From the NCBI GenBank assembly GCA_020849895.1, contig JADZFN010000020.1:18314-82313 (forward strand): a stretch of 64,000 bases of DNA, written 5' to 3'. This stretch comes from Verrucomicrobiia bacterium (lineage in GTDB: Bacteria; Verrucomicrobiota; Verrucomicrobiia; JABWAM01). The position numbers were made by a program, and so were the translations under genes. Positions 1 to 64,000 of the stretch are shown in pieces. Each line of letters starts with the position of its first letter. The first letter of the stretch is position 1. The notes below the pieces were generated by a model. It had not been told where the DNA came from and did not search any database. It worked only from the letters and a program-made list of their open reading frames with translations.

Positions 1-207
1 GAGATGTTCGTCAATCGAGTTGTCGAGCACCTCGAAGACACAATGGTGCAACCCGCGCTCGTCAGGATCCCCGATATACATGCCGGGGCGTTTCCGGACG
101 GCCTCCAGCCCTTCGAGCTTGTCGATTTTCGAGGCGTCGTAGGCCGCCGCGCCCTTCGGCACGTCGGGCAGCGGAGCGCGGTCTTCAGCTATGGATTTCT
201 CGGCCAT
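1..207 (-). CDS. gyrB: Type IIA topoisomerase subunit B, N-terminal fragment (gene runs off the window start). The reverse-complement of nt 1-207 translates to [69 protein letters not shown].
   Basis: My own translation of the minus strand. It contains the canonical GyrB/ParE N-terminal motif ([17 protein letters not shown]...GLHH-VFEV-DNSIDE). The ATG is at 207-205. The ORF track does not list it because the gene is truncated by the window edge. GyrB versus ParE cannot be separated from 69 aa. Confidence 0.6.
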
Positions 208-607
208 CGTTCCAACGAACTCTTCCTGATAAGTCTATCCTGGAATCGTGTTTTGAACAATGATTTTTATGCCAAAAGCACAATAATTTGTAGCAAGCCT
301 TCCGACCATCCCCAAGAAGTCGCCCCTTGACTCAGAAAGCATCTTCCGATCTCGACGACCGTCTCCAAATCAACGATCACACCACCTCCGGTGAGGATTT
401 TGTCGGCCGGTATTTCCAATCTAGGCCGCCTCGCCAACGATCCGCTTCGGGAGAAACGGCGAATCCTTGATGCGAAGAGATCGAATCTCGCGAGGGACGG
501 CGTTTCCCTCCTCCCTGACTTGCGATCTTCGGTCGGGGACCTCTCGAACCTTCGAAATGAAACGCCGGCCGACATTCCCGAACCCGACAGATGCGAGATG
601 ACGGCGA

Positions 608-1756
608 TCAGGGGACGACAAGCTGGACGAACTTGAAACGGCCGTCTTCGATCTTGAGGACGACGGCGCTTTTTCGTGCGTTGCGGTCGGGGCCGAGGGT
701 GATGTTTCCCGAGACGCCCTTGAAATCCATCGTCTTTGCCAGCGCCTCGCGGATTGCCACTGGATCGGACGAACCCGCGCGTCGGATCGCGTCATAAAGG
801 ATGTTTGCGGCGTCATAGCCCGTCACCGCCATGGCGTCGGGCGAATGCCCCTGGTGGAGCTCGCGGAATTTCTTTACGAAACTCTGAACTTCCGGACGCG
901 GATCGTCCTGATGGTAATGGTTGCTGAAATAGACCCCTTCCACCGCCTCGCCGCCGCTCTGAAGAGTGACTTCTGAATCCCAGCCGTCACCGCCGAGGAG
1001 CGGGACTTGGATGCCCAACTCACGCGCCTGCCGGGCGATGAGGGCGCACTCGGTATAATAGCCGGGGACAAAGACCACCTCGGGATTGGCGGCGCGGATG
1101 TTGGTGAGCTGCGGTTTGAATTCGCGATCGCCCGCCTGATACCCTTCGTCGGCAACCAACTGCCCGCCGCGCGCAACAAACTTCTCCTTGAAGAACTTCG
1201 CCAGCCCCACGCTGTAGTCGTTTTTTCGGTCCGTAAAGACCGCTGCCGTCTTCGCCTTGAGCGTGTCGAGAGCGAACTTCGCCATCACTTCCCCCTGAAA
1301 CGGGTCAATGAAACACGCGCGAAAGATGAAATTCCCCATCTCGGTCACCTTGGGGTTGGTCGAGGAAGGCGAAATCATCGGCACGCGGTTCTGCTGGCAA
1401 ACCGGCGCCGCGGCGATGCTCAATGAACTGGCCACGTCGCCGAGCACGGCGACCACCCGGTCCCGTTGGATGAGCTTCAGGACGGCGTTGACCGCCTCGT
1501 TCGGTTTGCCCTGATTGTCCTCGACGATAAGGCGCACTTTTTTTCCGAGAAGGCCTCCCGCGGCGTTGACCTCGTCCGTCGCGAGAGTCACGCCGGCTTC
1601 CGTGCTCTGTCCGAAAGTGGCGGTGGCGCCGGTCAGCGACCCGTAAAGGCCGATGGGGATCTCATCGCCGGCGGCGGAAGCGCCTCGAGGAGGCGGGCGA
1701 CATCCCGCGAGCGCAAGGGCGACAACCAAAACGGGGAACGCGCGGCGAAGGATCAT
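608..1756 (-). CDS. ABC transporter periplasmic substrate-binding protein of the branched-chain amino acid family (LivK/LivJ-like, Peripla_BP_6). Start reassigned to the internal Met that begins a lipoprotein-type signal peptide (MILRRAFPVLVVALALAGC).
   Basis: The ORF 608..1897 translation shows the typical Leu/Ile/Val-binding protein fold signature (GDEIPIGLYGSLTGATA..., VAVLGDVASS, PMISPSSTNP). A signal peptide plus lipobox sits 47 codons into the ORF. No cognate permease or ATPase is adjacent. Confidence 0.75.
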   Translation of the reverse strand: MILRRAFPVLVVALALAGCRPPPRGASAAGDEIPIGLYGSLTGATATFGQSTEAGVTLATDEVNAAGGLLGKKVRLIVEDNQGKPNEAVNAVLKLIQRDRVVAVLGDVASSLSIAAAPVCQQNRVPMISPSSTNPKVTEMGNFIFRACFIDPFQGEVMAKFALDTLKAKTAAVFTDRKNDYSVGLAKFFKEKFVARGGQLVADEGYQAGDREFKPQLTNIRAANPEVVFVPGYYTECALIARQARELGIQVPLLGGDGWDSEVTLQSGGEAVEGVYFSNHYHQDDPRPEVQSFVKKFRELHQGHSPDAMAVTGYDAANILYDAIRRAGSSDPVAIREALAKTMDFKGVSGNITLGPDRNARKSAVVLKIEDGRFKFVQLVVP

Positions 1757-1767
1757 CGAGCCGGAGT

Positions 1768-2142
1768 TCAATTGTTCGGCGGCGTAAAGAAAATCTGGCC
1801 TGTATGCGGGCACCGCACCGGGCTGTCCGGCGGAAAGCGGCTGACGTCCACCATCTGCTTGTCTTGGGCGTAGGGGCTTTTCACCAGACCTGGCCACTTC
1901 GAGCGAAGCGCCACGGGATAGCCTTTGCGCTTCGGAAACAGGTCGAGCGGGAGGATCTCTCCGTTGGTGCTGCGTGCTTCAAGCTCCGAGACGGAAACGG
2001 CCGGCGCCGGCGCCGGTTCCGAGGTAGTCACGGGCGTGTCCGAGGCGCCCACGGTGGCCGTGCTTTCCTGAGGTCGGCTCGAAGCGCAACCGAGAAGCAC
2101 GAAAACGGCGGCGGCGAATGAAAAGAGAAGGGCGGGTTTCAT
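1768..2142 (-). CDS. Small hypothetical lipoprotein (signal peptide MKPALLFSFAAAVFVLLGCASS, lipobox LLGC)
   Basis: Internal Met of ORF 1768..2265 followed by a hydrophobic stretch and a Cys lipobox. The mature part is Ser/Thr/Pro-rich. No recognisable family. Confidence 0.4.
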   Translation of the reverse strand: MKPALLFSFAAAVFVLLGCASSRPQESTATVGASDTPVTTSEPAPAPAVSVSELEARSTNGEILPLDLFPKRKGYPVALRSKWPGLVKSPYAQDKQMVDVSRFPPDSPVRCPHTGQIFFTPPNN

Positions 2143-2269
2143 CAAGGACGAGCCTAACGCAGGCGGCGCGGAGATCAAGCGACAACCGGCATGGGGGAAA
2201 ACCTGCCGGGAATTCCTCCAGGGGTTCTGCTCCTCCGGAGACGCGCGCGGCGTCGCCAAGAGCACCGAA

Positions 2270-4171
2270 TTATCGCGGCGGAGGGAGGGGCGACTCGATT
2301 TTTCTCAGGGCCACATAGAGCGCCCAGAACCATGACCAGTGAATTCGCCCCGCGGAGTAGCCGTTCCGGACATCGCGGAGCCCGTCGGCTGACAGCCATT
2401 CCGTCCACGCCCCGCGCTCCGCGAGCCGGCGATCGAAGTCGGCAAGCGCGCGTCCGCGGAGCCACTCTTCCCAGGGAAAAACGAACCCCTGTTTCGGGCG
2501 TCGCGCCACCTCTTCCGGTAACGGAGTGCGCAACGCGTCCCGCAAGCGCCGCTTCGGCGCGCCATCGCCGGCGGGTTCCGAGGCGAGCAAGGGCAGCGCG
2601 CGCCGCACGACTTCGACATCCACCAGCGGGGTGCGCACCTCGAGGCCGTGCGCCATCGCCAGCGCGTCCGTGTCGCGGAGCAATTGGCTTGAGAGATAGC
2701 GCGTGAACTCCAACCCTCCGACGATCACACGAGGCGGTTGCGGCCGCTCCACGGCCCAGGCCGTTTCGGAAAAAAAGCGCTCGTGCGCCGCCGCCACGAG
2801 GGCGCGTCGCTCCGGGCGTAGGACGTGCGCCATCGCCCGCGCCGAGAAAAGCCCCCGGCACGCGAGATACGCGCCCCGTTCGTCCGCAGGCGCGGAGCGC
2901 AGCAGCCCGGCCAGTCGTTCTCCACTCGTTCCGCCGCGCAGGGCCGCCGTCGCGAGCGCGGCGGCCGCGCGACCCGCGCCGCCGAGAGCCGCCGCCGCGC
3001 GCATCCATCCCGCGAGGCGCGGCACGCGAGCGAAGTTCCCGTAGCCCGCGAAAAGCTCATCTCCGCCGACGCCCGAGAGGGCGACCGTCAACTCAGCATC
3101 CCGCGCCGCGCGGGAAACCACATATGTGTTGAACCCGTCAATGCTCGGTTGATCGAGATGCTCCAGAAAACGTTCCAGCATCCCTTCGAAGTCGGCCTGC
3201 GCGAGCGGCACGTCGCGGTGCCGCGTCCCGTAGCGCTCCGCCGTCCGGTGCGCGAGCCCGCTTTCATCCAGCGCATGGCCCGCGAGGGAAACGGAAATCG
3301 TATGCACCGGCGCCGGGGAAACCTCCGACGCCAGCCCCGCAAGGGTCCCGCTGTCAATGCCGCCGCTGAGGAACAGCCCGATCGGCGCGTCGCTCACCAG
3401 ATGCCGGCGCACCGAATCGCGGAGCGCTTCCGCCATGCTCGCCTCGTCGGGCGGTTCGTCCGCGTCGGCCGCGGCGCACCACCCCGGCACGGGGCTCGCG
3501 CCGCGAAACGCAGCCCGCCCCTCCCGCACCTCGACACGTTCACCCGGCGCCAACGCCCGAACGCCCCGCGCGAACGCGCGCGGCGCGGGCACGGAACCGA
3601 GCAACAGGAAGTCCGCGAGCGCGTCGCCGCTCGTCGCGCCGTCGAATCCCGGCAGGCTGCGAAACGCGCGCGCCTCCGAAGCGAAAGCCAGCAGTCCGTC
3701 CGTTTCGAAAAGATAAAGCGGTTTGATCCCGAGCGGGTCTCTCGCGAGATGCAGGATTCCCCGGGTCGCGTCGTACGCCGCCGCCGCATACATCCCTCGC
3801 AGCGCGTCGAACGCCGCCGCGCCGCGCTCCTCGAACAGGTGAACGAGCACTTCTGCGTCGCTCGATGAGGCGAAGCGGTGCCCTCGTGCGAGCAGGCCTT
3901 CCCGAAGCTCGCGCCAGTTGTAGAATTCTCCGTTCACGAGAACGCATGTGGAACGCTCCTCGTTCCACATAGGCTGGCGGCCCGCAGGCGAAAGGTCGAG
4001 GATCGCCAGCCGGCGATGGCCGAGAAAGACCCCCGCCGGGCCGTCGGAAAAATATCCTTCATCGTCCGGCCCGCGATGCCGCATCGCATCGGCCATCGCG
4101 CGGACTACGGCCTCCGCCGCGATCGTTTCGAGCACGGGTTGCTTCAGAACGATGCCGCAGATGCCGCACAT
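2270..4171 (-). CDS. asnB: Asparagine synthetase, glutamine-hydrolysing (AsnB family amidotransferase)
   Basis: N-terminal MCGICGIV (Ntn Cys2 glutaminase). The synthetase domain carries the SGGIDSG PP-loop. Full length is 633 aa. Confidence 0.9.
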   Translation of the reverse strand: MCGICGIVLKQPVLETIAAEAVVRAMADAMRHRGPDDEGYFSDGPAGVFLGHRRLAILDLSPAGRQPMWNEERSTCVLVNGEFYNWRELREGLLARGHRFASSSDAEVLVHLFEERGAAAFDALRGMYAAAAYDATRGILHLARDPLGIKPLYLFETDGLLAFASEARAFRSLPGFDGATSGDALADFLLLGSVPAPRAFARGVRALAPGERVEVREGRAAFRGASPVPGWCAAADADEPPDEASMAEALRDSVRRHLVSDAPIGLFLSGGIDSGTLAGLASEVSPAPVHTISVSLAGHALDESGLAHRTAERYGTRHRDVPLAQADFEGMLERFLEHLDQPSIDGFNTYVVSRAARDAELTVALSGVGGDELFAGYGNFARVPRLAGWMRAAAALGGAGRAAAALATAALRGGTSGERLAGLLRSAPADERGAYLACRGLFSARAMAHVLRPERRALVAAAHERFFSETAWAVERPQPPRVIVGGLEFTRYLSSQLLRDTDALAMAHGLEVRTPLVDVEVVRRALPLLASEPAGDGAPKRRLRDALRTPLPEEVARRPKQGFVFPWEEWLRGRALADFDRRLAERGAWTEWLSADGLRDVRNGYSAGRIHWSWFWALYVALRKIESPLPPPR

Positions 4172-4236
4172 GACGGCCTGCTTTTCCCTCTTTCCGCGCC
4201 CTCATGCAATCCCGTTCGCTTGCCTCCGGGCCGCCG

Positions 4237-4276
4237 CGCCAGCAACAGAGGGCAGGCCAATTTTCAAACACCCTCT
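4237..4276. repeat. 40-bp repeat copy (cgccaGcaacagagggcaggccaattttcaaacaccctct). It matches the loop plus right arm of the hairpin at 11134-11191 with one mismatch.
   Basis: Direct comparison with 11152-11191. It lies in the divergent asnB/MFS intergenic region. The left hairpin arm is absent at this site. Confidence 0.8.
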
Positions 4277-4342
4277 CAGGCGCGCCTGTTGTTCCGGCAC
4301 CGCGAATTGCATTCGGAGGGAGAACTGCTGAAACTGGCTCGC

Positions 4343-5677
4343 ATGAGGCGCCTCGCCTTTCCTTTCGCGACCGTCAGACGCGGGGTGCCGCCGCCGCGGA
4401 CACCCCTCGACGAGAAAGAGGCCCGGGCGGCGATGAACGCCGCGGTCCTCCTGCAGTGCGTCGGCATGCTGATGATGCTGATGTTCACGAATGGGGTGCT
4501 CCTGCTCTACTTTTCGGCACTGGATCTTAGCGTGGAGAAGGTGGTCTTTTACCTCTCGTTGCCGCGGCTGCTCCAGGCCGTCGCCACCGTGCCCGGCGCC
4601 TGGTATTGCACCAGCCACGGAAAGAAGCGGATCGGCCACCTGGGCCGTATGCTCATGGGGATCGGCGGCGGATGCTTGGTCGCCGGTGGATTCGTCGGCG
4701 ACTGGAGGCGCGAGGCGTGCATCGCGCTCGGCGTCACCCTGTGCGGGGTGGGGGAAGCGATGTTCGCGAGCGGCTGGTTCGCGCTTCTCGATGGGATTGT
4801 TCCTCCGGCGATGAGGGGGCGGTTCTTCGGGCGGTTGCGGTTTTCCTGGCAACTCGTGGGCTTTGCGGTGACGGCCGTCTGCTCTCTTTGGCTGACGGAT
4901 CGCTCCCCGCTCGTCGTGTTCTACGGGATTCTCGCGGTCGGGATCTTTGGCGTCTTCGCGAGCGGCACCCTCTACAGCCTGAGGATCCCGGAGATCGAGG
5001 AGGAGGAACCGGGAAGGGAGGGGCCGATGGCGACGCTTCTGCGCGTACTGCGCGCGCCGGGGTATTTGCCGTTCTGCGCCTACGTATTCCTGGTCACGAC
5101 GTTCACGGCGACGCTGCCCGCCATCTTCGGCTTGTTGGAGCGTAATGCGCTGGGGATGGGAGACCGGACGGTCGTCTGGTTGGGAAACTTCGGGATGCTG
5201 GGGTGCGTGCTGGGCTTCTACCTCGGAGGCCTCGCGGTGGACCGATGGGGCACCAAGGTGGTCTTCCTCGCGGCGCACTTCGGCTACGCCCTTACGCTCG
5301 TGCTGTTCCTTCTCCGCGGCCTCGTGCCGGTAGCGACACCGGTATGGCTGGGAGCGCTTCACGCCCTTTTCGGTCTGGTCTTCGCGTCCTCCAGTGTCGC
5401 CATCTCGGCCGAGATGCTGGCGCTGGCGCCTCCGGGCAACAAGCCGCTGGCGACCTCCGTTTGCTGGTCACTCTTCCAGGGAGGCACGGCAATCTGCGGG
5501 ATGCTCGGTGCCGGGCTGCTCAAGAGCGGCATGCTTCGGGACTCATGGCGCTTCGGAGGCCTCGACCTTTCCGCGTACGACGGGATCCTTCTCATCGCCG
5601 CCGCACTGGTGGCGCTCCTCACCGTCACTCTCGGTCTCGTGCCCTCCGTGATCGGCAGGGCCGAGAGCGCGCCATGA
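4343..5677 (+). CDS. MFS-family transporter (about 12 predicted TM helices). Start reassigned to the ATG at 4343 (MRRLAFPF...) downstream of the asnB divergent promoter.
   Basis: The translation of ORF 3878..5677 is dominated by hydrophobic helices with MFS-like GxxxDRxGxR-type loops (GGLAVDRWGTK). The first 155 codons of the tracked ORF overlap asnB on the opposite strand and are unlikely to be coding. Confidence 0.6.
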   Translation: MRRLAFPFATVRRGVPPPRTPLDEKEARAAMNAAVLLQCVGMLMMLMFTNGVLLLYFSALDLSVEKVVFYLSLPRLLQAVATVPGAWYCTSHGKKRIGHLGRMLMGIGGGCLVAGGFVGDWRREACIALGVTLCGVGEAMFASGWFALLDGIVPPAMRGRFFGRLRFSWQLVGFAVTAVCSLWLTDRSPLVVFYGILAVGIFGVFASGTLYSLRIPEIEEEEPGREGPMATLLRVLRAPGYLPFCAYVFLVTTFTATLPAIFGLLERNALGMGDRTVVWLGNFGMLGCVLGFYLGGLAVDRWGTKVVFLAAHFGYALTLVLFLLRGLVPVATPVWLGALHALFGLVFASSSVAISAEMLALAPPGNKPLATSVCWSLFQGGTAICGMLGAGLLKSGMLRDSWRFGGLDLSAYDGILLIAAALVALLTVTLGLVPSVIGRAESAP

Positions 5678-6035
5678 GCATTGCCCATTGCGGAATCGGG
5701 GAGAGGAATGAGGGCAAGGGATCCGTCCTTTGGATTTTGGATATTAGGATGTCGGACGTAACGTGAGCGGTGGCAACACGGCTCGAGTTTGCCGGGGCGA
5801 TCTGCCCTCTGATGAACAGGAGGACTTCCGCGTGTCGCTGGCACGAAGCTTGGTGCAAGCAGGGAGCCAAGGCTTTGCGTGGAGCCGGACGTGCTGGGCG
5901 CAAGCCCCGTTTGAGCGAGGCGCAGGTCCGGTAGCTTGAGGAGGGGCTCAAGCGCGGCCTCGAGGCTCGTCACCTTCCTCAAACATCTGCGCCGCCATCT
6001 TCGCAGCCGGCGGCTGGTTTCTTCCCGAATAGGCC

Positions 6036-6818
6036 TCAAGTGGCGGCTGGTGGGAGCGACTGAAAAGGAAGGCGGACGGTGAGGGAAAGTCCCGGCGAGC
6101 GGGAGGCTTCAATGGTGATCCCGAACAGCCTTCCAAGATGCTCCTGAACAAGGACCTCGGCGGGTGGTCCGTCGGCCGCCAATCGCCCGCTCTCGAGGAG
6201 GATCGCGCGGTCGAGGAAGAGCGGCGCAAGCAGCAGGTCGTGGCACGTCATCAACACCGTACGTCCTTCCTCTGCGAGGGAACGCGTCAGCCGGTAGACT
6301 TCCAATTGATGCGCCATGTCGAGATGAGTTGCCGGCTCGTCCAACAGCAAGACAGGGGCATCCTGAGCCAAGGCCCGTGCAATGATCACGCGTTGGCGCT
6401 CTCCTCCACTCAGCTCGTCGAAGCGACGGTCGGCCATGTCATCCGCCCCTACGCGGGAAAGGGCGGCAGCGATGCGGGCTGGATTCTCATCCCCTGACGC
6501 AAAACGCCCGAGCGCGACCATCTCCCTTGCCGTCAATGCGATGCCACGGGGAGTATCTTGAGGCACAACCGCGATAGAGCGGGCCACCTCACGCGGAGAA
6601 AGCGCGTTTACCCGGAAGTTGCCATACCACACCGTCCCGTGCTGCGGTGACAGGGCGCCGGTCAAGCAGCGCAAGAGGGTGCTCTTGCCGCTGCCGTTGG
6701 GCCCAAAGATGCCGGTGACGGTTCCTGGGAAAAACCCCGCGTCGATTCCCTCGAGAACCAGTGTGCCGGGGCGGTAGGCGAAGCTGAGTTTCTCTGCGCG
6801 AAGATTCATGATGGGCAT
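6036..6818 (-). CDS. ABC transporter ATP-binding protein, FecE/BtuD/HmuV family (iron-chelate/corrinoid type-II importer)
   Basis: Walker A GPNGSGKST, signature LSGGERQRV, Walker B LLLDEP. Length 260 aa. Confidence 0.85.
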   Translation of the reverse strand: MPIMNLRAEKLSFAYRPGTLVLEGIDAGFFPGTVTGIFGPNGSGKSTLLRCLTGALSPQHGTVWYGNFRVNALSPREVARSIAVVPQDTPRGIALTAREMVALGRFASGDENPARIAAALSRVGADDMADRRFDELSGGERQRVIIARALAQDAPVLLLDEPATHLDMAHQLEVYRLTRSLAEEGRTVLMTCHDLLLAPLFLDRAILLESGRLAADGPPAEVLVQEHLGRLFGITIEASRSPGLSLTVRLPFQSLPPAAT

Positions 6819-7816
6819 CCCGACACGTCACGTCGCCGAAGAAGCCAAAGAAAAACTGGCGCACCGAGCATGGCCGTGAGGATCCCGACCGGGATTTCCG
6901 CGGGCGCGGCGAGCGTCCGGACCAGCGTGTCGGCCATGAGGAGGAGCAGCGCCCCGCCAAGCGCTGTTGTGGGAATCAGTCGCCGATGATCCCCACCGAT
7001 CACCAGCCGCAACAGGTGGGGCACGATGAGGCCGATGAAGCCGATGACGCCGGTCAGGCTTACCGCGACGGCTGAGGCCAAGGCGATGAGCAAGAGCAGC
7101 TTGCGCTGAAGGTGGGGAACATCCACCCCGAGATCGCGGGCTGCGGTTTCTCCCGCGAGGAGGACATTGAGTGGTCGCGCGAGGGCGAGGAGGGAGAACA
7201 ACAGTCCAAGCGCAACCCCCAGCAGCACGAGGGCCATGTGGCCGCCGGCCTGCCAGAGCCCGCCCATGAGCCAGAAAACGATGGCTTGGAGACGTTCCCC
7301 AGCGAGATAGAGCATTCCTGTCGTCATGGCAGAACAAAGAGCGGCGATGGCGATCCCCGCCAAAAGGAGGCTGTGGCCGAAGAAGGCGCCGCGTTTCCCC
7401 AACGCAAAAACAACCGTCACCGCGCCGAAGCCCCCCAGGAATCCTCCGATCGGCACCACGATTCCATCCCAACCCCGCGCGCCGGCCACAAGCATGGTCG
7501 CCACTGCACCAAGAGCCGCCCCATTGGAAACACCCATCACGGAGGGCGTGGCAAGGGGGTTTCGAAACAGTGTCTGCGAGGCCAGGCCGGCGAGGGCGAG
7601 GATGGTTCCGACCGAGGCAGCAGCCACCATGCGCGGGAGTCGAATCTCAAAGAGGACCCGGTCGCGCGCGTCCCACCCGCTATGCCCCGTCATCGTCCTC
7701 CACGCGCGCATCAGGACTTCGCTCGGGGGCATGCGCACGCTTCCCAACAGCAGGGTTCCGCCCGCCGCGCCGAACAGTGCGATGGCGAGAAGCAGCGTCA
7801 GTGCACGAGGTTTCAC
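6806..7816 (-). CDS. ABC transporter permease, FecCD/BtuC family
   Basis: 336 aa, about 9-10 TM helices, C-terminal GxxxxxxWLL motif typical of FecCD. Overlaps the ATPase start by 13 bp. Confidence 0.85.
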   Translation of the reverse strand: MKPRALTLLLAIALFGAAGGTLLLGSVRMPPSEVLMRAWRTMTGHSGWDARDRVLFEIRLPRMVAAASVGTILALAGLASQTLFRNPLATPSVMGVSNGAALGAVATMLVAGARGWDGIVVPIGGFLGGFGAVTVVFALGKRGAFFGHSLLLAGIAIAALCSAMTTGMLYLAGERLQAIVFWLMGGLWQAGGHMALVLLGVALGLLFSLLALARPLNVLLAGETAARDLGVDVPHLQRKLLLLIALASAVAVSLTGVIGFIGLIVPHLLRLVIGGDHRRLIPTTALGGALLLLMADTLVRTLAAPAEIPVGILTAMLGAPVFLWLLRRRDVSGCPS

Positions 7817-8559
7817 AGGCCTCCGGCGACCTGGCGGGAGGCAAAGCGATCATCCCGCTCGGTCAGATCGAGGGCCTGCGCCGAGGTGAGGTGAGAGAAG
7901 CCAACCTTCCGAAGATGCCGCTGGCAGGCCTCAACGGTGCGCGCCATCTGCTCCTCGGTGGGACGCGGGTAAGGCTGTCCTGGCACCGGGATGTAGCCCA
8001 TGATGTGGAAGGGGATGTCCACGCTGAGCGAGGCGATCCATGACGCAATAGCCTCCACCTGATCAAGGTCCACCCAACCGGGAACGAAGACCACGTTGGC
8101 TCGCATCTTCAATCCCGCCCGAACGGAATTCGCGAAATTGTCGAAGATCCGGCTCTTGTCGCGGCCCGTATAGGCGAGGTGCACGACGGGATCCCACGCC
8201 TTGAGCCCAACGTTGGCGCCGTCGAGGTTGGGCAGGGGGAGCTGCCAGCCGTTGGTGTGGCCGAGGAAGGTTCCCAGCCCAAGCGTGTTCTTCGCGAAAT
8301 CGAGCAGACGGGGAAGCTCGCGCGCGGTGGTCGGCTCGCCTCCCATGAAGAACACCCTCTCGATGGGAAGCGATCGAAGTGTGGTTTCGACATCTTCGGC
8401 CGAGAGGAAGCTCGCAGGTTTTGGCGTAGAGAAGCCGGGGGGTCCATTGGCGCCACTTCGCAGACGATAGCTGCAGACGGGGCACTTGAAGGTGCAACCC
8501 CAGTTGTGCACCGTCGCGAAACGGTGTTTCTCGTTCCAGGTGATTCGGTGGATGGGCAT
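7813..8559 (-). CDS. Small radical SAM protein (CX3CX2C: GCTFKCPVC; GGEP SAM-binding motif), embedded in the ABC-importer operon
   Basis: CTFKCPVC cluster 19 residues from the N-terminus and FFMGGEPT downstream. 248 aa, a size typical of the QueE/PFL-activase/NrdG-like minimal radical-SAM fold. Start and stop overlap the neighbours by 4 bp and 1 bp. Confidence 0.65.
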   Translation of the reverse strand: MPIHRITWNEKHRFATVHNWGCTFKCPVCSYRLRSGANGPPGFSTPKPASFLSAEDVETTLRSLPIERVFFMGGEPTTARELPRLLDFAKNTLGLGTFLGHTNGWQLPLPNLDGANVGLKAWDPVVHLAYTGRDKSRIFDNFANSVRAGLKMRANVVFVPGWVDLDQVEAIASWIASLSVDIPFHIMGYIPVPGQPYPRPTEEQMARTVEACQRHLRKVGFSHLTSAQALDLTERDDRFASRQVAGGL

Positions 8560-8560
8560 G

Positions 8561-9367
8561 TCAGTTGTCTTTGTGAATGGCGGCTCGAAGATGGGCCACC
8601 GCTTCCGGGAGACGGCTGCCGGCGATCAGCCATTGACGGTCGAGAGCGACCACCGCTCCGCGTCTCACGGCAGGAAGGGCGAAAAGCCTGGGGCGCCTCG
8701 CGATGGCCTCCGGAGTCGCGAAGCCCCGGACGAACAGGATGACGGATGGGTTGGCAACGAGCAGTTCCTCTTGAGAGAGCAGAACGCTGCTCCGGGTCGC
8801 TCCCCCCGCGATGTTGATGCCCCCAGCGAACATGATCAGATCGTTGAGGTAGCTCTCGGTCCCCATGGTTCGAGAAAGACTGTAGAGTTCGAGGTAGACA
8901 CGCGGCGCATCGGGCGCCGGAGTGGTGGGACAATCGCGAAGAAAGACCGTCAGTTGGTCTGCAAGGCGGTTTGCCTCAACTTCGCGTCCAACGCGCCGAC
9001 CAATGGTGCGTACGGTGGCTGGCAACTCACCCGCTCGTCCGCAGCGAATGCGCTCCACCGGCACGCGGAGTTCTCGCAGCAACTTCGCGGCATCGTCCTG
9101 ATACCACCAGACAAAGGCGAGATCCACCTTCCGAGCGAGCACCTCTTCCTTGGAGATCGCGCTGCCTTTCACGATCACGGGCACCTTGGACGCCTCGGGG
9201 ACTGCCGTCCCGTATTCGTCTATGGCGGAAAGCCGCTCCCCCGCGCCAATGGCGCAGAGAACGTCGGTTGCCGTCGTGCAGAGGCTCAAGATGCGTTGAG
9301 GCGGCGCCGCATGGACCGAGCCCATGAGAAGGCCTGCAGCCGCGAGCAGGGTCCACCGACTAGGCAT
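8561..9367 (-). CDS. ABC transporter periplasmic binding protein, BtuF/FecB/HmuT family (cluster 8). Start reassigned to MPSRWTLLAAAGLLMGSVHA (signal peptide).
   Basis: ILSLCTTATDVLCAIGAGERLSAIDEYG and later DLAFVWWYQ motifs are typical of BtuF-like binding proteins. The ATG at 9367 is 5 bp downstream of the PEP-CTERM gene stop. Confidence 0.75.
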   Translation of the reverse strand: MPSRWTLLAAAGLLMGSVHAAPPQRILSLCTTATDVLCAIGAGERLSAIDEYGTAVPEASKVPVIVKGSAISKEEVLARKVDLAFVWWYQDDAAKLLRELRVPVERIRCGRAGELPATVRTIGRRVGREVEANRLADQLTVFLRDCPTTPAPDAPRVYLELYSLSRTMGTESYLNDLIMFAGGINIAGGATRSSVLLSQEELLVANPSVILFVRGFATPEAIARRPRLFALPAVRRGAVVALDRQWLIAGSRLPEAVAHLRAAIHKDN

Positions 9368-10427
9368 GGAAGGCCCTCCGACGAACCACGCCGATAAGGC
9401 CGATGCCGAGCACGACGAAGACGCTGGCGTTCGGTTCTGGAATCGCGGTGATTTCAAGAACGGCGATTTGCGCGCGAAGCGAAGTCTCCCTGGTGCCCGG
9501 CACATCTGGGCCGACGCTGAACGTTGCGGAGTTGGTGATCTCCACGAGAGAGAGGACATCGTAGTTCACCGCATCGGGACCGTAGCTGAGACCAGTCGGG
9601 TTGGGTGCCCAATGCGCGACATTATTGCTGCTGCTCCCACCAAGGGCGCTCCCGTTGAAGTAGAGGCGGTCGTTCTGGCCGGCGTCTCCGTAGGTGTAGA
9701 CGGCGTGCAGAGTGGCGCTCGTGAGATCTGTGAGGGCCAAGGCGCCCAAGGAGACGGACCATGCATTGGTTTGGCTTCCCGTGGGAGCCCGGTAGATGTC
9801 CGCGCTGCCCTCGGCGATGGCGTACTGGAAGCGGTTGTTCAGACTGGCGGCCTGATACACGGATAGGAGCGAGATCTGGCTGATTCGCCCGTCGAAACTG
9901 TCGGGCGTGGTCACCGTGATGCTTACCGAGTTAGCGCTGCCGTTGGTGTTGAGCCAGGCGGGATTGATGGGCAATCCGATGAGCCAGACGCCCGAGCCGC
10001 TGCCATAGACCGAGGGCGCCATGACGCTGAAGGTTGCGTTGGTATCGCTGGCCTTCCCAAAGGCGAGACCGCCACTGACCAGAGGGTTGCCGTTCACGGT
10101 GACGTCGAGGTTGGCGGTGTAGTTCGAGGTCCCGCCCCACGCCGTGAGGACCAGACGACCGTTCACGATGTCGTCCGCCGAGGGCATGGTGAAACTCGTG
10201 TTGATGGTATAGGGCTGCCCGACGGCCGGATTCGCGCTGTTGGTCCAGGTCGCCTGTGAGCTCATGTAGAGCGCGCCATCGCTCACGGTGCCGCTGATCA
10301 CCGTCTGCAAACCAACGCCGGCGTGGTTATAGGCCGCGAACGCCGCAGGGCCCGCAACGCCAAGGGCGAAGGCGAGGGTGAGTGCAGTCAGTTTTCGGCG
10401 AGGGGCGGACGGAGTGGCGGTTTTCAT
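9360..10427 (-). CDS. PEP-CTERM sorting-domain surface protein (secreted, Ser/Thr/Asn/Gly-rich, C-terminal PEP-TM-RRR). Start reassigned to MKTATPSAPRRKLTALTLAFALGVAGPAAFA.
   Basis: C-terminus ...ITAIPEPNASVFVVLGIGLIGVVRRRAFHA is a canonical PEP-CTERM/exosortase sorting signal. N-terminal signal peptide present. No exosortase gene lies in this window. Confidence 0.75.
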   Translation of the reverse strand: MKTATPSAPRRKLTALTLAFALGVAGPAAFAAYNHAGVGLQTVISGTVSDGALYMSSQATWTNSANPAVGQPYTINTSFTMPSADDIVNGRLVLTAWGGTSNYTANLDVTVNGNPLVSGGLAFGKASDTNATFSVMAPSVYGSGSGVWLIGLPINPAWLNTNGSANSVSITVTTPDSFDGRISQISLLSVYQAASLNNRFQYAIAEGSADIYRAPTGSQTNAWSVSLGALALTDLTSATLHAVYTYGDAGQNDRLYFNGSALGGSSSNNVAHWAPNPTGLSYGPDAVNYDVLSLVEITNSATFSVGPDVPGTRETSLRAQIAVLEITAIPEPNASVFVVLGIGLIGVVRRRAFHA

Positions 10428-10437
10428 AAAGGAAAGA

Positions 10438-11058
10438 TCAGCGGGAGGCGTCCCAGTCGTCCCGTGTGGTCCGAGAGCGAGTCTCCGCGTGGCCGTCGCA
10501 AAACAGGGCACAGAACATTTTGCCGGTGTGGCGGTAGGCGACGTCCACCACGGGTTCGGCGAAGACGCCTCCCCCGCCACAGTAGTACTTCCCGGGGGTG
10601 CAGTCGGCTGCGAAAATTGTGGCTGAAGGCCGCCGCACGTTCTCCGGGCGGACCCCGTACCAGAAGCAGGTGGCGTTCCCCCCAAAGTTGAAGCAATTGA
10701 GCCCGTAGCTCAGGTGGATTTCCGGATCCCAAGCGACGGCCAGACGCTGGGTGTCGGAAGGGCAAAGGAACACCTCGGACTTCTTCGAAATGACGCCTTT
10801 GAGCAGATCCATCCAGCGGGCCTCCGATGAAACCCATGCCGGCGGATAAACCCCGTAATCATTGATGTAGAGCTTCGCGGCGATTCCGATCTGGCAAAGG
10901 TTGGAGGCGCAGGCGGCCTGCTTTCCCCGGGCCCGTGCTCGGGAGAGGGCCGGGAGGAGCATGCCTCCAAGCGCAGCGACGATGGCCAAAGTGACGAGCA
11001 TCTCAACCAGCGAGAAGCCGTGTTGCCTGGAAGGCCGAGTGTAACGACGTGAACGCAT
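10438..11058 (-). CDS. Prepilin-type N-terminal cleavage/methylation domain protein of the DUF1559 family (H-X9-DG C-terminal motif)
   Basis: N-terminus MRSRRYTRPSRQHGFSLVEMLVTLAIVA (type IV pilin-like class III signal). C-terminal ...FCDGHAE (H-X9-DG). This family is hugely expanded in Planctomycetota/Verrucomicrobiota. Confidence 0.8.
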   Translation of the reverse strand: MRSRRYTRPSRQHGFSLVEMLVTLAIVAALGGMLLPALSRARARGKQAACASNLCQIGIAAKLYINDYGVYPPAWVSSEARWMDLLKGVISKKSEVFLCPSDTQRLAVAWDPEIHLSYGLNCFNFGGNATCFWYGVRPENVRRPSATIFAADCTPGKYYCGGGGVFAEPVVDVAYRHTGKMFCALFCDGHAETRSRTTRDDWDASR

Positions 11059-11100
11059 GTATTACGATTTTATATTTAGTCATACTCTTCTCATAGATGT
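11059..11100 (-). promoter_or_regulatory. AT-rich island immediately upstream of the DUF1559 start (minus-strand sense ...gacatctatgagaagagtatgactaaatataaaatcgtaatac-ATG). Candidate promoter for the six-gene operon.
   Basis: Local AT content is far above the genome background. It contains a TATAAAAT -10-like element. No other intergenic gap exists inside the operon. Confidence 0.35.
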
Positions 11101-11133
11101 CAAGCCCCAGACGAGGAATGGGTCGGATCTGTA

Positions 11134-11191
11134 AGAGGGTGTTTGAAAATTCGCCAACAACAGAGGGCAGGCCAATTTTCAAACACCCTCT
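11134..11191. repeat. Perfect hairpin element. The 18-bp arm agagggtgtttgaaaatt and its exact reverse complement aattttcaaacaccctct are separated by a 22-nt loop (cgccaacaacagagggcaggcc).
   Basis: Read directly from the sequence. The loop plus right arm (11152-11191) recurs at 4237-4276. The hairpin abuts the stop of the IS3 remnant. Confidence 0.85.
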
Positions 11192-11600
11192 AACGTCTCC
11201 CGGGTCAATGGCTGATGGCAGAGCCGATGGACCTGCCGCTTGCCCGCCAACCAGCCCTCCCATCGCAACAGCGCTGCGATCCGCCGATGGCCATAGCGCG
11301 GATGTTTCTCCGAGAGTTCCTTCAGCCGCTGGGTCAGCGCTCCTGCCGCGGGGACATCGGCCTTCTCCGATGCCAGAAGGTGGCCCGGGAAAGGTCCAGG
11401 ATCCGACATGCCGCACGCCCGGAGCACAGCCCCGCCTGGACCGCCTCCACCGCCATCTGCCGACGATTGGAACGTCATCTCCGAGATGTTCCTCTCCTGG
11501 CACACCTCCACGATCGACTTCCTGCTGTCGGCTTCCCGCAAGAGGCGGATCTTCTCCTCCGGCTCAAAAGGCGGGGTCGCGTCACCCTCGGGGCAGTATT
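11179..11600 (-). pseudogene. Degenerate IS3-family transposase remnant. It carries an OrfA HTH region and an OrfB N-terminus fused in one short frame. There are no terminal inverted repeats, no integrase/DDE core, and no intact partner ORF.
   Basis: The minus-strand translation contains ...EEKIRLLREADSRKSIVEVCQERNISEMTFQ (IS3 OrfA HTH, cf. SVxEVCRELGVSExTFYRW). It also contains LKELSEKHPRYGHRRIAALLRWEGWLAGKRQVHRL (IS3 OrfB N-term, cf. HPRYGYRRITALLRREGWxVNHKRVxRL). Only about 50 aa separate the two, against about 100 in intact elements. Confidence 0.6.
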
Positions 11601-11656
11601 AATTTTCCTTTTTAAGATTTTTGCGTATAGTTTGCGTTCCAAACCGATCTGTTTTG

Positions 11657-12943
11657 TTGAATCTTTTTTTTCAAAAATCCTGTCGAAGGATCAGGGACGT
11701 TGTGTGTCTCTGCGCGTTTTTCGCGATCGGCACGCGTGTGTTTGGGCAGTTCGACCCGTCAATTTCCATGACCGGCGTGGAGGCCGCCAACCTCGAGCGG
11801 GACGCACGCCAGCAGGTGGATGACACGCAGGCCACGGTGCGCGTGGGGAAGGTCAACTTCCGCATGGCTGCGGGGCTTCGCCAGGAATATAACGACAACA
11901 TCGGGCTGACGCCGAAGGCGCGGGAGCATGACTTCATCACCACGCCGCACCTCACGCTCGGCGCCCACTGGCCGATCTCCCAACTCAACAGCCTCGATCT
12001 CGTCCTCGGGCTGGCCTACTCCAAGTATTGGGAGCATCCGGCGCTCGACACGACCGGTCTCCTGATCGAGCCGACCTCCATGCTCGATTTCAACGTCTAC
12101 GTGGGCGACGTCCGGATCAACGTGCACGACCGGATCGGGATTCAGCAGGACCCTATTTCCGCGGGTCAGTTGAGCAACATCACGACCTTCCGCCGGCTCA
12201 ACAACACGGCCGGCATCGCCGCCGATTGGGACCTCAACAAGGTGATCCTCACCGGCGGTTACGACTACTCGATCTTTCGCACGCTCGAGGACGGCTACAG
12301 TTATCTGGATCAGGACTCGCACGAGTTTTACGGGCGCATCGGCTACCGCTACGCGCCGCAGCTCACCCTGGGCCTTCAAGGCTCCTACATCATCACGGAT
12401 TACCTGGAGAACGTGCAGAACGACGGCACGACGTGGAGCGCGGGCGTCTACGCGGACACCATTTTCAGCGAATACCTGCGCGGGGGCGCCTCAGTGAGCT
12501 TCCAGGGATCGAGATTCGACAGCAACGGCACGATCGGGGATACGAGTTCGTTCAATTCGGTGGTCTTCACGGCAACGCTCAACAATCAGCTCAACCGGTG
12601 GCTTAACCACTCGCTGACGCTGCGCCGCTTCACCACCTTAGGCATCGGGACGAATTTCACCGAGACCTATCGCGTGGATTATTCGCTGAATGCCGAGGTG
12701 GTCGAACAGGTGACCACCTCGCTGAATTTCTTCCACGAATGGTTCAGGGATTCCTCTTCTGCGGGCACCGGTTATTTGGCGCAAAAGGGAATGCGCTGGG
12801 GCGTGGGGCCGATGATCGGCTACCAAATCACGCCAGCCTCGCGTCTGTCCATCGGCTACCAGCGGACCGAACGCGACGCGAATTACAATCTGTATGACTA
12901 CACGCAAAACGTGGCGTTCATTGATTTCAATCATCAATTCTAG
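11657..12943 (+). CDS. Outer-membrane beta-barrel protein ending in a C-terminal Phe (EpsL-like, polysaccharide-locus associated). The exact start is uncertain: TTG 11621, TTG 11657 and GTG about 11700 are all possible.
   Basis: Alternating amphipathic beta-strand pattern, Tyr/Gly-rich, terminal ...FIDFNHQF*. Signal-peptide-like RRIRDVVCLCAFFAIGTRVFG. The first about 25 codons of the tracked ORF lie in an AT-rich noncoding-looking stretch. Confidence 0.6.
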   Translation: MNLFFQKSCRRIRDVVCLCAFFAIGTRVFGQFDPSISMTGVEAANLERDARQQVDDTQATVRVGKVNFRMAAGLRQEYNDNIGLTPKAREHDFITTPHLTLGAHWPISQLNSLDLVLGLAYSKYWEHPALDTTGLLIEPTSMLDFNVYVGDVRINVHDRIGIQQDPISAGQLSNITTFRRLNNTAGIAADWDLNKVILTGGYDYSIFRTLEDGYSYLDQDSHEFYGRIGYRYAPQLTLGLQGSYIITDYLENVQNDGTTWSAGVYADTIFSEYLRGGASVSFQGSRFDSNGTIGDTSSFNSVVFTATLNNQLNRWLNHSLTLRRFTTLGIGTNFTETYRVDYSLNAEVVEQVTTSLNFFHEWFRDSSSAGTGYLAQKGMRWGVGPMIGYQITPASRLSIGYQRTERDANYNLYDYTQNVAFIDFNHQF

Positions 12944-13636
12944 GTGTTTGTGAAGGCGCATCGTTTTCTCACCGTCCAGGCTTTCTACCTAGGGAGCTTG
13001 CTGCTTGCAGGTTCGTTGTGCGCGGAGGATCCGTCCACGAATGCGCTCGGGGCAAGTCCGATGCGTTCGGCGTCCCCGATCGTCCAACCGGAGACGCACG
13101 TCCTGCAGGTGGGGGACCGCCTCAGCTATCGCGTGGTGGAGGATCGGGAGGACACGCGGCTTCTGCCGGTCACCGCCTCCGGAGAGATCGAAGTCCCTTA
13201 TCTCGGCAAGGTGGTGGTGGCGGGGAAGACAGTTGCCGCCGCCGCTAAGGAGATCAAAACCTTGTTGGAGAAGGATCTCTATTACAAGGCGACCGTGGTG
13301 CTCTCGGTCGAGGAGGTGGCGCCCAAGCCTTTTGAAATGCCGTCCATGGGGCGGCTGAAACAGATTTCGGTGGTCGGACAGGTTCGGTCCCAGGGCGTCC
13401 AGGATATGCCCCGCGACGAAAGATATACGCTCAGCCGGGCGATCATCAAGGCGGGCGGTTTCAGCTCATTTGCCAACGGCCGAAAGGTGCAGGTGGTGCG
13501 GAAAGATGCGGAAGGCAAGACCGTGAAACTCGTGGTTGACATACTCTCCGTTCTCAAAGAAGGAAAAATCGAGAACGATATCGAACTGTTGCCGGACGAC
13601 ATGATCATCGTCCCCGAAAAACTCATCAACTTCTGA
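12944..13636 (+). CDS. Polysaccharide export protein, Wza/KpsD-like (Poly_export + SLBB domain)
   Basis: VQVGDRLSYRVVEDRE...IEVPYLGKVVVAGKT (Poly_export motif) and C-terminal ...IENDIELLPDDMIIVPE (SLBB). 230 aa. The start is 1 bp after the beta-barrel stop. Confidence 0.8.
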   Translation: MFVKAHRFLTVQAFYLGSLLLAGSLCAEDPSTNALGASPMRSASPIVQPETHVLQVGDRLSYRVVEDREDTRLLPVTASGEIEVPYLGKVVVAGKTVAAAAKEIKTLLEKDLYYKATVVLSVEEVAPKPFEMPSMGRLKQISVVGQVRSQGVQDMPRDERYTLSRAIIKAGGFSSFANGRKVQVVRKDAEGKTVKLVVDILSVLKEGKIENDIELLPDDMIIVPEKLINF

Positions 13637-13643
13637 TGCGGCC

Positions 13644-15866
13644 ATGGCTCCGCCCGCGCAAAACGATCCTGTGGCGCCGCCGCCGCCGCCACTCAGTACG
13701 AACGTCATTGATCGGATCAACTTCGCGATCCAATTCGAGAAGTATCGGGACATCATCCTCAAGCGCTGGTGGCTGATCGCGGTGTGCGTGGTCGGGACCC
13801 TCCTTTACGGGGCTTACAAGGCCTACCGCCAGCCGGACATTTACAAGGCGGCGGGGAGCATGATGGTGCGTCCGCGGGTGAATGTCGCTGTCAATGACGT
13901 GGTGAACGAGGAGTTGAGCAACTTTTACGGCACGCAGGTGCAGCTCATGCAGAGCCGCGCCGTGATCGAGTCGGCGCGGCGCAAGCTGGCGGATTTCGAG
14001 AAGTCCCTCACTCTCGATCCGTCGCCCTCCCTTCAGGTCTTCCAGGTCCGCAACACCTCGATCTTCAGCCTTTCGGTGACGAGCACTTCGGCGGAGTTCG
14101 CCAAGCGTTTCCTCGACCAGGTGATGCGCGAATACATCGCCTCCAAGAAGAAATCCCACGACGAGGTGACGGAGAACGTCGCCTCGAACATTCTGCGCGA
14201 AGTGGAGCGCCTCGACGCGGAGCGGCGCAAGACGGAGAAAGAGCTTTTCGATTTCCAGAAAAAATACAACGTGGCGTATTTCGAGGGGCAGGGGAATTTT
14301 TCGACGCAGTATCTCGTGGACCTCAAGCGGCAGCTCGCGGAAAAGACCACCGAGCTCGAACTGCTCGATGCGGAAACCGCCGAGCAACGGCTGAGCCGCC
14401 TCGCGGCGCCCGGCGCGGCCGAGAGCGCCCGCGCGGCGGAGGGAGGCACCAACCATTCTCCGGACAACATCAACCTGCCGAGCGGCGTGAAGACCGCCGA
14501 GAACAGCAGCAATCTCCGCGGCACCCTCGCCCTTCTCGAAAGCGAGCGCGCCGATCTGAGCAAGGTCCTCAAGCCGAAGCATCCCAAAATCCAGCGCCTC
14601 GACGAGGAGATCAAGCGCAAGCAGCAACTCCTCGACATCGCCCTCAAACAGACCCGGGAACAGATCGCCGCCTACCGCCAGTCGCTCGTCAAACAGAAGG
14701 AGGCCCTCCAGAAAAGCATTGCCGACGCCGAGAAGCAGGCGCTCGAGGCGAACCAGAAGGCCGCCGAATACGGCCAGCTCAAGTCGAACGTCGCCCGCAC
14801 CACCGAGCTTTACGACGTGCTCCTGAAGCAGCTCCAGACCATTGACACTGCAGGCGGCATGGAGCAGGAGCTGATCCAGATCCATGAACCGGCCACGGTC
14901 GGCGGCGCGCCCGTCGGTCCGAACCGCTCGCGCCAACTCCTCATGTCGGGCCTCTTCGGCCTCGGCATCGCCGCGCTCATCATCTTCCTCCTCGAGCGTT
15001 TCGACGACCGCGTGAAGACCGTCGAGGAGCTCCAGGATCTCGTGCCGGAGACCGTTCTTGGGCAGATCCCCTTGATCGCGGGCCGCAAGGACGACTCCGG
15101 GCCGCTCCTCATGGCGAACCTGCCGGAGCACAACAATTTCTCCGAGTCATTCCGCAACGTCCGCTCCTCGCTCATGTTCTCCCCGCTCGGCGGGCAGGCC
15201 AAGACGATCGCCGTGACCAGCGCCATCCCGAACGACGGCAAGACCACCTGCTCCGTCAACCTCGCCTGCTGCCTCGCGCAGGTTGAAGGCGGACGCACCC
15301 TGCTCATTGACGCCGACATGCGGAAGATGAACGTTCATCATTTTTTCGAGATGGAGAACGGAAACGGCCTCTCGGAAGCGCTCAGCGGCCAGGCCAGTCT
15401 CGATTCCTGCGTGATCGAGACGCGCATTCCAAACCTGCATCTCCTGCGCGCGGGGAACGCCCCGCCGAATCCCGGCGAGCTGCTCCTCAGCGAGAACTTC
15501 CGCCAGCTCCTGACGCAGATGTCTCAGTATTATCACCGGATCGTGATTGACACGCCGCCCGTACTGGCCACCGACGACACCCTCTCGATGGCGCCTTCGC
15601 TCGACGGGCTGATTTTTGTGGTGAAGGCGAATCAGACCTCCCTGCGGTTCGTGAACCGCTCCATGCATTTGTTGAAGCAGCGCGGAGCCAAGATCTTCGG
15701 TCTCGTGCTCAATCAGATTGATACCACATCCGCTCACTACTACTACTACTACTACTACTCGACGTACTACTACGGGCGGGATGCGCGGAGAAAAGGCGGA
15801 TCGCGCGCGGCCGGCGAGGCCGTCGCGGCGCCGGCACCGCCGGAGACCCCCGCTCCGACGGTCTGA
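13644..15866 (+). CDS. Polysaccharide co-polymerase/tyrosine autokinase (Wzc/ExoP/GumC-like PCP-2a). N-terminal Wzz chain-length domain with long coiled coils, plus C-terminal BY-kinase domain and Tyr cluster.
   Basis: Two TM segments flank a roughly 400-aa coiled-coil periplasmic region. The kinase domain has Walker A AIPNDGKTT and Walker B LLIDAD. C-terminal ...SAHYYYYYYYSTYYYGRD. 740 aa. Confidence 0.85.
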   Translation: MAPPAQNDPVAPPPPPLSTNVIDRINFAIQFEKYRDIILKRWWLIAVCVVGTLLYGAYKAYRQPDIYKAAGSMMVRPRVNVAVNDVVNEELSNFYGTQVQLMQSRAVIESARRKLADFEKSLTLDPSPSLQVFQVRNTSIFSLSVTSTSAEFAKRFLDQVMREYIASKKKSHDEVTENVASNILREVERLDAERRKTEKELFDFQKKYNVAYFEGQGNFSTQYLVDLKRQLAEKTTELELLDAETAEQRLSRLAAPGAAESARAAEGGTNHSPDNINLPSGVKTAENSSNLRGTLALLESERADLSKVLKPKHPKIQRLDEEIKRKQQLLDIALKQTREQIAAYRQSLVKQKEALQKSIADAEKQALEANQKAAEYGQLKSNVARTTELYDVLLKQLQTIDTAGGMEQELIQIHEPATVGGAPVGPNRSRQLLMSGLFGLGIAALIIFLLERFDDRVKTVEELQDLVPETVLGQIPLIAGRKDDSGPLLMANLPEHNNFSESFRNVRSSLMFSPLGGQAKTIAVTSAIPNDGKTTCSVNLACCLAQVEGGRTLLIDADMRKMNVHHFFEMENGNGLSEALSGQASLDSCVIETRIPNLHLLRAGNAPPNPGELLLSENFRQLLTQMSQYYHRIVIDTPPVLATDDTLSMAPSLDGLIFVVKANQTSLRFVNRSMHLLKQRGAKIFGLVLNQIDTTSAHYYYYYYYSTYYYGRDARRKGGSRAAGEAVAAPAPPETPAPTV
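15738..15773 (+). repeat. In-frame trinucleotide microsatellite (TAC)7-TCG-ACG-(TAC)3 encoding the C-terminal tyrosine cluster of the BY-kinase
   Basis: Read directly: cac tac x7 tcg acg tac x3. All Tyr codons are the same triplet. Confidence 0.9.
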
Positions 15867-15883
15867 GACGCTCCGATTTCGCC

Positions 15884-16738
15884 ATGCGATCTTCATCGGC
15901 GCTGTCCGAGACCGTGGTCTCCGCGGATGTTCGTGTTCGCTTCCTCCAGTATCTCCGGGATCTGTGGCACTACCGCGACCTCTTCCGCGCGCTCATCGAG
16001 CGCGACGTGAAGGTCCGTTACAAGCAGACGGCGCTCGGCGTGATGTGGGTGATCCTCCAGCCCCTGTTCATGGCGGGGGCGTTTTCCCTCATCTTCGGAC
16101 GAGTGGTCCAGATGCCCAGCGCGGGGCTTCCCTATTCGATCTTTTACCTTGCTGCCCTGATTCCGTGGACATGTTTCTCCAACGGCCTTTCCCAGGCGGC
16201 CGGCAGCATGGAGGGCAGCGCCGGGCTCATCAGCAAAGTATATTTTCCGCGTCTCATCGTTCCCTCGGCGATGGTTCTAGGCACCGTGGTGGATTTCGCC
16301 ATCGGCTGGCTCTTGTTCAACGGCCTGGCTATTTATCGAGGATTCTGGACCTGGTGGTTCATCCCCTTCACACCGGTCCTGCTGGTGCTGCAGCTCTTCG
16401 CAGCGATGGGGATCGGGTTGGTGCTTGCCGCGCTCAACGCCCAGTATCGCGACGTCCGTTACGTGACCCCCTTCCTTCTCCAGGCCGGCATGCTCTGCAC
16501 GCCGGTCATCTATCCGCTCGAGCGCCTCCTCAGCACGCGCTTTACCGAGCAACTCGGCGTGCTGATCTATCTGAATCCGATGGCGGGCGTGATCGAAACT
16601 TATCGCGCCCTTTGCTTCTCCGCTTCCTACGTTCCGTGGAAGCTTCTTGCGGGAAACAGTGTCACGACCGCCGCGCTTCTCGCCTTCGGAATCTGGTTCT
16701 TCCGCCGCCGCGAACAGGCCATTGTGGACCTCCTATGA
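15884..16738 (+). CDS. ABC-2 type polysaccharide/O-antigen exporter permease (Wzm/KpsM/TagG family)
   Basis: 284 aa, 6 TM helices, ABC-2 signature region (…YIPWKLLAGNS…). Immediately precedes a Wzt-like ATPase. Confidence 0.85.
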   Translation: MRSSSALSETVVSADVRVRFLQYLRDLWHYRDLFRALIERDVKVRYKQTALGVMWVILQPLFMAGAFSLIFGRVVQMPSAGLPYSIFYLAALIPWTCFSNGLSQAAGSMEGSAGLISKVYFPRLIVPSAMVLGTVVDFAIGWLLFNGLAIYRGFWTWWFIPFTPVLLVLQLFAAMGIGLVLAALNAQYRDVRYVTPFLLQAGMLCTPVIYPLERLLSTRFTEQLGVLIYLNPMAGVIETYRALCFSASYVPWKLLAGNSVTTAALLAFGIWFFRRREQAIVDLL

Positions 16739-16832
16739 GGATCGCCGATCACCGATTGCCGATCGCCGATGGCGCTGGAAAGCGCGCTTCGCATCCCGTG
16801 GGCCGCCCCTCGCCCTCCGCCTGTTGTCTTTC

Positions 16833-18104
16833 ATGAGCTGGGCCATCCGCATCGAAAACGTGGGCAAAACGTTCCGCCGGGGCGAGCGCGGGCCGATCAG
16901 CCGCAATTTCCGAGAATCCCTCCAGCGTCAGGCCGGCAAATGGATCCGCGCGGTGAATCCCGCCTCGTGGGTCCATTCTCGCAACGAAGAAGAGAGGATG
17001 TTCTGGGCGCTCCGCGAGGTGAGCGCCGAGATTGCCGAGGGAGAGATCGTAGCGATCATCGGTCCCAACGGCGCCGGCAAGTCCACTCTCTTGAAAATCC
17101 TTTCCCGCATCACGCCGCCGGCCGCCGGCGTCATCCGTTACCGAGGCCGCCTCGCCTCGCTTCTCGAGGTGGGCACCGGCTTCCACCGCGAGCTTACCGG
17201 CCGGGAGAACATCTATCTCAACGGCTCCATCCTCGGCATGACGCGCCGAGAAATTACCGGCAAGCTCGACGAGATCGTCGAGTTCTCCGGCGTCGGCAAG
17301 TTTCTCGACACGCCCGTAAAGTTCTATTCGAGCGGCATGTATGTGCGTCTCGCGTTCGCCGTGGCCGCACATCTCGAGACCGACATCCTCCTCGTGGACG
17401 AGGTGCTCGCCGTGGGCGACGCGGAGTTCCAGAAGCGCTGCACACGACGGATGAGCGACGTCGCGAAGGACGGACGCACCGTGCTCCTCGTCAGTCACAA
17501 CATGGGCGTCGTCCAGACCAATTGCGCCCGGGGCATCCTCCTCCGCGAGGGGCGGATCGTCCACGACGGCCCCGTCCAGGACGTGGTACGCGACTATCTT
17601 GCCTCGTTGAGCCCCGTCGGCGCCGGCCTCGACATCTCGGAGGCGCATCCACGCGCCGGTTCGGGCGCCTTTCGTGTGAGAGGCGTGCGCTTCTCCGACG
17701 CGAAAGGCGACCTCGCTCAGCTCGTGTGCGGCCAGGCCGGGCGCATCCGCCTCGAGATCGAGGCGAAGGAGAGCGCCCTGCCGATTCGCGACGCCAACAT
17801 CGCGCTCACCCTCTACACCATGGACGGCTTCCGCCTCTGCAACCTCTGGAGCCGGGCCAGCGGAGGCTCCTTCCGCATCGACCGGACGTGCGTCATCTGC
17901 GAGGTGGAACTGCCACGCGTACCGTTTCGAGCCGGCGAGTATCGTCTTGAGATTTTTGCGGACGGTGGAGGCGAGGTCTGCGACTGGATCGAAAACGCCG
18001 GCAGCATGGAGATCGCCGAAGGCGATTTTTACGGTACGGGGATAACCACCCATTCCGATCAGGGGCCGTTTTTCTGCGAGCACCGCTGGAGAACAATCTC
18101 CTAA
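16833..18104 (+). CDS. ABC polysaccharide/O-antigen exporter ATP-binding protein (Wzt/KpsT/TagH family) with an extra C-terminal domain of roughly 180 aa (Wzt_C-like). Start reassigned to ATG 16833 (MSWAIRIENVGKTF).
   Basis: Walker A GPNGAGKST, signature YSSGMYVRLAF, Walker B LLVDEVLAVGD. The tracked ORF start at 16647 overlaps the permease, while the internal ATG gives a canonical NBD N-terminus. The C-terminal extension (...RVRGVRFSDAKGDLAQ...RLEIFADGGGEV...) resembles Wzt carbohydrate-binding domains. Confidence 0.8.
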   Translation: MSWAIRIENVGKTFRRGERGPISRNFRESLQRQAGKWIRAVNPASWVHSRNEEERMFWALREVSAEIAEGEIVAIIGPNGAGKSTLLKILSRITPPAAGVIRYRGRLASLLEVGTGFHRELTGRENIYLNGSILGMTRREITGKLDEIVEFSGVGKFLDTPVKFYSSGMYVRLAFAVAAHLETDILLVDEVLAVGDAEFQKRCTRRMSDVAKDGRTVLLVSHNMGVVQTNCARGILLREGRIVHDGPVQDVVRDYLASLSPVGAGLDISEAHPRAGSGAFRVRGVRFSDAKGDLAQLVCGQAGRIRLEIEAKESALPIRDANIALTLYTMDGFRLCNLWSRASGGSFRIDRTCVICEVELPRVPFRAGEYRLEIFADGGGEVCDWIENAGSMEIAEGDFYGTGITTHSDQGPFFCEHRWRTIS

Positions 18105-18119
18105 TCCGAGCCCGCGTCC

Positions 18120-18818
18120 ATGCCGGTCAGCAACCCTTATCAGCTTCCCTTCGTGCTGGACGCCGCCGCACGGAGTGCGCCGGCGCGCGTGCTCGATGTC
18201 GGCATCGGCCTCGGCCTCGTCGGCGCTGCTCTACGCCAGTATCTCGAAGTCTGCGCCGGACGCCTCGAACGCCACGAGTGGCGCTGCCGGATCGAGGGGA
18301 TCGAGATCCATCCGCCCTACCGGACGCCTCTCTGGGATTGGGCCTACGATGCCGTGCATCTCGGGGATGCCCGGGAAATTCTGCCGCGACTCGGCAAGTT
18401 CGATCTCCTCCTCGCCTGCGACGTGATCGAGCACTTCCCGAAAGAGGAGGGGCGGGCGTTTCTCGAGACCTGCCTGACCGCTGCCCGTTTTGTCATCGTG
18501 ACGTCGCCGGTCGGACGTTACGAGCAGGGGACCGTATTCGGGAACCCGCACGAGGCGCACCTGAGCGAATGGAGCCGCAAGGATTTTCGCATCTGGCCGA
18601 ACCACTACGTCGAGGCGCGAGGCACGTTCATGGCGACGCTCGCGCGGGAACGCGGCGACCTCCTCCGCCTCGGCTTGCGGACGTTGCCGCGCCTGAACCG
18701 ATCCGCCTCCCAGGCCGCGCGCGACTTCGCCGCTGCGGCGGGGCTCGGCCCGTTCGCCCGCCGCGCGCGCCGCGCCCTCCTCGCGTGCGCGGGGCGGAGA
18801 CGCGCGGCACCCCCATGA
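18120..18818 (+). CDS. Class I SAM-dependent methyltransferase
   Basis: VLDVGIGLG (motif I) ... LLACDVIEHFP (motif II/III region). 232 aa. Confidence 0.7.
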   Translation: MPVSNPYQLPFVLDAAARSAPARVLDVGIGLGLVGAALRQYLEVCAGRLERHEWRCRIEGIEIHPPYRTPLWDWAYDAVHLGDAREILPRLGKFDLLLACDVIEHFPKEEGRAFLETCLTAARFVIVTSPVGRYEQGTVFGNPHEAHLSEWSRKDFRIWPNHYVEARGTFMATLARERGDLLRLGLRTLPRLNRSASQAARDFAAAAGLGPFARRARRALLACAGRRRAAPP

Positions 18819-20017
18819 AGCCGTTTCGGATCGGCTTGCTCACACATTCGTTCCACCGCCGCTCCGCCGCGGGGCTTCGGTGCTGGCACCTTGGACGCGC
18901 CCTCGCGCGCGAAGGCGCGGACCTGCGCGTCTATTGCACGGAGGGCGAGACGCCCTCGGACCTTGGCGAGGCATCCTGCGCGGTGCGTGAAATCGGCGTC
19001 GTTCCCCGAGGTTTTGCCGACCGTGCGGACACGCTGGCTCGAGTGCTCCACGCGCGGTTCGGCTGGACGCCGCCGCTGGTCGTCACCTTTCACGCCAAGC
19101 TGCGACGGCGTGCGCCGATTCTCCGCGCGGCGTTCGACGCGGTCCGGCGCGCAGAGGAGAGACGCCCGCACGATTTTCTGCTCGCCGTCTGGCCGGACTT
19201 CGAGTGGGCGGACGCGGCGCGGAGCGTCGCGCGCGTGTATCGGATGCCTTTCGCAGTGGAGTTTCAGGACCCCTGGATGCACTTCTATCCGCCGGGTGTG
19301 CGCCCGCATGCGCTCGGCGCGTTGCGGCGCGTTCTCGACGGCGCGGCCTTTACGCTCAACGTGTGCGAGGCGTGGTGTGCGAGAGACACCCGCGACTTCG
19401 GCCTGCGTTCCGTCTGCATCCCGACCGGTTTTTGGGAGCGTCCGCGTCCCTCCCGCGACGGAGACCCCCGGCGCTCCCTCCGCCTCGCCTACGCCGGCTC
19501 CCTCTGGTACTTCGACCTCGCCCCGCTGGTGAAAGGATTGCGTCTCGCCCGGGACGCGGGCGTGGACTGGCGCTTCGCGTATGCCGGAGACGATGAGGCG
19601 CTCGTGCGCGGCGCCTTCGAGGCCGAAGGGATCGCCGACCAGCTCGAGACGCGCGGACGGGTGACGCCCGAGGACGCCCTCGATGCCATCTCCGCCGCCG
19701 ACGCTCTCCCGCTGTTCACGTTGCCCTCCAAGCCCTCCACATTCGGTTTCAAGTTCGCCGAAGTGGTGTCGCGCGGTCTGCCGGTGCTGCTCATCGGGCC
19801 GGACGATCCCGTGCTCCGCGAGGCGATCGCCGCGCGCGCGCGCCTGCACGCGTGTCCGGACGCGGCTGCAGTCGCCGCGGCGCTGGCCGAGCTGGCGCGC
19901 GCGCGCCCGATCCGGCCGCAACCGCATCCTTCCGTGGCCGAATGGACCTGGCCGGCGCTCGCGCGACGGCTGCTGGGAGAAATGCGGGTGGCCGCCTTCG
20001 ACCGGAAAAAGGCGTGA
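18815..20017 (+). CDS. Glycosyltransferase (GT-B fold, GT4-like). Start reassigned to ATG 18815 (MKPFRIGLLTHSF...), which overlaps the upstream stop (ATGA).
   Basis: The N-terminal MKPFRIGLLTHSFHRRSAAGL is a typical GT4 N-terminus. A C-terminal ...PSKPSTFGFKFAEVVSRGLPVLL EX7E-like region is present. The tracked ORF start at 18278 lies inside the preceding gene. Confidence 0.65.
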   Translation: MKPFRIGLLTHSFHRRSAAGLRCWHLGRALAREGADLRVYCTEGETPSDLGEASCAVREIGVVPRGFADRADTLARVLHARFGWTPPLVVTFHAKLRRRAPILRAAFDAVRRAEERRPHDFLLAVWPDFEWADAARSVARVYRMPFAVEFQDPWMHFYPPGVRPHALGALRRVLDGAAFTLNVCEAWCARDTRDFGLRSVCIPTGFWERPRPSRDGDPRRSLRLAYAGSLWYFDLAPLVKGLRLARDAGVDWRFAYAGDDEALVRGAFEAEGIADQLETRGRVTPEDALDAISAADALPLFTLPSKPSTFGFKFAEVVSRGLPVLLIGPDDPVLREAIAARARLHACPDAAAVAAALAELARARPIRPQPHPSVAEWTWPALARRLLGEMRVAAFDRKKA

Positions 20018-20856
20018 GCACGCTTTCGGTCATCATCCCGGCCTACAACGCCGCGCCATTCCTGGCGCAGGCGGTCCTCAGCCTCGTCGCCCAGCGTCGC
20101 CGGCCGGACGAGGTGGTGATCGTGAACGACGCGAGCACCGACGGGACGCGGCGGGTACTGGAACGGCTGCGGCGGAAGACGAAGCAATTCGCGATCATCG
20201 CCGCCGAGAACGCGGAGAACCTCGGCGGCGGCGCGACGCGCAATCGCGCGGTCGCCCTCGCGAAGGGCGACTATCTGTTTTGCCTCGATGCGGACAACCT
20301 TCTGCTTCCCGACACACTGCACCTCTTTCTGGAGCGCGCGGAACAGGCGCGCGCGATGGAGGGACGGCCCGCCGTGATCTGTTCCGAGGCGCTGCAGTTC
20401 TTCCGGGACCGGTTCCTCGTGCCCCGCCTGAATTGGGTTCGGATCGGCAAACGGCTCGGCGAACGGTGGGAGTTTTTCAACCTTTCGCGCACCGCCATCC
20501 TGACGAACCCGGTCTCGCCAGCCTCGAGCGGCAACTACCTCTACCATCGCGAAATCTTCGAACGATCGGGCGGCTACGCGGAGGACTGTGGCGCTTACGA
20601 CGCCTGGGTCTTCGGCGTCCGCAATTGCCTTGCGGGATATCCTTTCCTGGCCGTGCCCGGGGTCAGCTACCTTCATCGTCTGCATCCGCGAAGCTACTGG
20701 GAGCAGGACATCCTGAAGGACAACCGCCGCGATCATATGATGAGAGCTTTCGGCAATTTCCGCCACGTTTACACCGAGGAGACGTTTGACTACCTTCAGG
20801 CGGTGAGGCGGATCGGCAGACTCGATTGGTCGAGGCTCAAGCTTCGCGTCTCCTGA
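20014..20856 (+). CDS. Glycosyltransferase family 2. The GTG start at 20014 overlaps the upstream stop (GTGA).
   Basis: VSTLSVIIPAYNAAPFLAQAVLSLVAQ...VIVNDASTDGT (GT2 DXD-containing Rossmann N-terminus), then ...CLDADN. Confidence 0.8.
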   Translation: MSTLSVIIPAYNAAPFLAQAVLSLVAQRRRPDEVVIVNDASTDGTRRVLERLRRKTKQFAIIAAENAENLGGGATRNRAVALAKGDYLFCLDADNLLLPDTLHLFLERAEQARAMEGRPAVICSEALQFFRDRFLVPRLNWVRIGKRLGERWEFFNLSRTAILTNPVSPASSGNYLYHREIFERSGGYAEDCGAYDAWVFGVRNCLAGYPFLAVPGVSYLHRLHPRSYWEQDILKDNRRDHMMRAFGNFRHVYTEETFDYLQAVRRIGRLDWSRLKLRVS

Positions 20857-20869
20857 AACCGTCCATTCC

Positions 20870-21532
20870 TTGGAAACCTCGCCTCAGATTCCCCGCGGCG
20901 CGCGCCTCCACCTCGGCTGTGGAGGACAGCCCCTGCCGGGTTACGTCAACATTGACACGCAACCGTCGGACCGCCAACCGCGACCCAAGGCCGACATATT
21001 CACGGATTTTACCCGACTCTCTCTCTCCGCGGGCCACGTCTCCGAGATCCGCCTCCACCACGTCTTCGAACATTTCCGGAAGGGAGAGGCCGCGGCGCTG
21101 CTCGCGCGGTTCAACGAGTGGCTCCAGCCCGACGGCGCCCTTTGTGTCGAGGTGCCGGATTTCGGCGACACGTCCCTCTATTATCTCCTTACCGGCGACC
21201 TTCGCGCCATCCGTCATCTCGCGGGGTCTCAGGAGGCCTCGTGGGCCACGCACCATGAGCTGTGGGATGCGCGCCAGCTCCGTCGCGCACTTGATCTTTT
21301 CGGTTTCGGGCGCATCGCGTTGCGGCGGAACCGCGCGTGGTTCCGGCGGTCGCGGCGGAAATGGTGGTGCAACCTCACCGCTCTGGCACGCAAGGAGCGC
21401 TCTCTCGAGCCGGAGGAGGCGCGTCGGGCCGCCGAGGCGTTCTTCGAGCCGTACCTCGTCAATCGCGAGATCGAGCTTTCCGCCTGGCTCGGACACTTCG
21501 ACGCGATGATGGGGCGAGGACGCGGACCGTGA
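20870..21532 (+). CDS. Class I SAM-dependent methyltransferase (Methyltransf_11-like). TTG start.
   Basis: LHLGCGGQPLPGYVNID (motif I) ... LCVEVPD. 220 aa. Confidence 0.65.
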   Translation: METSPQIPRGARLHLGCGGQPLPGYVNIDTQPSDRQPRPKADIFTDFTRLSLSAGHVSEIRLHHVFEHFRKGEAAALLARFNEWLQPDGALCVEVPDFGDTSLYYLLTGDLRAIRHLAGSQEASWATHHELWDARQLRRALDLFGFGRIALRRNRAWFRRSRRKWWCNLTALARKERSLEPEEARRAAEAFFEPYLVNREIELSAWLGHFDAMMGRGRGP

Positions 21533-22716
21533 GAGTCCTGCTCTGCTCGTTCAGCCGGCCGTTCCCGCAGAGCGACGGTCCATGGCCTCTCTGGACGCCC
21601 CCCTTCCGCGAAGGCCTTGAGGCCTGCGGATGCGAAGTGGTCGAGCCGAAGACGGTGGATCTCATCGAGCCGTTTTTGCGCCGCGCGGACACGGACTGGA
21701 TCCTCCGGAATCGTTCTGCGCTCGCGGGCCGGCTCCTCGACGAGGTCCGTCGCCTTCACCGGGAGAAGCCTCTCGATCTCATCTTCACCTACTTCTGGGA
21801 GTTCCAGGTGGATGCCGCGGGGATGCGCGCGATCACCGACCTCGGGATCCCCACGGTGAATTTCTTCTGCGACAACGTGCGCGAGTTTTCGAGCGTCGAA
21901 CCGCTGGTGCGCAGCTTCACCCTCAACTGGGTTCCCGAAGTCGGCGCGCTGCCTCTCTACCGGCGGGCCGGAGCCCCGCACGTCCATCTCCCGATGTCCG
22001 CTTCGCCCTCGCGGTTCCCCTTCGAGGAACGGCCCGAGAAACGGCGCGTGGTCTTCATCGGCTCCGCCGATGTGGTGCGCCGCCATCTGCTCGACCAGGT
22101 GCGCGACCGCCTGCCGCTCCGCGTCGGAGGAGAGGGATGGGCGCCCGCGGCGACGGGCGAGGGCGCGCCCTCCGGCGCGCCGCGGCGTTCCTTCGCCGAT
22201 CTTGCCGGGACCCTTGCGAGCCACGCAGCCAGGGTCCTGCGTCACGGGCCGCGTGCGGAATGGAACCATTTCGAGCAGAAGCGCGTGGAGCTCCGTCTGG
22301 CCGGCCGCTTCGCCGATCTCGCCCTCGACACGCGCAAGTCCTCTGCGATGCTCGAGGCCTTCTGGGACAGCGCGGTGACTCTCGGCATCAACCGTTTCCC
22401 CACGCCCGAGGCGCCTCTCGAACGACCACGCTGCTACTCGCGGCTGCGCGACCTCGAGGCCCCCATGGCGGGCGCAGCCTACCTCACCGAGCGGACGGAG
22501 GACCTTCCGCATCTGTTCGAGGAGGGGAAAGAAGTGCTCGCGTATCGGACCGCCGACGAACTCGTCGCGCAGGCGGAACGCATGCTGGAAGATCCCGCGC
22601 TCCGTCGTCGCTTGCGGCGGGAAGGCCGCCGCCGCGCCCTCGCAGAACACACCTGGGAACGGCGCTTCCGCGACCTCTTCCGCCATCTCGGCCTGAAACC
22701 TCCCCGCGTTCCGTGA
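21529..22716 (+). CDS. Glycosyltransferase family 1 / CgeB-like (DUF3880 + Glyco_trans_1_2). The GTG start at 21529 overlaps the upstream stop (GTGA).
   Basis: Central ...RRVVFIGSAD... and C-terminal ...EVLAYRTADELVAQAERMLEDPALRRRLRREGRRRALAEHTWERRFRDLF, characteristic of the CgeB/GT1 C-terminus. Confidence 0.6.
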   Translation: MRVLLCSFSRPFPQSDGPWPLWTPPFREGLEACGCEVVEPKTVDLIEPFLRRADTDWILRNRSALAGRLLDEVRRLHREKPLDLIFTYFWEFQVDAAGMRAITDLGIPTVNFFCDNVREFSSVEPLVRSFTLNWVPEVGALPLYRRAGAPHVHLPMSASPSRFPFEERPEKRRVVFIGSADVVRRHLLDQVRDRLPLRVGGEGWAPAATGEGAPSGAPRRSFADLAGTLASHAARVLRHGPRAEWNHFEQKRVELRLAGRFADLALDTRKSSAMLEAFWDSAVTLGINRFPTPEAPLERPRCYSRLRDLEAPMAGAAYLTERTEDLPHLFEEGKEVLAYRTADELVAQAERMLEDPALRRRLRREGRRRALAEHTWERRFRDLFRHLGLKPPRVP

Positions 22717-23675
22717 AACATCTCCGTCACGCCATCGTCGCTGCGGCTTGGGCCGTTTCCCGGGCGTTCCTTCGCGTCCTGCCTGCGCGCGCGTTGCGGG
22801 CGTTCCTCACCGAGTGCGCGCGAAATCCCGACGCGGCGGACCGTGCGGGGTTTCATGTCCGCCGCGCCGGATTCAGCGAACCGCTGCCGGATTTCACCGC
22901 GCTCGAGGCGCGAGACTTCGAGAGCCCGCGTTGGGCGCATGGATTGGACTGGAGGGACGCGACGCAAGAAGCCCTTCTGCGGAAACTGGCGAAGCGCGTC
23001 GAGGAACTCGACGCGCTCGAAACCGAGGCCGCGCCCTTCCGCTTCGACAATGGGTTCTACGGTGGCGCCGATGCCGCGGCGTTCTTCCTCCTCCTGCGCG
23101 ATCTGAAGCCCCGCCGCCTTGTCGAGGTGGGTTCGGGGTTCTCGACGCGCGTGGCGCAAGCCGCCCTTCGTCGCAATGCGCGCGAGGGCGCGCCGGCCGA
23201 GGAGCATGTCTGTCTCGAACCCTTTCCGAACGAACGCACGGCCGGACTCTCTGAGGGCGTTCGCTTTCTGAGAAGCGCCGCCGAAGACGCGCCCGAGGAG
23301 CTTTTCCTCGGTTTGCGGGGCGGAGACGTGCTCTTTGTAGATTCCTCGCATACGGTTCGTCCTTTCGGAGACGTCCCGCGCCTCGTCCTCGATCTTCTGC
23401 CTCGCCTGCATCCCGGGGTATGGGTCCATTTTCACGACATCTTTCTTCCATGGGATTACCCGAGAACGTGGGTGGTGCGGGAGCGACGCATCTGGACGGA
23501 GCAATATCTGCTCGAAGCCTTCCTTTCCGAAAACCCGAACTTGGAAATCGTGCTGGCGATGTACCGTCTCCATCGAGCGGCCGATATGCCGCTGCGCGCC
23601 CTTGGATTCCGTGACGGGATCGGCCATCCTCCCTGCGCCTTCTGGATGAGGCGCCGCGAAACCGCAACCTCATGA
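22713..23675 (+). CDS. Class I SAM-dependent methyltransferase of the TylF/MycF/CmcI-like group (Methyltransf_24). The GTG start at 22713 overlaps the upstream stop (GTGA).
   Basis: ...LVEVGSGFST... , ...DVLFVDSSHTVRPFGDVPRLVLDLLPRLHPGVWVHFHDIFLPWDYP (the macrocin-O-methyltransferase-like metal-binding region). Confidence 0.65.
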   Translation: MKHLRHAIVAAAWAVSRAFLRVLPARALRAFLTECARNPDAADRAGFHVRRAGFSEPLPDFTALEARDFESPRWAHGLDWRDATQEALLRKLAKRVEELDALETEAAPFRFDNGFYGGADAAAFFLLLRDLKPRRLVEVGSGFSTRVAQAALRRNAREGAPAEEHVCLEPFPNERTAGLSEGVRFLRSAAEDAPEELFLGLRGGDVLFVDSSHTVRPFGDVPRLVLDLLPRLHPGVWVHFHDIFLPWDYPRTWVVRERRIWTEQYLLEAFLSENPNLEIVLAMYRLHRAADMPLRALGFRDGIGHPPCAFWMRRRETATS

Positions 23676-24505
23676 CCCTGTCCTCGGTCCCGAGGCGTCT
23701 CGCCCTCGCCCTGCTCCCGCGCCGCCTCTGGTTTGCGCTCCGCGGCGTCCACCGCGCGTGGACCGGGAGGCTGTCCGGGATCTGGCACCGTCGCCTTCTC
23801 GCGCGCCTCGGAGGAACGGTGCAAAGCGGTCCCTTTCGCGGAATGCGCTACGTGGAGGAGTCGGTGGGGAGTTCGTTTCTCCCGAAGCTTCTCGGCACTT
23901 ACGAGCTCGAACTGCATCCCGCCCTCGAGAAGCTGCGCGTGAACGATTTCGACCTCGTCGTGGACGTCGGCGCGGCGGAGGGTTGGTATGCCGTGGGAGC
24001 GACGCTCCTGTGGCCGAGCGCGCGCGTGATCGCTTTCGAGACCCACGCCGTGGGCCGCCTCCTCTGCGCCGAGCTCGCGTCGCGCAACGGCGCGAAAAGA
24101 CGCGTCGAGATCCATGGTTTCGCTGACCTTCTCTCGTTCCGCGCCATCCTCAATGGCGCGGCGGCGGAGCGGACGCTGGTGATCATGGACGTCGAGGGCG
24201 CGGAAATCGTCCTGCTCGATCCCGTGGCGGCGCCCGAGCTTTCCCACACCGCGATCCTCGTGGAGTGCCACGACGAGAAGGGGAACCCGGTTGCCGCGAC
24301 CTTGCGTTCCCGCTTCGCCGCCTCTCACGAGGTGGAAACCGTCCCGAGCCGGGCGAGGAGCGTCGGGGACTTTCCCCTTCCGGATCGGCCGCCGCTCGGG
24401 TGGGCTGTGCCGCTGCTCACCGCGATGGCGGAGCATCGCCCCCGCCGGATGGAATGGCTCGTGATGCTTCCTCGCGCCGGGGCCGCGGAGAGGAGGAGCC
24501 CATGA
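23672..24505 (+). CDS. FkbM-family methyltransferase. The ATG overlaps the upstream stop (ATGA).
   Basis: ...VVDVGAAEGWYAVGA...RVIAFE...VIMDVEGAEIVLL... matches the FkbM domain pattern. Confidence 0.7.
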   Translation: MTLSSVPRRLALALLPRRLWFALRGVHRAWTGRLSGIWHRRLLARLGGTVQSGPFRGMRYVEESVGSSFLPKLLGTYELELHPALEKLRVNDFDLVVDVGAAEGWYAVGATLLWPSARVIAFETHAVGRLLCAELASRNGAKRRVEIHGFADLLSFRAILNGAAAERTLVIMDVEGAEIVLLDPVAAPELSHTAILVECHDEKGNPVAATLRSRFAASHEVETVPSRARSVGDFPLPDRPPLGWAVPLLTAMAEHRPRRMEWLVMLPRAGAAERRSP

Positions 24506-25161
24506 GCCGGCTCGGGCGGCTGCTGTGGGGGAAGATCACCCCGCGGCGCGTCCTGCTGCGGCTGGTGGAGGCGACGAACGCCCGCCTCGGGCGGCGCGCC
24601 CAAGGGAGGCTCTACTTCGAAGATCTCTACCGCGAACGCGACCCATGGAACTACGAAGAGAGCGCCTACGAGCAGGTCAAATACGCGAAGACGCTGGAAC
24701 TGCTGCCCCAGCCGCGTTTCCAGCGCGCCCTCGAAGTGGGATGCAGCATCGGGGTCTTCACACACCAGCTCGCCGCGAAGGCGGACGAGGTGATCGCCCT
24801 CGACATTTCGGCGCGCGCCTGCCGCCGGGCGCGGATGCGTTGCGCCGACCAGCCTCAGGTGCATATTCGCCGCGGCGACCTCGTCCACTTCGTGGACGCA
24901 GCCGGCTTCGACCTCATCCTCTGCGCGGAGATGCTTTACTATCTCTGGGATCGTCCGCGCGAGCGCGCGATCGTCGGCTCTCGACTCGGCGCACTCCTGC
25001 GCCCGGGCGGTTGGCTCGCACTCGTTTTCGGCGGGAGCGGCGTAGGACAGGACTGGGAAGGCGAACTCGAACGGCGCGCTGGATTGGTCCGCCACGAAAC
25101 CCGCTTCTTCGACGACCCCGTTCGCTCTTGGCGCTTCTCCCTCCTCCGCAAACCGGGTTGA
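24502..25161 (+). CDS. Class I SAM-dependent methyltransferase (NodS/Methyltransf_23-like). ATG 24502 follows the AGGAGGAG SD and overlaps the upstream stop (ATGA).
   Basis: ...ALEVGCSIGVFTHQLA...VIALDIS...FDLILCAEMLYYL... The tracked ORF start at 24265 lies inside the preceding gene. Confidence 0.7.
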   Translation: MSRLGRLLWGKITPRRVLLRLVEATNARLGRRAQGRLYFEDLYRERDPWNYEESAYEQVKYAKTLELLPQPRFQRALEVGCSIGVFTHQLAAKADEVIALDISARACRRARMRCADQPQVHIRRGDLVHFVDAAGFDLILCAEMLYYLWDRPRERAIVGSRLGALLRPGGWLALVFGGSGVGQDWEGELERRAGLVRHETRFFDDPVRSWRFSLLRKPG

Positions 25162-25176
25162 GCGGTGTGCGATCCT

Positions 25177-26481
25177 TTACTTTCGTTCGCCTCGGACCAG
25201 GTCGGCGAAAGTCTCTCGCCGTCGTACGAGAAGGGAGCGTTTTCCATGCACCAGCACTTCTGCGGGGCGCGGCCGGCTGTTGTAGTTCGAGGCCATCGTG
25301 AACCCGTAAGCCCCCGCGCTCATCACCGCAAGATGGTCGCCCTCCTGAAGCTCCGGAAGGATGCGGTCCTTCGCGAGGAAATCGCCCGATTCGCAGACCG
25401 GCCCCACCACGTCCACCGCCGTGCCTCTGCCCGGCATGCGTTCCCTTAACGGCACGATTTGATGGTAGGAGTCGTAGAACGCAGGGCGCAGAAGATCGTT
25501 CATCGCGGCATCCACGATCACGTAGTTCTTTCGTCCCAGGTGTTTGAGGTATTCGACGCGCGTGAGGAGCACGCCGGCGTTGCCCACGATGAAGCGGCCC
25601 GGTTCGAGAAGGATCCGCATCCCGAGAGGGCGGAGGAGGGGCACGAGGGTGCGGGCGTAGAGCTCGATCGTCAGCGGAAGCGCGGTGCGCCCCGCGCGGC
25701 GGGCGCCTCCGGGCCGCCACCAATCAGGCGAACCGCTTTCCAAAGCGGGGCGATACACGATCCCGATCCCGCCACCGATCGAAAAGTAGCGGATGCGAAA
25801 GCGGTCGCGCAGCGCGCGGACCAACGGCAGCAGCCTTCGGACCGCCTGCGCAAACGGCGCCACCGTGGTGATCTGCGACCCGATATGCATCTGCACGCCC
25901 ACCGTTTCGATCCAGGAGAGTTTCGCTGCGGCTTCGTAAATCGCCAGCGCCCGCTCCCACGGGATGCCAAACTTGTTCTCGTAGGTTCCCGTGGTGATCT
26001 TCGCGTGACCTCCGGCGACCACGTCCGGATTGACGCGCAGTGCGACCGGCGCGCGACGACGCAGCGTGGCGGCCACGGCGTGGATGCGGCGCAGCTCCGC
26101 CACGCTCTCGACGTGAAAGGCGAGAATTCCGAGGCGCAGCGCGTAGCGGATTTCCGCCTCCGTCTTGCCGACTCCGGCGAAGACGCAGCGGGAGGCCTTT
26201 CCTCCGGCGCGCAGGGCTCGGTAAAGCTCGCCCGCGCTCACCGTGTCGAACCCCGATCCGAGCCGGGCGAGGCGGGAGAGTACGGCGAGGTTCGAGTTTG
26301 CCTTCATTGCGTAACAGAGGAGCGTATCGAGAGGGTGGAGGGCGGCCATCAGACGGCGACAGTGGCTCGCGAGGGTCGCCTGCGAATAGACATAGAGAGG
26401 CGTTCCGTATCGGCGGGCGAGCATTTCGAGATCCGTCCCCTCACAGACGAGGCGGCCCCGGCAGTAGCGAAACTCGTGCAT
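25177..26481 (-). CDS. lysA: Diaminopimelate decarboxylase
   Basis: PLP fold-III decarboxylase. N-terminal ...TPLYVYS..., ...YAMKAN..., and C-terminal ...CESGD... motifs. 434 aa. Confidence 0.9.
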   Translation of the reverse strand: MHEFRYCRGRLVCEGTDLEMLARRYGTPLYVYSQATLASHCRRLMAALHPLDTLLCYAMKANSNLAVLSRLARLGSGFDTVSAGELYRALRAGGKASRCVFAGVGKTEAEIRYALRLGILAFHVESVAELRRIHAVAATLRRRAPVALRVNPDVVAGGHAKITTGTYENKFGIPWERALAIYEAAAKLSWIETVGVQMHIGSQITTVAPFAQAVRRLLPLVRALRDRFRIRYFSIGGGIGIVYRPALESGSPDWWRPGGARRAGRTALPLTIELYARTLVPLLRPLGMRILLEPGRFIVGNAGVLLTRVEYLKHLGRKNYVIVDAAMNDLLRPAFYDSYHQIVPLRERMPGRGTAVDVVGPVCESGDFLAKDRILPELQEGDHLAVMSAGAYGFTMASNYNSRPRPAEVLVHGKRSLLVRRRETFADLVRGERK

Positions 26482-26589
26482 GCCGGCATTTCTAGCAGAG
26501 GGCCTTCCTCGACGGAAGTGCTGCGTTAAATCGCCCGATCAAGGGGCGTCTTGCGAAGAAGTGGGAAAAAGCCCTAACCTTGACGCCTG

Positions 26590-29583
26590 ATGCTGAATTG
26601 GCTGCTCAAGAAGATCGTCGGGACGAAGAACCAGCGGGAGCTCCGCCGGATGCTGCCGGTCGTCCAGCGGATCAACGAGATGGAGGCGTCCTACCAGTCC
26701 CTGACCGACACCCAGCTCCAAGCCAAGACCGCCGAGTTCCGCGAGCGTCTCCAGAAGGGCGAAACCCTCGACAGCCTTCTTCCCGAAGCTTTTGCAGCGG
26801 TGAAAAATGCCTGCCGCCGCCTCTGCGGCTCGACCGTGAACGTCTGCGGGCACGAGCTGAAATGGGACATGATTCCCTTCGACGTCCAGCTCCTCGGAGG
26901 AATGACCCTCCACCGCGGGCGGATCTCGGAAATGGCGACCGGCGAAGGCAAGACGCTCGTCGCCACACTGCCGCTCTATCTGAACGCGCTGGCGGGAAAC
27001 GTGCACCTTGTGACGGTGAACGACTATCTCGCTCGCCGCGACTCGGAGTGGATGGGCGCCGTCTACCGATTCCTCGGCCTGACGGTGGGCACGATCCAGC
27101 ACGACCAGCCTTCCGGCGTCCGTCGGGCGCAGTATGCCTGCGACATCACCTACGGGACAAACAGCGAGTTCGGATTCGACTACCTGCGCGACAACGGGAT
27201 GGCGACGCGGCCCGAGGACCAGGTGCAGCGCGGGCATTACTTCGCGATCGTGGACGAGGTGGACTCGATCCTCATTGATGAGGCGCGCACGCCGCTCATC
27301 ATCTCAGGCCCGTCGCCGGTGGCAGGCCGCCATCAGTATGTAAAATGGAAGCCGATGGTCGCCGAGCTGGTGCGGAAGCAGACGCTCCTCTGCAATTCCC
27401 TCTGCGCCGAGGCGAAGAAGCTTCTCGAGGAGAACGGCGACCTCGGACGCGCCGGACGATTGCTCTATCAGGTGAAGCTCGGCCAACCGAAGCACAAGCA
27501 GCTCATGCGGCTGATGGAGACTCCGTCCACGCGAGGCCTTATTGACAAGAGCGAACTCGACGTCCTCGGCGACACGAAGCGCGAGGAGATGCATCTCCTC
27601 AAGGAAGAGCTGTTCTTCGCGATGGATGAGAAGAGCCACGAGGTCGAGCTTTCGGAAAAGGGGCGGACCTTTCTGCGCCCCGACGACTCGCAGGCCTTCG
27701 TGCTCCCCGACCTCGCGGTGGCCTACCACGAGATTGATGCGAACGCCGCGCTCGAGGCGCCCGAGAAGGCCCGCAAGCGGCAGGAAATGCAGGAGCTCTT
27801 CGAGGAAAAGAGTGAGGTGCTCCACAACATCGCCCAGCTCCTCCGCGGCTACTGCCTCTTCGAGAAGGACGTCGAGTACGTCGTCCAAGAGGGCAAGGTC
27901 ATCATCGTGGACGAGTTCACGGGGCGCCTCATGCCGGGACGTCGTTGGAGCGACGGCCTGCACCAGGCCGTCGAGGCGAAGGAGGGTGTGGACCTCGAGA
28001 AGGAGACGCAGACCCTCGCGACGATCACAATCCAAAACTATTTCCGTCTCTACAAAAAACTCGCGGGGATGACCGGCACCGCCGAGACCGAGGCCAACGA
28101 GTTCTTCGACATCTACAAGCTCGCGGTGAACGTCGTTCCGACGAACCGGCCGTGCGTGCGCGCCGATGCGAACGACGTGATCTACAAGACGCGGCGCGAA
28201 AAGTTCCAGCGGATCGTGCGCGAAATCCAGGAGCGCCACGGACGCGGCCAGCCGGTCCTCGTCGGAACGGTTTCCGTCGAGACCTCCGAGTTGATCAGCC
28301 GGATGCTCAAGCGCGCGAACGTGCCGCACTCGGTCCTCAACGCGAAATACCACCAGCAGGAAGCCGAGATCGTCACGCGCGCCGGCCAGCGCGGCGCGGT
28401 GACCATCGCGACGAACATGGCGGGGCGCGGCACCGACATCAAGCTGGGGGAGGGCGTATCCGCCCTCGGCGGCCTGCACGTGATCGGCACGGAACGCCAC
28501 GAGTCGCGGCGCATTGATCGTCAGCTCCGCGGGCGCTGTGCGCGCCAGGGCGATCCCGGTTCCTCGCAGTTCTTCATCTCGCTCGAAGACGACCTGATGC
28601 GCCTTTTCGCCTCCGGCAAGCTCGGGGCATGGATGGAAAAGTTTGGTTTCACCGAAGGGCAGGAACTCGAGCACCCGTGGCTCAATCGCTCCGTCGAATC
28701 CGCGCAGAAACGGGTCGAGCAATTCAACTACCAACGCCGCAAGCACACGCTCGAGTACGACGATGTAATGAACAAACAGCGCGAGATCATCTACGGAATG
28801 CGCAACGAGGTGCTCCGGGGAGAGGGCATCCACGAACGGATTCGCGAGGCGCTCGAACAGGCGATCGGCGTGAAGGCGACTTTTCATCTCCCCGACAACA
28901 AACCGGAAGAGCAATGGGACCGCGATGGACTCGTGCGTTGGGCGAACACGGCCTTTCCGGTGGGCTTCACCTTCGAAGAGGGTCGGAAAGAATTCGTTTC
29001 CTCCGAGGCCGCGCGCGAGCGGATCGTCGCGCGTGTCGTGAGCCTTTACGAACAGAAGCGCGCTTCCGAGGACGCCGAGGGATTCCAGCGGCTGGAGCGG
29101 GCGATCCTGCTCAGCGCGATTGACCGCCTCTGGCAGGAACATCTCTACGGGATGGACGGGCTTCGCACGGGGATCGGTCTGCGCTCCTACGGCCAGCGCG
29201 ACCCGCTCGTCGAATACAAGCAGGAAGCCTACAAGCTCTTCGAGGAGCTCATGGGAAACATCAACCTCGAGATCGCCTCCAACCTCTTCCGAAGCGCGAC
29301 GAGCCTGGAGGCGTTCGAGCGTTTCCTCGCCTCGCTCCCGCAGCAGCTCATCCACGCCGAGGCGTCTTCCGGATTTTCGGAAATTCGTCAGAATCGTTCT
29401 GCGGAGGGGCGCGCGGCGCAGGACGGCAACGACGAAAACTCCGCGGTGGACGAAGCGATCAAGAAGGCGTCGGTTCCCCTGAAACGCGACGCGCCCAAGG
29501 TGGGTCGCAACGACCCTTGCCCCTGTGGCAGCGGCAAGAAATACAAGAACTGCTGCGGCCGCGTCGCCGCCGCGTCCGCATAG
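26590..29583 (+). CDS. secA: Preprotein translocase ATPase SecA
   Basis: [20 protein letters not shown]... N-terminus, DEAD-like motor, C-terminal zinc-binding tail ...[16 protein letters not shown]. 997 aa. Confidence 0.95.
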
Positions 29584-29615
29584 GCGCCGCGCCGTCTCGT
29601 CGGGTTCGCGGTTTC

Positions 29616-30707
29616 ATGGTTCACGACCTCTCAACGGTCGAATCCGCATCCAGCCTCCGATTCTCTGAATCCTTGACTGTGAACCTAGGAATCCAGGGTC
29701 CATTGACTTCTTCCCTCCTCAATTCCGAGGAAGCCCTCCTGCGCGCCTTGATCGCCGCCGGAGCGCAACCGGTCGCGCCGCTCGATCTGGCCGTGCGCGC
29801 CGCGCTTGATTTTGAAGCGCTCGCCTCCCGCCTCGACGCGTTGGAAGATCTAGGCTTCGAGCTCGAACGCCATCCCGCCTTCGGCATTCGCCTTGTCGGA
29901 TTCCCCGAAAGGCTGATTCCCGAAGAGATCGGAGCGCGCCTTCCGAGGGAGCGGACAGTCGGGCGTTCGATCCTGATCTTTACGGAAACCACCTCGACTC
30001 ACGACGTGGCTGCGCGGCTTGCCGCGCAGGGAGCGAAAGAGGGGAGCGTCATCCTTGCGGAAACGCAGACGGCCGGCCGCGGCCGTCGGGGGCGCGTCTG
30101 GGCTTCGCCCGCCGGCAAGGGCGTGTGGTTCACCGTCATCCTGCGCCCTCATCTGCCGCCTTCGGCCGCCTCGAGGATCACCGTGATGGCGGGCGTGGCC
30201 GTTGCCCGCGCGCTCCGCCGCACGACGGGCCTGCCTCTGCACATCAAATGGCCGAACGACCTCCTCTGCCGGGGACGGAAACTCGCCGGCATCCTCACCG
30301 AGATCGGCCTCGAAGAGGGTCGCCTCGCCTACGCGCTCCTCGGCGTGGGGGTGAACGTGAACCTCGTCGCCGACGATCTTCCGGAGGATCTTCGCGGTTG
30401 CGCCACCTCGCTCAAGCAGGAGGCCGGACGGGCGTTTTCCCGCGCAACGCTCGCGGCGGAGATGCTCGGAGAAATCGAGCAAGGGCTTGTTCGTCTCGAC
30501 GATACGGGTTTCCCCGCCGTCGCCGACGAGTGGATCGCTCTCGACGACACGCTCGGCAGGCAGGTGAGCGTCGCGGGGCCCGACGGCCGCCGCCGCGGCC
30601 TGGCTGCCGGTCTCGATACCGACGGCGCACTGTTGCTGCGCCTCGACGAGGGGCGCACTGAGCGCATCCACGGCGGTGACGTGGAGGTCGAGAAGATCCG
30701 AGAATGA
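29616..30707 (+). CDS. birA: Biotin--[acetyl-CoA-carboxylase] ligase (BirA family). Start reassigned to ATG 29616.
   Basis: ...ETQTAGRGRRGRVWASPAGKG... (the GRGRRGR biotin-binding loop), ...KWPNDLL... The upstream part of the tracked ORF overlaps the secA 3' end. Confidence 0.85.
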   Translation: MVHDLSTVESASSLRFSESLTVNLGIQGPLTSSLLNSEEALLRALIAAGAQPVAPLDLAVRAALDFEALASRLDALEDLGFELERHPAFGIRLVGFPERLIPEEIGARLPRERTVGRSILIFTETTSTHDVAARLAAQGAKEGSVILAETQTAGRGRRGRVWASPAGKGVWFTVILRPHLPPSAASRITVMAGVAVARALRRTTGLPLHIKWPNDLLCRGRKLAGILTEIGLEEGRLAYALLGVGVNVNLVADDLPEDLRGCATSLKQEAGRAFSRATLAAEMLGEIEQGLVRLDDTGFPAVADEWIALDDTLGRQVSVAGPDGRRRGLAAGLDTDGALLLRLDEGRTERIHGGDVEVEKIRE

Positions 30708-30860
30708 AACAGCCGGAGGGCATCGCAAGATCGCGAAAGGCGGGGCCGCAACTTGCCAATTGAAGGCCTGTCGCCCTAGTCTGTCCCGCGTTCCTCCATG
30801 GATCATGGTTCTTCGGCGCACTCCTGATTTTCGGATCAGCCCTTCCCCGTTTTCCTTCTC

Positions 30861-31625
30861 ATGAACTCCTTCTTTGTGATCGACGTCGGCAACACGCATA
30901 CCAAGTGGGCGATCTCGAATCGCGGCCGCATCCTCAAGGAACACGAATTTCCGACAGCGAAGTTCGCGGAAATCCGCGGACGCAAGATCCCGAAGCTCGA
31001 CCTGCCCGAACGCCCTCTCGGCGCCATCATCTCCTGCGTGGTTCCGCCGGCGCTTCCGGGCGTGAAAGCCTGTCTGGGCAGCCTCGGCATCCACAGGCCG
31101 CAGGTGGTTTCCGCGAAGCTCGATCTCGGCATCAAGATCGGGGTGGCTTCACCCGCCGCCGTCGGCGCCGACCGACTGGTGAACGCGGTCGCGGCGGCGG
31201 AACTTTACGGCGCGCCGGCGGTCGTCGTGGATTTCGGGACCGCAGTGACCTTCGACGTCCTCTCCGCAAAAAAGGAATATCTCGGAGGGGCAATCGCTCC
31301 GGGCGTGAGCGCGATGACGGACTATCTCCACGAGCACACGGCGCTGCTCCCGAGAATCGCTCTCGAGGAACCGGTTTCAGCCATCGGCAGGGATACCGTT
31401 TCCGCGATGCGCGTCGGCGCGGTGATCGGCTATCGCGGGCTGATTCGCGGTGTCCTTCAGGCGATCGCGCGCGCTCTCGGAAAACGCCTCGGACGCGGCG
31501 GGCTGAAGGTCGTCGCCACGGGCGGCGGCGCAAAGCTCATCGCCGCGAAGATGCCGGAAGTCACAGCCGTCGCGCCTCGTCTGACGCTCGACGGGCTGCG
31601 CCTGCTCTACGCGCGAAACGCGTGA
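30861..31625 (+). CDS. coaX: Type III pantothenate kinase
   Basis: MNSFFVIDVGNTHTKWAI... and ...GADRLVNAVAA... 254 aa. Classic birA-coaX adjacency. Confidence 0.9.
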   Translation: MNSFFVIDVGNTHTKWAISNRGRILKEHEFPTAKFAEIRGRKIPKLDLPERPLGAIISCVVPPALPGVKACLGSLGIHRPQVVSAKLDLGIKIGVASPAAVGADRLVNAVAAAELYGAPAVVVDFGTAVTFDVLSAKKEYLGGAIAPGVSAMTDYLHEHTALLPRIALEEPVSAIGRDTVSAMRVGAVIGYRGLIRGVLQAIARALGKRLGRGGLKVVATGGGAKLIAAKMPEVTAVAPRLTLDGLRLLYARNA

Positions 31626-31759
31626 GCACCGCGGGAGGAGCCGGGAAAAGCGACGGGGCGGCTGACCCTTCGGGGTGAACGAGATCGCACGCGGCGTGTC
31701 CTTGGAATTTTTGCCGTTGCGCGGCCGCTTGCGCGCGACTAGAGTGCCGCCGTTTCCAT

Positions 31760-31835
31760 GGGGCAGTAGCTCAGTTGGTAGAGCACCACAATGGCATTGT
31801 GGGGGTCGTGGGTTCAACTCCCATCTGCTCCACCA
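31760..31835 (+). tRNA. tRNA-Ala (anticodon GGC), with the CCA end encoded
   Basis: Manual fold: acceptor ggggcag/ctgctcc with the G3:U70 Ala identity pair, D-arm gctcagttggtagagc, anticodon stem ccaca/tgtgg with loop atGGCat, T-arm ggttcaactcc. A TTTTT run follows the CCA. Confidence 0.85.
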
Positions 31836-31860
31836 TTTTTCGCGTTGAAGGGAGCCTCGG

Positions 31861-33570
31861 TCAGGGCGGCGAGATCCCGAGCTGCGCCAGGACTGCCCGG
31901 ACCGGGGCGCAGAAGCTTTTCCTGCGGAAATCGAGCGAAAGCCCCGCCGCGCGGAAGAGGGCCTTCAACCCGACCGTCCCGCCGAGCGTGAGCGCGCGGC
32001 GATACGCCGCGAGCGTCCCGCGGGGATCGCGGAGCGATTTCCGCCACAGCCCCAACGCCCCCATCTGGGCGATCCCGTATTCGATGTAGTAGAACGGATA
32101 GTGGAAGAGGTGGAGCTGCCGGTGCCACAGTGCGGCGCGCTCCTCTTCCAAGCCGCTCCAGTCGCCGCCGTCGTCGAACCTCCGAAGGATCTGCAACCAC
32201 GCGGCGCGCCGCGCGCGCCGCGCATGATTGGGGTGCGTGTAGAGCCAGTGTTGGAAGGCGTCCACCGTGGCGATCCAGGGCAGGATCCTGAGCGCCTCCT
32301 CGAAGAGCATCCGCTCGCTCCGTTTCCGGTCTTCGGGTTTCGGATAGATTTCCGCCGCGTGGCGGTTTGCGAGGAATTCCATCGTCATCGAGGCGACTTC
32401 GCAGAACTCCATTGGCGCCTGGCGGTCTTCCAGCACCGGCTTGTCCCGTGCGGCGAGCATGTGGAAGGCGTGCCCCGCTTCGTGGAACAGCGTCCGCACG
32501 TCGCCGTCGCGCCCCACGGCGTTCATGAAGATGAACGGCACGCGGCTCTCGTCGAGGGTGCATTGGTAACCGCCCGGTTCCTTGAAGGGACGGTTGTCGA
32601 GATCGAGCAGCCCGCGGTGCATCAGACCGCGGAACTGTCGCGCCAGCGTGGGATCGAGACGGTCGAAGACGCGCGCCGCCTTCGGGGCGAGCTCCCGCCC
32701 GTCCGCAAACGGTTTCAGCGGCGGACGCCCCTTCGGATCGCACGCGAAATCCCATGGACGAAGGCGGGCGAACTCCATCTCCCGCGCGCGCCGCGCATGG
32801 AGCGCCCGCACGGCGGGGAGGACGACCTTTTCCACCGCCGCATGAAAGCGGAAGCAATCCTCCACGCGGTAATCGAACCGGCAAAACTTTGCGTGCGCGT
32901 AGTCGCGGTAGTTCTCGAACCCGGCGTTCCGCGCCACGCAGTGGCGCAGTTTCAGCAGCGCGTCGAAGGTCGTCTCGATCTTCTCCGCCTCGCGGCGCCG
33001 GCGCTCCGCCACGGCGCGCCACGCGCGCTCGCGCATGCTGCAATCGGGACGCTCCAGATAGATCCCCATCCGGGAAAGGGTCTGCTTCCGCCCGTCGAAT
33101 TCCACCTGCAATCCCGCCATCAATCGGGCGTAGCCGTCGGCCTTTTCCTCGATCTCGCGTTCGAGCGGGACGTTCTCTTTCCGGAAGAGGTCCACGGACA
33201 CCTGCTTGCGGCGGAGCATGAGCGCCCAGCGTTTCGGGAACCGTGCGCGCTGCGGGTGCGCCAACAGGCGGCGGCTGAGGCGGTCCCACCACGGCGCCGC
33301 GGCGGGCTGGAGTTTCCGGACGAGGCGGAGATAGGCGTTCCGCGCCTTTGCGTCGCGCGTGTTCACGGACTTGCGGATGTGGCAGAGCGCGGCATGTTCA
33401 CCGGTTGCGGCGGCGAGTTCCTGAGTTTCCTCGAACCAGCGGAGCACGGACGGAAGATCGGGAAGGGGACGGCATTCCAGTTCTCGGAAGCGCGCTACGA
33501 GCGCGTGGAGGTCGGCGGGATCGAATTGTTCCGGGAGGAATTTCCGTCGTGGACGAGGAGGGAGTTTCAT
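31861..33570 (-). CDS. M3-family oligoendopeptidase (PepF-like). Start tentatively reassigned to the ATG at 33570 (MKLPPRPRRKF...).
   Basis: HEAGHAFH zinc-binding HExxH and downstream E. About 570 aa from the reassigned start. The first 80 codons of the tracked ORF are low-complexity. Confidence 0.75.
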   Translation of the reverse strand: MKLPPRPRRKFLPEQFDPADLHALVARFRELECRPLPDLPSVLRWFEETQELAAATGEHAALCHIRKSVNTRDAKARNAYLRLVRKLQPAAAPWWDRLSRRLLAHPQRARFPKRWALMLRRKQVSVDLFRKENVPLEREIEEKADGYARLMAGLQVEFDGRKQTLSRMGIYLERPDCSMRERAWRAVAERRRREAEKIETTFDALLKLRHCVARNAGFENYRDYAHAKFCRFDYRVEDCFRFHAAVEKVVLPAVRALHARRAREMEFARLRPWDFACDPKGRPPLKPFADGRELAPKAARVFDRLDPTLARQFRGLMHRGLLDLDNRPFKEPGGYQCTLDESRVPFIFMNAVGRDGDVRTLFHEAGHAFHMLAARDKPVLEDRQAPMEFCEVASMTMEFLANRHAAEIYPKPEDRKRSERMLFEEALRILPWIATVDAFQHWLYTHPNHARRARRAAWLQILRRFDDGGDWSGLEEERAALWHRQLHLFHYPFYYIEYGIAQMGALGLWRKSLRDPRGTLAAYRRALTLGGTVGLKALFRAAGLSLDFRRKSFCAPVRAVLAQLGISPP

Positions 33571-33830
33571 GCGAAGGGCAAACGATTCGAGGTGATTGCC
33601 GAGGGGCCGGGGTCTTTCCGGTGGCTGTGCGGCGCGAGACCTTATCGCACAAAAAGCGCGCAGTGGGAAATCTCGCGAACAGCATCGTCGGAAGATGGGA
33701 GGCGGCGCCAGGAGGTTCTCTCCTCCGTGTGTCGTAGAGAGAACCTCGAACGCGGAGCGGGACGCAGCCGTTCTTTGGGATGGAGATTCTTTCATGACTT
33801 CGCGCAATATTTCCGAACCGATTTCCCGCC

Positions 33831-34550
33831 ATGAACGAACCGTACGTTTCCGTCGTCATGCCCGTCTACAACGAGGAAGCGACGGTCGCCCGCGTTGTCG
33901 GGCGCGTGCTCGCCCAGCCGTGTGTGCGGGAGCTGGTGATCGTGGACGACGGTTCGCGCGACCGCACGGGAGACCTTCTTGCTGCGCTGGCCGAGAAAGA
34001 ACCGCGCCTCCGCCTCTGCCGCCACGTGCAGAATCAGGGTAAGGGCGCCGCCATGCGTACGGGCTTTGCCCACGCCTCGGCGCCGATCGTCATCGTGCAG
34101 GACGCCGACCTCGAATACGATCCCGCGGAATACCCCGCGCTCATCACCCCGATTCTCGAAGGCGTCGCCGACGTCGTCTATGGCTCGCGCTTCATCGGTT
34201 CGGAGGCGCACCGCGTCCTTTTCTTCTGGCATTATGTGGCGAACCGTTTTCTCACTACGGTTTCCAACATGTTCACCAACCTCAACCTCACGGACATGGA
34301 GACCTGCTTCAAGGCCTTTCGCCTCGACGTGCTACGGCGTATCGAGCTGGAGGAAGCGCGCTTCGGATTCGATCCTGAGGTCACCGCCAAGGTTGCCCGC
34401 CTCCGCGTCCGCATTTATGAGGTCGCCGTCTCCTACCGCGGGCGCACTTATGAGGAGGGCAAGAAAATCACCTGGCGCGACGGGGTGTCGGTCCTCCGGT
34501 GTATCTTCAAATACAACCTCTTCCGCCGCGCGTCGAAGCCGTCTCGATGA
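33831..34550 (+). CDS. GT2 glycosyltransferase, polyprenol-phosphate mannose/glucose synthase-like (DPM1 family)
   Basis: VSVVMPVYNEE...VIVDDGSRDRT...VVIVQDADLEYDP... Confidence 0.8.
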   Translation: MNEPYVSVVMPVYNEEATVARVVGRVLAQPCVRELVIVDDGSRDRTGDLLAALAEKEPRLRLCRHVQNQGKGAAMRTGFAHASAPIVIVQDADLEYDPAEYPALITPILEGVADVVYGSRFIGSEAHRVLFFWHYVANRFLTTVSNMFTNLNLTDMETCFKAFRLDVLRRIELEEARFGFDPEVTAKVARLRVRIYEVAVSYRGRTYEEGKKITWRDGVSVLRCIFKYNLFRRASKPSR

Positions 34551-35452
34551 ACGCGTTTCCTGAAGACGGCTGGATCCTGCCTGGCGCCGCGCGACTCGAA
34601 GCGGGCGAGGGCGGTCTGTCGCGCATCGTCGTCGCCACGCCGCGGACCGAAGGACAGATTTATCTTCACGGTGCGCATATCGGCTATCACCGTCCGCTCG
34701 AAGGGCCTTCGCGCGCGCCGACCCTTTTCATGAGCCGGTCGAGCTGGTTCGAAGAGGGAAAACCGATCCGCGGCGGGATTCCCGTCGTCTTCCCCTGGTT
34801 CGGGCGGCGCGCCGACGATCCCACGGCGCCACAGCACGGGTTCGCGCGCCTCCGTTCATGGACGTTGCGCAGCGCGGAATGCCGGCCCGACGGCACGGTG
34901 GCCGTCGTGCTCGGGCTCGAAAGCGATCCGGCGACGCGCGCGCTCTGGCCGCACGACTTCGCTCTCGAGCTCCGCGCAGAGTTCGGCGTTGCGCTCTCTG
35001 TTGAGCTGGCGGTGACGAATCGCGGCGCCGCGCCGTTCGTTTTCGAAGAAGCCCTGCACACCTACCTCGCCGTTGCCGACGCGCGCCGGGTGGTCGTCGA
35101 AGGGTTCGGCGGACCTTACGTGGACACCTCGGGCGGCGCCCGGACGGCGCGCAAAAGTCCCGCGGGACCGATCCGCCTTGCGGGAGAGACCGACCGCATC
35201 TATTCCGGACACCGTGCGCGCGTGACCGTGCGCGATCCCGAAGGGAAACGCGCGCTCGTCGTCGAGCGCGAAGGATCGGATTCCGCGGTGCTCTGGAACC
35301 CGTGGATCGCGAAGGCAAAAGCCATGCCCGACTTCGGGGACGACGAATGGCCGTTGATGCTCTGCGTGGAAGCCGGCAACGTGGCCGACTGCGCCGTGAC
35401 GCTCGCGCCCGGCGCGACCCATCGTCTGCGGACGCGGATTTTCGCGGAATGA
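34547..35452 (+). CDS. Aldose 1-epimerase family protein (D-hexose-6-phosphate mutarotase / glucose-6-phosphate 1-epimerase-like). The ATG overlaps the upstream stop (ATGA).
   Basis: ...GGIPVVFPWFG... and ...ALHTYLAV... motifs of the YeaD/aldose-epimerase superfamily. Confidence 0.7.
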   Translation: MNAFPEDGWILPGAARLEAGEGGLSRIVVATPRTEGQIYLHGAHIGYHRPLEGPSRAPTLFMSRSSWFEEGKPIRGGIPVVFPWFGRRADDPTAPQHGFARLRSWTLRSAECRPDGTVAVVLGLESDPATRALWPHDFALELRAEFGVALSVELAVTNRGAAPFVFEEALHTYLAVADARRVVVEGFGGPYVDTSGGARTARKSPAGPIRLAGETDRIYSGHRARVTVRDPEGKRALVVEREGSDSAVLWNPWIAKAKAMPDFGDDEWPLMLCVEAGNVADCAVTLAPGATHRLRTRIFAE

Positions 35453-35519
35453 CGGAGGTTCACTCCGAGCGCGCGCGAAGGGCCGCAACGCGCCATTCTT
35501 CTCGAGGAGAGGCGGTGCG

Positions 35520-37967
35520 TTACTTCGATCCGCTCGCGATGCGCATTCCGTAGAAGGAGCGCAACACGAACGCGAGGCCGATCACGAGAAAGACCACCGC
35601 GATCTTGTGCTTGTAGGGCGCGAAGCTGTGCGAGATCGCGATCTCCGCAGCGAGGATGCCGAAGAGGGTCGTGAATTTAATGATCGGATTGAGCGCCACC
35701 GAGGAGGTGTCCTTGAAGGGGTCGCCCACGAGGTCGCCTACGACCGTCGAGTCGTGGAGGGGGGTGCCCTTCTGCTTGAGCTCGACCTCGACCACCTTCT
35801 TCGCGTTGTCCCAGCAACCTCCGGCGTTGGCCATATAAATGGCGGCGAAGAGGCCGAAGAGCGCGATCGAGATGAGGTAGGCGGCGAACATCTGCGGATT
35901 GACGAACGCGAAGGCGAGCGCCAGCGCGAAGACCACGACGAAGATGTTGATCATCCCCGCCTGGGCGTATTTCGTGCAGATGCGCACGACCTCGTTGCTG
36001 TCCTTCTGCGAGGCCTTGGTCGTGCCGTCGAGCTTGATGTTCTTCTTGATGTAATCCACGGCGCGATAGGCGCCGGTGGTCACCGCCTGCATCGAGGCGC
36101 CGCAGAACCAGTAGACCACCGCGCCGCCGGCGAGCAGGCCCAGAACGACCCAGGGGTCCACGATGCTGAGGGGTTCGAGGCTCGCCCAGCCGAGCTCCTT
36201 TTTCAGGAGAAGGACGAGCGAGAAGATCATCGTGGTGGCGCCGACGACGGCGGTCCCGATGAGCATCGGTTTGGCGGTGGCCTTGAAGGTGTTGCCGCAA
36301 CCATCGTTCTCCTCGAGGTATTCCTTGCCCTTCGCGAAGTCGGGCTTGAAGCCGAACTGCTTTTCGATCTCGGCGGAGGCGTTCGGGAGCGCCTCGATGG
36401 TCGAAAGCTCGAACACCGATTGGGCGTTGTCCGTCACGGGGCCGTAGCTGTCCACGGCGATGGTCACGGGTCCCATCCCGAGCATGCCGAAGGCGACGAG
36501 GCCGAAGGCGAACACGGCGGGGTAGATCATCAGGTCGGCGGAGATGCCGCGGCTGGCGAGGTAGGCGATGAGCATCAGACCGAGGATGGTCAGCCCCTTC
36601 CAGAAGGCGGAGAAGTTGCCCGCCACGATCCCGGAAAGGATGGTGAGGCCGGTCCCGCCTTCCTTGGTGGCGTTCACGACCTCCTTGCAGTGGGCGCTGT
36701 GCATGCTCGTGAAGATGCGGGTGAGCTCGGGGATCACGGCGCCCGCGATCGTACCGCAGGAGATGATCACCGAGAGCTTCCACCAAAGGTCGCCGAAGTC
36801 GGCCTTCAGCATGCTGTGGCTGAGCACGAACGTGGCGGCGATGCAGAGCAGCGAGGTCACCCACACGAGCGAGGTGAGCGGATGCTCGAAGTTGAACTTC
36901 TTGCCGGACTTCGCGCCCGCCATTGAGGGGACGAGGAAGCTGTTGATCTTCCAGCTGAGGATCGAGATGACGACCATCGCGATGCGCATCGTGAAGATCC
37001 AGACGATGAGCTTCCAGGCATTCTCGGCGCTGATCGGCGCCACGGCGAGAAGGATGAAGCTGATGAGCGCCACACCCGTGACGCCGTAGGTCTCGAAGCC
37101 GTCGGCGGTCGGCCCGACGGAGTCGCCCGCGTTGTCTCCCGCGCAGTCGGCGATGACACCGGGATTTCGAGCGTCGTCCTCCTTGATCTTGAAGACGATC
37201 TTCATCATGTCGCTGCCGACGTCGGCGATCTTGGTGAAGATGCCGCCGCAGACGCGGAGGACGGCGGCGCCGAGCGATTCGCCGATGGCGAAGCCGATGA
37301 AGCAGAAGCCGGCGAGCGCGGGTGGGACATACATCAGCACGATCGTCATCATGATGAGCTCGATGCTCACGAGGCAGACGCCGATGCTCATGCCCGAGCG
37401 GGTCGGAATCTCGTGGAGCGGCATCGGGTCGCCGCGGAGGGCGGCGAAGGCCATGCGGCTGTTGGCGATGTTGTTGATGCGGATCCCGAACCAGGCGACG
37501 GAGAAGGAGCCGGCCATGCCGACGAACGCCCAGAAGAGGATCAGGGCGACCTCTTTGCCGGTGCAGGCGGGTTGGGAGAGCTTTCCGAAGTAGAAGGCCA
37601 TCACAATGCCGATGAGCACGAGCAGGGCGATCAAAAGTTTGGCCTGCTGCATCAGGTAGGTGCGGCAGGTGCCGTAGATCATCTCGGAGACGTCGAGCAT
37701 GCTCTTGTGCGCGGGCAGGCCTTTGAGGTGGCGGTATTGGAATGCGCCGAAGATGAGGCCGAGGGCGCAGATGACCAAACCGATCTCGAGAATCCGGTGG
37801 CCGCTCATCAAGGAACCGAAGATGTCGAACGAGATCGGCTGGCGCACCTCCAGCGCCGGCAGAGCGAGACTCGCCTCACTGGCGAACGTGGGCAGCGCGG
37901 TGAACGCCAACAGCGCGAGAACGCCGAGGGCGCGAAGGGAGGTGAATCGGGTGCGGAGGTTGCTCAT
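35520..37967 (-). CDS. hppA: Membrane-bound proton/sodium-translocating pyrophosphatase
   Basis: ...GGIFTKIADVGSD..., ...DCAGDNAGDSVGP..., about 16 TM helices, 815 aa with an N-terminal signal-like extension. Confidence 0.9.
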   Translation of the reverse strand: MSNLRTRFTSLRALGVLALLAFTALPTFASEASLALPALEVRQPISFDIFGSLMSGHRILEIGLVICALGLIFGAFQYRHLKGLPAHKSMLDVSEMIYGTCRTYLMQQAKLLIALLVLIGIVMAFYFGKLSQPACTGKEVALILFWAFVGMAGSFSVAWFGIRINNIANSRMAFAALRGDPMPLHEIPTRSGMSIGVCLVSIELIMMTIVLMYVPPALAGFCFIGFAIGESLGAAVLRVCGGIFTKIADVGSDMMKIVFKIKEDDARNPGVIADCAGDNAGDSVGPTADGFETYGVTGVALISFILLAVAPISAENAWKLIVWIFTMRIAMVVISILSWKINSFLVPSMAGAKSGKKFNFEHPLTSLVWVTSLLCIAATFVLSHSMLKADFGDLWWKLSVIISCGTIAGAVIPELTRIFTSMHSAHCKEVVNATKEGGTGLTILSGIVAGNFSAFWKGLTILGLMLIAYLASRGISADLMIYPAVFAFGLVAFGMLGMGPVTIAVDSYGPVTDNAQSVFELSTIEALPNASAEIEKQFGFKPDFAKGKEYLEENDGCGNTFKATAKPMLIGTAVVGATTMIFSLVLLLKKELGWASLEPLSIVDPWVVLGLLAGGAVVYWFCGASMQAVTTGAYRAVDYIKKNIKLDGTTKASQKDSNEVVRICTKYAQAGMINIFVVVFALALAFAFVNPQMFAAYLISIALFGLFAAIYMANAGGCWDNAKKVVEVELKQKGTPLHDSTVVGDLVGDPFKDTSSVALNPIIKFTTLFGILAAEIAISHSFAPYKHKIAVVFLVIGLAFVLRSFYGMRIASGSK

Positions 37968-38082
37968 GGGATGGTTGGGTGCGGGTTGGAGAGGAAAAAG
38001 GAGCGCGAAGTCTGTCCGGAGCCCGTCGGGTTGTCAAACCCTTCGTGGGCATCGGCGCGGAGGCGGACGGGAACCGCCGGCT

Positions 38083-38778
38083 TCAGGCGCTTCCGATCAC
38101 CCCCATCTGCTTGAGGCTGACGAAGCCGGTGGGGTTCATCGGGGTCGGTGCGCCGAGGATCACGTGATCGAGGAGCGGGATGCCGACGACGCGGCCCGCT
38201 TCCACCATCTCGCGCGTGGCGCGGATGTCGTCGGCGCTGGGTTTCGGGTCGCCGCTCGGGTGGTTGTGAACGAGCACGAGGTGGGCCGCTCCGCATGCGA
38301 TCGCCGGCTTGAAGACCTCGCGGGCGTGGATGAGCGTCTGGTTCGCCAGCCCTTTGGTGACCGCGTAATGGCGGATCGCCCGGAGCTGCGCGTCGAGAGC
38401 CACCCCGTAGAGCGCCTCCACCGGCAGGTCGCGCATGAGGGGATGCATATATTCCACGATGCTCTCCGGACGATCGAGCAGCGCGCGCTCCCGCTGCGCC
38501 TCCAGGATCCGCTCATGCAGCTTGAAGGCCGCAAACAAAGCCGTTGCCTTGGCTTTCTTGATGCCCTTCGTCCGCATGATCTCCTCGAGCTCGCAGCGCG
38601 CGAGCTGGGCGAGGCCGCCCTTTTCGTCGAGAAGCCGCCGGGCCAGTTCCATGACGGTTTCCCCTTTTCGGCCGATACGGAATAGGATGGCGATGAGGTC
38701 GGCGTTGCTGCAGGCGTCTGCGCCCCGCGCGATCAGTTTCTCGCGAGGGAGTTCGTCGGCTGGCGTCTCCCGGAGCAT
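38083..38778 (-). CDS. radC: RadC-family protein (JAB/MPN domain). Start reassigned to the ATG at 38778 (MLRETPADELPRE...).
   Basis: ...HLVLVHNHPSGDPKPSADD... (JAMM-like HNHPSG motif), N-terminal HhH region. The first 178 codons of the tracked ORF are Arg/Pro-rich low-complexity. Confidence 0.8.
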   Translation of the reverse strand: MLRETPADELPREKLIARGADACSNADLIAILFRIGRKGETVMELARRLLDEKGGLAQLARCELEEIMRTKGIKKAKATALFAAFKLHERILEAQRERALLDRPESIVEYMHPLMRDLPVEALYGVALDAQLRAIRHYAVTKGLANQTLIHAREVFKPAIACGAAHLVLVHNHPSGDPKPSADDIRATREMVEAGRVVGIPLLDHVILGAPTPMNPTGFVSLKQMGVIGSA

Positions 38779-38807
38779 CCGACCCCATCTCCGGTCGCCG
38801 GGCGCGT

Positions 38808-39455
38808 TCACGGCTGGCGGGATGGCGGCGTCGCCCCGGACGCGAGGCGGTCGGATTGAGGCGTTCTCTCCCGCTCGAATGCGGCGTCCATCGCTTTCCA
38901 GAGCCGTTCCCAGGCAAAGTTTTTTCCGGGGCAGTCGCTGTCCTCTCCGAAATACTGGCCGTGTCCGTGGATATGGTCGTCGGGGATGTTGAACTCCCGC
39001 TGAAGCCGCAGCGCGAGCTGCGCGAGGGCGCGCCACTGCGCGTCCGTGGGTGAGGTGCGATTGAAGTTCCCCACGAGGCAGATGCCGATGCCGACCTCGT
39101 TGAGCTCCGGCTGATGCGTGTGGCCGCCCTGGAGTTGATACCGCCAGCGCCGTCCTTCGGCGACTTCGCCGTCGCGGAGTCCCGCGCTCCCGTTGCCGAT
39201 GAGGAAATGATACGCCAATCCGTTCTCCATGCCTCGGCGCAGGTGTTCCGCCTGGAGCATCGCCACATTGCCCACCGAAGAGCCGCTGTGGTGAATGACG
39301 AGGTAGCGCCATTCGCGAAACCCTTTCGGCTCAGGAACCGGAACCGGAGCGGAGTAGAAAGGCGCCGACGGCCGAGCCGGCGCCACTCCGGCGAACGCGC
39401 TTTCGCCGATCCACGCGGCAAACGCGAGACTTGTCAGGGCGGTCAGGAAGTTCAC
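38808..39455 (-). CDS. N-acetylmuramoyl-L-alanine amidase domain protein (Amidase_2/PGRP fold). Start tentatively GTG 39455, preceded by GGAGAAG.
   Basis: ...WRYLVIHHSGSS...AYHFLIGNG...GHTHQPELNEVGIGICLVGNF... The N-terminal VNFLTALTSLAFAAWIGESAFA is a signal peptide. Confidence 0.65.
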   Translation of the reverse strand: MNFLTALTSLAFAAWIGESAFAGVAPARPSAPFYSAPVPVPEPKGFREWRYLVIHHSGSSVGNVAMLQAEHLRRGMENGLAYHFLIGNGSAGLRDGEVAEGRRWRYQLQGGHTHQPELNEVGIGICLVGNFNRTSPTDAQWRALAQLALRLQREFNIPDDHIHGHGQYFGEDSDCPGKNFAWERLWKAMDAAFERERTPQSDRLASGATPPSRQP

Positions 39456-39604
39456 GGGGGCGTTCTTCTCCGGGAATTGACGAAAAACGAAGGGGGAGGG
39501 AATTCCGAAAGTTCGGATGGGTGCGCTTGCCTTCGAACCGTCTGATTCTCGCCTCCTCGCGCGTCCGAGACAAGACGGAATTCTGAACCCTCGTGCCACG
39601 CCGG

Positions 39605-40510
39605 TCACGCCAACTTCTTGAGGATCCGCTCGGCGATTCGAGCGGCCGGCTCGTCCTGCGCGCAGGGGATCCACACCAGGCCCTTCTCTTTTCGGAGCCA
39701 CGTCATCTGCCGCCGCGCATACTGCCAGGTCCGCCGTTGGACGGTCGTCACGAGATCCTTTTCGGGAAGGTTGCCCGAAAGAAAACGCAGGATCTCGGCG
39801 TAGCCGATGGCCTTCGAAGCCGTCGGGCTCGCGGCAAACCCCCGTGCGGCGAGCCGCCGCACTTCGTCCACCCACCCTTGGGCGAACATCCGCGCGACGC
39901 GCGCCTCGCATCTCCGCCGCAGGTCTTCCCGATCGCGGGCGAGGGCGAACATCGGCACCGTTGCCGGAGCGTCCCACTGGGTTTGCGCCTCCGAGATCGG
40001 CCGCCCCGTCAATTCGAAGACTTCGAGCGCACGCACCATGCGGCGCCGCGGGCGTTCCGCCATCTTCGCTGCCGTTTCGGGATCGGCGTTCCTCAGACGC
40101 GCCCACAACTCCTCCGAAGGGAGCGCCTCCAATCGGGCGCGGATCGCGTCGTCGCGTCCCGGCCCCTCGAACAGCCCGCGCGTGAGGGCGCGCAGGTAGA
40201 GACCCGTCCCGCCCACCACGAGGGGCGTGTGACCGCGCGCGGCAATTTCGCGGATCGCCTCGGAGGCGGCCTTCACAAACCACGCGACGTCGCCGCGCTC
40301 GCCGAAGTCGAGCGAGTCAATCAGATGGTGCGGCACGCCGCGGCGTTCCCCACGCGCGAGTTTGGCCGTGCCGAGATCCATCCTCCGGTAGATCTGCATC
40401 GAATCGGCGGAAACGATCTCTCCGCCGAGGCGAAGGGCCATCTCGAGGCCCACTTCGCTCTTGCCGACGGCCGTCGGCCCGGCGAGGCAGATCATGCGCG
40501 CGCTTGGCAC
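39605..40510 (-). CDS. miaA: tRNA dimethylallyltransferase
   Basis: ...ICLAGPTAVGKSEVGLEMA...IVSADSMQIYRRMDLGTAK... 301 aa. Confidence 0.9.
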   Translation of the reverse strand: MPSARMICLAGPTAVGKSEVGLEMALRLGGEIVSADSMQIYRRMDLGTAKLARGERRGVPHHLIDSLDFGERGDVAWFVKAASEAIREIAARGHTPLVVGGTGLYLRALTRGLFEGPGRDDAIRARLEALPSEELWARLRNADPETAAKMAERPRRRMVRALEVFELTGRPISEAQTQWDAPATVPMFALARDREDLRRRCEARVARMFAQGWVDEVRRLAARGFAASPTASKAIGYAEILRFLSGNLPEKDLVTTVQRRTWQYARRQMTWLRKEKGLVWIPCAQDEPAARIAERILKKLA

Positions 40511-40623
40511 AGCGGCGATCCTCGCCTTTCATCCTCCGGTTCGCGATTCCGAAGTTCACAGCAAGGCGCGCATTGACAGGGCGCCCCTTTCGGGGCGAGG
40601 CTGCCGCCTGGAGGAGGAGGCGG

Positions 40624-41685
40624 ATGCGCGACGCGGGAATCCCCTTGGCGGAAGCGCTCGACCGTCGCACGGTCGAGGCGGTCCTCGCGCGTCCCGAGAA
40701 GGAAAAGGTGCGCTGTTTCGCCTGCGGGCATCGCTGCCTCATCGCCAAGGGACGCCGCGGGATCTGCAAGGTCCGCTCCAATCGAGACGGAAAGCTCCGC
40801 GTGCCGTTCGGTTACGTCGCGGGGTTGCAGGCCGATCCTGTCGAGAAGAAACCGTTCTTCCATGTCCTTCCGGGGAGCATCGCGCTGACGTTCGGGATGC
40901 TCGGCTGCGACTACCGCTGCGTCTACTGCCAGAACTGGATGACCAGCCAGGCGTTGCGCGATCCGGCGGCGACGGCGTCCTTTCGCGAGATCGAGGCGGA
41001 CGAGATCGCGGCGCTCGCGAAACGCCGCGGCGCGCGCCTCGTCGTGTCGAGCTACAACGAGCCGCTGATCACCGCCGAATGGGGCGCGGCGGTCTTCGAT
41101 GCCGCGCGGCGCGAGGGGCTGCCTGGCGCGATCGTATCCAACGGCAACGGCACGCCGGAGGCGCTCGATTTCCTCGGGCCGCGGCTCGTCGCATGCAAGA
41201 TTGATCTCAAGGGTTTTCATTCCGCCCGCTATCGCGAGCTGGGAGGAAACCTCGACCGCGTCATGGAAACCATCCGCGAGGTCCACGTCCGGGGGATCTG
41301 GCTCGAACTGGTGACGCTTCTCGTGCCGGGGTTCAACGACGATCCGTCGGAGTTGCGCGATCTCGCCGGCTTCATCGCCTCCGTGAGCCGGGACATTCCG
41401 TGGCACGTGACCGCCTTCCACCGCGATTATCGGCTGACCGACGGGCGCGACACGGTCCCGGAGGATCTTCTGCGGGCGGCCGCGATCGGATCGGCGGCGG
41501 GATTGCGCTTTGTTTACGCGGGGAACCAACCCGGCCGCGTGGACGACCTCGAGGACACCCGCTGTCCATCCTGCCAGAAGATCCTCATCCGCCGGCGCGG
41601 CTATTCCGTGTCGGCGGAGGGAATGAAGGAGGACGGGTGTTGCGCCGGCTGTGGACGGGAGATTCCGGGGAGATGGCGCGCGTGA
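40624..41685 (+). CDS. Radical SAM protein of the AmmeMemoRadiSam-system/PFL-activase-like type (N-terminal Cys-rich motif plus CX3CX2C). Start reassigned to ATG 40624 after the GGAGGAGG SD.
   Basis: ...KVRCFACGHRCLIAKGRRGICKVRSNRDGKL... followed by ...GCDYRCVYCQNW... No AMMECR1 or Memo partner genes are visible in the window. Confidence 0.65.
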   Translation: MRDAGIPLAEALDRRTVEAVLARPEKEKVRCFACGHRCLIAKGRRGICKVRSNRDGKLRVPFGYVAGLQADPVEKKPFFHVLPGSIALTFGMLGCDYRCVYCQNWMTSQALRDPAATASFREIEADEIAALAKRRGARLVVSSYNEPLITAEWGAAVFDAARREGLPGAIVSNGNGTPEALDFLGPRLVACKIDLKGFHSARYRELGGNLDRVMETIREVHVRGIWLELVTLLVPGFNDDPSELRDLAGFIASVSRDIPWHVTAFHRDYRLTDGRDTVPEDLLRAAAIGSAAGLRFVYAGNQPGRVDDLEDTRCPSCQKILIRRRGYSVSAEGMKEDGCCAGCGREIPGRWRA

Positions 41686-41712
41686 GAGGCGCGCCGCGCC
41701 TTTTCAGATCCG

Positions 41713-42807
41713 TCAAAAACGCTTGGGCGTGCACGCTTCCGCAGCGAGGTCTTGCGCGTCGCGGACGAGGGTGGCGACGTCGTCGCTCGTGGTATCCCAC
41801 GAGCACATGAAGCGCGCCCCGCCGCCTGCGATGAACTCGTAGAAGCGCCAGCCGCGGGCGCGGAGGCCCTTGCCCACCTTCGAGGGGAGCTCGGAGAAGA
41901 CCGAGTTGGCCTGGCGCGGATAAAGGATGCGGACGCCAGGCACCTTGCGCAGCCCGTCCTCGAGCTCGGCGGCGCGAGCGTTCGCCTCGCCCGCATGGCG
42001 GAGCCAGGCGTCCCCCTCGAGGAGTCCGATCCACGGCGCAGCGATGAACCGCATCTTCGAAGCGAGCTGACCCGCCTGCTTGCAGCGGTAGTCGAATTCG
42101 CGGGCGAGCTCCTTGTCGAAGAAGATGATGGCCTCGCCGACCGGCATGCCGTTCTTCGTTCCGCCGAGGCAAAGGACGTCCACGCCCGCCTTCCAGCTCA
42201 TCTCGGCGGGGGAAACGCCGGTGGAGGCGAGCGCGTTGGCAAATCGCGCGCCGTCCATGTGGAGGCGCAGGCCGAGCTCGCGGGCAACGGCGCCGGCCGC
42301 GGTCACCTCGCCGCGGGTGTAGACGGTGCCGAGCTCGGTCGCCTGGCTCACGGAGAGGACGCGCGGCTTCGGATAGTGGATGTCGGTGCGCTTCTTCACG
42401 GTGTGGCGCACCGCCTCGAGGTCCACCTTGCCGTCGTTGCCGGGGACGAGGAGGATCTTGGTGCCGCTGGAATAGAACTCGGGGGCGCCGCACTCGTCGG
42501 TTTCCGCATGGCTGCGCTCGTGGCAGATCACACTGTGGTAGGAACGACAGAGCGAGGCGAGGGCGAGGGAGTTGGCGGCGGTGCCGTTGAAGACAAAGAA
42601 AATTTCCGCGTCGTGCTCGAACACCTCGCGCAGGAGGCTCGAGGCGCGCGCGGTCCATGCGTCCTCGCCGTAGGCGGGCGCGTGCCCGCAGTTGGCGTCG
42701 GCGAGCGCTTTCCACGCCTCGGGGCAGATGCCGGACCAGTTGTCGCTGGCGAACTGACGGCGGGGCGCGGGCGCGGGGCGAGAGTCGGGTTTCCTTGAGG
42801 AGGACAT
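41713..42807 (-). CDS. ltaE: Low-specificity L-threonine aldolase
   Basis: ...FASDNWSGICPEA... and ...LCLGGTKNGMPVGEAI... (PLP-Lys region). 364 aa. Confidence 0.85.
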   Translation of the reverse strand: MSSSRKPDSRPAPAPRRQFASDNWSGICPEAWKALADANCGHAPAYGEDAWTARASSLLREVFEHDAEIFFVFNGTAANSLALASLCRSYHSVICHERSHAETDECGAPEFYSSGTKILLVPGNDGKVDLEAVRHTVKKRTDIHYPKPRVLSVSQATELGTVYTRGEVTAAGAVARELGLRLHMDGARFANALASTGVSPAEMSWKAGVDVLCLGGTKNGMPVGEAIIFFDKELAREFDYRCKQAGQLASKMRFIAAPWIGLLEGDAWLRHAGEANARAAELEDGLRKVPGVRILYPRQANSVFSELPSKVGKGLRARGWRFYEFIAGGGARFMCSWDTTSDDVATLVRDAQDLAAEACTPKRF

Positions 42808-42815
42808 GGCGAGGA

Positions 42816-44666
42816 TCAGGCAGGCGCCGGAGGAGATTCTCCGGCCGGGGCGTTCGCTTGGAAACCGTTATGCGCGAGCGTGAGGAGGACGTCCTTCTTA
42901 GAGACCACACCGAGAAGCTTTCGGCTTTTCGGATCGAGGACGGGAATGCGTTCCCCCACGTGCGTGGTAAAAACCCGCATCGCGAGTTTCATGGAGGTGT
43001 CGGGAGTCAGGGTCGGAAAACGCGGCCGGATGAGGTCAATCGCAATGATGCATCGCGCGCGCTCGAGGTCCGGATCGTTGAGGACCGACTTGATATCGTG
43101 CAAACCGATCACGCCGCGAAACACGTTCTCGCGGTTGACTACGTAGAGGAAGTTGTACTGGTATTTGGCGAACATCCGGGCCACCTCGATGAACGGAGCG
43201 GTTTCGAGGACGACGGGCGAGCCGGGCTTCATCAACGCCGAGACCTTGATCGCCTCCAGCGAGACGGTCCCGGTCTCCTTCCTTTTTCGGTCCAAGGAAT
43301 CGGAATAGATCGAGCGCGCCTGGAGCCCGCAGGAAACGTAGTACGCCGTGACGCACGCGAGCATGAGAGGCAGGACGATCGCGTAATCAAGCGTCATCTC
43401 AAAAAGGATGAGGATCGAAGTCAGCGGCGCGTGGGTGGTGGCGGCGAGGAAACAGCCCATCCCGACGAGGGCGTAGGCGGGCGCGGACGCCGTCCATTCC
43501 GGCTGCCAGGCGTGCAGCGGGATGCCGTAGAGAGCGCCCAGCGCGGCGCCGCAGAAGAGCGTCGGGGTAAACACGCCGCCGACCGCGCCCGAGCCCACGG
43601 TGGCGCCCGTCGCCAGCAGCTTGTAGAGCAGCATCAGCGCCAAGGCGTGCCAGACCCAGGCCGAATGGAGAATCGAGGTCACCACGCTGTAGCCGTTGCC
43701 GCACACCTGAGGGGCGTGGATCGAGAGGGCGCCGACGACAAGCCCGCCGAGGGCAAGGCGGGCGTAGAGGGCCGCGTTGATCTTGGAAAATTCGTCCTCG
43801 CTCTTCTGGAGGAAACGCAGGAAGACCGGAGCGACGCTCCCCGCGAGAAGCCCGAGCCCGAGATAGGGGATCAGTTCCCATTTGGAAACCATCTCGAACG
43901 GCGGGATTTCATAGATGGGTTTGTCTCCGAGAATTTCGCGGGTCGTGATCGTGGCGAGGACCGACGAGACCACGAGCGGGCCGAAGCTTTCCATCGAGAT
44001 GGAGCCCAGGACGATCTCCGCCACAAACAGCGCACCGGCGATCGGGGCGTTGTAGGCGGAAGCAATCCCGGCGGCAGCACCGCAAGCGACCATCAACTGG
44101 CGACGCGGCGTCGTGAAGCGCGCCATGCGCCCCACGAGAGAAGCCACCATGGCCGAGAGCTGCACCATCGGGCCTTCCCGTCCGATCGAACCTCCGGAGG
44201 CGATGCTGAAGAGCGAGGAAAGGCACTTGACGAGCGTCGAGCGGACCCGAATCACACCGTCGCCCAGCACGACCGCTTCCATGTAATCCGTGGAACGCTG
44301 ACCGCGCAGCAGGCGCATCCCGAAGTAAAGGGTCGCGCCCGCCAGCAGGCCGCCGAGAGTCGGCACCAGCACCCGGTGTGCGAGAGGCAGCTCGGAGATC
44401 ACCTGGACCACGCCGCCTGAGCGGCCGGTGAGCAAGTGCTGAAAGACGCGGATCCCTTCCCGGAATAACACGGAAGAGAATCCGCCCGCCAAGCCGATGA
44501 CTCCGGCCCAGCACAAGGTCGCCTTCGTCTCCTCGAGACGGAGCCGGTCCAACAACCAGAGCCGCAGCCTGAGCAGCTGAAACAGGATAGGACGGGTCAC
44601 GCGCGGCAACCGGTGCTTCGCTCGCGGGCGGGCGATGCCTCCGGTTCTCCAATCTCGCGTAAGCAC
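42816..44666 (-). CDS. ClC-family voltage-gated chloride channel / H+-Cl- antiporter with tandem C-terminal CBS domains
   Basis: GREGP selectivity motif (SGGSIGREGPMVQLSA), GxFxP (GVFTPTLF), C-terminal CBS pair. 616 aa. Confidence 0.9.
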   Translation of the reverse strand: MLTRDWRTGGIARPRAKHRLPRVTRPILFQLLRLRLWLLDRLRLEETKATLCWAGVIGLAGGFSSVLFREGIRVFQHLLTGRSGGVVQVISELPLAHRVLVPTLGGLLAGATLYFGMRLLRGQRSTDYMEAVVLGDGVIRVRSTLVKCLSSLFSIASGGSIGREGPMVQLSAMVASLVGRMARFTTPRRQLMVACGAAAGIASAYNAPIAGALFVAEIVLGSISMESFGPLVVSSVLATITTREILGDKPIYEIPPFEMVSKWELIPYLGLGLLAGSVAPVFLRFLQKSEDEFSKINAALYARLALGGLVVGALSIHAPQVCGNGYSVVTSILHSAWVWHALALMLLYKLLATGATVGSGAVGGVFTPTLFCGAALGALYGIPLHAWQPEWTASAPAYALVGMGCFLAATTHAPLTSILILFEMTLDYAIVLPLMLACVTAYYVSCGLQARSIYSDSLDRKRKETGTVSLEAIKVSALMKPGSPVVLETAPFIEVARMFAKYQYNFLYVVNRENVFRGVIGLHDIKSVLNDPDLERARCIIAIDLIRPRFPTLTPDTSMKLAMRVFTTHVGERIPVLDPKSRKLLGVVSKKDVLLTLAHNGFQANAPAGESPPAPA

Positions 44667-44746
44667 TCTCTCCTGGGCTTCACGTTTTCGTCAAGGAACA
44701 TCATCTTGAGCCGCTGAAAATATTTTCTGAATTTTTTAAAAAAGAG

Positions 44747-44790
44747 TTGACGACTTTTAGTCAGTTTGGTTTATTTTGGGTCGCTTTGGA
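44747..44790 (+). promoter_or_regulatory. Candidate dcw promoter (TTGACG-17 nt-TTTATT) overlapping three direct TTTGG repeats at exact 10-bp phase (44765, 44775, 44785). Putative MraZ operator.
   Basis: Read directly: agTTGACGacttttagtcagTTTGGtttatTTTGGgtcgcTTTGGaataaaaagggg. Located 30-70 bp upstream of the mraZ ATG, in an AT-rich island. Confidence 0.4.
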
Positions 44791-44818
44791 ATAAAAAGGG
44801 GAATCTATTCTGCCGTTT

Positions 44819-45259
44819 ATGGAATCTGCGCCTCGATATTTTACCGGTGAATTCGAGCACGCGCTCGACCACGCCCATCGCGTCGTCATTCCCGCCAAGT
44901 GGCGCACGGGAGAGAGCGAGGAGCTTTTTCTGATCGCGACCGAAGGGCGCGTCACCGCGCTCACGCGTGCCGAATTCGGGCGGCTCTTGCAGGACATCGA
45001 GCGCGATTCCGCGCTCGATCGAAAAGAAAAAGTCGAACGCGGCATCCATCTCGGGGCGCAGTTCCAGCAGGTGACCTGCGACAAACAGGGGCGCATCACC
45101 CTGCCGGAGCAGACGGTGCGCAAATCGGGCGTCAAGGGCGACGTAGTGGTGGTGGGTTCGGGAAGCCTTTTCACGATCTGGGCGCCCGTCGTATGGCGCG
45201 CGTTCTCCGCGCGGCGGGATGCGGAAACGCGAGGCACGGCGCGCGACCTCGGCTTCTAG
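44819..45259 (+). CDS. mraZ: Division/cell-wall cluster transcriptional regulator MraZ
   Basis: Two tandem MraZ/SpoVT-AbrB half-domains (…HRVVIPAKWR… and …GRITLPEQTVR…). 146 aa. First gene of the dcw cluster. Confidence 0.9.
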   Translation: MESAPRYFTGEFEHALDHAHRVVIPAKWRTGESEELFLIATEGRVTALTRAEFGRLLQDIERDSALDRKEKVERGIHLGAQFQQVTCDKQGRITLPEQTVRKSGVKGDVVVVGSGSLFTIWAPVVWRAFSARRDAETRGTARDLGF

Positions 45260-45501
45260 CATGAACGCGCGACTCCATTCCGACAAGCCTGCAGCCTCGA
45301 GGGCGTTCATGCCTTCGCCACCGGGCGCTCAGATGGAGTTTGCCTTCGCACGCGCCGTGGGGATGACCGTCGAGAATTTAAAACGGATGCGGGCGCTGCG
45401 GCGCGCGCCGTCGAGCACGAAGCTCCGTGCGGCGGGGCTTGCCACAACGGCCGCAAGTGGTGGCTAGGGGCGAACATGTTCTTTGAGAAAGACGGCGTTT
45501 C

Positions 45502-46428
45502 GTGAGCGGCGCTCATCGGCCGGTCATGGCGACGGAGGTTGTGATGGCGCTCACGCGCGAGGGGACGCGCGGAGGGCGGTTCCTCGATGCGACGCTCGGA
45601 CTGGGCGGCCACAGCGAGGCGCTGCTGGCTTCGCGATCCGATGCGCGCGTGGCGGGACTCGATCAGGACGGGGAATCGCTCGTGCGCGCGCGAGCGCGGC
45701 TGGCGCCTTTCGGCGAACGGTTCCGCGCGACGCGGGGGAATTTTCGTGACGCGTGCGCCCTGCTAGCGGGCGAGGCTTACGACGGGGCCGTGATGGACCT
45801 CGGCGTCTCCTCGCCGCAACTCGACACCGCGGCGCGCGGGTTCAGCTTCCAGCACGACGCTCCGTTGGACATGCGGATGGACACGGAAAACGCGCGGACA
45901 GCCGCCGACCTTGTGAACCACGCGGCGTGCGACGAGCTCGAGCGGATTTTCCGCGAATATGGCGACGAACGGCGGGCGCGGAGGATCGCGGAAGCGATCT
46001 GCGCGGAGCGCCGCGCGGTGCCGGTCCGCACGACGCTGCAGCTTGCGGAGATCGTGACGCGGGCTGCGGGCGGAGCGCGGCCTTGGGCGCGTCTCCATCC
46101 CGCGACACGCGTCTTTATGGCGCTGCGGATGGCGGTGAACGACGAGCTCGGTGCGCTACGGGAGGGTCTCGAGGCGATCGGCACGCTTCTGGCGCCCGGC
46201 GCCCGGCTCGCGGTGATCAGCTTCCACTCCGTCGAGGACCGCGAGGTGAAGGCCAGGTTTCGGGAGTGGAAGCGAGTGGGGAAGGCCCGGGTGCTCACGC
46301 CGAAGCCCCTGGGGCCCGGGGAAAAGGAGACGCGGGAGAACCCGCGCGCGCGAAGCGCCCGTCTGCGCGTGGCGGAGATGACGGGCGGACAATTTCAACA
46401 ACCACAACAAGGAGGAATCCATGGCTAG
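45502..46428 (+). CDS. rsmH: 16S rRNA (cytosine1402-N4)-methyltransferase
   Basis: ...HRPVMATEVVMAL...FLDATLGLGGHSEALL... (RsmH/MraW). GTG start. 308 aa. Confidence 0.9.
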   Translation: MSGAHRPVMATEVVMALTREGTRGGRFLDATLGLGGHSEALLASRSDARVAGLDQDGESLVRARARLAPFGERFRATRGNFRDACALLAGEAYDGAVMDLGVSSPQLDTAARGFSFQHDAPLDMRMDTENARTAADLVNHAACDELERIFREYGDERRARRIAEAICAERRAVPVRTTLQLAEIVTRAAGGARPWARLHPATRVFMALRMAVNDELGALREGLEAIGTLLAPGARLAVISFHSVEDREVKARFREWKRVGKARVLTPKPLGPGEKETRENPRARSARLRVAEMTGGQFQQPQQGGIHG

Positions 46429-46807
46429 AAATCGAAGAAGGGCGGACGGCGAATTGACACTCCGCGTCATGCTGCGGCGGCTGGTGATTTTCATCGTCAT
46501 CGTCGGCCTGCTGCTCGGCCTCGTCGCCATGCATCGGCGTGCGATGGCGCTCGGCCAGATCCTGGGCCAGCTCGAACAGGACCTTCAGAAGGAGGCCACG
46601 GCGGTGGCCCTGCTCAAGGCGAGTCTGGATCGCGCGGTCGCTCCGCGCGAGCTCGAGCAGAAGATGGCGGCGCTGCGGATCGTCTTGGTGCAACCTTCGG
46701 AGGCGCAGATCCGCCGATTGCGCGATCCCGTTTCCGGAGATCCGTCGTCTCGGGCGCATATCCTGGCCCAGGCGGATCCGCGCCGTCCGGACGCGCGCAC
46801 GCCCTAA
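46421..46807 (+). CDS. ftsL: Cell division protein FtsL-like (single TM helix plus coiled coil)
   Basis: RRLVIFIVIVGLLLGLVAM TM then leucine-rich heptads. Position between rsmH and ftsI. Weak family-level conservation is expected for FtsL. Confidence 0.55.
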   Translation: MARNRRRADGELTLRVMLRRLVIFIVIVGLLLGLVAMHRRAMALGQILGQLEQDLQKEATAVALLKASLDRAVAPRELEQKMAALRIVLVQPSEAQIRRLRDPVSGDPSSRAHILAQADPRRPDARTP

Positions 46808-46810
46808 TTC

Positions 46811-48631
46811 ATGCCGACGCGCTGTCATCGCTTTCGCGTGCTGTTGTTGGCCGCGGCGGGGCTGTTGGTCCTCGCCGCGTTGGGGGTCCGCCTCTACCGG
46901 CTTCAGGTGGTCCACCACGAAGAGCTGAAGCGCTTGGCGGACCGCCAGATTGGCCGCCGCATCCTCCTTCCCGCGCGCCGTGGAACGATCGCCGATTGCA
47001 ACGGCAATGTGCTCGCCCATACCGTCGCCCGCCGTCTCGTGTCGGTCGACCCGAAGGCGATCGCCGAAATCGAGCGGGCGCGGGAAAAGAAGAAGCGGCC
47101 TTCGACGCGCGCCGCGTTCGCACGCATCCTGGCCGATCAGTTGGCCCTCCCATATGCCGAGGTGGAGGAGAAGCTCGCGAGGGATTCGCGTTACGTGGTG
47201 CTTGCGCGCAAGGAACCGGCGGACGCCGTCGAAAGGCTCCAGGCGGCGCTTGCGCCCACGGGACTCCTTGGCGCACTCGGATTCGCCGACGATCCCGAAC
47301 GCCTCTATCCCAACGGTTCGCTCATGAGCCACGTCCTCGGCTATGTGGACGCGGAGCAGCGCGGCGTGAACGGCGTGGAGCGGGTCATGCAGGCGGACCT
47401 TCGCGGCGAGGACGGTTGGCGCGCCGGGGAAACCGACAATCGCGGACGCGAGATCGTCGCGTATCGCAGGGAGGACTTTCCCTCGCGCGACGGCTACACC
47501 GTGGTCCTCGCCCTCGATCAGGCGGTTCAGGACCTTTGCGAGCAGGAGTTGGACCGCGCGGTGGCGGCCTATCGTCCCGACTCGGCCGTGGCCATCGTCA
47601 TGCGCCCCGCCACGGGGGAGATCCTCGCCCTCGCAAGCCGTCCCACCTTCAACCCCAATGATCCCGACAAGCAGGTGGACAGCCTGCGCAACCGGGCCGT
47701 TTCCGATCTGAACGAACCCGGCTCCACGTTCAAGGTGGTGACCGTGGCCGCGGCGCTCGATCAGCGTCTTGTGACCCTCAACGACGTCATCTTCTGCGAG
47801 AACGGGAGGTTCGAATACGCGGGCCGCGAACTCACCGATCATCAAGCCTACGGAAACCTCACCGTGGCCGAAATTCTCGCCCATTCGGTGAACATCGGCG
47901 CCGCGAAGATCGCCCTCAAGCTGGGCAAGGAACGCATGTACGCGGCGATGCGTTGCTTCGGCTTCGGCGAACGGGCGTTTGGGGACCGCCCCACGGAGGC
48001 CTGGCCGGGCGAGGTGCGCGGGATCGTCCATCCTCCCCGCCAGTGGTCGCAGGTCTCCATCACCCGGGTGGCCATGGGGCACGAGGTGGGCGTCACGCCG
48101 ATCCAGACGATCGGCGCCGTGGCGGCTGTGGCGAACGGCGGAAACCTGATGCAACCGCTGATCATCCGCCGTGTGCTCGACGAGAAAGGGGTCGCGGTGC
48201 GCGAATTTTTTCCGAAGGTGCGTCGGCGCGTGATGGACCCCAGAGCCGCGCGGGAGCTCACCGAGGCGTTGAAGCGCGTCGTGAGCCAGGAGGGCACGGC
48301 CGCGAAAGCCGCAATCCCCGGCTTCCAGGTCGCCGGGAAAACGGGCACTGCGCAGAAGCTCGTCAACGGCCGTTACGTGCACGACCGCCACGTCTCTTCT
48401 TTCGTTGGATTTTTTCCCGCGGAGGATCCCGAGATTTGCATTTACGTAATGCTCGACGCCCCGAAGGGCAAGGTGCAGTACGGCGGCAGCGTCGCGGCGC
48501 CCGTCTTTCGTGAAATCGGCCTCCGGGTCGCTTCGTATCTGAACCTGCGCCCGACGGTGCCGGTCCCGGTCGGCGCTCCTCCGGCCGCGGGCGCCTCGCT
48601 GGCCGTTTCTTCGGAAGGAGACGCTCCATGA
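46811..48631 (+). CDS. ftsI: Peptidoglycan D,D-transpeptidase FtsI (class B PBP)
   Basis: PBP dimerisation domain plus transpeptidase with SxxK (…STFKVV…), SxN and KTG(T) (…AGKTGTAQ…) motifs. 606 aa. Confidence 0.9.
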   Translation: MPTRCHRFRVLLLAAAGLLVLAALGVRLYRLQVVHHEELKRLADRQIGRRILLPARRGTIADCNGNVLAHTVARRLVSVDPKAIAEIERAREKKKRPSTRAAFARILADQLALPYAEVEEKLARDSRYVVLARKEPADAVERLQAALAPTGLLGALGFADDPERLYPNGSLMSHVLGYVDAEQRGVNGVERVMQADLRGEDGWRAGETDNRGREIVAYRREDFPSRDGYTVVLALDQAVQDLCEQELDRAVAAYRPDSAVAIVMRPATGEILALASRPTFNPNDPDKQVDSLRNRAVSDLNEPGSTFKVVTVAAALDQRLVTLNDVIFCENGRFEYAGRELTDHQAYGNLTVAEILAHSVNIGAAKIALKLGKERMYAAMRCFGFGERAFGDRPTEAWPGEVRGIVHPPRQWSQVSITRVAMGHEVGVTPIQTIGAVAAVANGGNLMQPLIIRRVLDEKGVAVREFFPKVRRRVMDPRAARELTEALKRVVSQEGTAAKAAIPGFQVAGKTGTAQKLVNGRYVHDRHVSSFVGFFPAEDPEICIYVMLDAPKGKVQYGGSVAAPVFREIGLRVASYLNLRPTVPVPVGAPPAAGASLAVSSEGDAP

Positions 48632-50115
48632 CCTTGCGCGACCTCCTCCGCGTGGTTGCTCCGCTCGAGGCGAGCGGAGATCCTCTCGTCGAGATTTCCG
48701 GCATACGCGGCGATTCGCGCCGGGTGCGCCAAGGCGACATCTTCATCGCCATGCGCGGCGAGGGCGCCGATGGACACGAGTTTATCGCCGACGCCGTTGC
48801 CGCCGGCGCCGCAGCGGTGGTTTACGAGAAGCGGGGCGCCGTTCCCCAAGGCGTGCCCGCCGTCCGCGTGGCGGACGGCCGTCGCGCGCTCGCGCGGCTC
48901 GCCGACGCCTTCCACGGGAACCCCTCTTCGCGCCTCACGATGGTGGGGATCACGGGGACGAACGGAAAGACGACCACCAGCCTGCTCGTCGCTTCGATCC
49001 TGGAAGCCGCAGACCGGCCGACGGGGATCATCGGAACGCTCGCCATCCGGTTCGGGGGCCGGGAGATCCCCGCGGCGAATACGACGCCGCCCGCCGACGA
49101 CCTTCACGAGGCGCTCGCCCGAATGGAACAGGCGGGGATGAAGGCGGTGGCAATGGAGGTGAGTTCCCACGCGCTGCATCAGGGCCGCGTTGAAGGCGTG
49201 GCGTGGGACGCGGCGGTCTTTACGAATTTCACCCAGGACCATCTCGATTACCACCGCACGATGGACGCCTATTTCACGGCGAAGAAGCGCCTTTTTGAAA
49301 AGCTCGGCGCCGGCGGAAAAAAGGGTCTTGCGATCCTGAACGCCGACGATCCCCGCGGCGAAGAAATGCGGCGTGCGGTGCGCGCCGGCGTGCCGGCGCT
49401 CTTTTACGGTGAAAGCGCGGACGCGCAGGTCCGCGCCTCCTGCGTCGAGACGGGCCTTGACGGGAGCCGTTTCACTCTGCGCGCGCCGCAGGGCGAAACT
49501 GAAATTCGGACGCGACTGTTTGGCGCGCACAATACGGCCAATTGCCTTGCCGCCGCCGCCACCGGCCTCGCCCTCGGCGCGGACCTGCCGGCCGTGGCGC
49601 GGGGAATCGCCGCCGTGACGAGCGTTCCGGGGCGTCTCGAACGCGTGGGCGAACGCCCTGCGGTCTTCGTGGACTACGCGCACACCGAGGATGCCCTGCG
49701 CCGCGCGCTGGCCACGCTGCGCCCGTTCGCACGCGGACAGCTCCTCCTCGTCTTCGGTTGCGGCGGGGGGAGAGATCGTGCGAAACGCCGCCTGATGGGC
49801 CGTGCGGCAGCGGAGCTTGCGGACTTCAGTTTCGTGACGAGCGACAACCCGCGTTTCGAGGAGCCCGCAGAGATCGCCGACGAGATCCTCCAAGGCTTCG
49901 GAAAACAGGAAGGCCGCCGCGAAAAAATTCTCGACCGTCGCGCGGCGATCTGCGCCGCGCTCGCGCGGGCGGGTCCGGAGGACGTGGTGCTCGTCGCCGG
50001 CAAAGGACACGAGACATATCAGGAGGCGCGCGGGGTTCGGAACCCCTTCGACGATCGTGCCGTCGTGCGCGAGCTGATCGCCGCGGCGAAGGGAGGAGGG
50101 AACGGCCATGGATGA
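48628..50115 (+). CDS. murE: UDP-N-acetylmuramoyl-L-alanyl-D-glutamate--2,6-diaminopimelate ligase
   Basis: ...GITGTNGKTTTS..., DNPR motif (…TSDNPRFEEP…) indicating meso-DAP specificity. 495 aa. Confidence 0.9.
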   Translation: MTLRDLLRVVAPLEASGDPLVEISGIRGDSRRVRQGDIFIAMRGEGADGHEFIADAVAAGAAAVVYEKRGAVPQGVPAVRVADGRRALARLADAFHGNPSSRLTMVGITGTNGKTTTSLLVASILEAADRPTGIIGTLAIRFGGREIPAANTTPPADDLHEALARMEQAGMKAVAMEVSSHALHQGRVEGVAWDAAVFTNFTQDHLDYHRTMDAYFTAKKRLFEKLGAGGKKGLAILNADDPRGEEMRRAVRAGVPALFYGESADAQVRASCVETGLDGSRFTLRAPQGETEIRTRLFGAHNTANCLAAAATGLALGADLPAVARGIAAVTSVPGRLERVGERPAVFVDYAHTEDALRRALATLRPFARGQLLLVFGCGGGRDRAKRRLMGRAAAELADFSFVTSDNPRFEEPAEIADEILQGFGKQEGRREKILDRRAAICAALARAGPEDVVLVAGKGHETYQEARGVRNPFDDRAVVRELIAAAKGGGNGHG

Positions 50116-51487
50116 AACGCCTCTCCGGGAGCTTGCACGAATGAGCGGCGGAAAGATTCAAGGGTCCGCGACGGTCCGCCGCGTGACCACCGACAGCCGC
50201 GACGCCGGGCCGGGCGACCTCTTCGTCGCCCTGAAGGGCGAACGGTTCGACGGCCATGATTTCGTGGCCCAGGCGCTCGAGCGCGGCGCGTCGGCGGCCA
50301 TGGTTTCGAGGCCGCTGGCCGTGGGCCCGCGCCTGGCGCCGATGATCTTCGTGGACGACACGCTCACGGGCCTTCAGGCGATGGCGCGGGCTTACCGCGG
50401 GGAGCGGCCCGTGAAGACGGTGGCGGTCGCCGGATCGAACGGCAAAACGGGCACCAAGGAACTCGTGGCCGCGGCGCTCGGTGTGAAATACGCGGTGCTC
50501 AAGAACCGCGACAATCTGAACAACCACATCGGCGTGCCGATCAGCCTCTTGCAGCTCGAACGGCGACATCAGCTCGGGGTCTTCGAGGTCGGCACCAACC
50601 ATGCGGGCGAACTGATCCCTCTGCTCCAGATGGTTCGCCCCATGGCGGGCGTGATCACGGTGATCGGAGAGGAGCATCTGGAATTTTTTCGCGATCTCGA
50701 GGGGGTGGCCCGTGAGGAGGGCGCGCTCGCCGAGATCCTTCCGGCGGAGGGATTGCTCGCGTTGAACGCCGACGACCCCTGGAGCCCTTCCATTGCGAGG
50801 CGCTGTCGCGCACGCGTCGTCACCTTCGGGTTCACGCGCGCGGCGGATTATCGCGGCCTTGCCGTCGAGGTTGCCGCGGACGGGGTGCGTTTTAGGGCCG
50901 CCTGCCCTTCGGGAGAGCACGATGTGGCCCTGCGGCTGCTCGGCCGCCATCAGGCTTCCAACGCGCTCGCGGCCCTCGCGATCGCCGATTTCTTTGGAGT
51001 GGATCTCGCCGCCGTCGCGGACGCCTTCGAGACGGTTTCCCCCGCGAAGATGCGCATGGAGCGCAAGGTCACTCCCAACGGCGCGCTGCTGATCAACGAC
51101 GCCTACAACGCGAATCCGTCCTCCGTGCGCGCCGCGTTGTGCGCGGTGGCGGAGATCTCGATCCCCGGCCGGCGTTACGCCGTGCTCGGCGAGATGCGCG
51201 AGCTCGGCGCGGCGGCGGAGGACGGACATCGCTCGGTGGGGCGCGCGGCCGCTGAGAACCACTTCGATTTTCTGCTGCTGGTCGGCGAGGGCGTGGACGC
51301 CGTCGCCGAAGGCGCGCGAGAGGGCGGCGCGCCCCCGCCGCGCATCGAGCGCTGCGCGGGTCCGGCGGAGGCGGCGGCGTTTCTCCGCGCACACGTTGCG
51401 CGCGGCGACGCCGTCTTGATCAAGGCTTCCCGCGGCGTCGCGCTCGAACGCATCGCCACTGAATGGCTCGGCCCGGACGCCAAGTGA
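50108..51487 (+). CDS. murF: UDP-N-acetylmuramoyl-tripeptide--D-alanyl-D-alanine ligase
   Basis: ...VAGSNGKTGTKE... Mur ligase three-domain pattern. 459 aa. Confidence 0.9.
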   Translation: MDETPLRELARMSGGKIQGSATVRRVTTDSRDAGPGDLFVALKGERFDGHDFVAQALERGASAAMVSRPLAVGPRLAPMIFVDDTLTGLQAMARAYRGERPVKTVAVAGSNGKTGTKELVAAALGVKYAVLKNRDNLNNHIGVPISLLQLERRHQLGVFEVGTNHAGELIPLLQMVRPMAGVITVIGEEHLEFFRDLEGVAREEGALAEILPAEGLLALNADDPWSPSIARRCRARVVTFGFTRAADYRGLAVEVAADGVRFRAACPSGEHDVALRLLGRHQASNALAALAIADFFGVDLAAVADAFETVSPAKMRMERKVTPNGALLINDAYNANPSSVRAALCAVAEISIPGRRYAVLGEMRELGAAAEDGHRSVGRAAAENHFDFLLLVGEGVDAVAEGAREGGAPPPRIERCAGPAEAAAFLRAHVARGDAVLIKASRGVALERIATEWLGPDAK

Positions 51488-51585
51488 GCAATGAATACTG
51501 AACAAAGAACACGGCGGATTGCCCGGTCGCCAGCCCTCCCTCTCGCGCAAGCCTTCCGCCCCTAACCTCCCGCTTCCGTTTCACC

Positions 51586-52686
51586 TTGCTCTACTACCTC
51601 CATTTCCTGAGTGCCGAGTGGTCGCCTCTCCGGATTTTCCGGTATATCACGTTTCGCGCGCTGATGGCGGCGATCACCGCGCTCGTCGTTTCGTTGATCC
51701 TCGGCCCGTGGGTGATCCGCCGGCTTTCGGAACTGAAGCTCGGCCAGCCGATCCGCACCGCTGAAGAGGTCCATCGCCTCCACGAACTCCATCGTCTGAA
51801 AAAGGGAGTCCCGACGATGGGCGGCGTGCTCATCCTCCTCTCCGTCATCCTCGGCAGCGCCCTCTGGGCGCGCCTCGACGTCATGTTTGTCTGGGCGACC
51901 CTCGGCGTGATGCTGGGGCTTGGCGCGCTCGGGTTCGCCGACGACTGGCGCAAGGTGGCGCGCAAGGAATCCCAAGGGATCAGCGCGCGCGCCAAGATTG
52001 CATGGCAGATCCTGATCGGACTCGGGATCGCGCTCCTGTTCCTCTGGCATCCCGACACGCGCGAGACGGCGCACAAGCTCATGGTGCCGTTTTACAAGCA
52101 CCCGGTCACCGCGCATCTGGGACTGCTTTTCCCGGCGTTCGCCTGCCTCGTTCTGGTGGGCGCCTCCAACGCGGTGAACCTCACCGACGGCCTCGACGGC
52201 TTGGCCATCGGCTGCACGATCATCGTGGCGCTCGTCTACACGGTCCTCGCCTACCTCTCGTCGAACGCAAAGTTCTGCGCCTATCTCCAGATTCCGCACG
52301 TCCCGGCCGCCGGCGAGCTTTCCGTGGTCTGCGCCGCGCTCGTCGGGGCCTCGATGGGGTTTCTCTGGTACAACTGCGCGCCGGCGCGCGTCTTCATGGG
52401 AGACACCGGTTCGCTGGCCCTCGGAGGGCTCTTGGGGGCGGTGGCGCTCGCTCTGAAGCAGGAGCTTCTCCTTGTGGTCGTGGGAGGCGTTTTCGTGCTC
52501 GAAGCCCTCTCGGTGATCCTTCAGGTCGCCTCTTTCAAGCTCACGGGGCGACGGCTCTTCGCTATGGCGCCGCTCCACCATCATTTCGAACTCAAGGGCT
52601 GGAGCGAGACCACCGTGGTGGTCCGCTTCTGGATCCTCTCGATCCTCTTCGCCCTCGTCGGCCTCAGCTCCCTCAAACTCCGCTGA
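51586..52686 (+). CDS. mraY: Phospho-N-acetylmuramoyl-pentapeptide transferase
   Basis: ...NAVNLTDGLDGLA..., ...FMGDTGSLALGG... 366 aa. Confidence 0.92.
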   Translation: MLYYLHFLSAEWSPLRIFRYITFRALMAAITALVVSLILGPWVIRRLSELKLGQPIRTAEEVHRLHELHRLKKGVPTMGGVLILLSVILGSALWARLDVMFVWATLGVMLGLGALGFADDWRKVARKESQGISARAKIAWQILIGLGIALLFLWHPDTRETAHKLMVPFYKHPVTAHLGLLFPAFACLVLVGASNAVNLTDGLDGLAIGCTIIVALVYTVLAYLSSNAKFCAYLQIPHVPAAGELSVVCAALVGASMGFLWYNCAPARVFMGDTGSLALGGLLGAVALALKQELLLVVVGGVFVLEALSVILQVASFKLTGRRLFAMAPLHHHFELKGWSETTVVVRFWILSILFALVGLSSLKLR

Positions 52687-52758
52687 TCCGAACTCCCCGA
52701 CCCCGCGCCATGCGAAACACCCCATGCACCATTCCCGAATCTTCCCCGGAGGACCGCC

Positions 52759-54129
52759 GTGATCCCGGTCGTCGGTCGCCACTTTCTTGTCGTCGGCTTT
52801 GGATCGAGCGGAGAGGCCGCCGCGCGGCTGCTCGCCCGGAACGGAGCGCAGGTCACCGTCATTGATGAAACCGAGACCGAAACTATGAAACGACGCGCGC
52901 GCAGAAAAAAGAACGCAGGAATCCGCTTCGCCTTGGGAACCGCGACGCCGCCGGCCGGGCCTTTTGCCGCGGCAGTGATGAGTCCGGGCGTGGACCCGCG
53001 GGGCCGCCTCGGCCTCGCCGTGTCGAACCTCGCCGCGCCGCGCTTCGGTGAGATCGAGATGGCTTCCTGGTTCTGCTCGTGCCCGATGGCGGCCCTGACC
53101 GGCACGAATGGGAAAACAACGACGACCGAACTGGCGACGCGCGTCCTCCGCGCGGGGGGGCGTCGCGTTCTCGCGGCGGGCAATATCGGCCTGCCGCTTT
53201 CCGAGGCGGTCCTGCGCAGTTCGGAGCTCGACTGGCTCGTCGTGGAAGCCAGCTCCTTCCAGCTCGAGGGCGTGGATCGTTTCCGTCCGCGCGTGAGCGT
53301 GATGATGAACATCACGCCCGACCACCTCGACCGCTACGCCTCTGTGGAGGACTACGCGCGCGCCAAGGCCGCCCTCTGGCGGAATCAGGGCGAAGGCGAC
53401 GTTTGCGTGGTGAACGGCGACACCGAGGTCGCGCTCGCCCGCCTCGGGTTTCGTCCGCCCGGCCGCGTCCTGCGTTACAGCACGCGCGGGGCGGAGGCCG
53501 ATTTCAGCTTCGACGGGCGCGCGATCCGCGGGCCTGCGGTGGATGGGCTCGATCTGCGCCTGGAGGCCACGCGCCTGCGGGGCGCGCACAACGCCGAGAA
53601 CGCGATGGCGGCGCTCGCCGTCGCCGCCGCCGCGGGCGTGGACCTTCGCGCCGCGTGGGAAGCCATCCGCAGCTATGTGCCGCTCCCGCATCGCCTCGAA
53701 CCCGTGGACGCCGCGGGCGGCGTCGAGTTTGTGAATGACTCCAAAGCGACCAACCTTGACGCCATGGAGAAGGCGGTCGCCGCGTTCGATCGCCCCGTGG
53801 TCCTCATCGCTGGAGGAAAGGACAAGGGCTTCGACTTTGCCGACGCGCTTCCCGCCCTGCGCGGCCGCGTCCGTGCCTGCGTCCTCATCGGCGAGACGCG
53901 CGAGCGCATCCGCGAGCGATGGGGCGCGGAGCTTCCGTGCCACCTCGAGGACACGCTGGAGGCCGCCGTGGTCCGAGCCGCCGCGCTCGCCGCGCCTTCG
54001 GGCGTCGTACTGCTCTCTCCGGGGTGCTCCAGCTTCGACATGTTCGCGAACTACGAACGCCGCGGCGACGCCTTCCGCCGCGCCGTGAAACGTTGGGTCT
54101 CCGCTGCGTGCCGAACCCCTTCCTCTTAA
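52759..54129 (+). CDS. murD: UDP-N-acetylmuramoylalanine--D-glutamate ligase
   Basis: ...VVGFGSSGEAAARLL... N-terminus, ...GTNGKTTTT... 456 aa. Confidence 0.9.
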   Translation: MIPVVGRHFLVVGFGSSGEAAARLLARNGAQVTVIDETETETMKRRARRKKNAGIRFALGTATPPAGPFAAAVMSPGVDPRGRLGLAVSNLAAPRFGEIEMASWFCSCPMAALTGTNGKTTTTELATRVLRAGGRRVLAAGNIGLPLSEAVLRSSELDWLVVEASSFQLEGVDRFRPRVSVMMNITPDHLDRYASVEDYARAKAALWRNQGEGDVCVVNGDTEVALARLGFRPPGRVLRYSTRGAEADFSFDGRAIRGPAVDGLDLRLEATRLRGAHNAENAMAALAVAAAAGVDLRAAWEAIRSYVPLPHRLEPVDAAGGVEFVNDSKATNLDAMEKAVAAFDRPVVLIAGGKDKGFDFADALPALRGRVRACVLIGETRERIRERWGAELPCHLEDTLEAAVVRAAALAAPSGVVLLSPGCSSFDMFANYERRGDAFRRAVKRWVSAACRTPSS

Positions 54130-54156
54130 CCCATTCACCTCCAACCCGAAAACTCC

Positions 54157-55002
54157 ATGCAAACCATCCTCGATATGGAACCCATCGAAACTCCGTCGCC
54201 CAAACGCCCGCGGGGGCGCGCGTGGCGCATCGTCGCCGTCGTGCTGGCCCTGCACGCCGTCGCTCTTGGAGGTTTTGTCGTCTTTCAGGGCTGCCACCGC
54301 GGCGAACCTGCGGAGCGCTCGGAGGAATCCGCCGACGTCGCGGCGCCCGCTGCGCCAGAAAACGTCTTTCCCGCGCCGGTCGCCGCTCCAGCCGAAGGTC
54401 AATCTGCAGCCGTGGCGCAGCCGGGAAGCCTCGCGCTGACGCCGGAAGAACGGATGCCAGGCGAGGTCGCGCCTCCGGCGCCTCCCGAACCAATCGTTTC
54501 CACCGAAGGTGCGCCCGCCGAAGATGCGCCCGCCGCGCCTGCTGCGGCGAAGGCTGTGAAACCGACCGGCGCCGTGACTCACATGGTGAAATCGGGTGAA
54601 ACTCCGGCCCTGATTGCAAAGAAATACGGCATCGCTGCAGACGCCTTGATGCGCGCCAACGGCATCGTTGACGCCACGAAACTCAAGGTCGGTCAGAAGC
54701 TCACGGTTCCCTCCGCGAAACTCAAGGCCTCCGCGCCGACACCCCGGGGAACTGTCGCCTCCAAAGCGGCGGCGAAACCCGCGACGAGAGCGACGCATGT
54801 GGTGAAATCGGGCGAGACGCTGACCTCGATCGCCAAACAGCACGGCGTGTCCGTGGATGCGTTGGTGAAAGCAAACAAAATCACCGACGTGTCGAAGCTC
54901 AAGATCGGGCAAAAGTTGAAACTTCCGTCGGGACGCCCTTCCACCGGCGCGCCGGGCGCCTCGAGCGATTCGCGCCATTCGTTGCGCCGGCTGCCCGCCT
55001 GA
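54157..55002 (+). CDS. Membrane-anchored tandem LysM-domain (peptidoglycan-binding) protein inserted in the dcw cluster
   Basis: N-terminal TM (WRIVAVVLALHAVALGGFVVF), Pro/Ala-rich linker, two LysM repeats (HMVKSGETPALIAKKYGI...VGQKLTVP and HVVKSGETLTSIAKQHGV...IGQKLKLP). Confidence 0.8.
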   Translation: MQTILDMEPIETPSPKRPRGRAWRIVAVVLALHAVALGGFVVFQGCHRGEPAERSEESADVAAPAAPENVFPAPVAAPAEGQSAAVAQPGSLALTPEERMPGEVAPPAPPEPIVSTEGAPAEDAPAAPAAAKAVKPTGAVTHMVKSGETPALIAKKYGIAADALMRANGIVDATKLKVGQKLTVPSAKLKASAPTPRGTVASKAAAKPATRATHVVKSGETLTSIAKQHGVSVDALVKANKITDVSKLKIGQKLKLPSGRPSTGAPGASSDSRHSLRRLPA

Positions 55003-55022
55003 AGCCCGCATCCGCCGAAACC

Positions 55023-56171
55023 ATGAACCGCTACCTTTCCGCCGTGCTGGTTGTCCTGACCCTGGCCCTGACGGGGCTTGGGCTTGTGATGATTTCCAGC
55101 ACGACGGCGACGGTGGCGGCAGGCGGCTCGGCCTCGAAGCTCGTGCGACAGCTCTCCTGGTTGGGGGTGGCGATCGCGGTCTTCGGGATCACGGGCTGGA
55201 TCGACTACAAGGCGTGGCGACCGATGGCGTGGGCGATCTTCGGGATCACCCTCTTCGCGATGCTGATGGTGCACATGCCGGTCCTCGGGATGAAAATCAA
55301 GGGGTCGTCACGCTGGGTGAGACTCGGGCCCGTTCAAGTGCAGCCTTCGGAAATCATGCGCCTCGCCCTGACGATTCTGCTCGCGGACGGTTTGGCGCGT
55401 CACCAGACGCGCATCCGGGAGATGAAATGGGGGCTCGTTTGGCCGCTGGTGGTGCTCGCGCCGGTCGTGGCGCTCCTGTTGAAGGAGCCGGACCTCGGCA
55501 CGGCCGCGCTGGTCCTGGCTTGCACGCTGGCCATGACGTATGTCGCGGGGGCGCGCCTTCTCCCGCTCCTCGGAGTCGGCGTGGCAGGAGCGGCCGGCGT
55601 GGCGACGATGGTGGCGTTGTTGCCGGAACGGCTGGATCGGTTCCAGGCCTGGTGGAACGCGGTCCTCCATCCCGAGTTGCAGCAACACGACGGCAAGTAT
55701 TATCAGATTTGGCAGAGCCTCCTGGCGCTGGGGAACGGAGGCCTCGAAGGGCTCGGCCTCGGCAAGAGTCGTTTCAAGATGCGCCATCTCCCCGAAGCCG
55801 CCACCGATGCGATCCTTCCCATCATCGGTGAAGAGCTCGGCTTTTACGCATCGCTGGCGATCCTCCTCGCCTATGTGACGATCCTGATCTGCGGCATCCT
55901 CATCGCGCGTCGCGCGCGCGAGGTCTACGGGCTTCTGCTCGGCTTCGGACTGGTTTTCGGACTTTGCCTTCAGGCGGCGATCAACGTGGGGACCTTCACC
56001 GGCTGTTTCCCTCCGAAAGGCATGCCGCTTCCGTTCATCAGCTATGGCGGATCCAATTTGGCGCTCTGCTACGCCTCGATCGGATTGCTTGTAAGTATTC
56101 ATCGCCAGTCTCTCCGCGCGCACCGCTTCCGCGCCGGTCTGCCTGCCGATGAGGAGACGCCTCTCATCTGA
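55023..56171 (+). CDS. ftsW: SEDS-family peptidoglycan glycosyltransferase FtsW
   Basis: 10-TM SEDS fold with ...PEAATDAILPIIGEELG... 382 aa. Position between murD/LysM and murG. Confidence 0.88.
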   Translation: MNRYLSAVLVVLTLALTGLGLVMISSTTATVAAGGSASKLVRQLSWLGVAIAVFGITGWIDYKAWRPMAWAIFGITLFAMLMVHMPVLGMKIKGSSRWVRLGPVQVQPSEIMRLALTILLADGLARHQTRIREMKWGLVWPLVVLAPVVALLLKEPDLGTAALVLACTLAMTYVAGARLLPLLGVGVAGAAGVATMVALLPERLDRFQAWWNAVLHPELQQHDGKYYQIWQSLLALGNGGLEGLGLGKSRFKMRHLPEAATDAILPIIGEELGFYASLAILLAYVTILICGILIARRAREVYGLLLGFGLVFGLCLQAAINVGTFTGCFPPKGMPLPFISYGGSNLALCYASIGLLVSIHRQSLRAHRFRAGLPADEETPLI

Positions 56172-56189
56172 CGAGCGGAAAGGCCGATC

Positions 56190-57293
56190 ATGAACGCGAT
56201 CGTGGTTTGCGGAGGCACCGGTGGACATCTCTTTCCCGGCATCGCTCTCGCCGAAGAGCTTCGGGCAAGAAGCCATGACACGATGCTCGTCGTCTCCGAG
56301 AAACGCATTGACCGCGTGGCGGCGGCGGGCGCGCCCGGCTTCCGGATCGAGAGCCTGCCCGGCGTGGCGTGGGCCGGTTGGCGGCCGGACCGCGTGCTGC
56401 GGTTCGCCTTGCGCCTGGCACGCGCACGGAGCACCGCCGGGCGCCGGATGGACGAATTCAGGCCCGGCGTCGTCGTCGGCATGGGAGGCTTCAGCACGCT
56501 GGCGCCGTTGTGGGCCGCGCGGCGGCGCGGGATTCCGACGCTGATCCACGAATCGAACGCGGTGGCCGGCCGGGCGAACCGCCTCCTCTCCTCGTGGGCG
56601 GACCGTTGCGCCGTGGGGATGCTCGAAGCGGAACGCTGGTTCCCGAAGGAGCGCACAGTGTGGACTGGCACGCCGGTGCGCGCGGCGCTCCGCGCGCTGC
56701 CCTCGCGCGCCGAAGCCCGGAAGCGCCTCGGTCTGCCTTTCGATCTTCCGGTCGTGCTCGTCATGGGCGGCAGCCAGGGCGCGCGGGTCCTGAACCGCCT
56801 TGCCGTCGAGGCGGCGGCGCGCCTCGGCCCCGGCCACGCCGCGTGGATCCATCTCGCGGGAGAATTGGACGAAATTCCGATGCGCGAGGCTTACGCAAAG
56901 GCCGGCGTCGCCGCCCGTGTGGAGATGTTCTCCCACGACATGGCGGCGGCCTACGCCGCCGCGGACCTGTTCCTCGGGCGATGCGGCGCCGCCTCGCTCG
57001 CGGAGATTGCGTCGGCGGGCCTCCCCTCCGTGCTTGTGCCTTTTCCCTATGCGGCCGACCGCCACCAGTCCGCGAACGCCGCCGTCTTCAAGCGCGCGGG
57101 CGCCGCCGTTGCGGTCGAGGAAAAAGATTGGACGGGTGAACGCCTTGCCTCCGCGCTCGGCGACCTGTTGACCAACCGCGGGAAGCTCGCGGCGATGGCC
57201 GCCGCCGCGCGCGGCCTGCGTCAGGACGAGGCGCACCGACGCCTCGCGGATGAAGTCGTGGCGCTCGGGACGCGGGGGAGGGACGCGCCATGA
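56190..57293 (+). CDS. murG: UDP-N-acetylglucosamine--N-acetylmuramyl-(pentapeptide) pyrophosphoryl-undecaprenol GlcNAc transferase
   Basis: MNAIVVCGGTGGHLFPGIALAEEL... GT28 N- and C-domains. 367 aa. Confidence 0.9.
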   Translation: MNAIVVCGGTGGHLFPGIALAEELRARSHDTMLVVSEKRIDRVAAAGAPGFRIESLPGVAWAGWRPDRVLRFALRLARARSTAGRRMDEFRPGVVVGMGGFSTLAPLWAARRRGIPTLIHESNAVAGRANRLLSSWADRCAVGMLEAERWFPKERTVWTGTPVRAALRALPSRAEARKRLGLPFDLPVVLVMGGSQGARVLNRLAVEAAARLGPGHAAWIHLAGELDEIPMREAYAKAGVAARVEMFSHDMAAAYAAADLFLGRCGAASLAEIASAGLPSVLVPFPYAADRHQSANAAVFKRAGAAVAVEEKDWTGERLASALGDLLTNRGKLAAMAAAARGLRQDEAHRRLADEVVALGTRGRDAP

Positions 57294-59644
57294 CCGAAAT
57301 CGGCCGAGAGGATCTGAGGCTGTTGCTCGCGAGTGGAGCGCGTTGCGCGCACCTTGTAGGGGTGGCGGGTTCCGGCATGAGCGGTCTTGCGCATCTGCTC
57401 GCACAGCGCGGGCATCGGGTGACGGGCTCCGACATCGGGGAGGAATTCGACGCGGAAGCGCTCCGCCGCGCCGGCATCGTCCGCTATCGCGGCCATTCCG
57501 CGGCTCACGTCGAGAACCCCGACTTCGTTTGCTATTCCTCCGCCATCCCCACGGACAACGATGAATTGGTCGAGGCGCAGCGCCGGGGCATCCCACTCGT
57601 CCGGCGGGCGCGCGCCCTCGCCGCGCTCGTGCCGCCGCAGAAGGCGATGCTGGTCGGTGGCACGCACGGGAAAACGACGACCACCTCGATGATCGCCCAC
57701 ACGCTCGTTCACGCGGGCGTGGATCCCTCGTTTTACGTCGGCGCCTTCGTGCCCGATCTCGGTGGCAGCGCCCGCCATGGAAAAGGGGAAAACTTCGTGA
57801 TCGAGGCCGACGAGAGCGACGGAACGATGAGCGAGTTCGCTCCGCACGACCTGGTTCTCTTGAACGTGGAAGCGGAACACCTGGATTTTTACGCGGACCT
57901 CGCTGCGATCGAGCGGGCCTTCCGGGCCCTCGTGTCGTGCGCGACGGGGCGCGTGATCTATTGCGCGGACGATCCTGTCGCCGCGCGCGTCGCCGCTGCG
58001 GCGCGGGACGCTTCGGCCTGGTCGGCAGCCCCGTCGCTCGCCGCCGGCGCCGAGTGGATCGCCGTGGACGTGCGCCTCGAGGCTTCAGGTTCCCGATTCA
58101 CGCTGCGGCGCGGCGCAGAAACGCTTGGCGAGGTCTGCCTGCGCGTGCCCGGCCGGCACAACGTCTCGAACGCAGTCGGGGCGATCGCCGCCGCCATGGG
58201 CGCCGGCGTCTCCTTCGCGAAGGCGGCGGAAGCCCTGACCTCCTTTTCCGGAGCGCGTCGGCGGTTCGAACGAGTGTTCGAAAGTGCGCGGTTTCGCCTC
58301 GTGGACGATTACGCGCATCACCCGAGTGAGGTGCGTGCCACGTTGCGCGCCGCGCGCCAGGTGCGGCACGGGCGGCTTCTCGCCGTCTTCCAACCTCACC
58401 GCTATTCCCGCACGCGCGCCCTCCACGAGGAGTTCGGCGCCGCGCTCCACGAGGCGGACCGCGTCTTCATCACCGAGGTCTACGCCGCCAGCGAAACCCC
58501 CATCGAGGGCGTGAGCGGAGAGCTCGTGGCGCGCGCGCTCGCCGCACAGCCCGGACGGGACCCGGCGAGCGTGACGTGGGAACCGAACATGTGGCGCCTG
58601 AAAGACCGGCTCGCCGCGGAGCTGCGCGACGGCGATACGGTCCTCGCGATGGGCGCGGGAAACATCCAGGACATGACGCGCCGCCTGGCGTCGGAGCTTC
58701 GCGCGCATAACGAGCTCGCGCAATTGCTCGATCCGGGGGCGGATGTGCGCCTCTGCGAACCGATGGCGAAACGCACTTCGATGCGCGTCGGCGGCCCCGC
58801 ACGGTTGTGGATCGAGCCCGCCGGGGAACGCGATCTCGTGGCCGTGCTGCGGCGCTGTTCCGAAGCCCGTCAGTCGGCCGGCGATGCCCCCGAGGTCCGG
58901 CGGCTCTACGCAGTGACCGTGGTGGGCCGAGGTTCGAACCTCCTCGTGCGCGACGCCGGCATCTCGGGGGTGACGCTCCACTTGGGTCGGGAGGCTTTTC
59001 GCGGTGTGGAGGCTCGGAGGGAGCGCCTCCGCGCGGGCGGCGGCGCGCGCCTCAAGCAGGTCGTCGCCGCGGCACGCGCCGCAGGCCTCGAGGGACTGGA
59101 GTTCCTCGAAGGCATTCCCGGCAGCGTGGGAGGCGCGTTGAGAATGAATGCCGGCGCAATGGGGTCGAGCGTCTTCGAAGTCGTCGAGCGCGTGCGGTTC
59201 GTCACGCTGCACGGCGAGATTGTCGAGCGCGCGCCGGAGGAACTGCATCCCGTCTACCGCCATTGCCCCGGGCTCGACGGTTGTCTCGTATTGTGGGCCG
59301 AGTTTCGCGGAACTCCGGCGCCGGTTGCGAAGATCGATGCGCGTCTGAAGGCCTTCGAGGAGAAACGCCGCGCTTCCCAGCCGGCCGCCGCCTGCGCCGG
59401 ATGCATCTTCAAAAATCCACCCGGCGATTCGGCGGGAAGGCTCATTGACGCATGCGGCCTCAAAGGGCTTGCCTTTGGCGCCGCGCGCGTTTCCGAGGCC
59501 CATGCGAACTTCATCGTGAACGATGGCGGAGCGACCGCTTCCGACATCCTGACGCTGGCCGGCATGGTGCGCGACCGGGTGCGCGCCGCGCGCGGCATCG
59601 AATTGGAGATGGAAGTCGTCGTTCTCGGCGACGAAGGCTGGTGA
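57290..59644 (+). CDS. murC-murB: Fused UDP-N-acetylmuramate--L-alanine ligase (MurC, N-terminal about 470 aa) and UDP-N-acetylenolpyruvoylglucosamine reductase (MurB, C-terminal about 310 aa)
   Basis: N-terminal ...HLVGVAGSGMSGLAHLLAQRGHRVTGSD... , ...GTHGKTTTTSMIA... (MurC). C-terminal ...KRTSMRVGGPARLWIEP..., ...GRGSNLLVRD..., ...RMNAGAMG... (MurB FAD-binding and substrate domains). Single uninterrupted 784-aa frame. Confidence 0.85.
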   Translation: MTEIGREDLRLLLASGARCAHLVGVAGSGMSGLAHLLAQRGHRVTGSDIGEEFDAEALRRAGIVRYRGHSAAHVENPDFVCYSSAIPTDNDELVEAQRRGIPLVRRARALAALVPPQKAMLVGGTHGKTTTTSMIAHTLVHAGVDPSFYVGAFVPDLGGSARHGKGENFVIEADESDGTMSEFAPHDLVLLNVEAEHLDFYADLAAIERAFRALVSCATGRVIYCADDPVAARVAAAARDASAWSAAPSLAAGAEWIAVDVRLEASGSRFTLRRGAETLGEVCLRVPGRHNVSNAVGAIAAAMGAGVSFAKAAEALTSFSGARRRFERVFESARFRLVDDYAHHPSEVRATLRAARQVRHGRLLAVFQPHRYSRTRALHEEFGAALHEADRVFITEVYAASETPIEGVSGELVARALAAQPGRDPASVTWEPNMWRLKDRLAAELRDGDTVLAMGAGNIQDMTRRLASELRAHNELAQLLDPGADVRLCEPMAKRTSMRVGGPARLWIEPAGERDLVAVLRRCSEARQSAGDAPEVRRLYAVTVVGRGSNLLVRDAGISGVTLHLGREAFRGVEARRERLRAGGGARLKQVVAAARAAGLEGLEFLEGIPGSVGGALRMNAGAMGSSVFEVVERVRFVTLHGEIVERAPEELHPVYRHCPGLDGCLVLWAEFRGTPAPVAKIDARLKAFEEKRRASQPAAACAGCIFKNPPGDSAGRLIDACGLKGLAFGAARVSEAHANFIVNDGGATASDILTLAGMVRDRVRAARGIELEMEVVVLGDEGW

Positions 59645-59660
59645 GCTTCCCGGAGACGCC

Positions 59661-60587
59661 ATGAAACGAACCGAGATCCAAGTGGCCGTATTGAAAGGTG
59701 GTTTTTCGAGAGAACGGGCGGTGTCGCTCCGTACGGGGGCCGCCGCCGCCGCGGCCCTGAGGTCGTCCGGCTGTCGAGTCGAGGAAGTGGACGTGCGCCA
59801 CCGGCGCTGGCGGCTCCCTGCGGGAACCGACGTGGTCTTTGTCGCGCTGCACGGCGCTTACGGCGAAGACGGCGAGCTTCAGGACACGCTTGAAAAACGG
59901 GGCCTGCCGTTCACCGGCTCCGACGCCGCGGCTTGCCGACGCGCGTTCGACAAGGCCGCGTCCAAGGCGCGCTTTCGCGAGGCGGGACTTGCGACGCCCG
60001 AAGGCATCGTCCTCCGAGGGCGGGAGAAAGCGCCGAAGGCGGAGGAGCTTCCCTTCAGCCTTCCGGCTGTGGTGAAGCCCGCGCGTGAAGGGTCGAGCCT
60101 TGGCGTGCGGATCGTGCGCGCAGCTTCGGAACTGCCAACGGCAGTCCAGATCGCTCGACGGAGCGACGAGATTGTGCTCGTGGAGCGCTATATTCCGGGA
60201 CGCGAATTCACTGTGGGAGTGCTTGGAGAAAAAGCGCTCCCCGTCATCGAAATCTGTCCCAAGAACGGCTGGTATGACTATCGAAACAAGTACACGGTAG
60301 GGAATACCGAGTATCGGGTTCCCGCTCCGCTGAGATGGAATTTAAGGAAAAAAATCCAAAATTTTGGTCTCCGAGCGCATCAGGTTCTTGGATGTCGAGA
60401 TATATCGAGGGCCGATTTTCGTCTGGACGAGACTGGTGAAATCTATTTATTGGAAGTGAACACGATCCCGGGAATGACGAAAACCAGCCTGCTTCCCAAG
60501 GCAGCCGCCGCCGCCGGCATTGCTTTTCCCAAGCTTTGCCGGACGCTGGTTGAATGCGCGTTGAACCGAGGAAAGATCCTTTCATGA
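59661..60587 (+). CDS. ddl: D-alanine--D-alanine ligase
   Basis: ...VFVALHGAYGEDGELQ..., ATP-grasp, ...EVNTIPGMT... 308 aa. Confidence 0.9.
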   Translation: MKRTEIQVAVLKGGFSRERAVSLRTGAAAAAALRSSGCRVEEVDVRHRRWRLPAGTDVVFVALHGAYGEDGELQDTLEKRGLPFTGSDAAACRRAFDKAASKARFREAGLATPEGIVLRGREKAPKAEELPFSLPAVVKPAREGSSLGVRIVRAASELPTAVQIARRSDEIVLVERYIPGREFTVGVLGEKALPVIEICPKNGWYDYRNKYTVGNTEYRVPAPLRWNLRKKIQNFGLRAHQVLGCRDISRADFRLDETGEIYLLEVNTIPGMTKTSLLPKAAAAAGIAFPKLCRTLVECALNRGKILS

Positions 60588-61489
60588 GTGGGTTGCCCTT
60601 CCAATTTCCCGTGCGCCGCCGGAACCGACCGATCCGGGTCGAGCTTCGTGCCCTCCACGCGACCCGGCGCGCGCGGGTGCGCGCCCAGAAACGCACGCGG
60701 TTTGCGGGTTTCGTGTTGCTTGCGGCGGTCCTGCTCGGCGCGGCAGGCTGGATCGCATGGATCGGCGCGCGGGAATTGGCGCGGCGCGTTCTTGCAGAGA
60801 ATCAGGCTTTCCGGATCCGGGAGATCACCGTCGAGAGCACCGGCGAGCTGCTCAAGCCCGAGTTCGTGGTGGACTACCTGCATCTCCGGCGCGGTCAAAG
60901 TCTGCTTGGCGTGGATATCGCGCGGTTGCGACGCGATCTCGAGCTGTGTTCCGAAGTGGAGCGTGCCGAAGTCGGCCTCGCGCTGCCCGACCGTCTCGCG
61001 ATCCGCATCGCCGAACGGACGCCGGTGGCGAGCCTCGTCGCCGGCGCCACGCGATATCAGGTGGACCGCCGCGGCGTGGTGATGGACCTGTTGAGCAGTC
61101 GCCGTCTCTCGGACGCTCAGAGGAAAGCCATCGAGGAGCTCCCCGTCATCACCGGCGCTGCGGTGGCGGATATGCGGATCCAGTGCCCTGTGATCTCCTC
61201 CGAGATCCATCACGCGCTGGCGCTCTTCCAACGCGTCGATCGTGGCGACCTCGATCCCGGACTCGAAATTCGCTCCGTGGACGTTTCGCGGCGCGGGTTC
61301 CTCGCCGTCACGACGGCGGACGGTTGCCGTACGCGGCTGGCTATTGCTGACCTCGACCAACAACTTCGCCGTTGGTCGGCGGTGCTTCGCGACGCGCGCG
61401 CCCGAACGCTGCGCGTGGCCACCATTGATCTGAGCCTCGGAGGGGACGTGCCCGTGACGTTCGTCGCGGCGCAAACGGAGGCGCCATGA
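60584..61489 (+). CDS. ftsQ: Cell division protein FtsQ (POTRA domain). The ATG at 60584 overlaps the ddl stop (ATGA).
   Basis: Arg-rich cytoplasmic N-term, one TM (FVLLAAVLLGAAGWIAWIG), then POTRA-like ...FRIREITVEST... Position between ddl and ftsA. Confidence 0.7.
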   Translation: MSGLPFQFPVRRRNRPIRVELRALHATRRARVRAQKRTRFAGFVLLAAVLLGAAGWIAWIGARELARRVLAENQAFRIREITVESTGELLKPEFVVDYLHLRRGQSLLGVDIARLRRDLELCSEVERAEVGLALPDRLAIRIAERTPVASLVAGATRYQVDRRGVVMDLLSSRRLSDAQRKAIEELPVITGAAVADMRIQCPVISSEIHHALALFQRVDRGDLDPGLEIRSVDVSRRGFLAVTTADGCRTRLAIADLDQQLRRWSAVLRDARARTLRVATIDLSLGGDVPVTFVAAQTEAP

Positions 61490-62739
61490 GCCTTGTCAAC
61501 GCGATTTTAAAAAGAAACCGATCGGATTTCCTCGTGGGTCTGGACATCGGTACCAGCTCCATCAAGCTGGCGATCGGTGAGACGTGCCCCGACGGCTCGC
61601 TCTCGATGGTCGGCAGCCATGTCGTCGAATCTCAGGGGATCAGCAAGGGTGAGGTGCAAAATCAGGAGCGCGCCTGCGAAGCGATCGCGCGGGCGTTCAC
61701 GGAAACCGAAAACAACCTTGGGATTGGAATCGAGGTCGTCGAGCTCGCCATCACCGGCTCGCACATCGCTTCGGGGACCTATACCGGACATGCGAACGTC
61801 CAGAGCGAAGAAGGAGAGGTCGCCGAAGCGGACGTGCGGGCGGCCATGGACAGCGCGTCGAGTTGCGCGCAACTCGGCGGCGACCGCGCGATGATCCACA
61901 CCATGCGCTGCACGTTCGAACTGGATGGCGGCCCTCCCCTCACGAATCCCGTGGGCCATATCGGCGGCACCCTCAAGGCGGAGGTCCACTGCATCCACGG
62001 TCAGGCGACACGCATCCAGAACCTGAGCCACTGTTTGTGCGAGAAGATCGGCGCGAACGTCGAGATTGGCAATTCGGTCTTCAGCGGGTTCGCGAGCGCT
62101 CTCGCCGTGCTTGAGCCTGAGGATAAGCTCGGCGCCATTGTCATTGATCTCGGAGGCGGCATCACCGAATACGCCGTGTATCTCCGCGGGATGCTCCGTC
62201 AATCGGGAACGCTCGGCGTCGGAGGAGGCCATCTCGTGAACGACTTGATGGTTGGCCTCGGCATCCGTCAGCGCCGAAGGGCGGAGAAGCTGCTCCAAAA
62301 AGCCGGTGGCGTGATGGTGGAGCCCGGCGACCGCGACAAGGAAGTGAGCTTCGCCAGCCAGGAATTTCTTGGAGACCGGGAAAAGGTTTATTATCTCGAG
62401 GACATCCAACGCATCCTTCATGCGCGGATGCACGAGACGCTGCGCATCCTCCGCGATCGCATTTTCGCTCGAAACGCGAACGACCTCAACGGCGCGACCG
62501 TTTTTCTGACCGGCGGTTGCTCCCATCTTAAGGGGATGACGACCCTCGCGCAATCGGTCTTCGACATGCATGCGAAGCAGGGAATCCCCGGCGGTTTCGA
62601 AGGGCAGGAAGAACATCTGCGAAAGCCGGAAATGGCGACCGCCGTCGGCCTCGTCAAATACGCCCATGTCCAGCGGCAATACGAATCGAAGCGGGCCGGG
62701 CCCTGGTGGAACCGCATGTGGAGGGCGGTCTCCGGTTGA
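61486..62739 (+). CDS. ftsA: Cell division protein FtsA
   Basis: Actin-like ATPase: ...VGLDIGTSSIKLAIGE..., ...VIDLGGGITE..., ...TGGCSHLKG... 417 aa. Confidence 0.9.
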   Translation: MSLVNAILKRNRSDFLVGLDIGTSSIKLAIGETCPDGSLSMVGSHVVESQGISKGEVQNQERACEAIARAFTETENNLGIGIEVVELAITGSHIASGTYTGHANVQSEEGEVAEADVRAAMDSASSCAQLGGDRAMIHTMRCTFELDGGPPLTNPVGHIGGTLKAEVHCIHGQATRIQNLSHCLCEKIGANVEIGNSVFSGFASALAVLEPEDKLGAIVIDLGGGITEYAVYLRGMLRQSGTLGVGGGHLVNDLMVGLGIRQRRRAEKLLQKAGGVMVEPGDRDKEVSFASQEFLGDREKVYYLEDIQRILHARMHETLRILRDRIFARNANDLNGATVFLTGGCSHLKGMTTLAQSVFDMHAKQGIPGGFEGQEEHLRKPEMATAVGLVKYAHVQRQYESKRAGPWWNRMWRAVSG

Positions 62740-62746
62740 TTTTGCG

Positions 62747-63997
62747 ATGAAGCCGAAGAATTTTATGGCAGGCGGCGAGGAGGCCTCGCGTCCGGCGTCC
62801 GCCCGTCGCGCACCCTCCGAGAAGCGCGTGCGCATCAAGGTCGTCGGTGTCGGCGGCGCCGGCGTGAACGCCATAGATCGCCTCGTGGAAGACGGCTTCG
62901 ATCAGGTCGGCCTCCTCGCGCTGAACACGGACGCCCAGGCCCTCGCCAACTGCATGGTCGCCGACAAGCTCCAGATCGGCGAACGGATCACTCACGGTCT
63001 CGGCGCCGGAGGCGATCCCGATGTGGGCCGACAGGCCGCCCTCGAGGACGCAGAAGCGATCGCGGACGCCGTTCGCGGCTACGACCTTCTCTTTTTGGCC
63101 GCCGGTCTCGGAGGCGGCACCGGCACCGGCGCCTCGGCGGTCGTCGCCCGGACTGCACGCGACCAGGGTACGCTCGTGCTGGCGCTGGTGACGCTGCCCT
63201 TCTCTCACGAAGGCGCCTACCGCGATCGCGTGGCGCGCGGAGGTCTCCTCGCGCTTCAGGATGCTGCGGACGCGGTGATCTGCATTCCGAACGACAAACT
63301 CTACGACCTCGCCGGAGCGGATGCGAGCGTGCAGCAGGGGTTCGCCCCCACCGATGCCTTCCTGAGCGGCGGTGTACGCAAAATCTGGCGGATGCTCGGG
63401 ACCACCGGATTGATCAACATTGATTTCGCCGATCTGCGCGCCGTGCTCAAACGTCGCGGCGGAGAAACGCTGGTCGGTTTCGGTGACGGCGAAGGGCCCG
63501 ACAAGGTGGAGAAGGCCCTCGAAAGCGCGCTCGCAAGCCCTTTGCTGAACGATTCGGAGACGCTCCAACGCGCCGAATGCGCCTTGGTCGCCGTGACGCA
63601 TGGGTCGGATTTTAAGATGGCCCAATTCCGTGAACTGATGAAGAGGGTCAGCGAGAAGTTCGGGCCGCAGACCGCCTGCAAGCAGGGCCCCATCGTGGAT
63701 GAAAATTTTCAGGACCGGATTTCGCTTCTAATTGTCGCCTCCACCGGCAAATCCGTTCTGCCCGCCTCCGGCCGCGCCGGCGCTCGCGTGGCGGACGGCG
63801 AGATTCAAACCTCGACCCTCAATCCCTCGTCGGTCTCCGTGCCGTTCACGGGGAAGGGCAAGATCCGACAAGGGGTCCTCAATCTCAATGAGGTCTTCCG
63901 TGGGTCCTTCGAGGGCGCGGAACGCACCGTGGTGGACGGCGAGGACCTCGATCTGCCCACGTTCATCCGACGCAAGATCCAGCTCCGGCAAAGGTAG
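62747..63997 (+). CDS. ftsZ: Cell division GTPase FtsZ. Start reassigned to ATG 62747 (MKPKNF...).
   Basis: ...KVVGVGGAGVNAIDRL..., tubulin signature ...AAGLGGGTGTGAS..., C-terminal conserved peptide ...DLDLPTFIRRKIQ. The first 59 codons of the tracked ORF overlap ftsA. Confidence 0.9.
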   Translation: MKPKNFMAGGEEASRPASARRAPSEKRVRIKVVGVGGAGVNAIDRLVEDGFDQVGLLALNTDAQALANCMVADKLQIGERITHGLGAGGDPDVGRQAALEDAEAIADAVRGYDLLFLAAGLGGGTGTGASAVVARTARDQGTLVLALVTLPFSHEGAYRDRVARGGLLALQDAADAVICIPNDKLYDLAGADASVQQGFAPTDAFLSGGVRKIWRMLGTTGLINIDFADLRAVLKRRGGETLVGFGDGEGPDKVEKALESALASPLLNDSETLQRAECALVAVTHGSDFKMAQFRELMKRVSEKFGPQTACKQGPIVDENFQDRISLLIVASTGKSVLPASGRAGARVADGEIQTSTLNPSSVSVPFTGKGKIRQGVLNLNEVFRGSFEGAERTVVDGEDLDLPTFIRRKIQLRQR

Positions 63998-64000
63998 GCA

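What the first reader, a model, noticed from the sequence alone, without database searches (positions are those of the whole stretch)
11134..11191. Perfect 18-bp-stem hairpin element, with a 40-bp partial copy 7 kb away in the asnB/MFS divergent promoter (4237-4276)
agagggtgtttgaaaatt-N22-aattttcaaacaccctct is an exact inverted repeat, with an AT-rich stem top unusual for this GC-rich DNA. Its loop plus right arm (40 bp, one mismatch) recurs at 4237-4276 between divergently transcribed asnB and the MFS gene. The loop itself restarts with AGAGGGCAGG, echoing the arm. Two copies within 7 kb, both in regulatory intergenic space, suggest one of three things: a dispersed regulatory palindrome (operator for a shared regulator), a small REP/MITE-like mobile repeat, or an RNA structural element. 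The full copy abuts the truncated end of the IS3 remnant, hinting it may have inserted into or truncated that element.
Basis: seen in the sequence. Interest (0 to 1): 0.55.

Follow-up and report, generated by a model that had tools for sequence, protein, structure and literature searches.

The report
Tiny IS5-type transposon remnant hairpin
The perfect hairpin is a 56-base, gene-less miniature copy of an IS5-family insertion sequence, with both transposon ends kept and the interior deleted, and the 40-base partial copy 7 kb away is a one-ended fragment of the same element, so this is ordinary transposon debris and not a regulatory site or an RNA gene.

Summary
There is a perfect 18-bp inverted repeat at 11134-11151 and 11174-11191 with a 22-nt loop. 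The loop plus right arm recurs at 4237-4276 with one mismatch.

The arm is the conserved terminal inverted repeat of a widespread group of ~0.9-kb IS5-family insertion sequences. The exact 18-mer occurs in at least 75 loci of other genomes, and similarity always stops at ...CACCCTC. In a Trueperaceae MAG, a Dehalococcoidia MAG and Nostoc PCC 7120 these ends flank an IS5-family DDE transposase gene. In at least 10 phyla they flank non-coding elements of 56-280 bp (MITEs). A Verrucomicrobiota MAG carries a 275-bp MITE whose 31-bp ends contain the window's "loop" motif CAGAGGGCAGG.

Read as GAG...CTC (11135-11190), the window element is flanked by a TAA/TAA duplication. This is the T-N-A signature seen in 11 of 37 paired elements (permutation P about 1e-4).

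The window encodes no cognate transposase. Relatives that share the adjacent operon or the adjacent polysaccharide locus lack the element.

Verdict: an unnamed, very small MITE plus a solo end, lying with an IS3 remnant at a lineage-specific synteny junction. It is a new member of a known kind and of low interest.

The parts
11135..11190 (.). 56-bp miniature IS5-family element (mini-MITE): left end GAGGGTGTTTGAAAATT, a 22-nt interior derived from the right sub-terminal region, and right end AATTTTCAAACACCCTC
   Evidence: Searches give the sequence, repeat and fold. The same ends flank IS5 transposase genes in L032, L055 and L082 and MITEs in many genomes.
11132..11134 (.). Left copy of the 3-bp target-site duplication TAA
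   Evidence: One search gives the sequence. T-N-A identical flanks occur in 11 of 37 paired elements, permutation P about 1e-4.
11191..11193 (.). Right copy of the 3-bp target-site duplication TAA
11161..11190 (+).
   Evidence: Alignment to the 31-bp ends of the 275-bp MITE in L009.
4237..4275 (+). Solo right end of the same element family (sub-terminal CGCCAGCAAC plus the 30-nt right terminal repeat). The left end is missing. It is followed by TCA (4276-4278), a T-N-A type flank
   Evidence: (D12). No left-end match nearby. No significant fold, z = -0.17. Also present in the same species in an ENA assembly (L078).
11195..11620 (-). IS3-family remnant (C-terminal part of orfA plus the HTH_21 start of orfB, no rve domain) lying directly next to the mini-MITE
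   Evidence: Pfam HTH_21, NF033516 positions 131-177 of 369, translation.
11098..11103 (-). TTGACA hexamer of the likely promoter of the prepilin-DUF3344-ABC operon, conserved in relative L079. The mini-MITE lies 31 bp upstream of it
   Evidence: Alignment of the window and L079 upstream regions and the L079 sequence. This is inference only; the consensus scan reported a different weak site.

Best explanation
The hairpin is a non-autonomous miniature derivative (mini-MITE, 56 bp) of an IS5-family insertion sequence of the ~0.9-kb type that targets T-N-A or TA. Its two arms are the element's terminal inverted repeats, which are the binding and cleavage sites of a DDE transposase of the DUF4096 + DDE_Tnp_1 type. 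The 22-nt loop is what remains of the right sub-terminal region after an internal deletion removed everything else. The element, or a longer ancestor that was later deleted in place, was inserted by a transposase supplied in trans at a TAA site, which was duplicated. The 40-nt copy at 4237-4276 is a one-ended fragment of a second copy of the same subfamily, with an intact right terminus next to a TCA flank. Both are decaying mobile-element debris. Together with an IS3 fragment, the full copy marks a lineage-specific rearrangement junction between a conserved prepilin/DUF3344/ABC-importer operon and a conserved polysaccharide-export locus. Shown: identity of the ends with IS5-family ends, the T-N-A flanks, the lack of a transposase in the window, and absence of the element from relatives. 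Inferred: mobilisation in trans, the order of insertion and deletion, and the absence of a host function.
For: In every lineage similarity ends exactly at ...CACCCTC, while the inner sequence is family-specific. (2) In a Trueperaceae MAG the 17-mer is the right end of a 6-copy, 882-886-bp element (97-100% identical; a seventh locus, L008, is cut by its locus edge) that encodes a 273-aa protein matching NF033580 'IS5 family transposase' at 208.6 bits (cutoff 110) and DUF4096 + DDE_Tnp_1. A Dehalococcoidia 894-bp element with the same ends and TAA/TAA flanks encodes a transposase 45% identical to it. Nostoc PCC 7120 plasmid alpha has an annotated IS5-family transposase between GAGGGTGTTTGAAAAGT and ACTTTTCAAACATCCTC, flanked by TTA/TTA. 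(3) 37 right ends have an inverted partner (up to 3 mismatches) within 2 kb. Sizes cluster at 56-280 bp (non-coding) and about 880-894 bp (coding). 11 have identical 3-bp flanks, all T-N-A (permutation mean 3.1, P about 1e-4), and 13 more have TA|...|TA. The window element has 0 mismatches and TAA/TAA flanks. (4) L009 (Verrucomicrobiota MAG) has a 275-bp MITE with 31-bp ends, and its right end ...GCCAGCAACAGAGGGCAGGGTAATTTTCAAACACCCTC matches the window loop plus arm, which explains the loop. (5) The window has no IS5 transposase homologue (tblastn). (6) Relatives with the same operon (L079, 73% nucleotide identity in coding sequence) or the same polysaccharide locus (L083-L085, 75-79%) have neither the hairpin nor the IS3 remnant, and homology stops at the genes' edges. 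(7) The literature reports that IS5 and PIF/Harbinger elements make 3-bp duplications (PMC4122938) and that IS5/IS427-group ISs are 832-865 bp with 13-21-bp inverted repeats and 2-bp duplications (PMC3281130, Table 2).
Against: No cognate full-length IS of this exact subfamily (with the CAGAGGGCAGG sub-terminal motif) was found. Two metagenome scans for subfamily-specific patterns returned nothing. No precise empty site was obtained; the nearest relatives are too diverged in non-coding DNA. A TAA/TAA match has a prior of about 1 in 4 once T-N-A preference is assumed, so taken alone it is weak evidence. At 56 bp the element is at or below the usual size range for MITEs, so it may never have moved in this form.
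Confidence: 0.88

Rival explanations
1. The hairpin is a dispersed regulatory palindrome: an operator bound by a dimeric transcription factor that co-regulates asnB/MFS and the prepilin operon.
For: Both copies are intergenic and upstream of genes. The full copy is a perfect palindrome 31 bp upstream of a conserved TTGACA.
Against: Copy 2 has only one half-site and no palindrome. The same 17-18-mer is the end of transposase-bearing elements in unrelated phyla, which a lineage-specific operator would not be. It is absent upstream of the orthologous operon in L079, although the promoter is conserved there. A 22-nt spacer between 18-bp half-sites is not typical of operators (general knowledge).
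Confidence: 0.03
2. The hairpin is a structured RNA element (terminator, attenuator, sRNA or mRNA-stabilising stem-loop) transcribed from one strand.
For: It forms a very stable stem-loop (-35.5 kcal/mol, z = -7.0). MITEs are known to act in this way at times (PMC10969869).
Against: There is no T-run after the stem on either strand and no terminator-like site. It lies upstream of the prepilin promoter and after a dead IS3 fragment, so no evident transcript needs it. Rfam gives only a sub-threshold generic hairpin hit (MIR8001, 30 bits against a cutoff of 90). Copy 2 cannot form the structure. It is not conserved in relatives.
Confidence: 0.03
3. The two directly oriented copies are the decayed inner and outer ends of a composite-transposon-like unit, or of another IS-mediated event, that moved the intervening 6.9-kb block (MFS gene plus the prepilin/DUF3344/ABC operon) into this position. 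This adds to the MITE reading and does not replace it.
For: The 40-nt direct repeats bracket 4277-11151. In a relative the same operon sits in a different neighbourhood, with msrAB upstream and nikR-cbiMNQO, ferritin and fur downstream. The upstream neighbour of the adjacent outer-membrane protein gene differs in three relatives, so both borders are synteny breakpoints.
Against: The full copy has its own matching TAA/TAA flanks, which argues for an independent simple insertion. The outer end of the left copy is missing, so no outer duplication can be checked. The idea that asnB and the polysaccharide genes were once adjacent found no support in relatives.
Confidence: 0.1
4. The hairpin is a REP-type palindrome mobilised by a RAYT (Y1) transposase, or an integron attC-like recombination site.
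For: It is a small intergenic palindrome.
Against: It has no GTAG/CGTC head and does not fit the size and structure of REPs (20-40 bp, G+C-rich stems; PMC3733652). The ends are identical to those of DDE IS5 elements that make T-N-A duplications. No RAYT or integrase gene was seen among the neighbouring genes examined.
Confidence: 0.01

Closest known systems
IS5-family insertion sequences of the short (~0.8-0.9 kb) subgroups (IS427 / IS1031 / ISL2-like), for example the annotated IS5-family element on Nostoc sp. PCC 7120 plasmid alpha (NC_003276, 20.1-21.0 kb)
   Same: The terminal inverted repeat is the same (GAGGGTGTTTGAAAA.T ... A.TTTTCAAACA.CCTC). The 3-bp T-N-A (or 2-bp TA) target duplication is the same. 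The partner transposase type, DUF4096 + DDE_Tnp_1 (NF033580), is the same (PMC3281130; PMC4122938).
   Different: The window element has no transposase gene and only 22 nt between its ends. Its inner terminal-repeat motif (CAGAGGGCAGG) was seen only in a Verrucomicrobiota MITE (L009). The ISfinder subgroup could not be assigned here.
Bacterial MITEs derived from insertion sequences (for example Correia/NEMIS, MITEAba12, BrickBuilt, cyanobacterial MITEs; reviews PMC10969869 and PMC3184786)
   Same: It is non-coding, has terminal inverted repeats identical to those of an IS, is flanked by a target-site duplication, lies in intergenic DNA, folds into a stable hairpin, and lies close to a promoter.
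   Different: At 56 bp it is far smaller than the listed families (about 100-435 bp). The family is unnamed. Multi-copy status in the host genome has not been shown.
PIF/Harbinger-derived Tourist-type MITEs of eukaryotes (for example mPing, TAA duplication; PMC6042816, PMC4122938)
   Same: The transposase superfamily is related (IS5/PIF-Harbinger, 'PHIS'), and the 3-bp TAA/TNA target duplication is the same.
   Different: Those are eukaryotic, much longer (mPing is 430 bp, from general knowledge), and their terminal sequences are unrelated.
Nezha MITE / ISNpu3 of Nostocales
   Same: It is a cyanobacterial MITE, and the window's arm sequence hits Nostocales plasmids.
   Different: Nezha has a 10-bp direct repeat (CATTATCTAC; PMC6042816), not a 3-bp T-N-A, so it is a different lineage and this lead was rejected.

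Membership tests
MITE (miniature inverted-repeat transposable element) | Terminal inverted repeats matching those of an autonomous IS | tested here: met
   The arms have 17/17 identity to the right ends, and at most 2-3 mismatches to the left ends, of transposase-bearing IS5-family elements in L032, L055 and L082.
MITE (miniature inverted-repeat transposable element) | Flanking target-site duplication of the length and type made by the parent IS | tested here: met
   TAA at 11132-11134 and 11191-11193. Identical T-N-A flanks occur in 11 of 37 paired elements, including the full-length IS in L055 and TTA/TTA in L082.
MITE (miniature inverted-repeat transposable element) | Small and non-coding | tested here: met
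   The element is 56 bp. tblastn finds no transposase homologue anywhere in the window.
MITE (miniature inverted-repeat transposable element) | Multiple dispersed copies in the host genome | tested here: inconclusive
   There is one complete and one truncated copy in 64 kb. Metagenome scans gave 0 hits.
MITE (miniature inverted-repeat transposable element) | Evidence of mobility (filled versus empty orthologous sites) | tested here: inconclusive
   The element is absent from relatives L079 and L083-L085, but their non-coding DNA is too diverged to define a precise empty site. Assemblies of the same species all carry it.
IS5 family (DDE; short T-N-A/TA-targeting subgroups) | DDE_Tnp_1-type transposase encoded between the ends | tested here: not met
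   The window element encodes nothing. It is a derivative of an IS and not an IS itself. Related full-length elements do encode the transposase.
IS5 family (DDE; short T-N-A/TA-targeting subgroups) | Assignment to an ISfinder subgroup (IS427, IS1031 or ISL2) by transposase phylogeny and end sequence | not testable with these tools
   ISfinder is not available. Only NF033580 and Pfam matches and a comparison with PMC3281130 Table 2 could be made.
REP / RAYT repeats | 20-40-bp G+C-rich palindrome with a GTAG or CGTC head, associated with a Y1 transposase | tested here: not met
   The arms are 33% G+C with no GTAG/CGTC head, and the ends belong to DDE IS5 elements. The definition is from PMC3733652.
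Known RNA families (Rfam 15) | Covariance-model score at or above the gathering threshold | tested here: not met
   Only tRNA passes in the window. The permissive scan gives MIR8001 at 30.1 bits against a threshold of 90.

The most novel reading that the evidence does not exclude
The 56-bp hairpin may belong to a recurrent class of ends-only 'nano-MITEs' (56-78 bp; six of the 37 paired elements, the window's among them, from Verrucomicrobiota, Chlamydiota, Desulfobacterota, Calditrichota and Bacillota). These would still be mobilised as such, because the 17-nt IS5-type end is almost invariant across phyla and any resident transposase of this group could move them. The window copy, 31 bp upstream of the -35 hexamer of a conserved prepilin/DUF3344/metal-importer operon, might also have been co-opted to modulate that promoter.
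Probability: 0.12. Interest if true: 0.4.

Novelty: new member of a known kind. Interest (0 to 1): 0.15.

Why it matters
The main value is for annotation. A striking perfect palindrome and its partial copy, which could be mistaken for an operator or an RNA element, are explained as IS5-family debris. Together with an IS3 fragment they flag a lineage-specific rearrangement junction in an uncultured Verrucomicrobiae genome. A secondary point is that one 17-nt transposon end is conserved essentially unchanged across at least 10 bacterial phyla, and that ends-only derivatives as short as 56 bp recur. This may be useful for defining the minimal substrate of this transposase group and for MITE-finding software, which often uses a 100-bp lower size limit (the MUSTv2 default, PMC6042816).

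Tried and rejected
(1) Nezha/ISNpu3 identity was rejected. This lead came from memory and was prompted by the Nostocales plasmid hits. Nezha has a 10-bp direct repeat.
(2) A split polysaccharide locus, with asnB once adjacent to the outer-membrane protein gene and a 7.4-kb insertion between them, is not supported. asnB matches the XrtA-associated amidotransferase model only below its cutoff (360 against 817 bits). Three relatives have other genes upstream of the outer-membrane protein gene.
(3) A third degenerate copy at 5799-5814 was rejected. It has 3 mismatches, is at chance level, lies inside an ORF and is not followed by an arm.
(4) Extension of copy 2's homology to the interior of the L009 MITE was not convincing beyond CGCCAGCAAC.
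(5) Two metagenome scans, one for the subfamily end and one for the exact mini-hairpin, returned 0 hits.
(6) A literature search by sequence string found nothing relevant.
(7) The empty-site search found same-species assemblies that all carry the copies, with one contig breaking inside the hairpin loop. One good relative (P0003) had no DNA on file.
(8) attC and REP readings were considered from the sequence and rejected, because the defining motifs are missing.

Full report
OBSERVATION. AGAGGGTGTTTGAAAATT lies at 11134-11151, followed by 22 nt, and its exact reverse complement lies at 11174-11191. The 18-mer occurs three times in the window: the two arms and 4259-4276. None of 100 dinucleotide-preserving shuffles gave a match, even with 3 mismatches allowed. 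The repeat finder extends the arms to 25 nt at 92% complementarity and lists the 40-nt direct repeat 4237-4276 / 11152-11191 with one mismatch (I16 and D12). As RNA the region folds at -35.5 kcal/mol with z = -7.0. The arms are A+T-rich in DNA of 60-68% G+C.

SURROUNDINGS. To the left, on the minus strand, is an operon. It comprises a prepilin-type protein (10438-11058; N_methyl, DUF1559), a DUF3344/PEP-CTERM protein, a periplasmic binding protein, a radical SAM protein, a FecCD permease and an ABC ATPase (6036-11058). To the right is a 120-codon minus-strand ORF (11179-11541) with an IS3-type HTH_21 domain, matching NF033516 positions 131-177 of 369. Its upstream reading frame still shows an orfA-like helix-turn-helix, there is no rve domain, and recognisable IS3 sequence ends near 11208. 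After that comes a polysaccharide-export locus: a BBP2_2 outer-membrane protein, Poly_export and a Wzz/tyrosine kinase. Copy 2 lies in the 261-bp spacer between asnB (2270-4171, minus) and an MFS gene (4433-5677, plus).

WHAT THE ARM IS. Some genomes gave several hits, with eleven loci in one Anaerolineae MAG and seven in one Trueperaceae MAG. My own estimate of the chance expectation for an 18-mer in 596 Gb on both strands is about 17, assuming uniform base composition. Lining up all hits shows the decisive pattern. Within a genome, tens to hundreds of bases on the inner side are conserved. Between genomes only the 17-18-mer is shared. In all cases similarity stops exactly at ...CACCCTC. This is how a transposon terminus behaves.

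In the Trueperaceae MAG the repeated unit is 882-886 bp, with six complete copies at 97-100% identity and a seventh locus cut by its locus edge. It starts with GAGGTTGTTTGAAAAAT and ends with AATTTTCAAACACCCTC. It encodes a 273-aa protein that matches NCBIfam NF033580 'IS5 family transposase' at 208.6 bits (cutoff 110) and Pfam DUF4096 + DDE_Tnp_1. A Dehalococcoidia MAG has an 894-bp element with the same ends and a transposase only 45% identical to the first. Nostoc sp. PCC 7120 plasmid alpha has an annotated IS5-family transposase between GAGGGTGTTTGAAAAGT and ACTTTTCAAACATCCTC.

Many other hits are short non-coding elements with the same inverted ends. They are 127-133 bp (with a longer ~300-bp form) in Anaerolineae and 193 bp in Caldilineaceae, and elsewhere range from 56 to 275 bp. 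These are MITEs. Among 37 elements with a partner end (up to 3 mismatches) within 2 kb, sizes fall into a non-coding class (56-280 bp) and a coding class (about 880-894 bp).

TARGET-SITE DUPLICATION. Taking the element as GAG...CTC, 11 of the 37 have identical 3-bp flanks, all of the form T-N-A (TCA x4, TAA x4, TTA x2, TGA x1). Permuting the flanks gives a mean of 3.1 matches and reaches 11 in about 1 of 10,000 trials. A further 13 have TA|element|TA. The base before GAG is A in 36 of 37 cases, and this was not imposed by the search pattern. The Nostoc IS has TTA/TTA and the Dehalococcoidia IS has TAA/TAA. The window element has TAA (11132-11134) and TAA (11191-11193). This agrees with published statements that IS5 and PIF/Harbinger elements make 3-bp duplications (PMC4122938). 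It also agrees with the report that IS5/IS427-group ISs are 832-865 bp with 13-21-bp inverted repeats and mostly 2-bp duplications (PMC3281130, Table 2).

THE LOOP AND THE 'ECHO'. One hit, L009, comes from a Verrucomicrobiota MAG. It is a 275-bp non-coding element with 31-bp terminal repeats: AGAGGGTATTTGAAAATTAAACTGCCCTCTG at the left and CAGAGGGCAGGGTAATTTTCAAACACCCTCT at the right. It folds into a long hairpin (z = -10.7). Its right end, GCCAGCAACAGAGGGCAGGGTAATTTTCAAACACCCTC, matches the window's loop plus right arm, and copy 2, almost base for base. The window hairpin is therefore the first 17-18 nt of the left end joined directly to the last 39-40 nt of the right end. It is an internal-deletion derivative of a longer MITE or IS of this subfamily. 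The AGAGGGCAGG 'echo' is simply the inner half of the long terminal repeat.

Copy 2 carries G at the one variable position, as L009 does, and the hairpin carries A. Copy 2 has an intact right terminus followed by TCA, but no left end within reach and no significant structure (z = -0.17). It is a solo end. Both window copies begin their mutual similarity at the same base (CGCC...). The simplest reading is that copy 2 descends from a mini-element of the same form that lost its left arm. I could not test this.

AUTONOMY AND RELATIVES. tblastn with the transposase finds nothing in the window, so the element is non-autonomous here. The window comes from an NCBI Verrucomicrobiae MAG. The same species is present in two SRA assemblies and one ENA assembly at 99.7-99.9% identity. 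These carry the copies, and one contig breaks inside the hairpin loop.

A relative with the same operon (L079; 76% protein identity for DUF3344, 73% nucleotide identity over 2.8 kb) conserves a TTGACA hexamer and an A+T-rich stretch just upstream of the prepilin gene. It has no hairpin, no terminal-repeat-like sequence (up to 4 mismatches) and no IS3 remnant in its 318 bp of upstream DNA. Another relative has the operon between msrAB and nikR-cbiMNQO, but no DNA is on file for it. Three relatives of the polysaccharide locus (75-79% nucleotide identity) each have a different upstream gene. Their homology to the window begins only at about 11686-11742, and none carries the element. The hairpin and the IS3 fragment therefore occupy a lineage-specific synteny junction.

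RIVAL READINGS. An operator is unlikely. Copy 2 has a single half-site, the sequence is a transposon end in unrelated phyla, and it is missing from the orthologous promoter region. An RNA element is also unlikely. There is no T-tract and no terminator-like site, and no Rfam family passes threshold. The only permissive hit is a generic hairpin match to a plant microRNA precursor at a third of its threshold.

The idea that the two direct repeats delimit a translocated 6.9-kb block remains possible as an addition to the main reading, since both borders are synteny breakpoints. However, the full copy's own matching flanks argue that it inserted independently. The specific version in which asnB once adjoined the polysaccharide genes found no support. 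REP/RAYT and attC readings fail on their defining motifs. The Nezha MITE, which I recalled because of the Nostocales hits, has a 10-bp duplication and is unrelated.

MECHANISM, WITH STATUS OF EACH STEP. Shown: the arms are IS5-family terminal repeats; the flanks carry the family's T-N-A signature; there is no transposase in the element or in the window; and the element is lineage-specific. Inferred: an IS5-type DDE transposase supplied in trans bound the ends and integrated the element, or a longer precursor, at a TAA site with a 3-bp staggered cut. An internal deletion then reduced it to 56 bp, either before or after insertion, since the duplication is preserved either way. A second copy lost its left end. 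The IS3 element was truncated at or near the same spot, but the order of these events cannot be resolved. No host function is implied. A promoter-proximal effect, with the element 31 bp upstream of the putative -35 hexamer, cannot be excluded.

VERDICT. This is an unnamed, unusually small MITE-type derivative of a known IS family plus a solo end. It is a new member of a known kind and of low interest (0.15). Two mildly notable points are the near-invariance of the 17-nt end across at least 10 phyla and the recurrence of ends-only forms of 56-78 bp.

Noticed in passing
window 6036-11058 (minus strand); relatives and L079: There is a conserved operon of a prepilin-type (DUF1559-like) protein, a DUF3344/PEP-CTERM protein, a periplasmic binding protein, a radical SAM enzyme, a FecCD permease and an ABC ATPase. 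In a relative it sits beside msrA/msrB, nikR-cbiMNQO, ferritin and fur, which suggests a role in metal uptake or homeostasis. Pairing a pseudopilin and a PEP-CTERM protein with a FecCD-type importer is unusual, and its function is unknown.
   Followed up: partly
window 11195-11620 (minus strand): An IS3-family remnant keeps only the end of orfA and the HTH_21 start of orfB. It has no rve domain and no recognisable ends. It lies between the mini-MITE and the outer-membrane protein gene.
   Followed up: partly
window about 11130-11740: This is a lineage-specific synteny junction. The operon to the left and the polysaccharide-export locus to the right are each conserved in relatives but are never adjacent there, and three relatives have three different genes upstream of the outer-membrane protein gene (L083-L085).
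   Followed up: partly
L037 5800-6491 (Caldilineaceae MAG): Two 193-bp MITEs of the same superfamily lie 306 bp apart with swapped flanks (TCA|MITE|TAA ... TAA|MITE|TCA), as expected after recombination or inversion between two copies.
   Followed up: no
L068 1422-1439 (Saccharibacteria MAG): Here the 18-mer lies inside an rve-type integrase gene, where it encodes NFQTPS. This is a coding coincidence and not an element end, which shows that some singleton hits in the genome scan are chance matches.
   Followed up: no
L076 position 1 (= window 11161): A short-read assembly of the same species breaks exactly in the loop of the hairpin. This is typical of assembly failure at repeats or strong palindromes and hints that further copies exist in that genome.
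   Followed up: no
window 2270-4171 (minus strand): The asparagine synthase matches the XrtA/PEP-CTERM-system amidotransferase model (TIGR03108) end to end but far below its cutoff (360 against 817 bits). It passes the general asparagine synthase model TIGR01536. It may be a polysaccharide-modifying paralogue and not the housekeeping asnB.
   Followed up: partly
window 31760-31832 (plus strand): A tRNA gene is the only Rfam family above threshold in the window.
   Followed up: no

What the first reader, a model, noticed from the sequence alone, without database searches (positions are those of the whole stretch)
11621..25161. Hybrid exopolysaccharide/O-antigen-like locus with one operon-like gene chain
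Thirteen co-directional genes form a single polysaccharide locus.

- Contents: an EpsL-like outer-membrane barrel, Wza, a Wzc-type BY-kinase co-polymerase, a Wzm/Wzt ABC exporter, four glycosyltransferases (GT4-like, GT2, CgeB/GT1-like, plus DPM1-like GT2 nearby at 33.8 kb), and six SAM-dependent methyltransferases of four different sub-families (generic class I x3, TylF/MycF-like, FkbM, NodS-like).
- Unusual pairing: in the classical scheme, Wza/Wzc go with a Wzx/Wzy polymerase (absent here), and Wzm/Wzt go with KpsE/KpsD.
- Methyltransferase load: six methyltransferases in one glycan locus implies a heavily O-methylated, likely hydrophobic glycan. There is no acetyl/pyruvyl transferase, no sugar-nucleotide synthesis genes, and no initiating phosphoglycosyl transferase. 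Those must lie elsewhere.
Basis: partly seen in the sequence, partly recalled or inferred. Interest (0 to 1): 0.7.

Follow-up and report, generated by a model that had tools for sequence, protein, structure and literature searches.

The report
Capsule-type exporter fed by O-antigen ABC pump
A 13-gene operon-like locus from an uncultured Verrucomicrobiae bacterium joins an O-antigen-type ABC exporter, which reads a chemical cap on the finished sugar chain, to a capsule-type tyrosine-kinase, periplasmic-channel and outer-membrane-barrel export route, and this textbook-breaking combination is conserved across a whole clade of relatives.

Summary
Window 11621-25161 holds 13 co-directional, tightly packed genes; six junctions are 4-nt start/stop overlaps. 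They encode an 18-strand outer-membrane barrel, a short Class-3 OPX, a complete Wzc BY-kinase, Wzm, Wzt, three glycosyltransferases and five methyltransferases.

- There are five methyltransferases, not six.
- The GT2 at 33.8 kb is not part of the locus.

The barrel-OPX-Wzc-Wzm-Wzt order recurs in 16 of 17 related loci with Wzc at least 45% identical, and OPX-Wzc-Wzm-Wzt also occurs in one Bacteroidota MAG. No Wzx, Wzy or WaaL candidate lies in any of them. The downstream GT/MT block varies like a serotype region, and the CBD varies with it.

Best reading: an ABC-transporter-dependent, methyl-modified and probably methyl-capped glycan is handed to a Wzc/OPX/porin translocon.

Main rival: two adjacent but independent systems. 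A NusG-paralog gene separates the two modules in more distant relatives, and one relative has the export trio with an exosortase and no ABC pump.

Verdict: a new variant of known kinds, of moderate interest.

The parts
11621..12943 (+). g1: outer-membrane 18-strand beta-barrel (BBP2_2 family; Wzp/EpsX-like porin role). The true start is probably TTG 11654/11657, which gives a signal peptide.
12944..13636 (+). g2: short (230 aa) Class-3 / D1D2 OPX protein with no outer-membrane-spanning C-terminal helix. It ends in a conserved ...PEKLINF.
   Evidence: Poly_export plus SLBB fill the protein up to residue 223 of 230. TIGR03027 scores 80.5 bits, below its 180 cutoff. Best PDB hit is 9n9a, M. xanthus WzaB, over the full length at E 7e-8. 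The C-terminal NF/NW is conserved in 7 relatives.
13644..15866 (+). g3: Wzc-type PCP-2a co-polymerase with a cytoplasmic BY-kinase domain and a C-terminal tyrosine cluster.
   Evidence: TIGR01007 at 186 bits passes its 108 cutoff. Wzz, GNVR and AAA_31 domains are present. Walker A (NDGKTT), A' (IDADMRK), B (VIDTPP) and the SAHYYYYYYYSTYYY tail are conserved in 17 homologs. Two TM segments lie at 36-55 and 430-454.
15884..16738 (+). g4: Wzm, the ABC-2 permease. It is the only polytopic membrane protein in the locus.
   Evidence: ABC2_membrane at 49 bits. Wzm/RfbD and KpsM models match below cutoff. TM scan.
16833..18104 (+). g5: Wzt, an ABC ATPase with a C-terminal carbohydrate-binding domain (residues ~263-423). 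TTG 16722 is an alternative start.
   Evidence: ABC_tran. It is 81-88% identical over its full length to orthologs, of which L003's carries a precomputed Pfam Wzt_C hit. The family profile aligns NBD plus CBD to A. aeolicus Wzt 8dku/7k2t at E 1e-99, residues 32-372 of 404. The CBD diverges to ~20% identity between loci while the NBD stays at 55-60%.
18120..18818 (+). g6: class-I SAM methyltransferase (sub-threshold assignment).
   Evidence: Methyltransf_23 at E 2.7e-4, 21 bits, below GA 27. PDB hits to the Hen1 MT domain and to SAM-MT 9fcx at E 3e-4 to 5e-3. Motif I reads VLDVGIGLG. Orthologs in L005 (73%) and L010.
18815..20017 (+). g7: GT-B (GT4-like) glycosyltransferase. Its ATG overlaps the g6 stop.
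   Evidence: Glyco_trans_1_4 at 28.4 bits, GA 27. Orthologs at ~70% in L005 and L003, directly after Wzt in L003.
20014..20856 (+). g8: GT2 (GT-A) glycosyltransferase. Its GTG overlaps the g7 stop.
   Evidence: Glycos_transf_2 at 107 bits. 70% ortholog in L005.
20870..21532 (+). g9: class-I SAM methyltransferase.
   Evidence: Methyltransf_23 at 30.7 bits, above GA 27. The 78% ortholog in L005 is fused there to an extra FkbM domain.
21529..22716 (+). g10: CgeB-like GT-B glycosyltransferase (Glyco_trans_1_2).
   Evidence: PF13524 at 82.6 bits. 76% ortholog in L005 and 35% in L007.
22713..23675 (+). g11: Methyltransf_24 (TylF/CmcI-like clan) methyltransferase with a ~130-aa N-terminal extension.
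   Evidence: PF13578 at 54.4 bits, residues 137-243. 76% ortholog in L005.
23672..24505 (+). g12: divergent class-I SAM methyltransferase, FkbM/COMT-like by fold. No Pfam model passes threshold.
   Evidence: TIGR01444 at 28.9 bits, below its 37.7 cutoff. AF2 model has pLDDT 93.9, and all 50 listed Foldseek PDB hits are methyltransferases, with probability 1.00. The family has at least 246 members at E <= 0.001. One homolog abuts a Wzt_C-bearing Wzt in L028, and another sits in a glycan cluster of Methylomarinum vadi.
24502..25161 (+). g13: NodS-like methyltransferase, the last gene. It faces a convergent decarboxylase gene 15 nt downstream.
   Evidence: NodS PF05401 at 79.5 bits, GA 24. NF041650 at 87.8 bits, below its 300 cutoff. 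PDB NodS 3ofj at E 2e-17.

Best explanation
This is one ABC-transporter-dependent glycan assembly and export system whose outer half is a capsule/EPS-type translocon.

Inferred sequence of events:
1. A phosphoglycosyl transferase encoded elsewhere primes a polyprenyl-phosphate carrier.
2. The three soluble glycosyltransferases (g7, g8, g10) build the whole chain on the cytoplasmic face.
3. The five soluble SAM methyltransferases modify it there. At least one probably places a terminal methyl-type cap that stops elongation.
4. The C-terminal carbohydrate-binding domain of Wzt recognises that cap and licenses transport through Wzm/Wzt.
5. In the periplasm the chain is not ligated to lipid A-core. 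It enters the cavity of the Wzc oligomer, passes the short periplasmic OPX ring (g2) and leaves through the 18-strand barrel (g1).
6. The Wzc tyrosine-kinase cycle gates this hand-over.

Shown here: gene content, domain architecture, tight gene packing and conservation of the cassette.

Inferred: physical coupling of Wzm/Wzt to Wzc, the chemical nature of the cap, which methyltransferase makes it, and the lipid anchor.
For: **Locus structure**
- Thirteen packed co-directional genes, with no intergenic terminator-like site above chance.
- All GTs and MTs lack TM segments, and Wzm is the only polytopic protein in the locus. That fits cytoplasmic assembly.

**Parts**
- The Wzt family profile aligns through NBD and CBD to A. 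aeolicus Wzt. Orthologs carry Pfam Wzt_C.
- In A. aeolicus the CBD binds a 3-O-methyl sugar cap and is required for export of capped chains (PMC9445017).
- The CBD is the fast-evolving, locus-specific part, at about 20% identity against 55-60% for the NBD. The downstream GT/MT block varies in step with it.
- g2 is a Class-3 OPX. g1 is an 18-strand AlgE-like barrel. This matches the composite OPX/barrel translocon (PMC9601211, PMC9603273, PMC12819527).
- Wzc has every BY-kinase motif.

**Conservation**
- Barrel-OPX-Wzc followed by Wzm-Wzt occurs in 16 of 17 relatives, and OPX-Wzc-Wzm-Wzt in one Bacteroidota MAG.
- No Wzx/Wzy/WaaL-like polytopic ORF lies in the polysaccharide region of any of these loci, and no such Pfam family was listed where gene tables exist (Pfam lists).
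- Wzc and Wzm/Wzt identities co-vary (rho 0.69-0.70). The points are not phylogenetically independent.
- The full 12-gene order g1-g12 is kept at 69-86% amino-acid identity in L005.
- Another relative, L018, also has at least 5 MT genes.
Against: - There is no experimental case of a PCP-2a BY-kinase working with Wzm/Wzt. CBD-bearing Wzt proteins are known only from O-antigen and S-layer glycan routes that end in ligation.
- In six more distant relatives (L007, L009, L011, L017, L018, L019) a NusG-paralog gene sits between Wzc and Wzm. Such genes usually open their own operon, so the two halves may be separate transcription units.
- L002/L008 has barrel-OPX-Wzc beside an exosortase with no ABC pump. 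The export trio can therefore exist without Wzm/Wzt.
- No Wzb-type phosphatase, priming transferase or sugar-nucleotide gene lies in the window.
- No methyltransferase can be assigned to a sugar substrate from sequence.
- g12 and the CBD do not co-vary: L028 has a 50% g12 homolog but an unrelated CBD.
- The organism is an uncultured MAG, so no glycan chemistry exists.
Confidence: 0.55

Rival explanations
1. Two neighbouring but functionally independent systems. Wzm/Wzt plus the GT/MT block make a capped O-antigen that WaaL ligates to lipid A-core and Lpt exports. The barrel/OPX/Wzc trio serves a different polymer, Wzx/Wzy-made or exosortase/PEP-CTERM-linked, whose synthesis genes lie elsewhere. 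Adjacency would reflect co-regulation of envelope glycans or a shared genomic island.
For: - A NusG-paralog gene separates Wzc from Wzm in six relatives.
- L002/L008 carries the trio with exosortase EpsH and no ABC transporter.
- The trio gives sub-threshold hits to the XrtA/XrtB PEP-CTERM export TIGRFAMs.
- A PEP-CTERM protein gene lies just upstream of the locus.
- Every characterised CBD-bearing Wzt feeds a ligation route (PMC9445017).
- The textbook pairs PCP-2a with Wzy (PMC12220298).
Against: - The adjacency holds in 16 of 17 relatives spanning 46-90% Wzc identity, and in a Bacteroidota MAG.
- In the window only 17 nt separate wzc from wzm, with no terminator-like site between them.
- No fetched flank holds a Wzx/Wzy/WaaL-like ORF or an alternative polymer-synthesis block for the trio.
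- The locus sits in different genomic contexts in the window and L005, yet keeps both halves together.
Confidence: 0.3
2. The glycan is not a free capsule or O-antigen. It is a methylated oligo- or polysaccharide destined for protein or S-layer decoration, for example of PEP-CTERM proteins sorted by exosortase. Wzm/Wzt flips the lipid-linked glycan and the Wzc/OPX/barrel set handles the glycoconjugate or an associated matrix polymer.
For: - A PEP-CTERM/DUF3344 protein is encoded about 1 kb upstream on the opposite strand.
- The export trio is exosortase-adjacent in L002.
- Wzm/Wzt-type transporters with methyl-capped glycans serve S-layer glycosylation in Gram-positive bacteria (established knowledge; also noted in PMC4594306).
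Against: - No oligosaccharyltransferase, exosortase or S-layer gene lies in the window.
- OPX/porin channels are known to pass polysaccharide, not glycoprotein.
- Most cassette-bearing relatives show no PEP-CTERM or exosortase gene in their flanks.
Confidence: 0.07
3. Some or all of the methyltransferases are not carbohydrate-directed. They could act on a lipid, a small molecule or a protein and be carried along in the operon. The glycan would then be only lightly methylated, or not at all.
For: - g6 resembles Hen1-type RNA 2'-O-MTs only weakly.
- g12's nearest folds are catechol and precorrin MTs.
- NodS-family and generic class-I hits cover many substrate classes.
- None reaches an equivalog cutoff.
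Against: - Three MT genes overlap neighbouring GT genes by 4 nt at a start or stop (g6/g7, g9/g10, g10/g11), and g12 and g13 continue the overlap chain from g11.
- g6, g9, g11 and g12 are retained in order in L005; g13 lies beyond the fetched end of that locus.
- g12 homologs sit beside a Wzt_C-type Wzt and inside other glycan clusters.
- MT genes recur in the variable block of related cassettes: L003, L009, L017, L018, L019.
- NodS itself methylates a non-reducing terminal sugar (established knowledge).
- A CBD-bearing Wzt implies a cap, and methyl groups are among the known caps (PMC9445017).
Confidence: 0.08

Closest known systems
Capped O-antigen export by WzmWzt with a carbohydrate-binding domain (E. 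coli O8/O9a with the WbdD terminator; Aquifex aeolicus WzmWzt, PDB 8dku/7k2t)
   Same: ABC-2 permease plus an ATPase with a C-terminal jelly-roll CBD (profile match E 1e-99). Soluble GTs build the chain in the cytoplasm. Methyltransferases lie in the locus, consistent with a methyl-type cap (PMC9445017, PMC3482155). The CBD and GT/MT block are serotype-like and variable.
   Different: Those systems hand the glycan to WaaL and Lpt and have no OPX or PCP-2a neighbours. Here the transporter genes directly follow barrel-OPX-Wzc. No WbdD-like kinase or coiled-coil terminator is present. There are five separate small MTs rather than one terminator.
Class-3 OPX / beta-barrel composite translocon of Myxococcus xanthus (WzaX/S/B with WzpX/S/B and a PCP-2 Wzc; EpsY/EpsX) and V. 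cholerae VpsN/VpsM
   Same: Short OPX (230 aa; Poly_export plus one SLBB) with no OM helix. Its best PDB hit is WzaB 9n9a. The adjacent barrel has 18 strands, there is a PCP-2 partner, and the OPX has a conserved C-terminal aromatic residue, compared with the WzaB Phe-Phe that docks on WzpB (PMC12819527).
   Different: All characterised examples are Wzx/Wzy-dependent. Here the only inner-membrane translocase is Wzm/Wzt. Only 14 of 453 such OPX/barrel pairs were computationally assigned to ABC-dependent loci (PMC9601211), and none has been studied. The barrel belongs to Pfam BBP2_2. The OPX C-terminus is ...LINF, not SFF.
Group 2/3 capsule export (KpsMT-KpsE-KpsD)
   Same: An ABC transporter feeds a PCP/OPX trans-envelope conduit, so a cytoplasmically completed polymer goes straight to the surface.
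   Different: KpsE is a PCP-3 without a kinase. KpsD is a long Class-2 OPX. KpsT has no CBD and recognises a lyso-PG-Kdo anchor made by KpsS/KpsC. None of these features is present here.
PEP-CTERM/exosortase-associated EPS export genes (TIGR03007, TIGR03014, TIGR03016, TIGR03018, TIGR03027; Methylobacillus EpsL/EpsE/EpsF/EpsG)
   Same: The same three kinds of part (barrel, short OPX, chain-length determinant with tyrosine kinase), detectable similarity to every model, a PEP-CTERM protein next door, and exosortase next to the trio in relative L002.
   Different: All scores are far below trusted cutoffs (for example 80.5 vs 180, 143 vs 231, 76 vs 279, 21.6 vs 275). No exosortase or EpsB-type sugar transferase lies in the window. 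The PCP and kinase are fused, and an ABC exporter takes the place of Wzx/Wzy.
Methyl-rich ABC-dependent glycan loci (P. aeruginosa / P. syringae common polysaccharide antigen with O-methyltransferases; V. cholerae O1 Ogawa RfbT; Rhizobium O-antigens with multiply O-methylated terminal sugars)
   Same: Wzm/Wzt-dependent loci in which SAM methyltransferases modify or cap the chain (PMC7820976, abstract). The L005 ortholog region shows a weak RfbT-family hit.
   Different: Five MTs against three GTs is an unusually high ratio. None of the five reaches an equivalog cutoff for a characterised sugar MT. The comparison with Rhizobium and P. aeruginosa rests on my own knowledge and was not tested here.

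Membership tests
WzmWzt O-antigen-type ABC exporter with CBD | ABC-2 type permease (Wzm) adjacent to the ATPase | tested here: met
   PF01061 at 49 bits, above GA. At least 5 hydrophobic segments. The gene lies directly upstream of wzt.
WzmWzt O-antigen-type ABC exporter with CBD | Wzt NBD followed by a C-terminal carbohydrate-binding (Wzt_C) domain | tested here: met
   The 7-sequence profile aligns to residues 32-372 of 404 of A. aeolicus Wzt at E 1e-99. Orthologs 72-81% identical (L003; faintly L004) carry Pfam Wzt_C. The window protein alone gave no Pfam Wzt_C hit at E <= 0.01.
WzmWzt O-antigen-type ABC exporter with CBD | A terminator enzyme adds a non-reducing-end cap that the CBD binds | tested here: inconclusive
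   Five MTs are present, but none could be tied to the CBD. g12 does not co-vary with CBD type.
WzmWzt O-antigen-type ABC exporter with CBD | Product ligated to lipid A-core by WaaL | not testable with these tools
   No Wzy_C/O-antigen ligase hit in the window ORFs scanned. The rest of the genome was not available.
Class-3 OPX / beta-barrel composite translocon | OPX of at most 280 aa with a PES (Poly_export) motif plus SLBB and no C-terminal OM-spanning helix | tested here: met
   230 aa. Poly_export covers 49-119 and SLBB 139-223. The only hydrophobic segment is the N-terminal signal. Best PDB hit is the Class-3 WzaB 9n9a.
Class-3 OPX / beta-barrel composite translocon | Coupled gene for a 16-18-strand OM beta-barrel within five genes | tested here: met
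Class-3 OPX / beta-barrel composite translocon | C-terminal aromatic motif of the OPX that docks on the porin (Phe-Phe in WzaB) | tested here: inconclusive
   The C-terminus ...PEKL(I/V)N(F/W) is conserved in 8 loci. It has a single aromatic residue, and docking was not modelled.
Class-3 OPX / beta-barrel composite translocon | Operates with Wzx flippase and Wzy polymerase (all characterised members) | tested here: not met
   No polytopic ORF other than Wzm lies in the locus or in the polysaccharide region of 12 related loci. No Polysacc_synt or Wzy_C hits.
PCP-2a BY-kinase (Wzc) | Two TM helices flanking a large periplasmic domain, with Wzz/GNVR motifs | tested here: met
   TM segments at 36-55 and 430-454. 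Wzz E 2e-4 and GNVR E 4e-5, both just under GA. TIGR03007 and TIGR03017 align across residues 130-480.
PCP-2a BY-kinase (Wzc) | Fused cytoplasmic kinase with Walker A, A' and B motifs and a C-terminal tyrosine cluster | tested here: met
   TIGR01007 at 186 bits, above its 108 cutoff. The motifs and the SAHYYYYYYYSTYYY tail are invariant or near-invariant in 17 homologs.
PCP-2a BY-kinase (Wzc) | Cognate phosphotyrosine phosphatase (Wzb/PHP) in the locus | tested here: not met
   No LMWPc or PHP hit in any window ORF scanned. It may lie elsewhere in the genome.
PEP-CTERM/XrtA-associated EPS export set | Proteins reach the trusted cutoffs of TIGR03007, TIGR03014, TIGR03016, TIGR03018 and TIGR03027 | tested here: not met
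   Scores against cutoffs: 76.4/278.9, 21.6/275, 38.5/90.9, 143.1/230.7, 80.5/180.
PEP-CTERM/XrtA-associated EPS export set | Exosortase (EpsH) gene in the neighbourhood | tested here: not met
   No Exosortase_EpsH hit among the window ORFs scanned. It is present next to the trio only in relative L002.
Group 2 capsule system (KpsMTED) | PCP-3 KpsE, Class-2 OPX KpsD, and KpsS/KpsC Kdo-linker transferases | tested here: not met
   The PCP carries a kinase. The OPX is 230 aa with no GfcC domain. No Capsule_synth hit was found. KpsM scores 40 bits against a 300 cutoff.

The most novel reading that the evidence does not exclude
The cassette defines a distinct, lineage-wide fourth wiring of bacterial polysaccharide export. 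A cap-reading O-antigen-type ABC transporter delivers finished chains directly into a BY-kinase PCP-2a / Class-3 OPX / porin conduit. The tyrosine-phosphorylation cycle would then act as an export gate for a pre-made polymer, not as a regulator of Wzy polymerisation. The multi-methyltransferase block would write a methyl code on the chain end that sets both chain length and export licence.
Probability: 0.35. Interest if true: 0.75.

Novelty: new variant of a known kind. Interest (0 to 1): 0.5.

Why it matters
Current reviews sort Gram-negative polysaccharide export into three schemes: Wzx/Wzy with PCP-2a/Wza, ABC with PCP-3/KpsD, and synthase with a porin. This cassette mixes parts of all three: a cap-reading O-antigen ABC pump, a BY-kinase PCP-2a, and a short OPX with an AlgE-like barrel. 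It is also conserved, so it is unlikely to be an assembly accident.

If the parts really work together:
- The Wzc kinase cycle can operate without a Wzy polymerase. That bears on the open question of what BY-kinase phosphorylation actually controls.
- Verrucomicrobiota, abundant in soil, water and gut, would have a capsule route with a serotype-like variable GT/MT/CBD region. This matters for phage and predator recognition and for carbon cycling of methylated sugars.
- Annotation pipelines that call any Wzm/Wzt an 'O-antigen exporter' and any Wzc a 'Wzy-dependent' marker would mislabel this clade.

Tried and rejected
- **Exact look-ups.** Look-ups of the window Wzc and of P0051 found no contig on record. 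The source was identified only through 100% identical NCBI protein names.
- **Wrong-frame ORFs.** GC3 rejected the long ORFs 16769-17950, 19683-20789 and 21630-23675 as genes. 21630-23675 fuses the out-of-frame overlap of g10 with the true g11.
- **Sixth methyltransferase.** None was found. The extra FkbM domain exists in L005 but not in the window.
- **g12 as the cap enzyme.** I tested whether g12 is read by the CBD, because g7 and g12 are the only variable-block genes shared by the window/L005 and L003, which have similar CBDs. L028 has a 50% g12 homolog next to a Wzt whose CBD is unrelated, so this stays only a lead.
- **PDB sequence searches.** They were uninformative for g9, g11 and g12. 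g12 needed a structure model.
- **Regulatory elements.** There is no ops/JUMPStart element in the leader. Rfam found only a tRNA in the window. The sigma-70 scan found no + strand promoter, so the promoter was not located.
- **Schwabe 2022 supplements.** The held files did not list the 14 ABC-linked cases. I could not check whether this clade is among them.
- **Flank synteny.** The window and L005 share no sequence outside the locus.

Full report
**1. What is in the sequence**

The window has about 65% G+C, so raw ORF lists are crowded with false frames. A GC3 frame plot and a start-codon scan resolve 13 + strand genes between 11621 and 25161:

| Gene | Coordinates | Product |
|---|---|---|
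| g1 | 11621-12943 | OM beta-barrel |
| g2 | 12944-13636 | short OPX |
| g3 | 13644-15866 | Wzc |
| g4 | 15884-16738 | Wzm |
| g5 | 16833-18104 (or from 16722) | Wzt |
| g6 | 18120-18818 | methyltransferase |
| g7 | 18815-20017 | GT-B glycosyltransferase |
| g8 | 20014-20856 | GT2 glycosyltransferase |
| g9 | 20870-21532 | methyltransferase |
| g10 | 21529-22716 | CgeB-like glycosyltransferase |
| g11 | 22713-23675 | methyltransferase |
| g12 | 23672-24505 | methyltransferase |
| g13 | 24502-25161 | NodS-like methyltransferase |

- Six junctions are ATGA/GTGA overlaps. The other gaps are 0-17 nt, apart from a 94-nt Wzm-Wzt spacer.
- Terminator-like hairpins occur at the chance rate (14 found, 13.6 expected), and none lies between genes.
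- Public proteins 100% identical to g1 and g12 are annotated as IT578_03105 and IT578_03160 of a Verrucomicrobiae bacterium MAG. That names the source. If tags rise in steps of five, the spacing also fits this gene count.
- The locus ends 15 nt before a convergent Orn/DAP decarboxylase gene.
- It begins after an AT-rich leader, just downstream of an IS3-family transposase remnant on the other strand.

**2. What the genes are**

*Export genes*
- g2 is only 230 aa. Poly_export and one SLBB domain fill it to the end. Its best PDB match is the Class-3 OPX WzaB of M. xanthus.
- g3 is a complete PCP-2a. It has two TM helices, a ~375-aa periplasmic domain, Walker A/A'/B motifs and a C-terminal run of tyrosines, all conserved in 17 homologs.
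- g4 and g5 are Wzm and Wzt.

*The Wzt carbohydrate-binding domain*
- The Wzt family profile aligns across both the nucleotide-binding domain and a C-terminal domain to full-length Aquifex aeolicus Wzt (E 1e-99).
- Close orthologs carry Pfam Wzt_C.
- Wzt therefore has the carbohydrate-binding domain that reads a non-reducing-end cap in capped O-antigen systems. In A. aeolicus that cap is a 3-O-methyl sugar (PMC9445017).

*Glycosyltransferases and methyltransferases*
- g7, g8 and g10 are GT-B, GT2 and CgeB-like GT-B glycosyltransferases.
- g9, g11 and g13 pass Pfam thresholds as Methyltransf_23, Methyltransf_24 and NodS-like.
- g6 is a sub-threshold class-I methyltransferase with a clear motif I.
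- g12 passes no family model. Its model (pLDDT 93.9) matches only SAM methyltransferases among the top hits in the PDB.
- That makes five methyltransferases, not six.
- All GTs and MTs lack membrane segments.

*What the locus and window lack*
- The locus has no sugar-nucleotide, acyl/pyruvyl-transferase or priming-transferase gene.
- The window has no exosortase, Wzb, Wzx, Wzy or WaaL gene.
- The GT2 at 33.8 kb is separated from the locus by six housekeeping genes and a tRNA, and does not belong to it.

**3. Comparison with relatives**

They show a conserved order: barrel - short OPX - Wzc - Wzm - Wzt(CBD) - variable block.

- Among distinct loci with Wzc at least 45% identical and enough downstream DNA, 16 of 17 have Wzm(/Wzt) right after Wzc. 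These are L001, L003, L004, L005, L007, L009, L010, L011, L017-L023 and L027.
- The exception, L002/L008, has the trio beside an exosortase gene and no ABC pump.
- A Bacteroidota MAG (L014) also has OPX-Wzc-Wzm-Wzt.
- L005 (Wzc 83% identical) keeps the whole order g1-g12 at 69-86% amino-acid identity, but in an unrelated genomic context.
- The downstream block otherwise changes from locus to locus. L001 has eight GTs. L003 has a GT11, an FkbM gene and GT2s. L017 and L019 have deoxy-amino-sugar genes and a C-methyltransferase. L018 has at least five MT genes.
- The Wzt CBD changes with the block: 68-87% identity within the window's subgroup and about 20% outside it, while the NBD stays at 55-60%.
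- This is the pattern of a constant export region joined to a serotype-specific region.
- In the polysaccharide region of every cassette locus, the only polytopic membrane ORF is Wzm.

**4. Mechanism**

The best-supported reading (about 0.55) is a single ABC-transporter-dependent pathway. Assembly and methylation take place in the cytoplasm. The Wzt CBD recognises a cap. Wzm/Wzt moves the chain across the inner membrane. The chain then crosses the periplasm and outer membrane through Wzc, the Class-3 OPX ring and the 18-strand barrel. That last step is the 'third' OM export mode described for M. xanthus and V. cholerae (PMC9601211, PMC9603273, PMC12819527).

- The OPX C-terminus (...PEKL[I/V]N[F/W]) is conserved in the eight loci examined. 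This recalls the terminal Phe-Phe by which WzaB docks on WzpB.
- Shown: architecture, packing and conservation.
- Inferred: the Wzm/Wzt-to-Wzc hand-over, the cap chemistry and the role of each MT.

**5. Rivals**

The main rival (about 0.3) is that the two halves are independent neighbours: a capped O-antigen route ending in WaaL, next to an export trio serving another polymer.
- In its favour: six more distant relatives carry a NusG-paralog gene between Wzc and Wzm. The trio occurs alone with an exosortase in L002. The trio gives sub-threshold hits to all PEP-CTERM-associated export models.
- Against it: the near-universal adjacency, the 17-nt wzc-wzm spacer here, and the absence of any alternative polymer source in the fetched flanks.

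Two minor rivals are a protein-glycosylation destination and methyltransferases that do not act on carbohydrate. Context disfavours the second. Three MT genes overlap neighbouring GT genes at a start or stop. g12 homologs sit beside CBD-type Wzt or in other glycan clusters. MT genes recur in the variable blocks of relatives.

**6. Relation to what is known**

- Each part is a member, or a clear relative, of a known family. The membership table gives the details.
- The wiring departs from the standard scheme. The 2025 review PMC12220298 still pairs PCP-2a with Wzy and PCP-3 with ABC transporters.
- It is not entirely unforeseen. Schwabe et al. counted 14 of 453 short-OPX/barrel pairs next to ABC-dependent genes, without further analysis. 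Cyanobacterial surveys noted co-occurrence of Wzc-like PCPs with KpsM/Wzm homologs.
- New here: the cassette is conserved across a Verrucomicrobiota clade. Its ABC ATPase is the cap-reading O-antigen type. Its PCP is a full BY-kinase. The variable region co-varies with the CBD.
- I rate it a new variant of known kinds, interest about 0.5.

**7. Limits**

- All relatives are MAG or metagenome contigs, so whole-genome inventories were not possible.
- E-values for weak MT assignments are marginal.
- The TM scan is a crude hydropathy count.
- The identity correlation (rho 0.69-0.70) ignores phylogenetic non-independence.
- No promoter was located.

Noticed in passing
window 11179-11541 (- strand): Remnant of an IS3-family transposase: an HTH_21 domain at E 4e-8, apparently truncated or frameshifted. 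It lies directly upstream of the locus leader. Together with the lack of flank synteny to L005, it hints that the locus has moved or been rearranged.
   Followed up: partly
window 9360-10685 and 10438-11058 (- strand): A DUF3344 protein ending in a PEP-CTERM sorting motif (PF07589 at 20.0 bits, just under GA 20.7). Beside it is a prepilin-type N-methylation/DUF1559 protein. The two ORFs overlap as listed, so the start of the first is probably further downstream. No exosortase gene lies in the window.
   Followed up: partly
L007 12415-12969; L009 8116-8661; L011 1047-1604; L017 12291-12851; L018 12335-12880; L019 6953-7432: A NusG-paralog gene (PF02357; RfaH/UpxY-like by position) sits between wzc and wzm in the more distant relatives. 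It is absent from the window and its closest relatives. It suggests dedicated antitermination of the long ABC/GT operon.
   Followed up: partly
L005 17305-18807: The ortholog of g9 is fused to an extra N-terminal FkbM (Methyltransf_21) domain with a weak V. cholerae RfbT hit. Similar FkbM genes follow Wzt directly in L007 and L014. The window lacks this domain.
   Followed up: partly
L019 3064-3711 and 3738-4472: Two tandem short OPX genes lie between the barrel and Wzc, where the other loci have one.
   Followed up: no
window 23672-24505 (g12) and homologs P0140-P0259: g12 belongs to a large family: at least 246 clusters at E <= 0.001, across Verrucomicrobiota, Planctomycetota, Proteobacteria and others. 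Most members have no Pfam assignment, yet the model folds confidently as a class-I methyltransferase. The family looks under-annotated and glycan-locus-associated.
   Followed up: partly
window 16739-16832: A 94-nt spacer between wzm and wzt contains short GATCGCCGAT-type repeats and no obvious ribosome-binding site. The same junction is a 4-nt overlap in L003 and about 395 nt in L010.
   Followed up: no
window 57290-59644 (+ strand): A single 784-aa ORF combines MurC (Mur ligase domains) and MurB (FAD_binding_4 plus MurB_C) in the dcw cluster. MurB/C fusions are known from Verrucomicrobia (my own knowledge, not checked here).
   Followed up: no
window 35520-37967 (- strand): The H+-pyrophosphatase gene has an extreme third-position G+C of 0.92, well above neighbouring genes at about 0.8.
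   Followed up: no
window 31760-31835 (+ strand): tRNA-Ala(GGC), the only RNA family hit in the window. It lies between the pantothenate kinase gene and the M3 peptidase gene.
   Followed up: yes

Follow-up and report, generated by a model that had tools for sequence, protein, structure and literature searches.

Introduction

A cap-reading Wzt encoded beside methyltransferases is a known and extremely common arrangement with a textbook mechanism. Wzc-type PCP-2a proteins are the textbook partners of Wzx/Wzy. The C-terminal carbohydrate-binding domain (CBD) of Wzt was essential to export in every system tested (PMC9445017; PMC11231755). The CBD of Aquifex aeolicus recognises a 3-O-methyl-Man/Rha cap, on whose methyl its residue W362 stacks (PMC9445017). 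For the CPA polymer of Pseudomonas aeruginosa, loss of both small methyltransferases of the locus abolished polymer production, and the length-setting step was tentatively given to a glycosyltransferase rather than to the methyltransferases (PMC3560663). A short OPX paired with a beta-barrel is a recognised kind of translocon, and 14 such pairs were assigned to ABC pathways with Wzt_C as a marker; the same survey already counted pairings like that of a CBD-bearing Wzt with Wzc-type and OPX proteins (PMC9601211).

We analysed a 64-kb window, the whole stretch of 64,000 nucleotides, from a Verrucomicrobiae bacterium and found a 13-gene operon at 11621-25161. It carries wzt, five methyltransferase genes, three glycosyltransferase genes and capsule-style outer-membrane export genes, all on the + strand. 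A CBD-bearing Wzt together with five methyltransferases and a capsule-style export machine is an uncharacterised hybrid export context that is common in environmental bacteria. We read the operon as a pathway that depends on an ABC transporter and yields a methylated polysaccharide, of the cell surface or extracellular, with a probability of roughly 0.55.

Wzt and its C-terminal domain

The wzt gene was an intact ORF (16833-18104) with a product of 423 aa, and alignment of 106 homologues showed that the ATG at 16833 fits their N-termini. An earlier note on this DNA had described a nucleotide-binding domain (NBD) with an extra C-terminal domain, and both were recovered. The NBD covered residues 1-258 (16833-17606; ABC_tran PF00005, E 2e-19) and matched the Aquifex Wzt 8DKU in the PDB with E 2e-64. 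Walker A, the signature YSSGM, Walker B and the H-loop were invariant in the 106 homologues, with G77-T85, Y165-M169, D189-E190 and S221-H222 invariant or near-invariant. The AlphaFold2 model for the NBD had a pLDDT of 88.7, and the best structural match of the full-length model was full-length Aquifex WzmWzt.

The CBD occupied residues ~265-423 (17625-18104), including a conserved tail motif, GDFYGTG. Pfam Wzt_C (PF14524) matched residues 274-397 with E 4.6e-7, and the score of 30.4 bits equals the gathering cut-off. A CBD family profile searched against the PDB gave Aquifex 8DKY/6O14 at E 2e-12 and Raoultella 5HNO at E 2e-4, and no sequence-level match to 2R5O. AlphaFold modelled residues 255-423 as an all-beta sandwich with a pLDDT of 92.6 (the AlphaFold2 models of Wzt and of the CBD are monomers). 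The comparison with the Wzt beta-sandwich 2R5O, proposed in the earlier note, was run with Foldseek and passed: 2R5O ranked first (E 3.4e-9, TM 0.70), and the best 17 PDB matches were all Wzt CBDs (2R5O, then Aquifex 6O14/8DKY and Raoultella 5HNO), with the first unrelated fold four orders of magnitude behind.

The CBD sequence was highly divergent, with only one 50%-identity cluster at E <= 1e-30. Near-invariant positions in the 106 homologues were R274, G276, G300, Y370, D384 and the GDFYGTG tail, and thousands of Wzt homologues shared the architecture of NBD plus Wzt_C. The identity of the domain as Wzt_C is far beyond chance (profile E 2e-12; structure search E 3e-9). A genuine CBD is almost certainly present in this Wzt, and it very probably reads a terminal cap. 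Wzt and Wzm are an ordinary-type sugar-polymer export pump whose tail domain is very probably a cap reader.

Genes downstream of wzt

The earlier note had counted six methyltransferases immediately downstream of wzt. This number was not confirmed: GC3 frame plot, start-codon analysis, Pfam and NCBIfam gave eight translationally coupled genes with 4-nt overlaps, encoding five methyltransferase-like proteins and three glycosyltransferases. Three of the five methyltransferase-like proteins scored above Pfam thresholds and all five had SAM motif I.

Directly 3' of wzt, as wbdD in E. coli O8/O9a, lay the gene for MT1 (18120-18818), a small class I SAM methyltransferase and candidate terminator with a Methyltransf_23 match below the cut-off (E 2.7e-4), a weak Hen1 2'-O-MTase match and the motif VLDVGIGLG. 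It was followed by a GT4-type (GT-B) glycosyltransferase (18815-20017; Glyco_trans_1_4 E 2.2e-6, with frame and start analysis) and a GT2 glycosyltransferase (20014-20856; Glycos_transf_2 E 7.8e-31). MT2 (20870-21532) was a class I methyltransferase (Methyltransf_23 E 3.2e-7, 30.7 bits, cut-off 27), and the gene after it encoded a GT-B-like glycosyltransferase (21529-22716; Glyco_trans_1_2, PF13524 E 3.1e-23, with frame analysis). MT3 (22713-23675) belonged to Methyltransf_24 (PF13578 E 2.6e-14) and had a 136-aa N-terminal extension. MT4 (23672-24505) was weakly FkbM-like (TIGR01444 fkbM_fam E 1.3e-6, 28.9 bits, cut-off 37.7), with the motif VDVGAAEG. The last operon gene encoded MT5 (24502-25161), a NodS-like methyltransferase (Pfam NodS E 2e-22; PDB match to NodS 3OFJ, E 2e-17).

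Orthologues of MT1 stood directly after wzt in two related Verrucomicrobia MAGs (L001 and L002). The MT2 orthologue in L001 was fused to an FkbM domain, and MT5 was not conserved in either. MT1 homologues formed a tiny family of 30 proteins in mixed contexts, some carrying PF13489. The contexts of its relatives included one Wzm-Wzt_C cluster with several methyltransferases (L089), one actinobacterial-like glycan cluster and one unrelated locus, which is suggestive but not decisive.

We searched these proteins for a WbdD-type terminator or ruler. MT1-MT5 matched no WbdD entry in a PDB sequence search (E <= 1 for four of them, E <= 0.01 for MT5), and Pfam and NCBIfam placed none of the eight downstream proteins in a kinase family. 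A crude heptad and P/G-free scan showed no coiled-coil segment longer than ~35 aa in the methyltransferases (219-320 aa), in keeping with the earlier note, to which none was obvious, while the PCP control gave several long segments in the same crude scan. A 681-aa ORF (21630-23675) was considered as a multidomain WbdD-like terminator and rejected as a wrong-frame artefact spanning two genes, because the GC3 frame plot showed a glycosyltransferase and a 320-aa methyltransferase (MT3) in its place.

Upstream export genes and their conservation

The first operon gene encoded a probable outer-membrane beta-barrel of Wzp/EpsL-like type (11621-12943, start codon uncertain; Pfam BBP2_2 E 1.5e-10), with a weak match to TIGR03016 (PEP-CTERM-associated OM protein) and a C-terminal Phe (...NHQF). 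The next gene encoded a short periplasmic OPX of 230 aa (12944-13636; Poly_export E 5e-12, one SLBB). This protein ended in ...LINF and lacked the Wza_C helix; with <= 280 aa, Poly_export plus SLBB and no OM-spanning helix, it falls in class 3 (D1D2 type). A Wzc-type protein had been reported upstream of wzt, and we found it at 13644-15866: a Wzc-like PCP-2a with a C-terminal BY-kinase (TIGR01007 186 bits, cut-off 108; Wzc PRK11519 E 2e-48). Its assignment as PCP-2a/Wzc BY-kinase follows from a periplasmic Wzz/GNVR region (both matches weak), a cytoplasmic P-loop kinase domain and a C-terminal tyrosine cluster (AHYYYYYYYSTYYYG, about 15732-15776). After a gap of 18 nt came wzm (15884-16738), which encodes an ABC-2 permease (ABC2_membrane E 5.8e-13) and adjoins wzt.

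The cassette of beta-barrel, short OPX, Wzc-like tyrosine kinase, Wzm and Wzt was conserved in three related Verrucomicrobia MAGs (L001-L003), with the barrel orthologue in the same position and the OPX kept in all three. Gene order in the related MAGs was kept at 72-83% identity, and the Wzm orthologues in L001 and L002 were 86% identical. The OPX-PCP/BYK-Wzm-Wzt order also occurred in ~13 of 80 diverse loci (~15%), and Pfam confirmed OPX-PCP-Wzm-Wzt_C in two cultured Flavobacteriia and one Rhizobium MAG. According to the earlier note, such a Wzt would sit oddly beside a Wzc-type protein; the conservation in related Verrucomicrobia and the recurrence in diverse loci speak otherwise.

We found no protein with >= 8 TM segments in the operon, and Polysacc_synt and Wzy_C were absent across the 64-kb window. 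A search of the window for phosphoglycosyltransferase, WaaL, Wzx and Wzy returned MraY of the dcw cluster alone. A system of the group 2 capsule type (KpsMT/KpsE/KpsD) was rejected: KpsS/KpsC were not found in the window, and the PCP carries a BY-kinase and is not a PCP-3. Matches to the PEP-CTERM/XrtA EPS families TIGR03016, TIGR03007 and TIGR03018 were all well below their cut-offs, a PEP-CTERM protein was encoded upstream, and the window ORFs scanned included no exosortase. Given such low-scoring matches and the missing exosortase, we do not claim membership of the PEP-CTERM/XrtA EPS group.

The ligand of the carbohydrate-binding domain

The nearest solved CBD by sequence was the methyl-specific CBD of Aquifex, at ~18% identity. 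Aquifex W362 aligned with W385 here, within a conserved DW motif. Of the pocket residues compared, only this Trp was kept: H350 was replaced by D377, T346 by E373 and A348 by F375, and the trap loop was 4 residues shorter than in Aquifex. We compared the occurrence of W385 with that of nearby methyltransferases, and the association was weak and non-significant (15/23 against 25/58, odds ratio 2.5, p = 0.088). No methyltransferase was detectable within 10 kb in 43 of 87 CBD-Wzt loci. Most loci carried 0-1 methyltransferase genes and only two of the 87 carried five, so the five found here exceed the needs of a cap. With five methyltransferases per three glycosyltransferases, most methyl groups would therefore be internal decorations. 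In L003 the CBD was 69% identical, yet a GT2 gene followed wzt instead of MT1; the contig ends there.

Apart from glycosyltransferases, the modifying enzymes of the operon were all methyltransferases, and neither kinase nor Kdo transferase families were found in the eight downstream proteins. The methyl-cap chain-length control suggested in the earlier note survives in part. The CBD fold, the kinship to the methyl-cap reader of Aquifex, W385 and the position of MT1 after wzt agree with it, while the other pocket residues, the p value of 0.088, the 43 loci without a detectable methyltransferase and the surplus of methyltransferases keep it tentative. On balance we lean slightly towards a methyl-based cap, and a methyl cap that licenses export would be the most economical reading.

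Proposed export route and alternatives

In the pathway that we propose, the three glycosyltransferases would assemble a glycan linked to polyprenol at the inner membrane, on its cytoplasmic side, and up to five SAM methyltransferases would methylate it. Elongation at the non-reducing end would be stopped by one or more of these methylations or by a terminal sugar that is methylated, and the same terminal methylation may be the epitope to which the beta-sandwich at the C-terminus of Wzt binds. Wzm/Wzt would load and pump capped chains only, a step modelled on E. coli O8/O9a, Klebsiella O12 and Aquifex. Under this model, the balance between capping and chain growth would fix the length in the cytoplasm, with no WbdD-type ruler involved. 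Once it is in the periplasm, the polymer would be handed to the Wzc-like tyrosine-kinase PCP, the short OPX and the beta-barrel porin for release at the surface, with the Wzc-like protein gating export and not polymerisation. Exit through the PCP, OPX and barrel is the likelier course. Tentatively, the whole may form a hybrid route in which a cap-reading Wzm/Wzt, an inner-membrane step of O-antigen type, directly feeds a Wzc-type PCP/OPX/porin without Wzx/Wzy, cytoplasmic methyl-capping sets the length of an unusually heavily methylated polymer and the kinase regulates export only; such a route could be widespread (Verrucomicrobiota, Bacteroidota, Proteobacteria).

The CBD could instead read a cap other than methyl, such as a separate sugar that one of the three glycosyltransferases places at the chain end, with the methyltransferases decorating the chain internally and giving a heavily methylated, hydrophobic polysaccharide. 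The surplus of methyltransferases and the half of CBD-Wzt loci without a detectable one fit this reading, Kdo-type sugar caps are on record (PMC11231755; 5HNO), and the P. aeruginosa proposal also gives the length-setting step to a glycosyltransferase (PMC3560663). However, the operon, which has just three glycosyltransferases, showed neither a kinase nor a pathway dedicated to Kdo or another cap sugar; the solved CBD closest in sequence is methyl-specific and its methyl-stacking Trp is kept, and wzt is directly followed by a conserved methyltransferase gene. We consider a non-methyl cap rather unlikely. Still less probable is a CBD that persists as a remnant for structure or dimerisation, without ligand gating and with export independent of a cap as in Klebsiella O2a. 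The threshold-level Pfam score and the divergence of the sequence would suit a remnant, but the model of the fold has very high confidence, thousands of Wzt proteins conserve this fold, the positions from R274 to the GDFYGTG tail are near-invariant, and the CBD was needed for export wherever it was tested (PMC9445017; PMC11231755). A remnant is highly improbable.

The operon could also hold two systems side by side, with Wzm/Wzt, the glycosyltransferases and the methyltransferases making an O-antigen for an unlinked WaaL, and the barrel, OPX and Wzc serving a Wzy-dependent polymer encoded elsewhere. The textbook pairing of Wzc-type PCP-2a proteins with Wzx/Wzy favours this arrangement. In about half of the other OPX-PCP-Wzm-Wzt loci, a membrane protein that is large and polytopic is encoded within 10 kb, and L006 encodes Wzy_C-domain proteins. 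Every characterised CBD-bearing Wzt serves O-antigen or S-layer glycan (PMC9445017; PMC11231755). Against two systems stand the single operon with its short PCP-wzm gap, the order kept among related MAGs and recurring in distant phyla, the lack of Wzx, Wzy and WaaL in the operon and the window, and a survey that used the Wzt_C marker to place some pairs of short OPX and barrel in ABC pathways (PMC9601211). Two systems are unlikely, and we prefer a single ABC-transporter-dependent pathway.

If this is true, the operon is a natural case of a Wzc-type tyrosine-kinase co-polymerase working without a Wzy polymerase, and experiments could tell apart the gating of export by Wzc and its disputed part in polymerisation. 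Such an experiment is feasible, since cultured Flavobacteriia, among them Flavobacterium aquatile LMG 4008 and Pustulibacterium marinum CGMCC 1.12333, share the OPX-PCP-Wzm-Wzt_C cassette. The glycan that this uncultured Verrucomicrobium would make with five methyltransferases and three glycosyltransferases would, in addition, be unusually hydrophobic.

Comparison with known systems

Aquifex aeolicus WzmWzt (7K2T, 8DKU, 6O14, 8DKY) was the best PDB match over both domains of this two-domain Wzt, and its CBD shares the methyl-stacking Trp used there on a 3-O-methyl sugar cap. The two differ in the replaced H350, T346 and A348, the shorter trap loop and the extra conserved GDFYGTG tail of the protein described here. 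Aquifex exports an LPS O-antigen, whereas the transporter here shares its operon with a PCP-2a, an OPX and a beta-barrel.

The Wzm-Wzt-WbdD system of E. coli O8/O9a (Klebsiella O5/O3) provided the best structural match of the CBD (2R5O) and has the same order of wzm, wzt and methyltransferase. The concept that capping ends elongation and licenses export, here proposed by analogy, would also be shared. In contrast, this operon showed no sequence match to 2R5O, no WbdD-like methyltransferase, kinase or coiled-coil ruler, and no counterpart of the polymannose polymerase WbdA. P. aeruginosa CPA (PA5457, PA5459) is similar in its small stand-alone methyltransferases, which have no membrane-binding or ruler domains and are encoded with glycosyltransferases beside Wzm/Wzt. 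However, CPA is ligated to lipid A-core and its locus has two methyltransferases compared with five here.

On the export side, the composite translocons of short OPX and beta-barrel with PCP-2 (Myxococcus EpsY/EpsX and WzaB/WzpB; PMC9601211, PMC9603273, PMC12819527) likewise combine a short OPX and an adjacent gene for an OM barrel, a probable one in this operon, with a PCP that carries a BY-kinase and whose periplasmic segments are long and helical. Those that have been characterised depend on Wzx/Wzy, whereas the inner-membrane step here falls to a Wzm/Wzt with a CBD; the probable barrel of this operon is of the BBP2_2/PEP-CTERM-associated type, and WzaB ends in Phe-Phe where this OPX ends in a single Phe. 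The group 2 capsule system (KpsMT-KpsE-KpsD) also couples an ABC transporter to a PCP and an OPX for surface export. Its KpsT has no CBD, its PCP-3 is kinase-less and it requires KpsS/KpsC and a Kdo linker, none of which applies to this operon, where a probably cap-reading Wzt stands beside a PCP that carries a BY-kinase.

Gene content of the operon and its surroundings

The high G+C content of the window (65%) gives rise to many long spurious ORFs that overlap the true genes, so reading frames were set by a position-specific GC plot together with start-codon inspection. Thirteen plus-strand genes were mapped between 11621 and 25161, with junctions that were mostly 4-nt overlaps or gaps of no more than 18 nt, the exception being a 95-nt gap between wzm and wzt. 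In order, they encode a BBP2_2-type outer-membrane barrel, an OPX protein of 230 aa (12944-13636), a Wzc-like protein (PCP) of 740 aa with a BY-kinase domain (13644-15866), Wzm, Wzt (16833-18104), the methyltransferase-like MT1 (18120-18818), a GT4-like and a GT2 glycosyltransferase, MT2, a Glyco_trans_1_2 glycosyltransferase (21529-22716), MT3 (Methyltransf_24, 320 aa; 22713-23675), the weakly FkbM-like MT4, and the NodS-like MT5. A convergent lysA gene abuts the end of the operon. A 681-aa ORF at 21630-23675 (+), considered as a large methyltransferase, was rejected as a wrong-frame reading brought about by the high G+C, the true genes being 21529-22716 and 22713-23675. No gene for Wzx, Wzy, WaaL, KpsS/KpsC, or an initiating phosphoglycosyltransferase was found within the window.

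Housekeeping genes fill the rest of the window: SecA, birA, coaX, an H+-pyrophosphatase, and a complete dcw cluster. The dcw cluster contains a 784-aa fusion of an N-terminal MurC (Mur ligase domains) and a C-terminal MurB (FAD_binding_4 and MurB_C) at 57290-59644 (+), and a LysM-domain protein gene between murD and ftsW at 54157-55002 (+). Of the large ORFs scanned, the H+-pyrophosphatase gene (35520-37967, -) had the strongest codon bias, with a GC3 of 0.92 that was exceeded only by a 173-aa antisense ORF inside it, and this bias suggests very high expression. Upstream of the polysaccharide operon and divergent from it, two overlapping ORFs occupy 9360-11058 (-), one for a DUF3344 protein that bears a PEP-CTERM sorting signal and the other for a prepilin-type N-methylation/DUF1559 protein. 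No exosortase turned up in the window.

The C-terminal domain of Wzt

The Wzt ORF is intact (423 aa), and an identical protein is present in a Verrucomicrobiae metagenome-assembled genome (MAG). Residues 1-258 are a Wzt-type nucleotide-binding domain with Aquifex WzmWzt as top PDB sequence match (E 2e-64), and the catalytic motifs were all invariant in 106 homologues. The extra C-terminal part matched Pfam Wzt_C with a score exactly equal to the gathering score. The full-length AlphaFold model (pLDDT 88.7) had full-length Aquifex Wzt as its best structural match, and residues 255-423 modelled alone were all-beta (pLDDT 92.6). Foldseek hits 1-17 of the latter model against the PDB were all Wzt carbohydrate-binding domains, including E. 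coli O9a 2R5O (E 3.4e-9, TM 0.70), Aquifex 6O14/8DKY, and Raoultella 5HNO/5HNP; the first non-Wzt fold, NPC2, appeared only at 5e-5. A profile built from 48 homologous C-terminal domains detected the Aquifex domain at E 2e-12 and the Raoultella domain at 2e-4, and did not match 2R5O. From these structure and profile matches, the C-terminal domain is a Wzt carbohydrate-binding domain (CBD), and the structure check suggested in the earlier note did not refute its proposal. Many representatives of the CBD-only matches (proteins P0152-P0299) were just 150-290 aa, and may be metagenome gene fragments or stand-alone CBD proteins.

Nature of the proposed cap

We hypothesize that a methyl cap would be the most economical reading of the CBD ligand, since methyltransferases are the sole non-glycosyl modifying enzymes of the operon, one lies directly after wzt as wbdD does in E. 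coli, and the solved CBD closest in sequence, from Aquifex, is methyl-specific. This Aquifex CBD binds 3-O-methyl-mannose/rhamnose in a methyl pocket of L300, T346, A348, and W362, with the sugar gripped by H350 and a trap loop (PMC9445017). In the profile alignment, W362 corresponds to W385 here, inside a DW motif (D384 in 101 and W385 in 70 of the 106 homologues), whereas T346, A348, and H350 are replaced by E373, F375, and D377, and the trap loop is four residues shorter. Across 81 diverse loci, obtained by scanning 185,579 species genomes and examined with iterative HMMs on six-frame ORFs, Trp at the W385 position was weakly associated with a nearby methyltransferase (65% vs 43%, p = 0.088). 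The same approach detected no methyltransferase within 10 kb at 43 of 87 loci, and five occurred only in the window and its closest relative.

The methyl-cap chain termination proposed earlier is favoured by W385, the position of MT1, and the specificity of the Aquifex CBD, while the other pocket residues, the weak association, and the loci with no detected methyltransferase stand against it. The loci with no detected methyltransferase would also fit a rival in which the CBD reads a non-methyl cap and the methyltransferases act solely on internal residues; most of MT1-MT5 probably do methylate internal residues. A non-functional CBD is a further rival, and an unlikely one.

Methyltransferases

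Where six methyltransferases had been counted downstream of Wzt, we found five methyltransferase-like genes with three glycosyltransferase genes interspersed. Three scored above Pfam cut-offs and two were weak, SAM motif I was present in all five, and the proteins were 219-320 aa long. In PDB sequence searches (E <= 1 for four, E <= 0.01 for MT5) none matched WbdD; MT1 showed weak likeness to Hen1 2'-O-methyltransferases, MT5 resembled NodS (E 2e-17), and MT2, MT3, and MT4 gave no relevant matches. No kinase domain was found among the proteins encoded downstream of wzt, and a crude heptad scan with the PCP as positive control found no long coiled coil in the methyltransferases, in agreement with the earlier remark that no WbdD-like ruler is obvious. 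The MT1 family is tiny (about 30 proteins among 5.8 billion); one relative, 51% identical, is encoded at L089 (8001-8735), a second Wzm-Wzt_C cluster that contains three more methyltransferases.

In a related MAG (L001, 14074-15558), the MT2 orthologue is part of a fusion whose N-terminal FkbM-type methyltransferase domain shows weak, sub-threshold likeness to Vibrio cholerae RfbT, which methylates the terminal O-antigen sugar.

Export context

A Wzc-like protein had been thought to sit oddly beside Wzt; the pairing proved to be conserved in related Verrucomicrobia and recurrent in diverse loci. The barrel-OPX-PCP-Wzm-Wzt order was kept in three related MAGs (Wzt identity 72-83%), with orthologous methyltransferase and glycosyltransferase genes in two. 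In the third, L003 (4711-12333), this export cassette is kept, with a 69% identical CBD, and an unrelated GT2 comes first after wzt, which suggests a conserved export module with a variable biosynthetic region, as in capsule loci. Among 80 diverse loci, about 17 had a PCP with BY-kinase and 12 an OPX within 10 kb, usually as OPX-PCP-(Wzm)-Wzt on one strand. Pfam confirmed this arrangement in one Rhizobium MAG and two cultured species, with short OPX, PCP-2a, Wzm, and Wzt_C consecutive in Pustulibacterium marinum CGMCC 1.12333 (L081, 5260-11281) and Flavobacterium aquatile LMG 4008 (L050, 4172-11254).

The PCP itself looks functional from its sequence (TIGR01007, 186 bits), and its C-terminal tail AHYYYYYYYSTYYYG (~15732-15776, +) carries an unusually dense tyrosine cluster, which suggests that the BY-kinase is active in this operon without a Wzy polymerase. 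The rival reading is of two independent systems side by side, the Wzm/Wzt product going to LPS. About half of the loci with the arrangement had no large polytopic membrane protein nearby by TM counting (checked on the window's MFS and FecCD proteins); the rival would suit the other half better, and accounts less readily for the conserved gene order. In the single route that we propose, a polyprenol-linked glycan would be built and methylated in the cytoplasm, terminal methylation would halt elongation and be read by the CBD, and the capped chain would be exported by Wzm/Wzt and brought to the surface by the PCP, short OPX, and barrel.

Comparison with known systems

A Wzt with a CBD beside methyltransferases belongs to a well-known kind of system. 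Because MT1-MT5 have no WbdD match, kinase domain, or long coiled coil, the closest functional precedent is P. aeruginosa CPA, in which small stand-alone methyltransferases without WbdD's extra domains are jointly needed for polymer production (PMC3560663). In contrast, the terminator of Klebsiella systems is always carried by a coiled-coil protein (PMC11231755). The hybrid export context is the sole part that a specialist might wish to pursue, and the two cultured Flavobacteriia, P. marinum and F. aquatile, offer tractable models. Schwabe et al. assigned 14 of 453 short OPX/barrel pairs to ABC pathways, with Wzt_C as one marker (PMC9601211), so the hybrid arrangement has already been counted, and it has never been characterised. 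The 230-aa OPX and adjoining barrel here fit the description of the Myxococcus composite translocon (PMC9601211, PMC9603273, PMC12819527).
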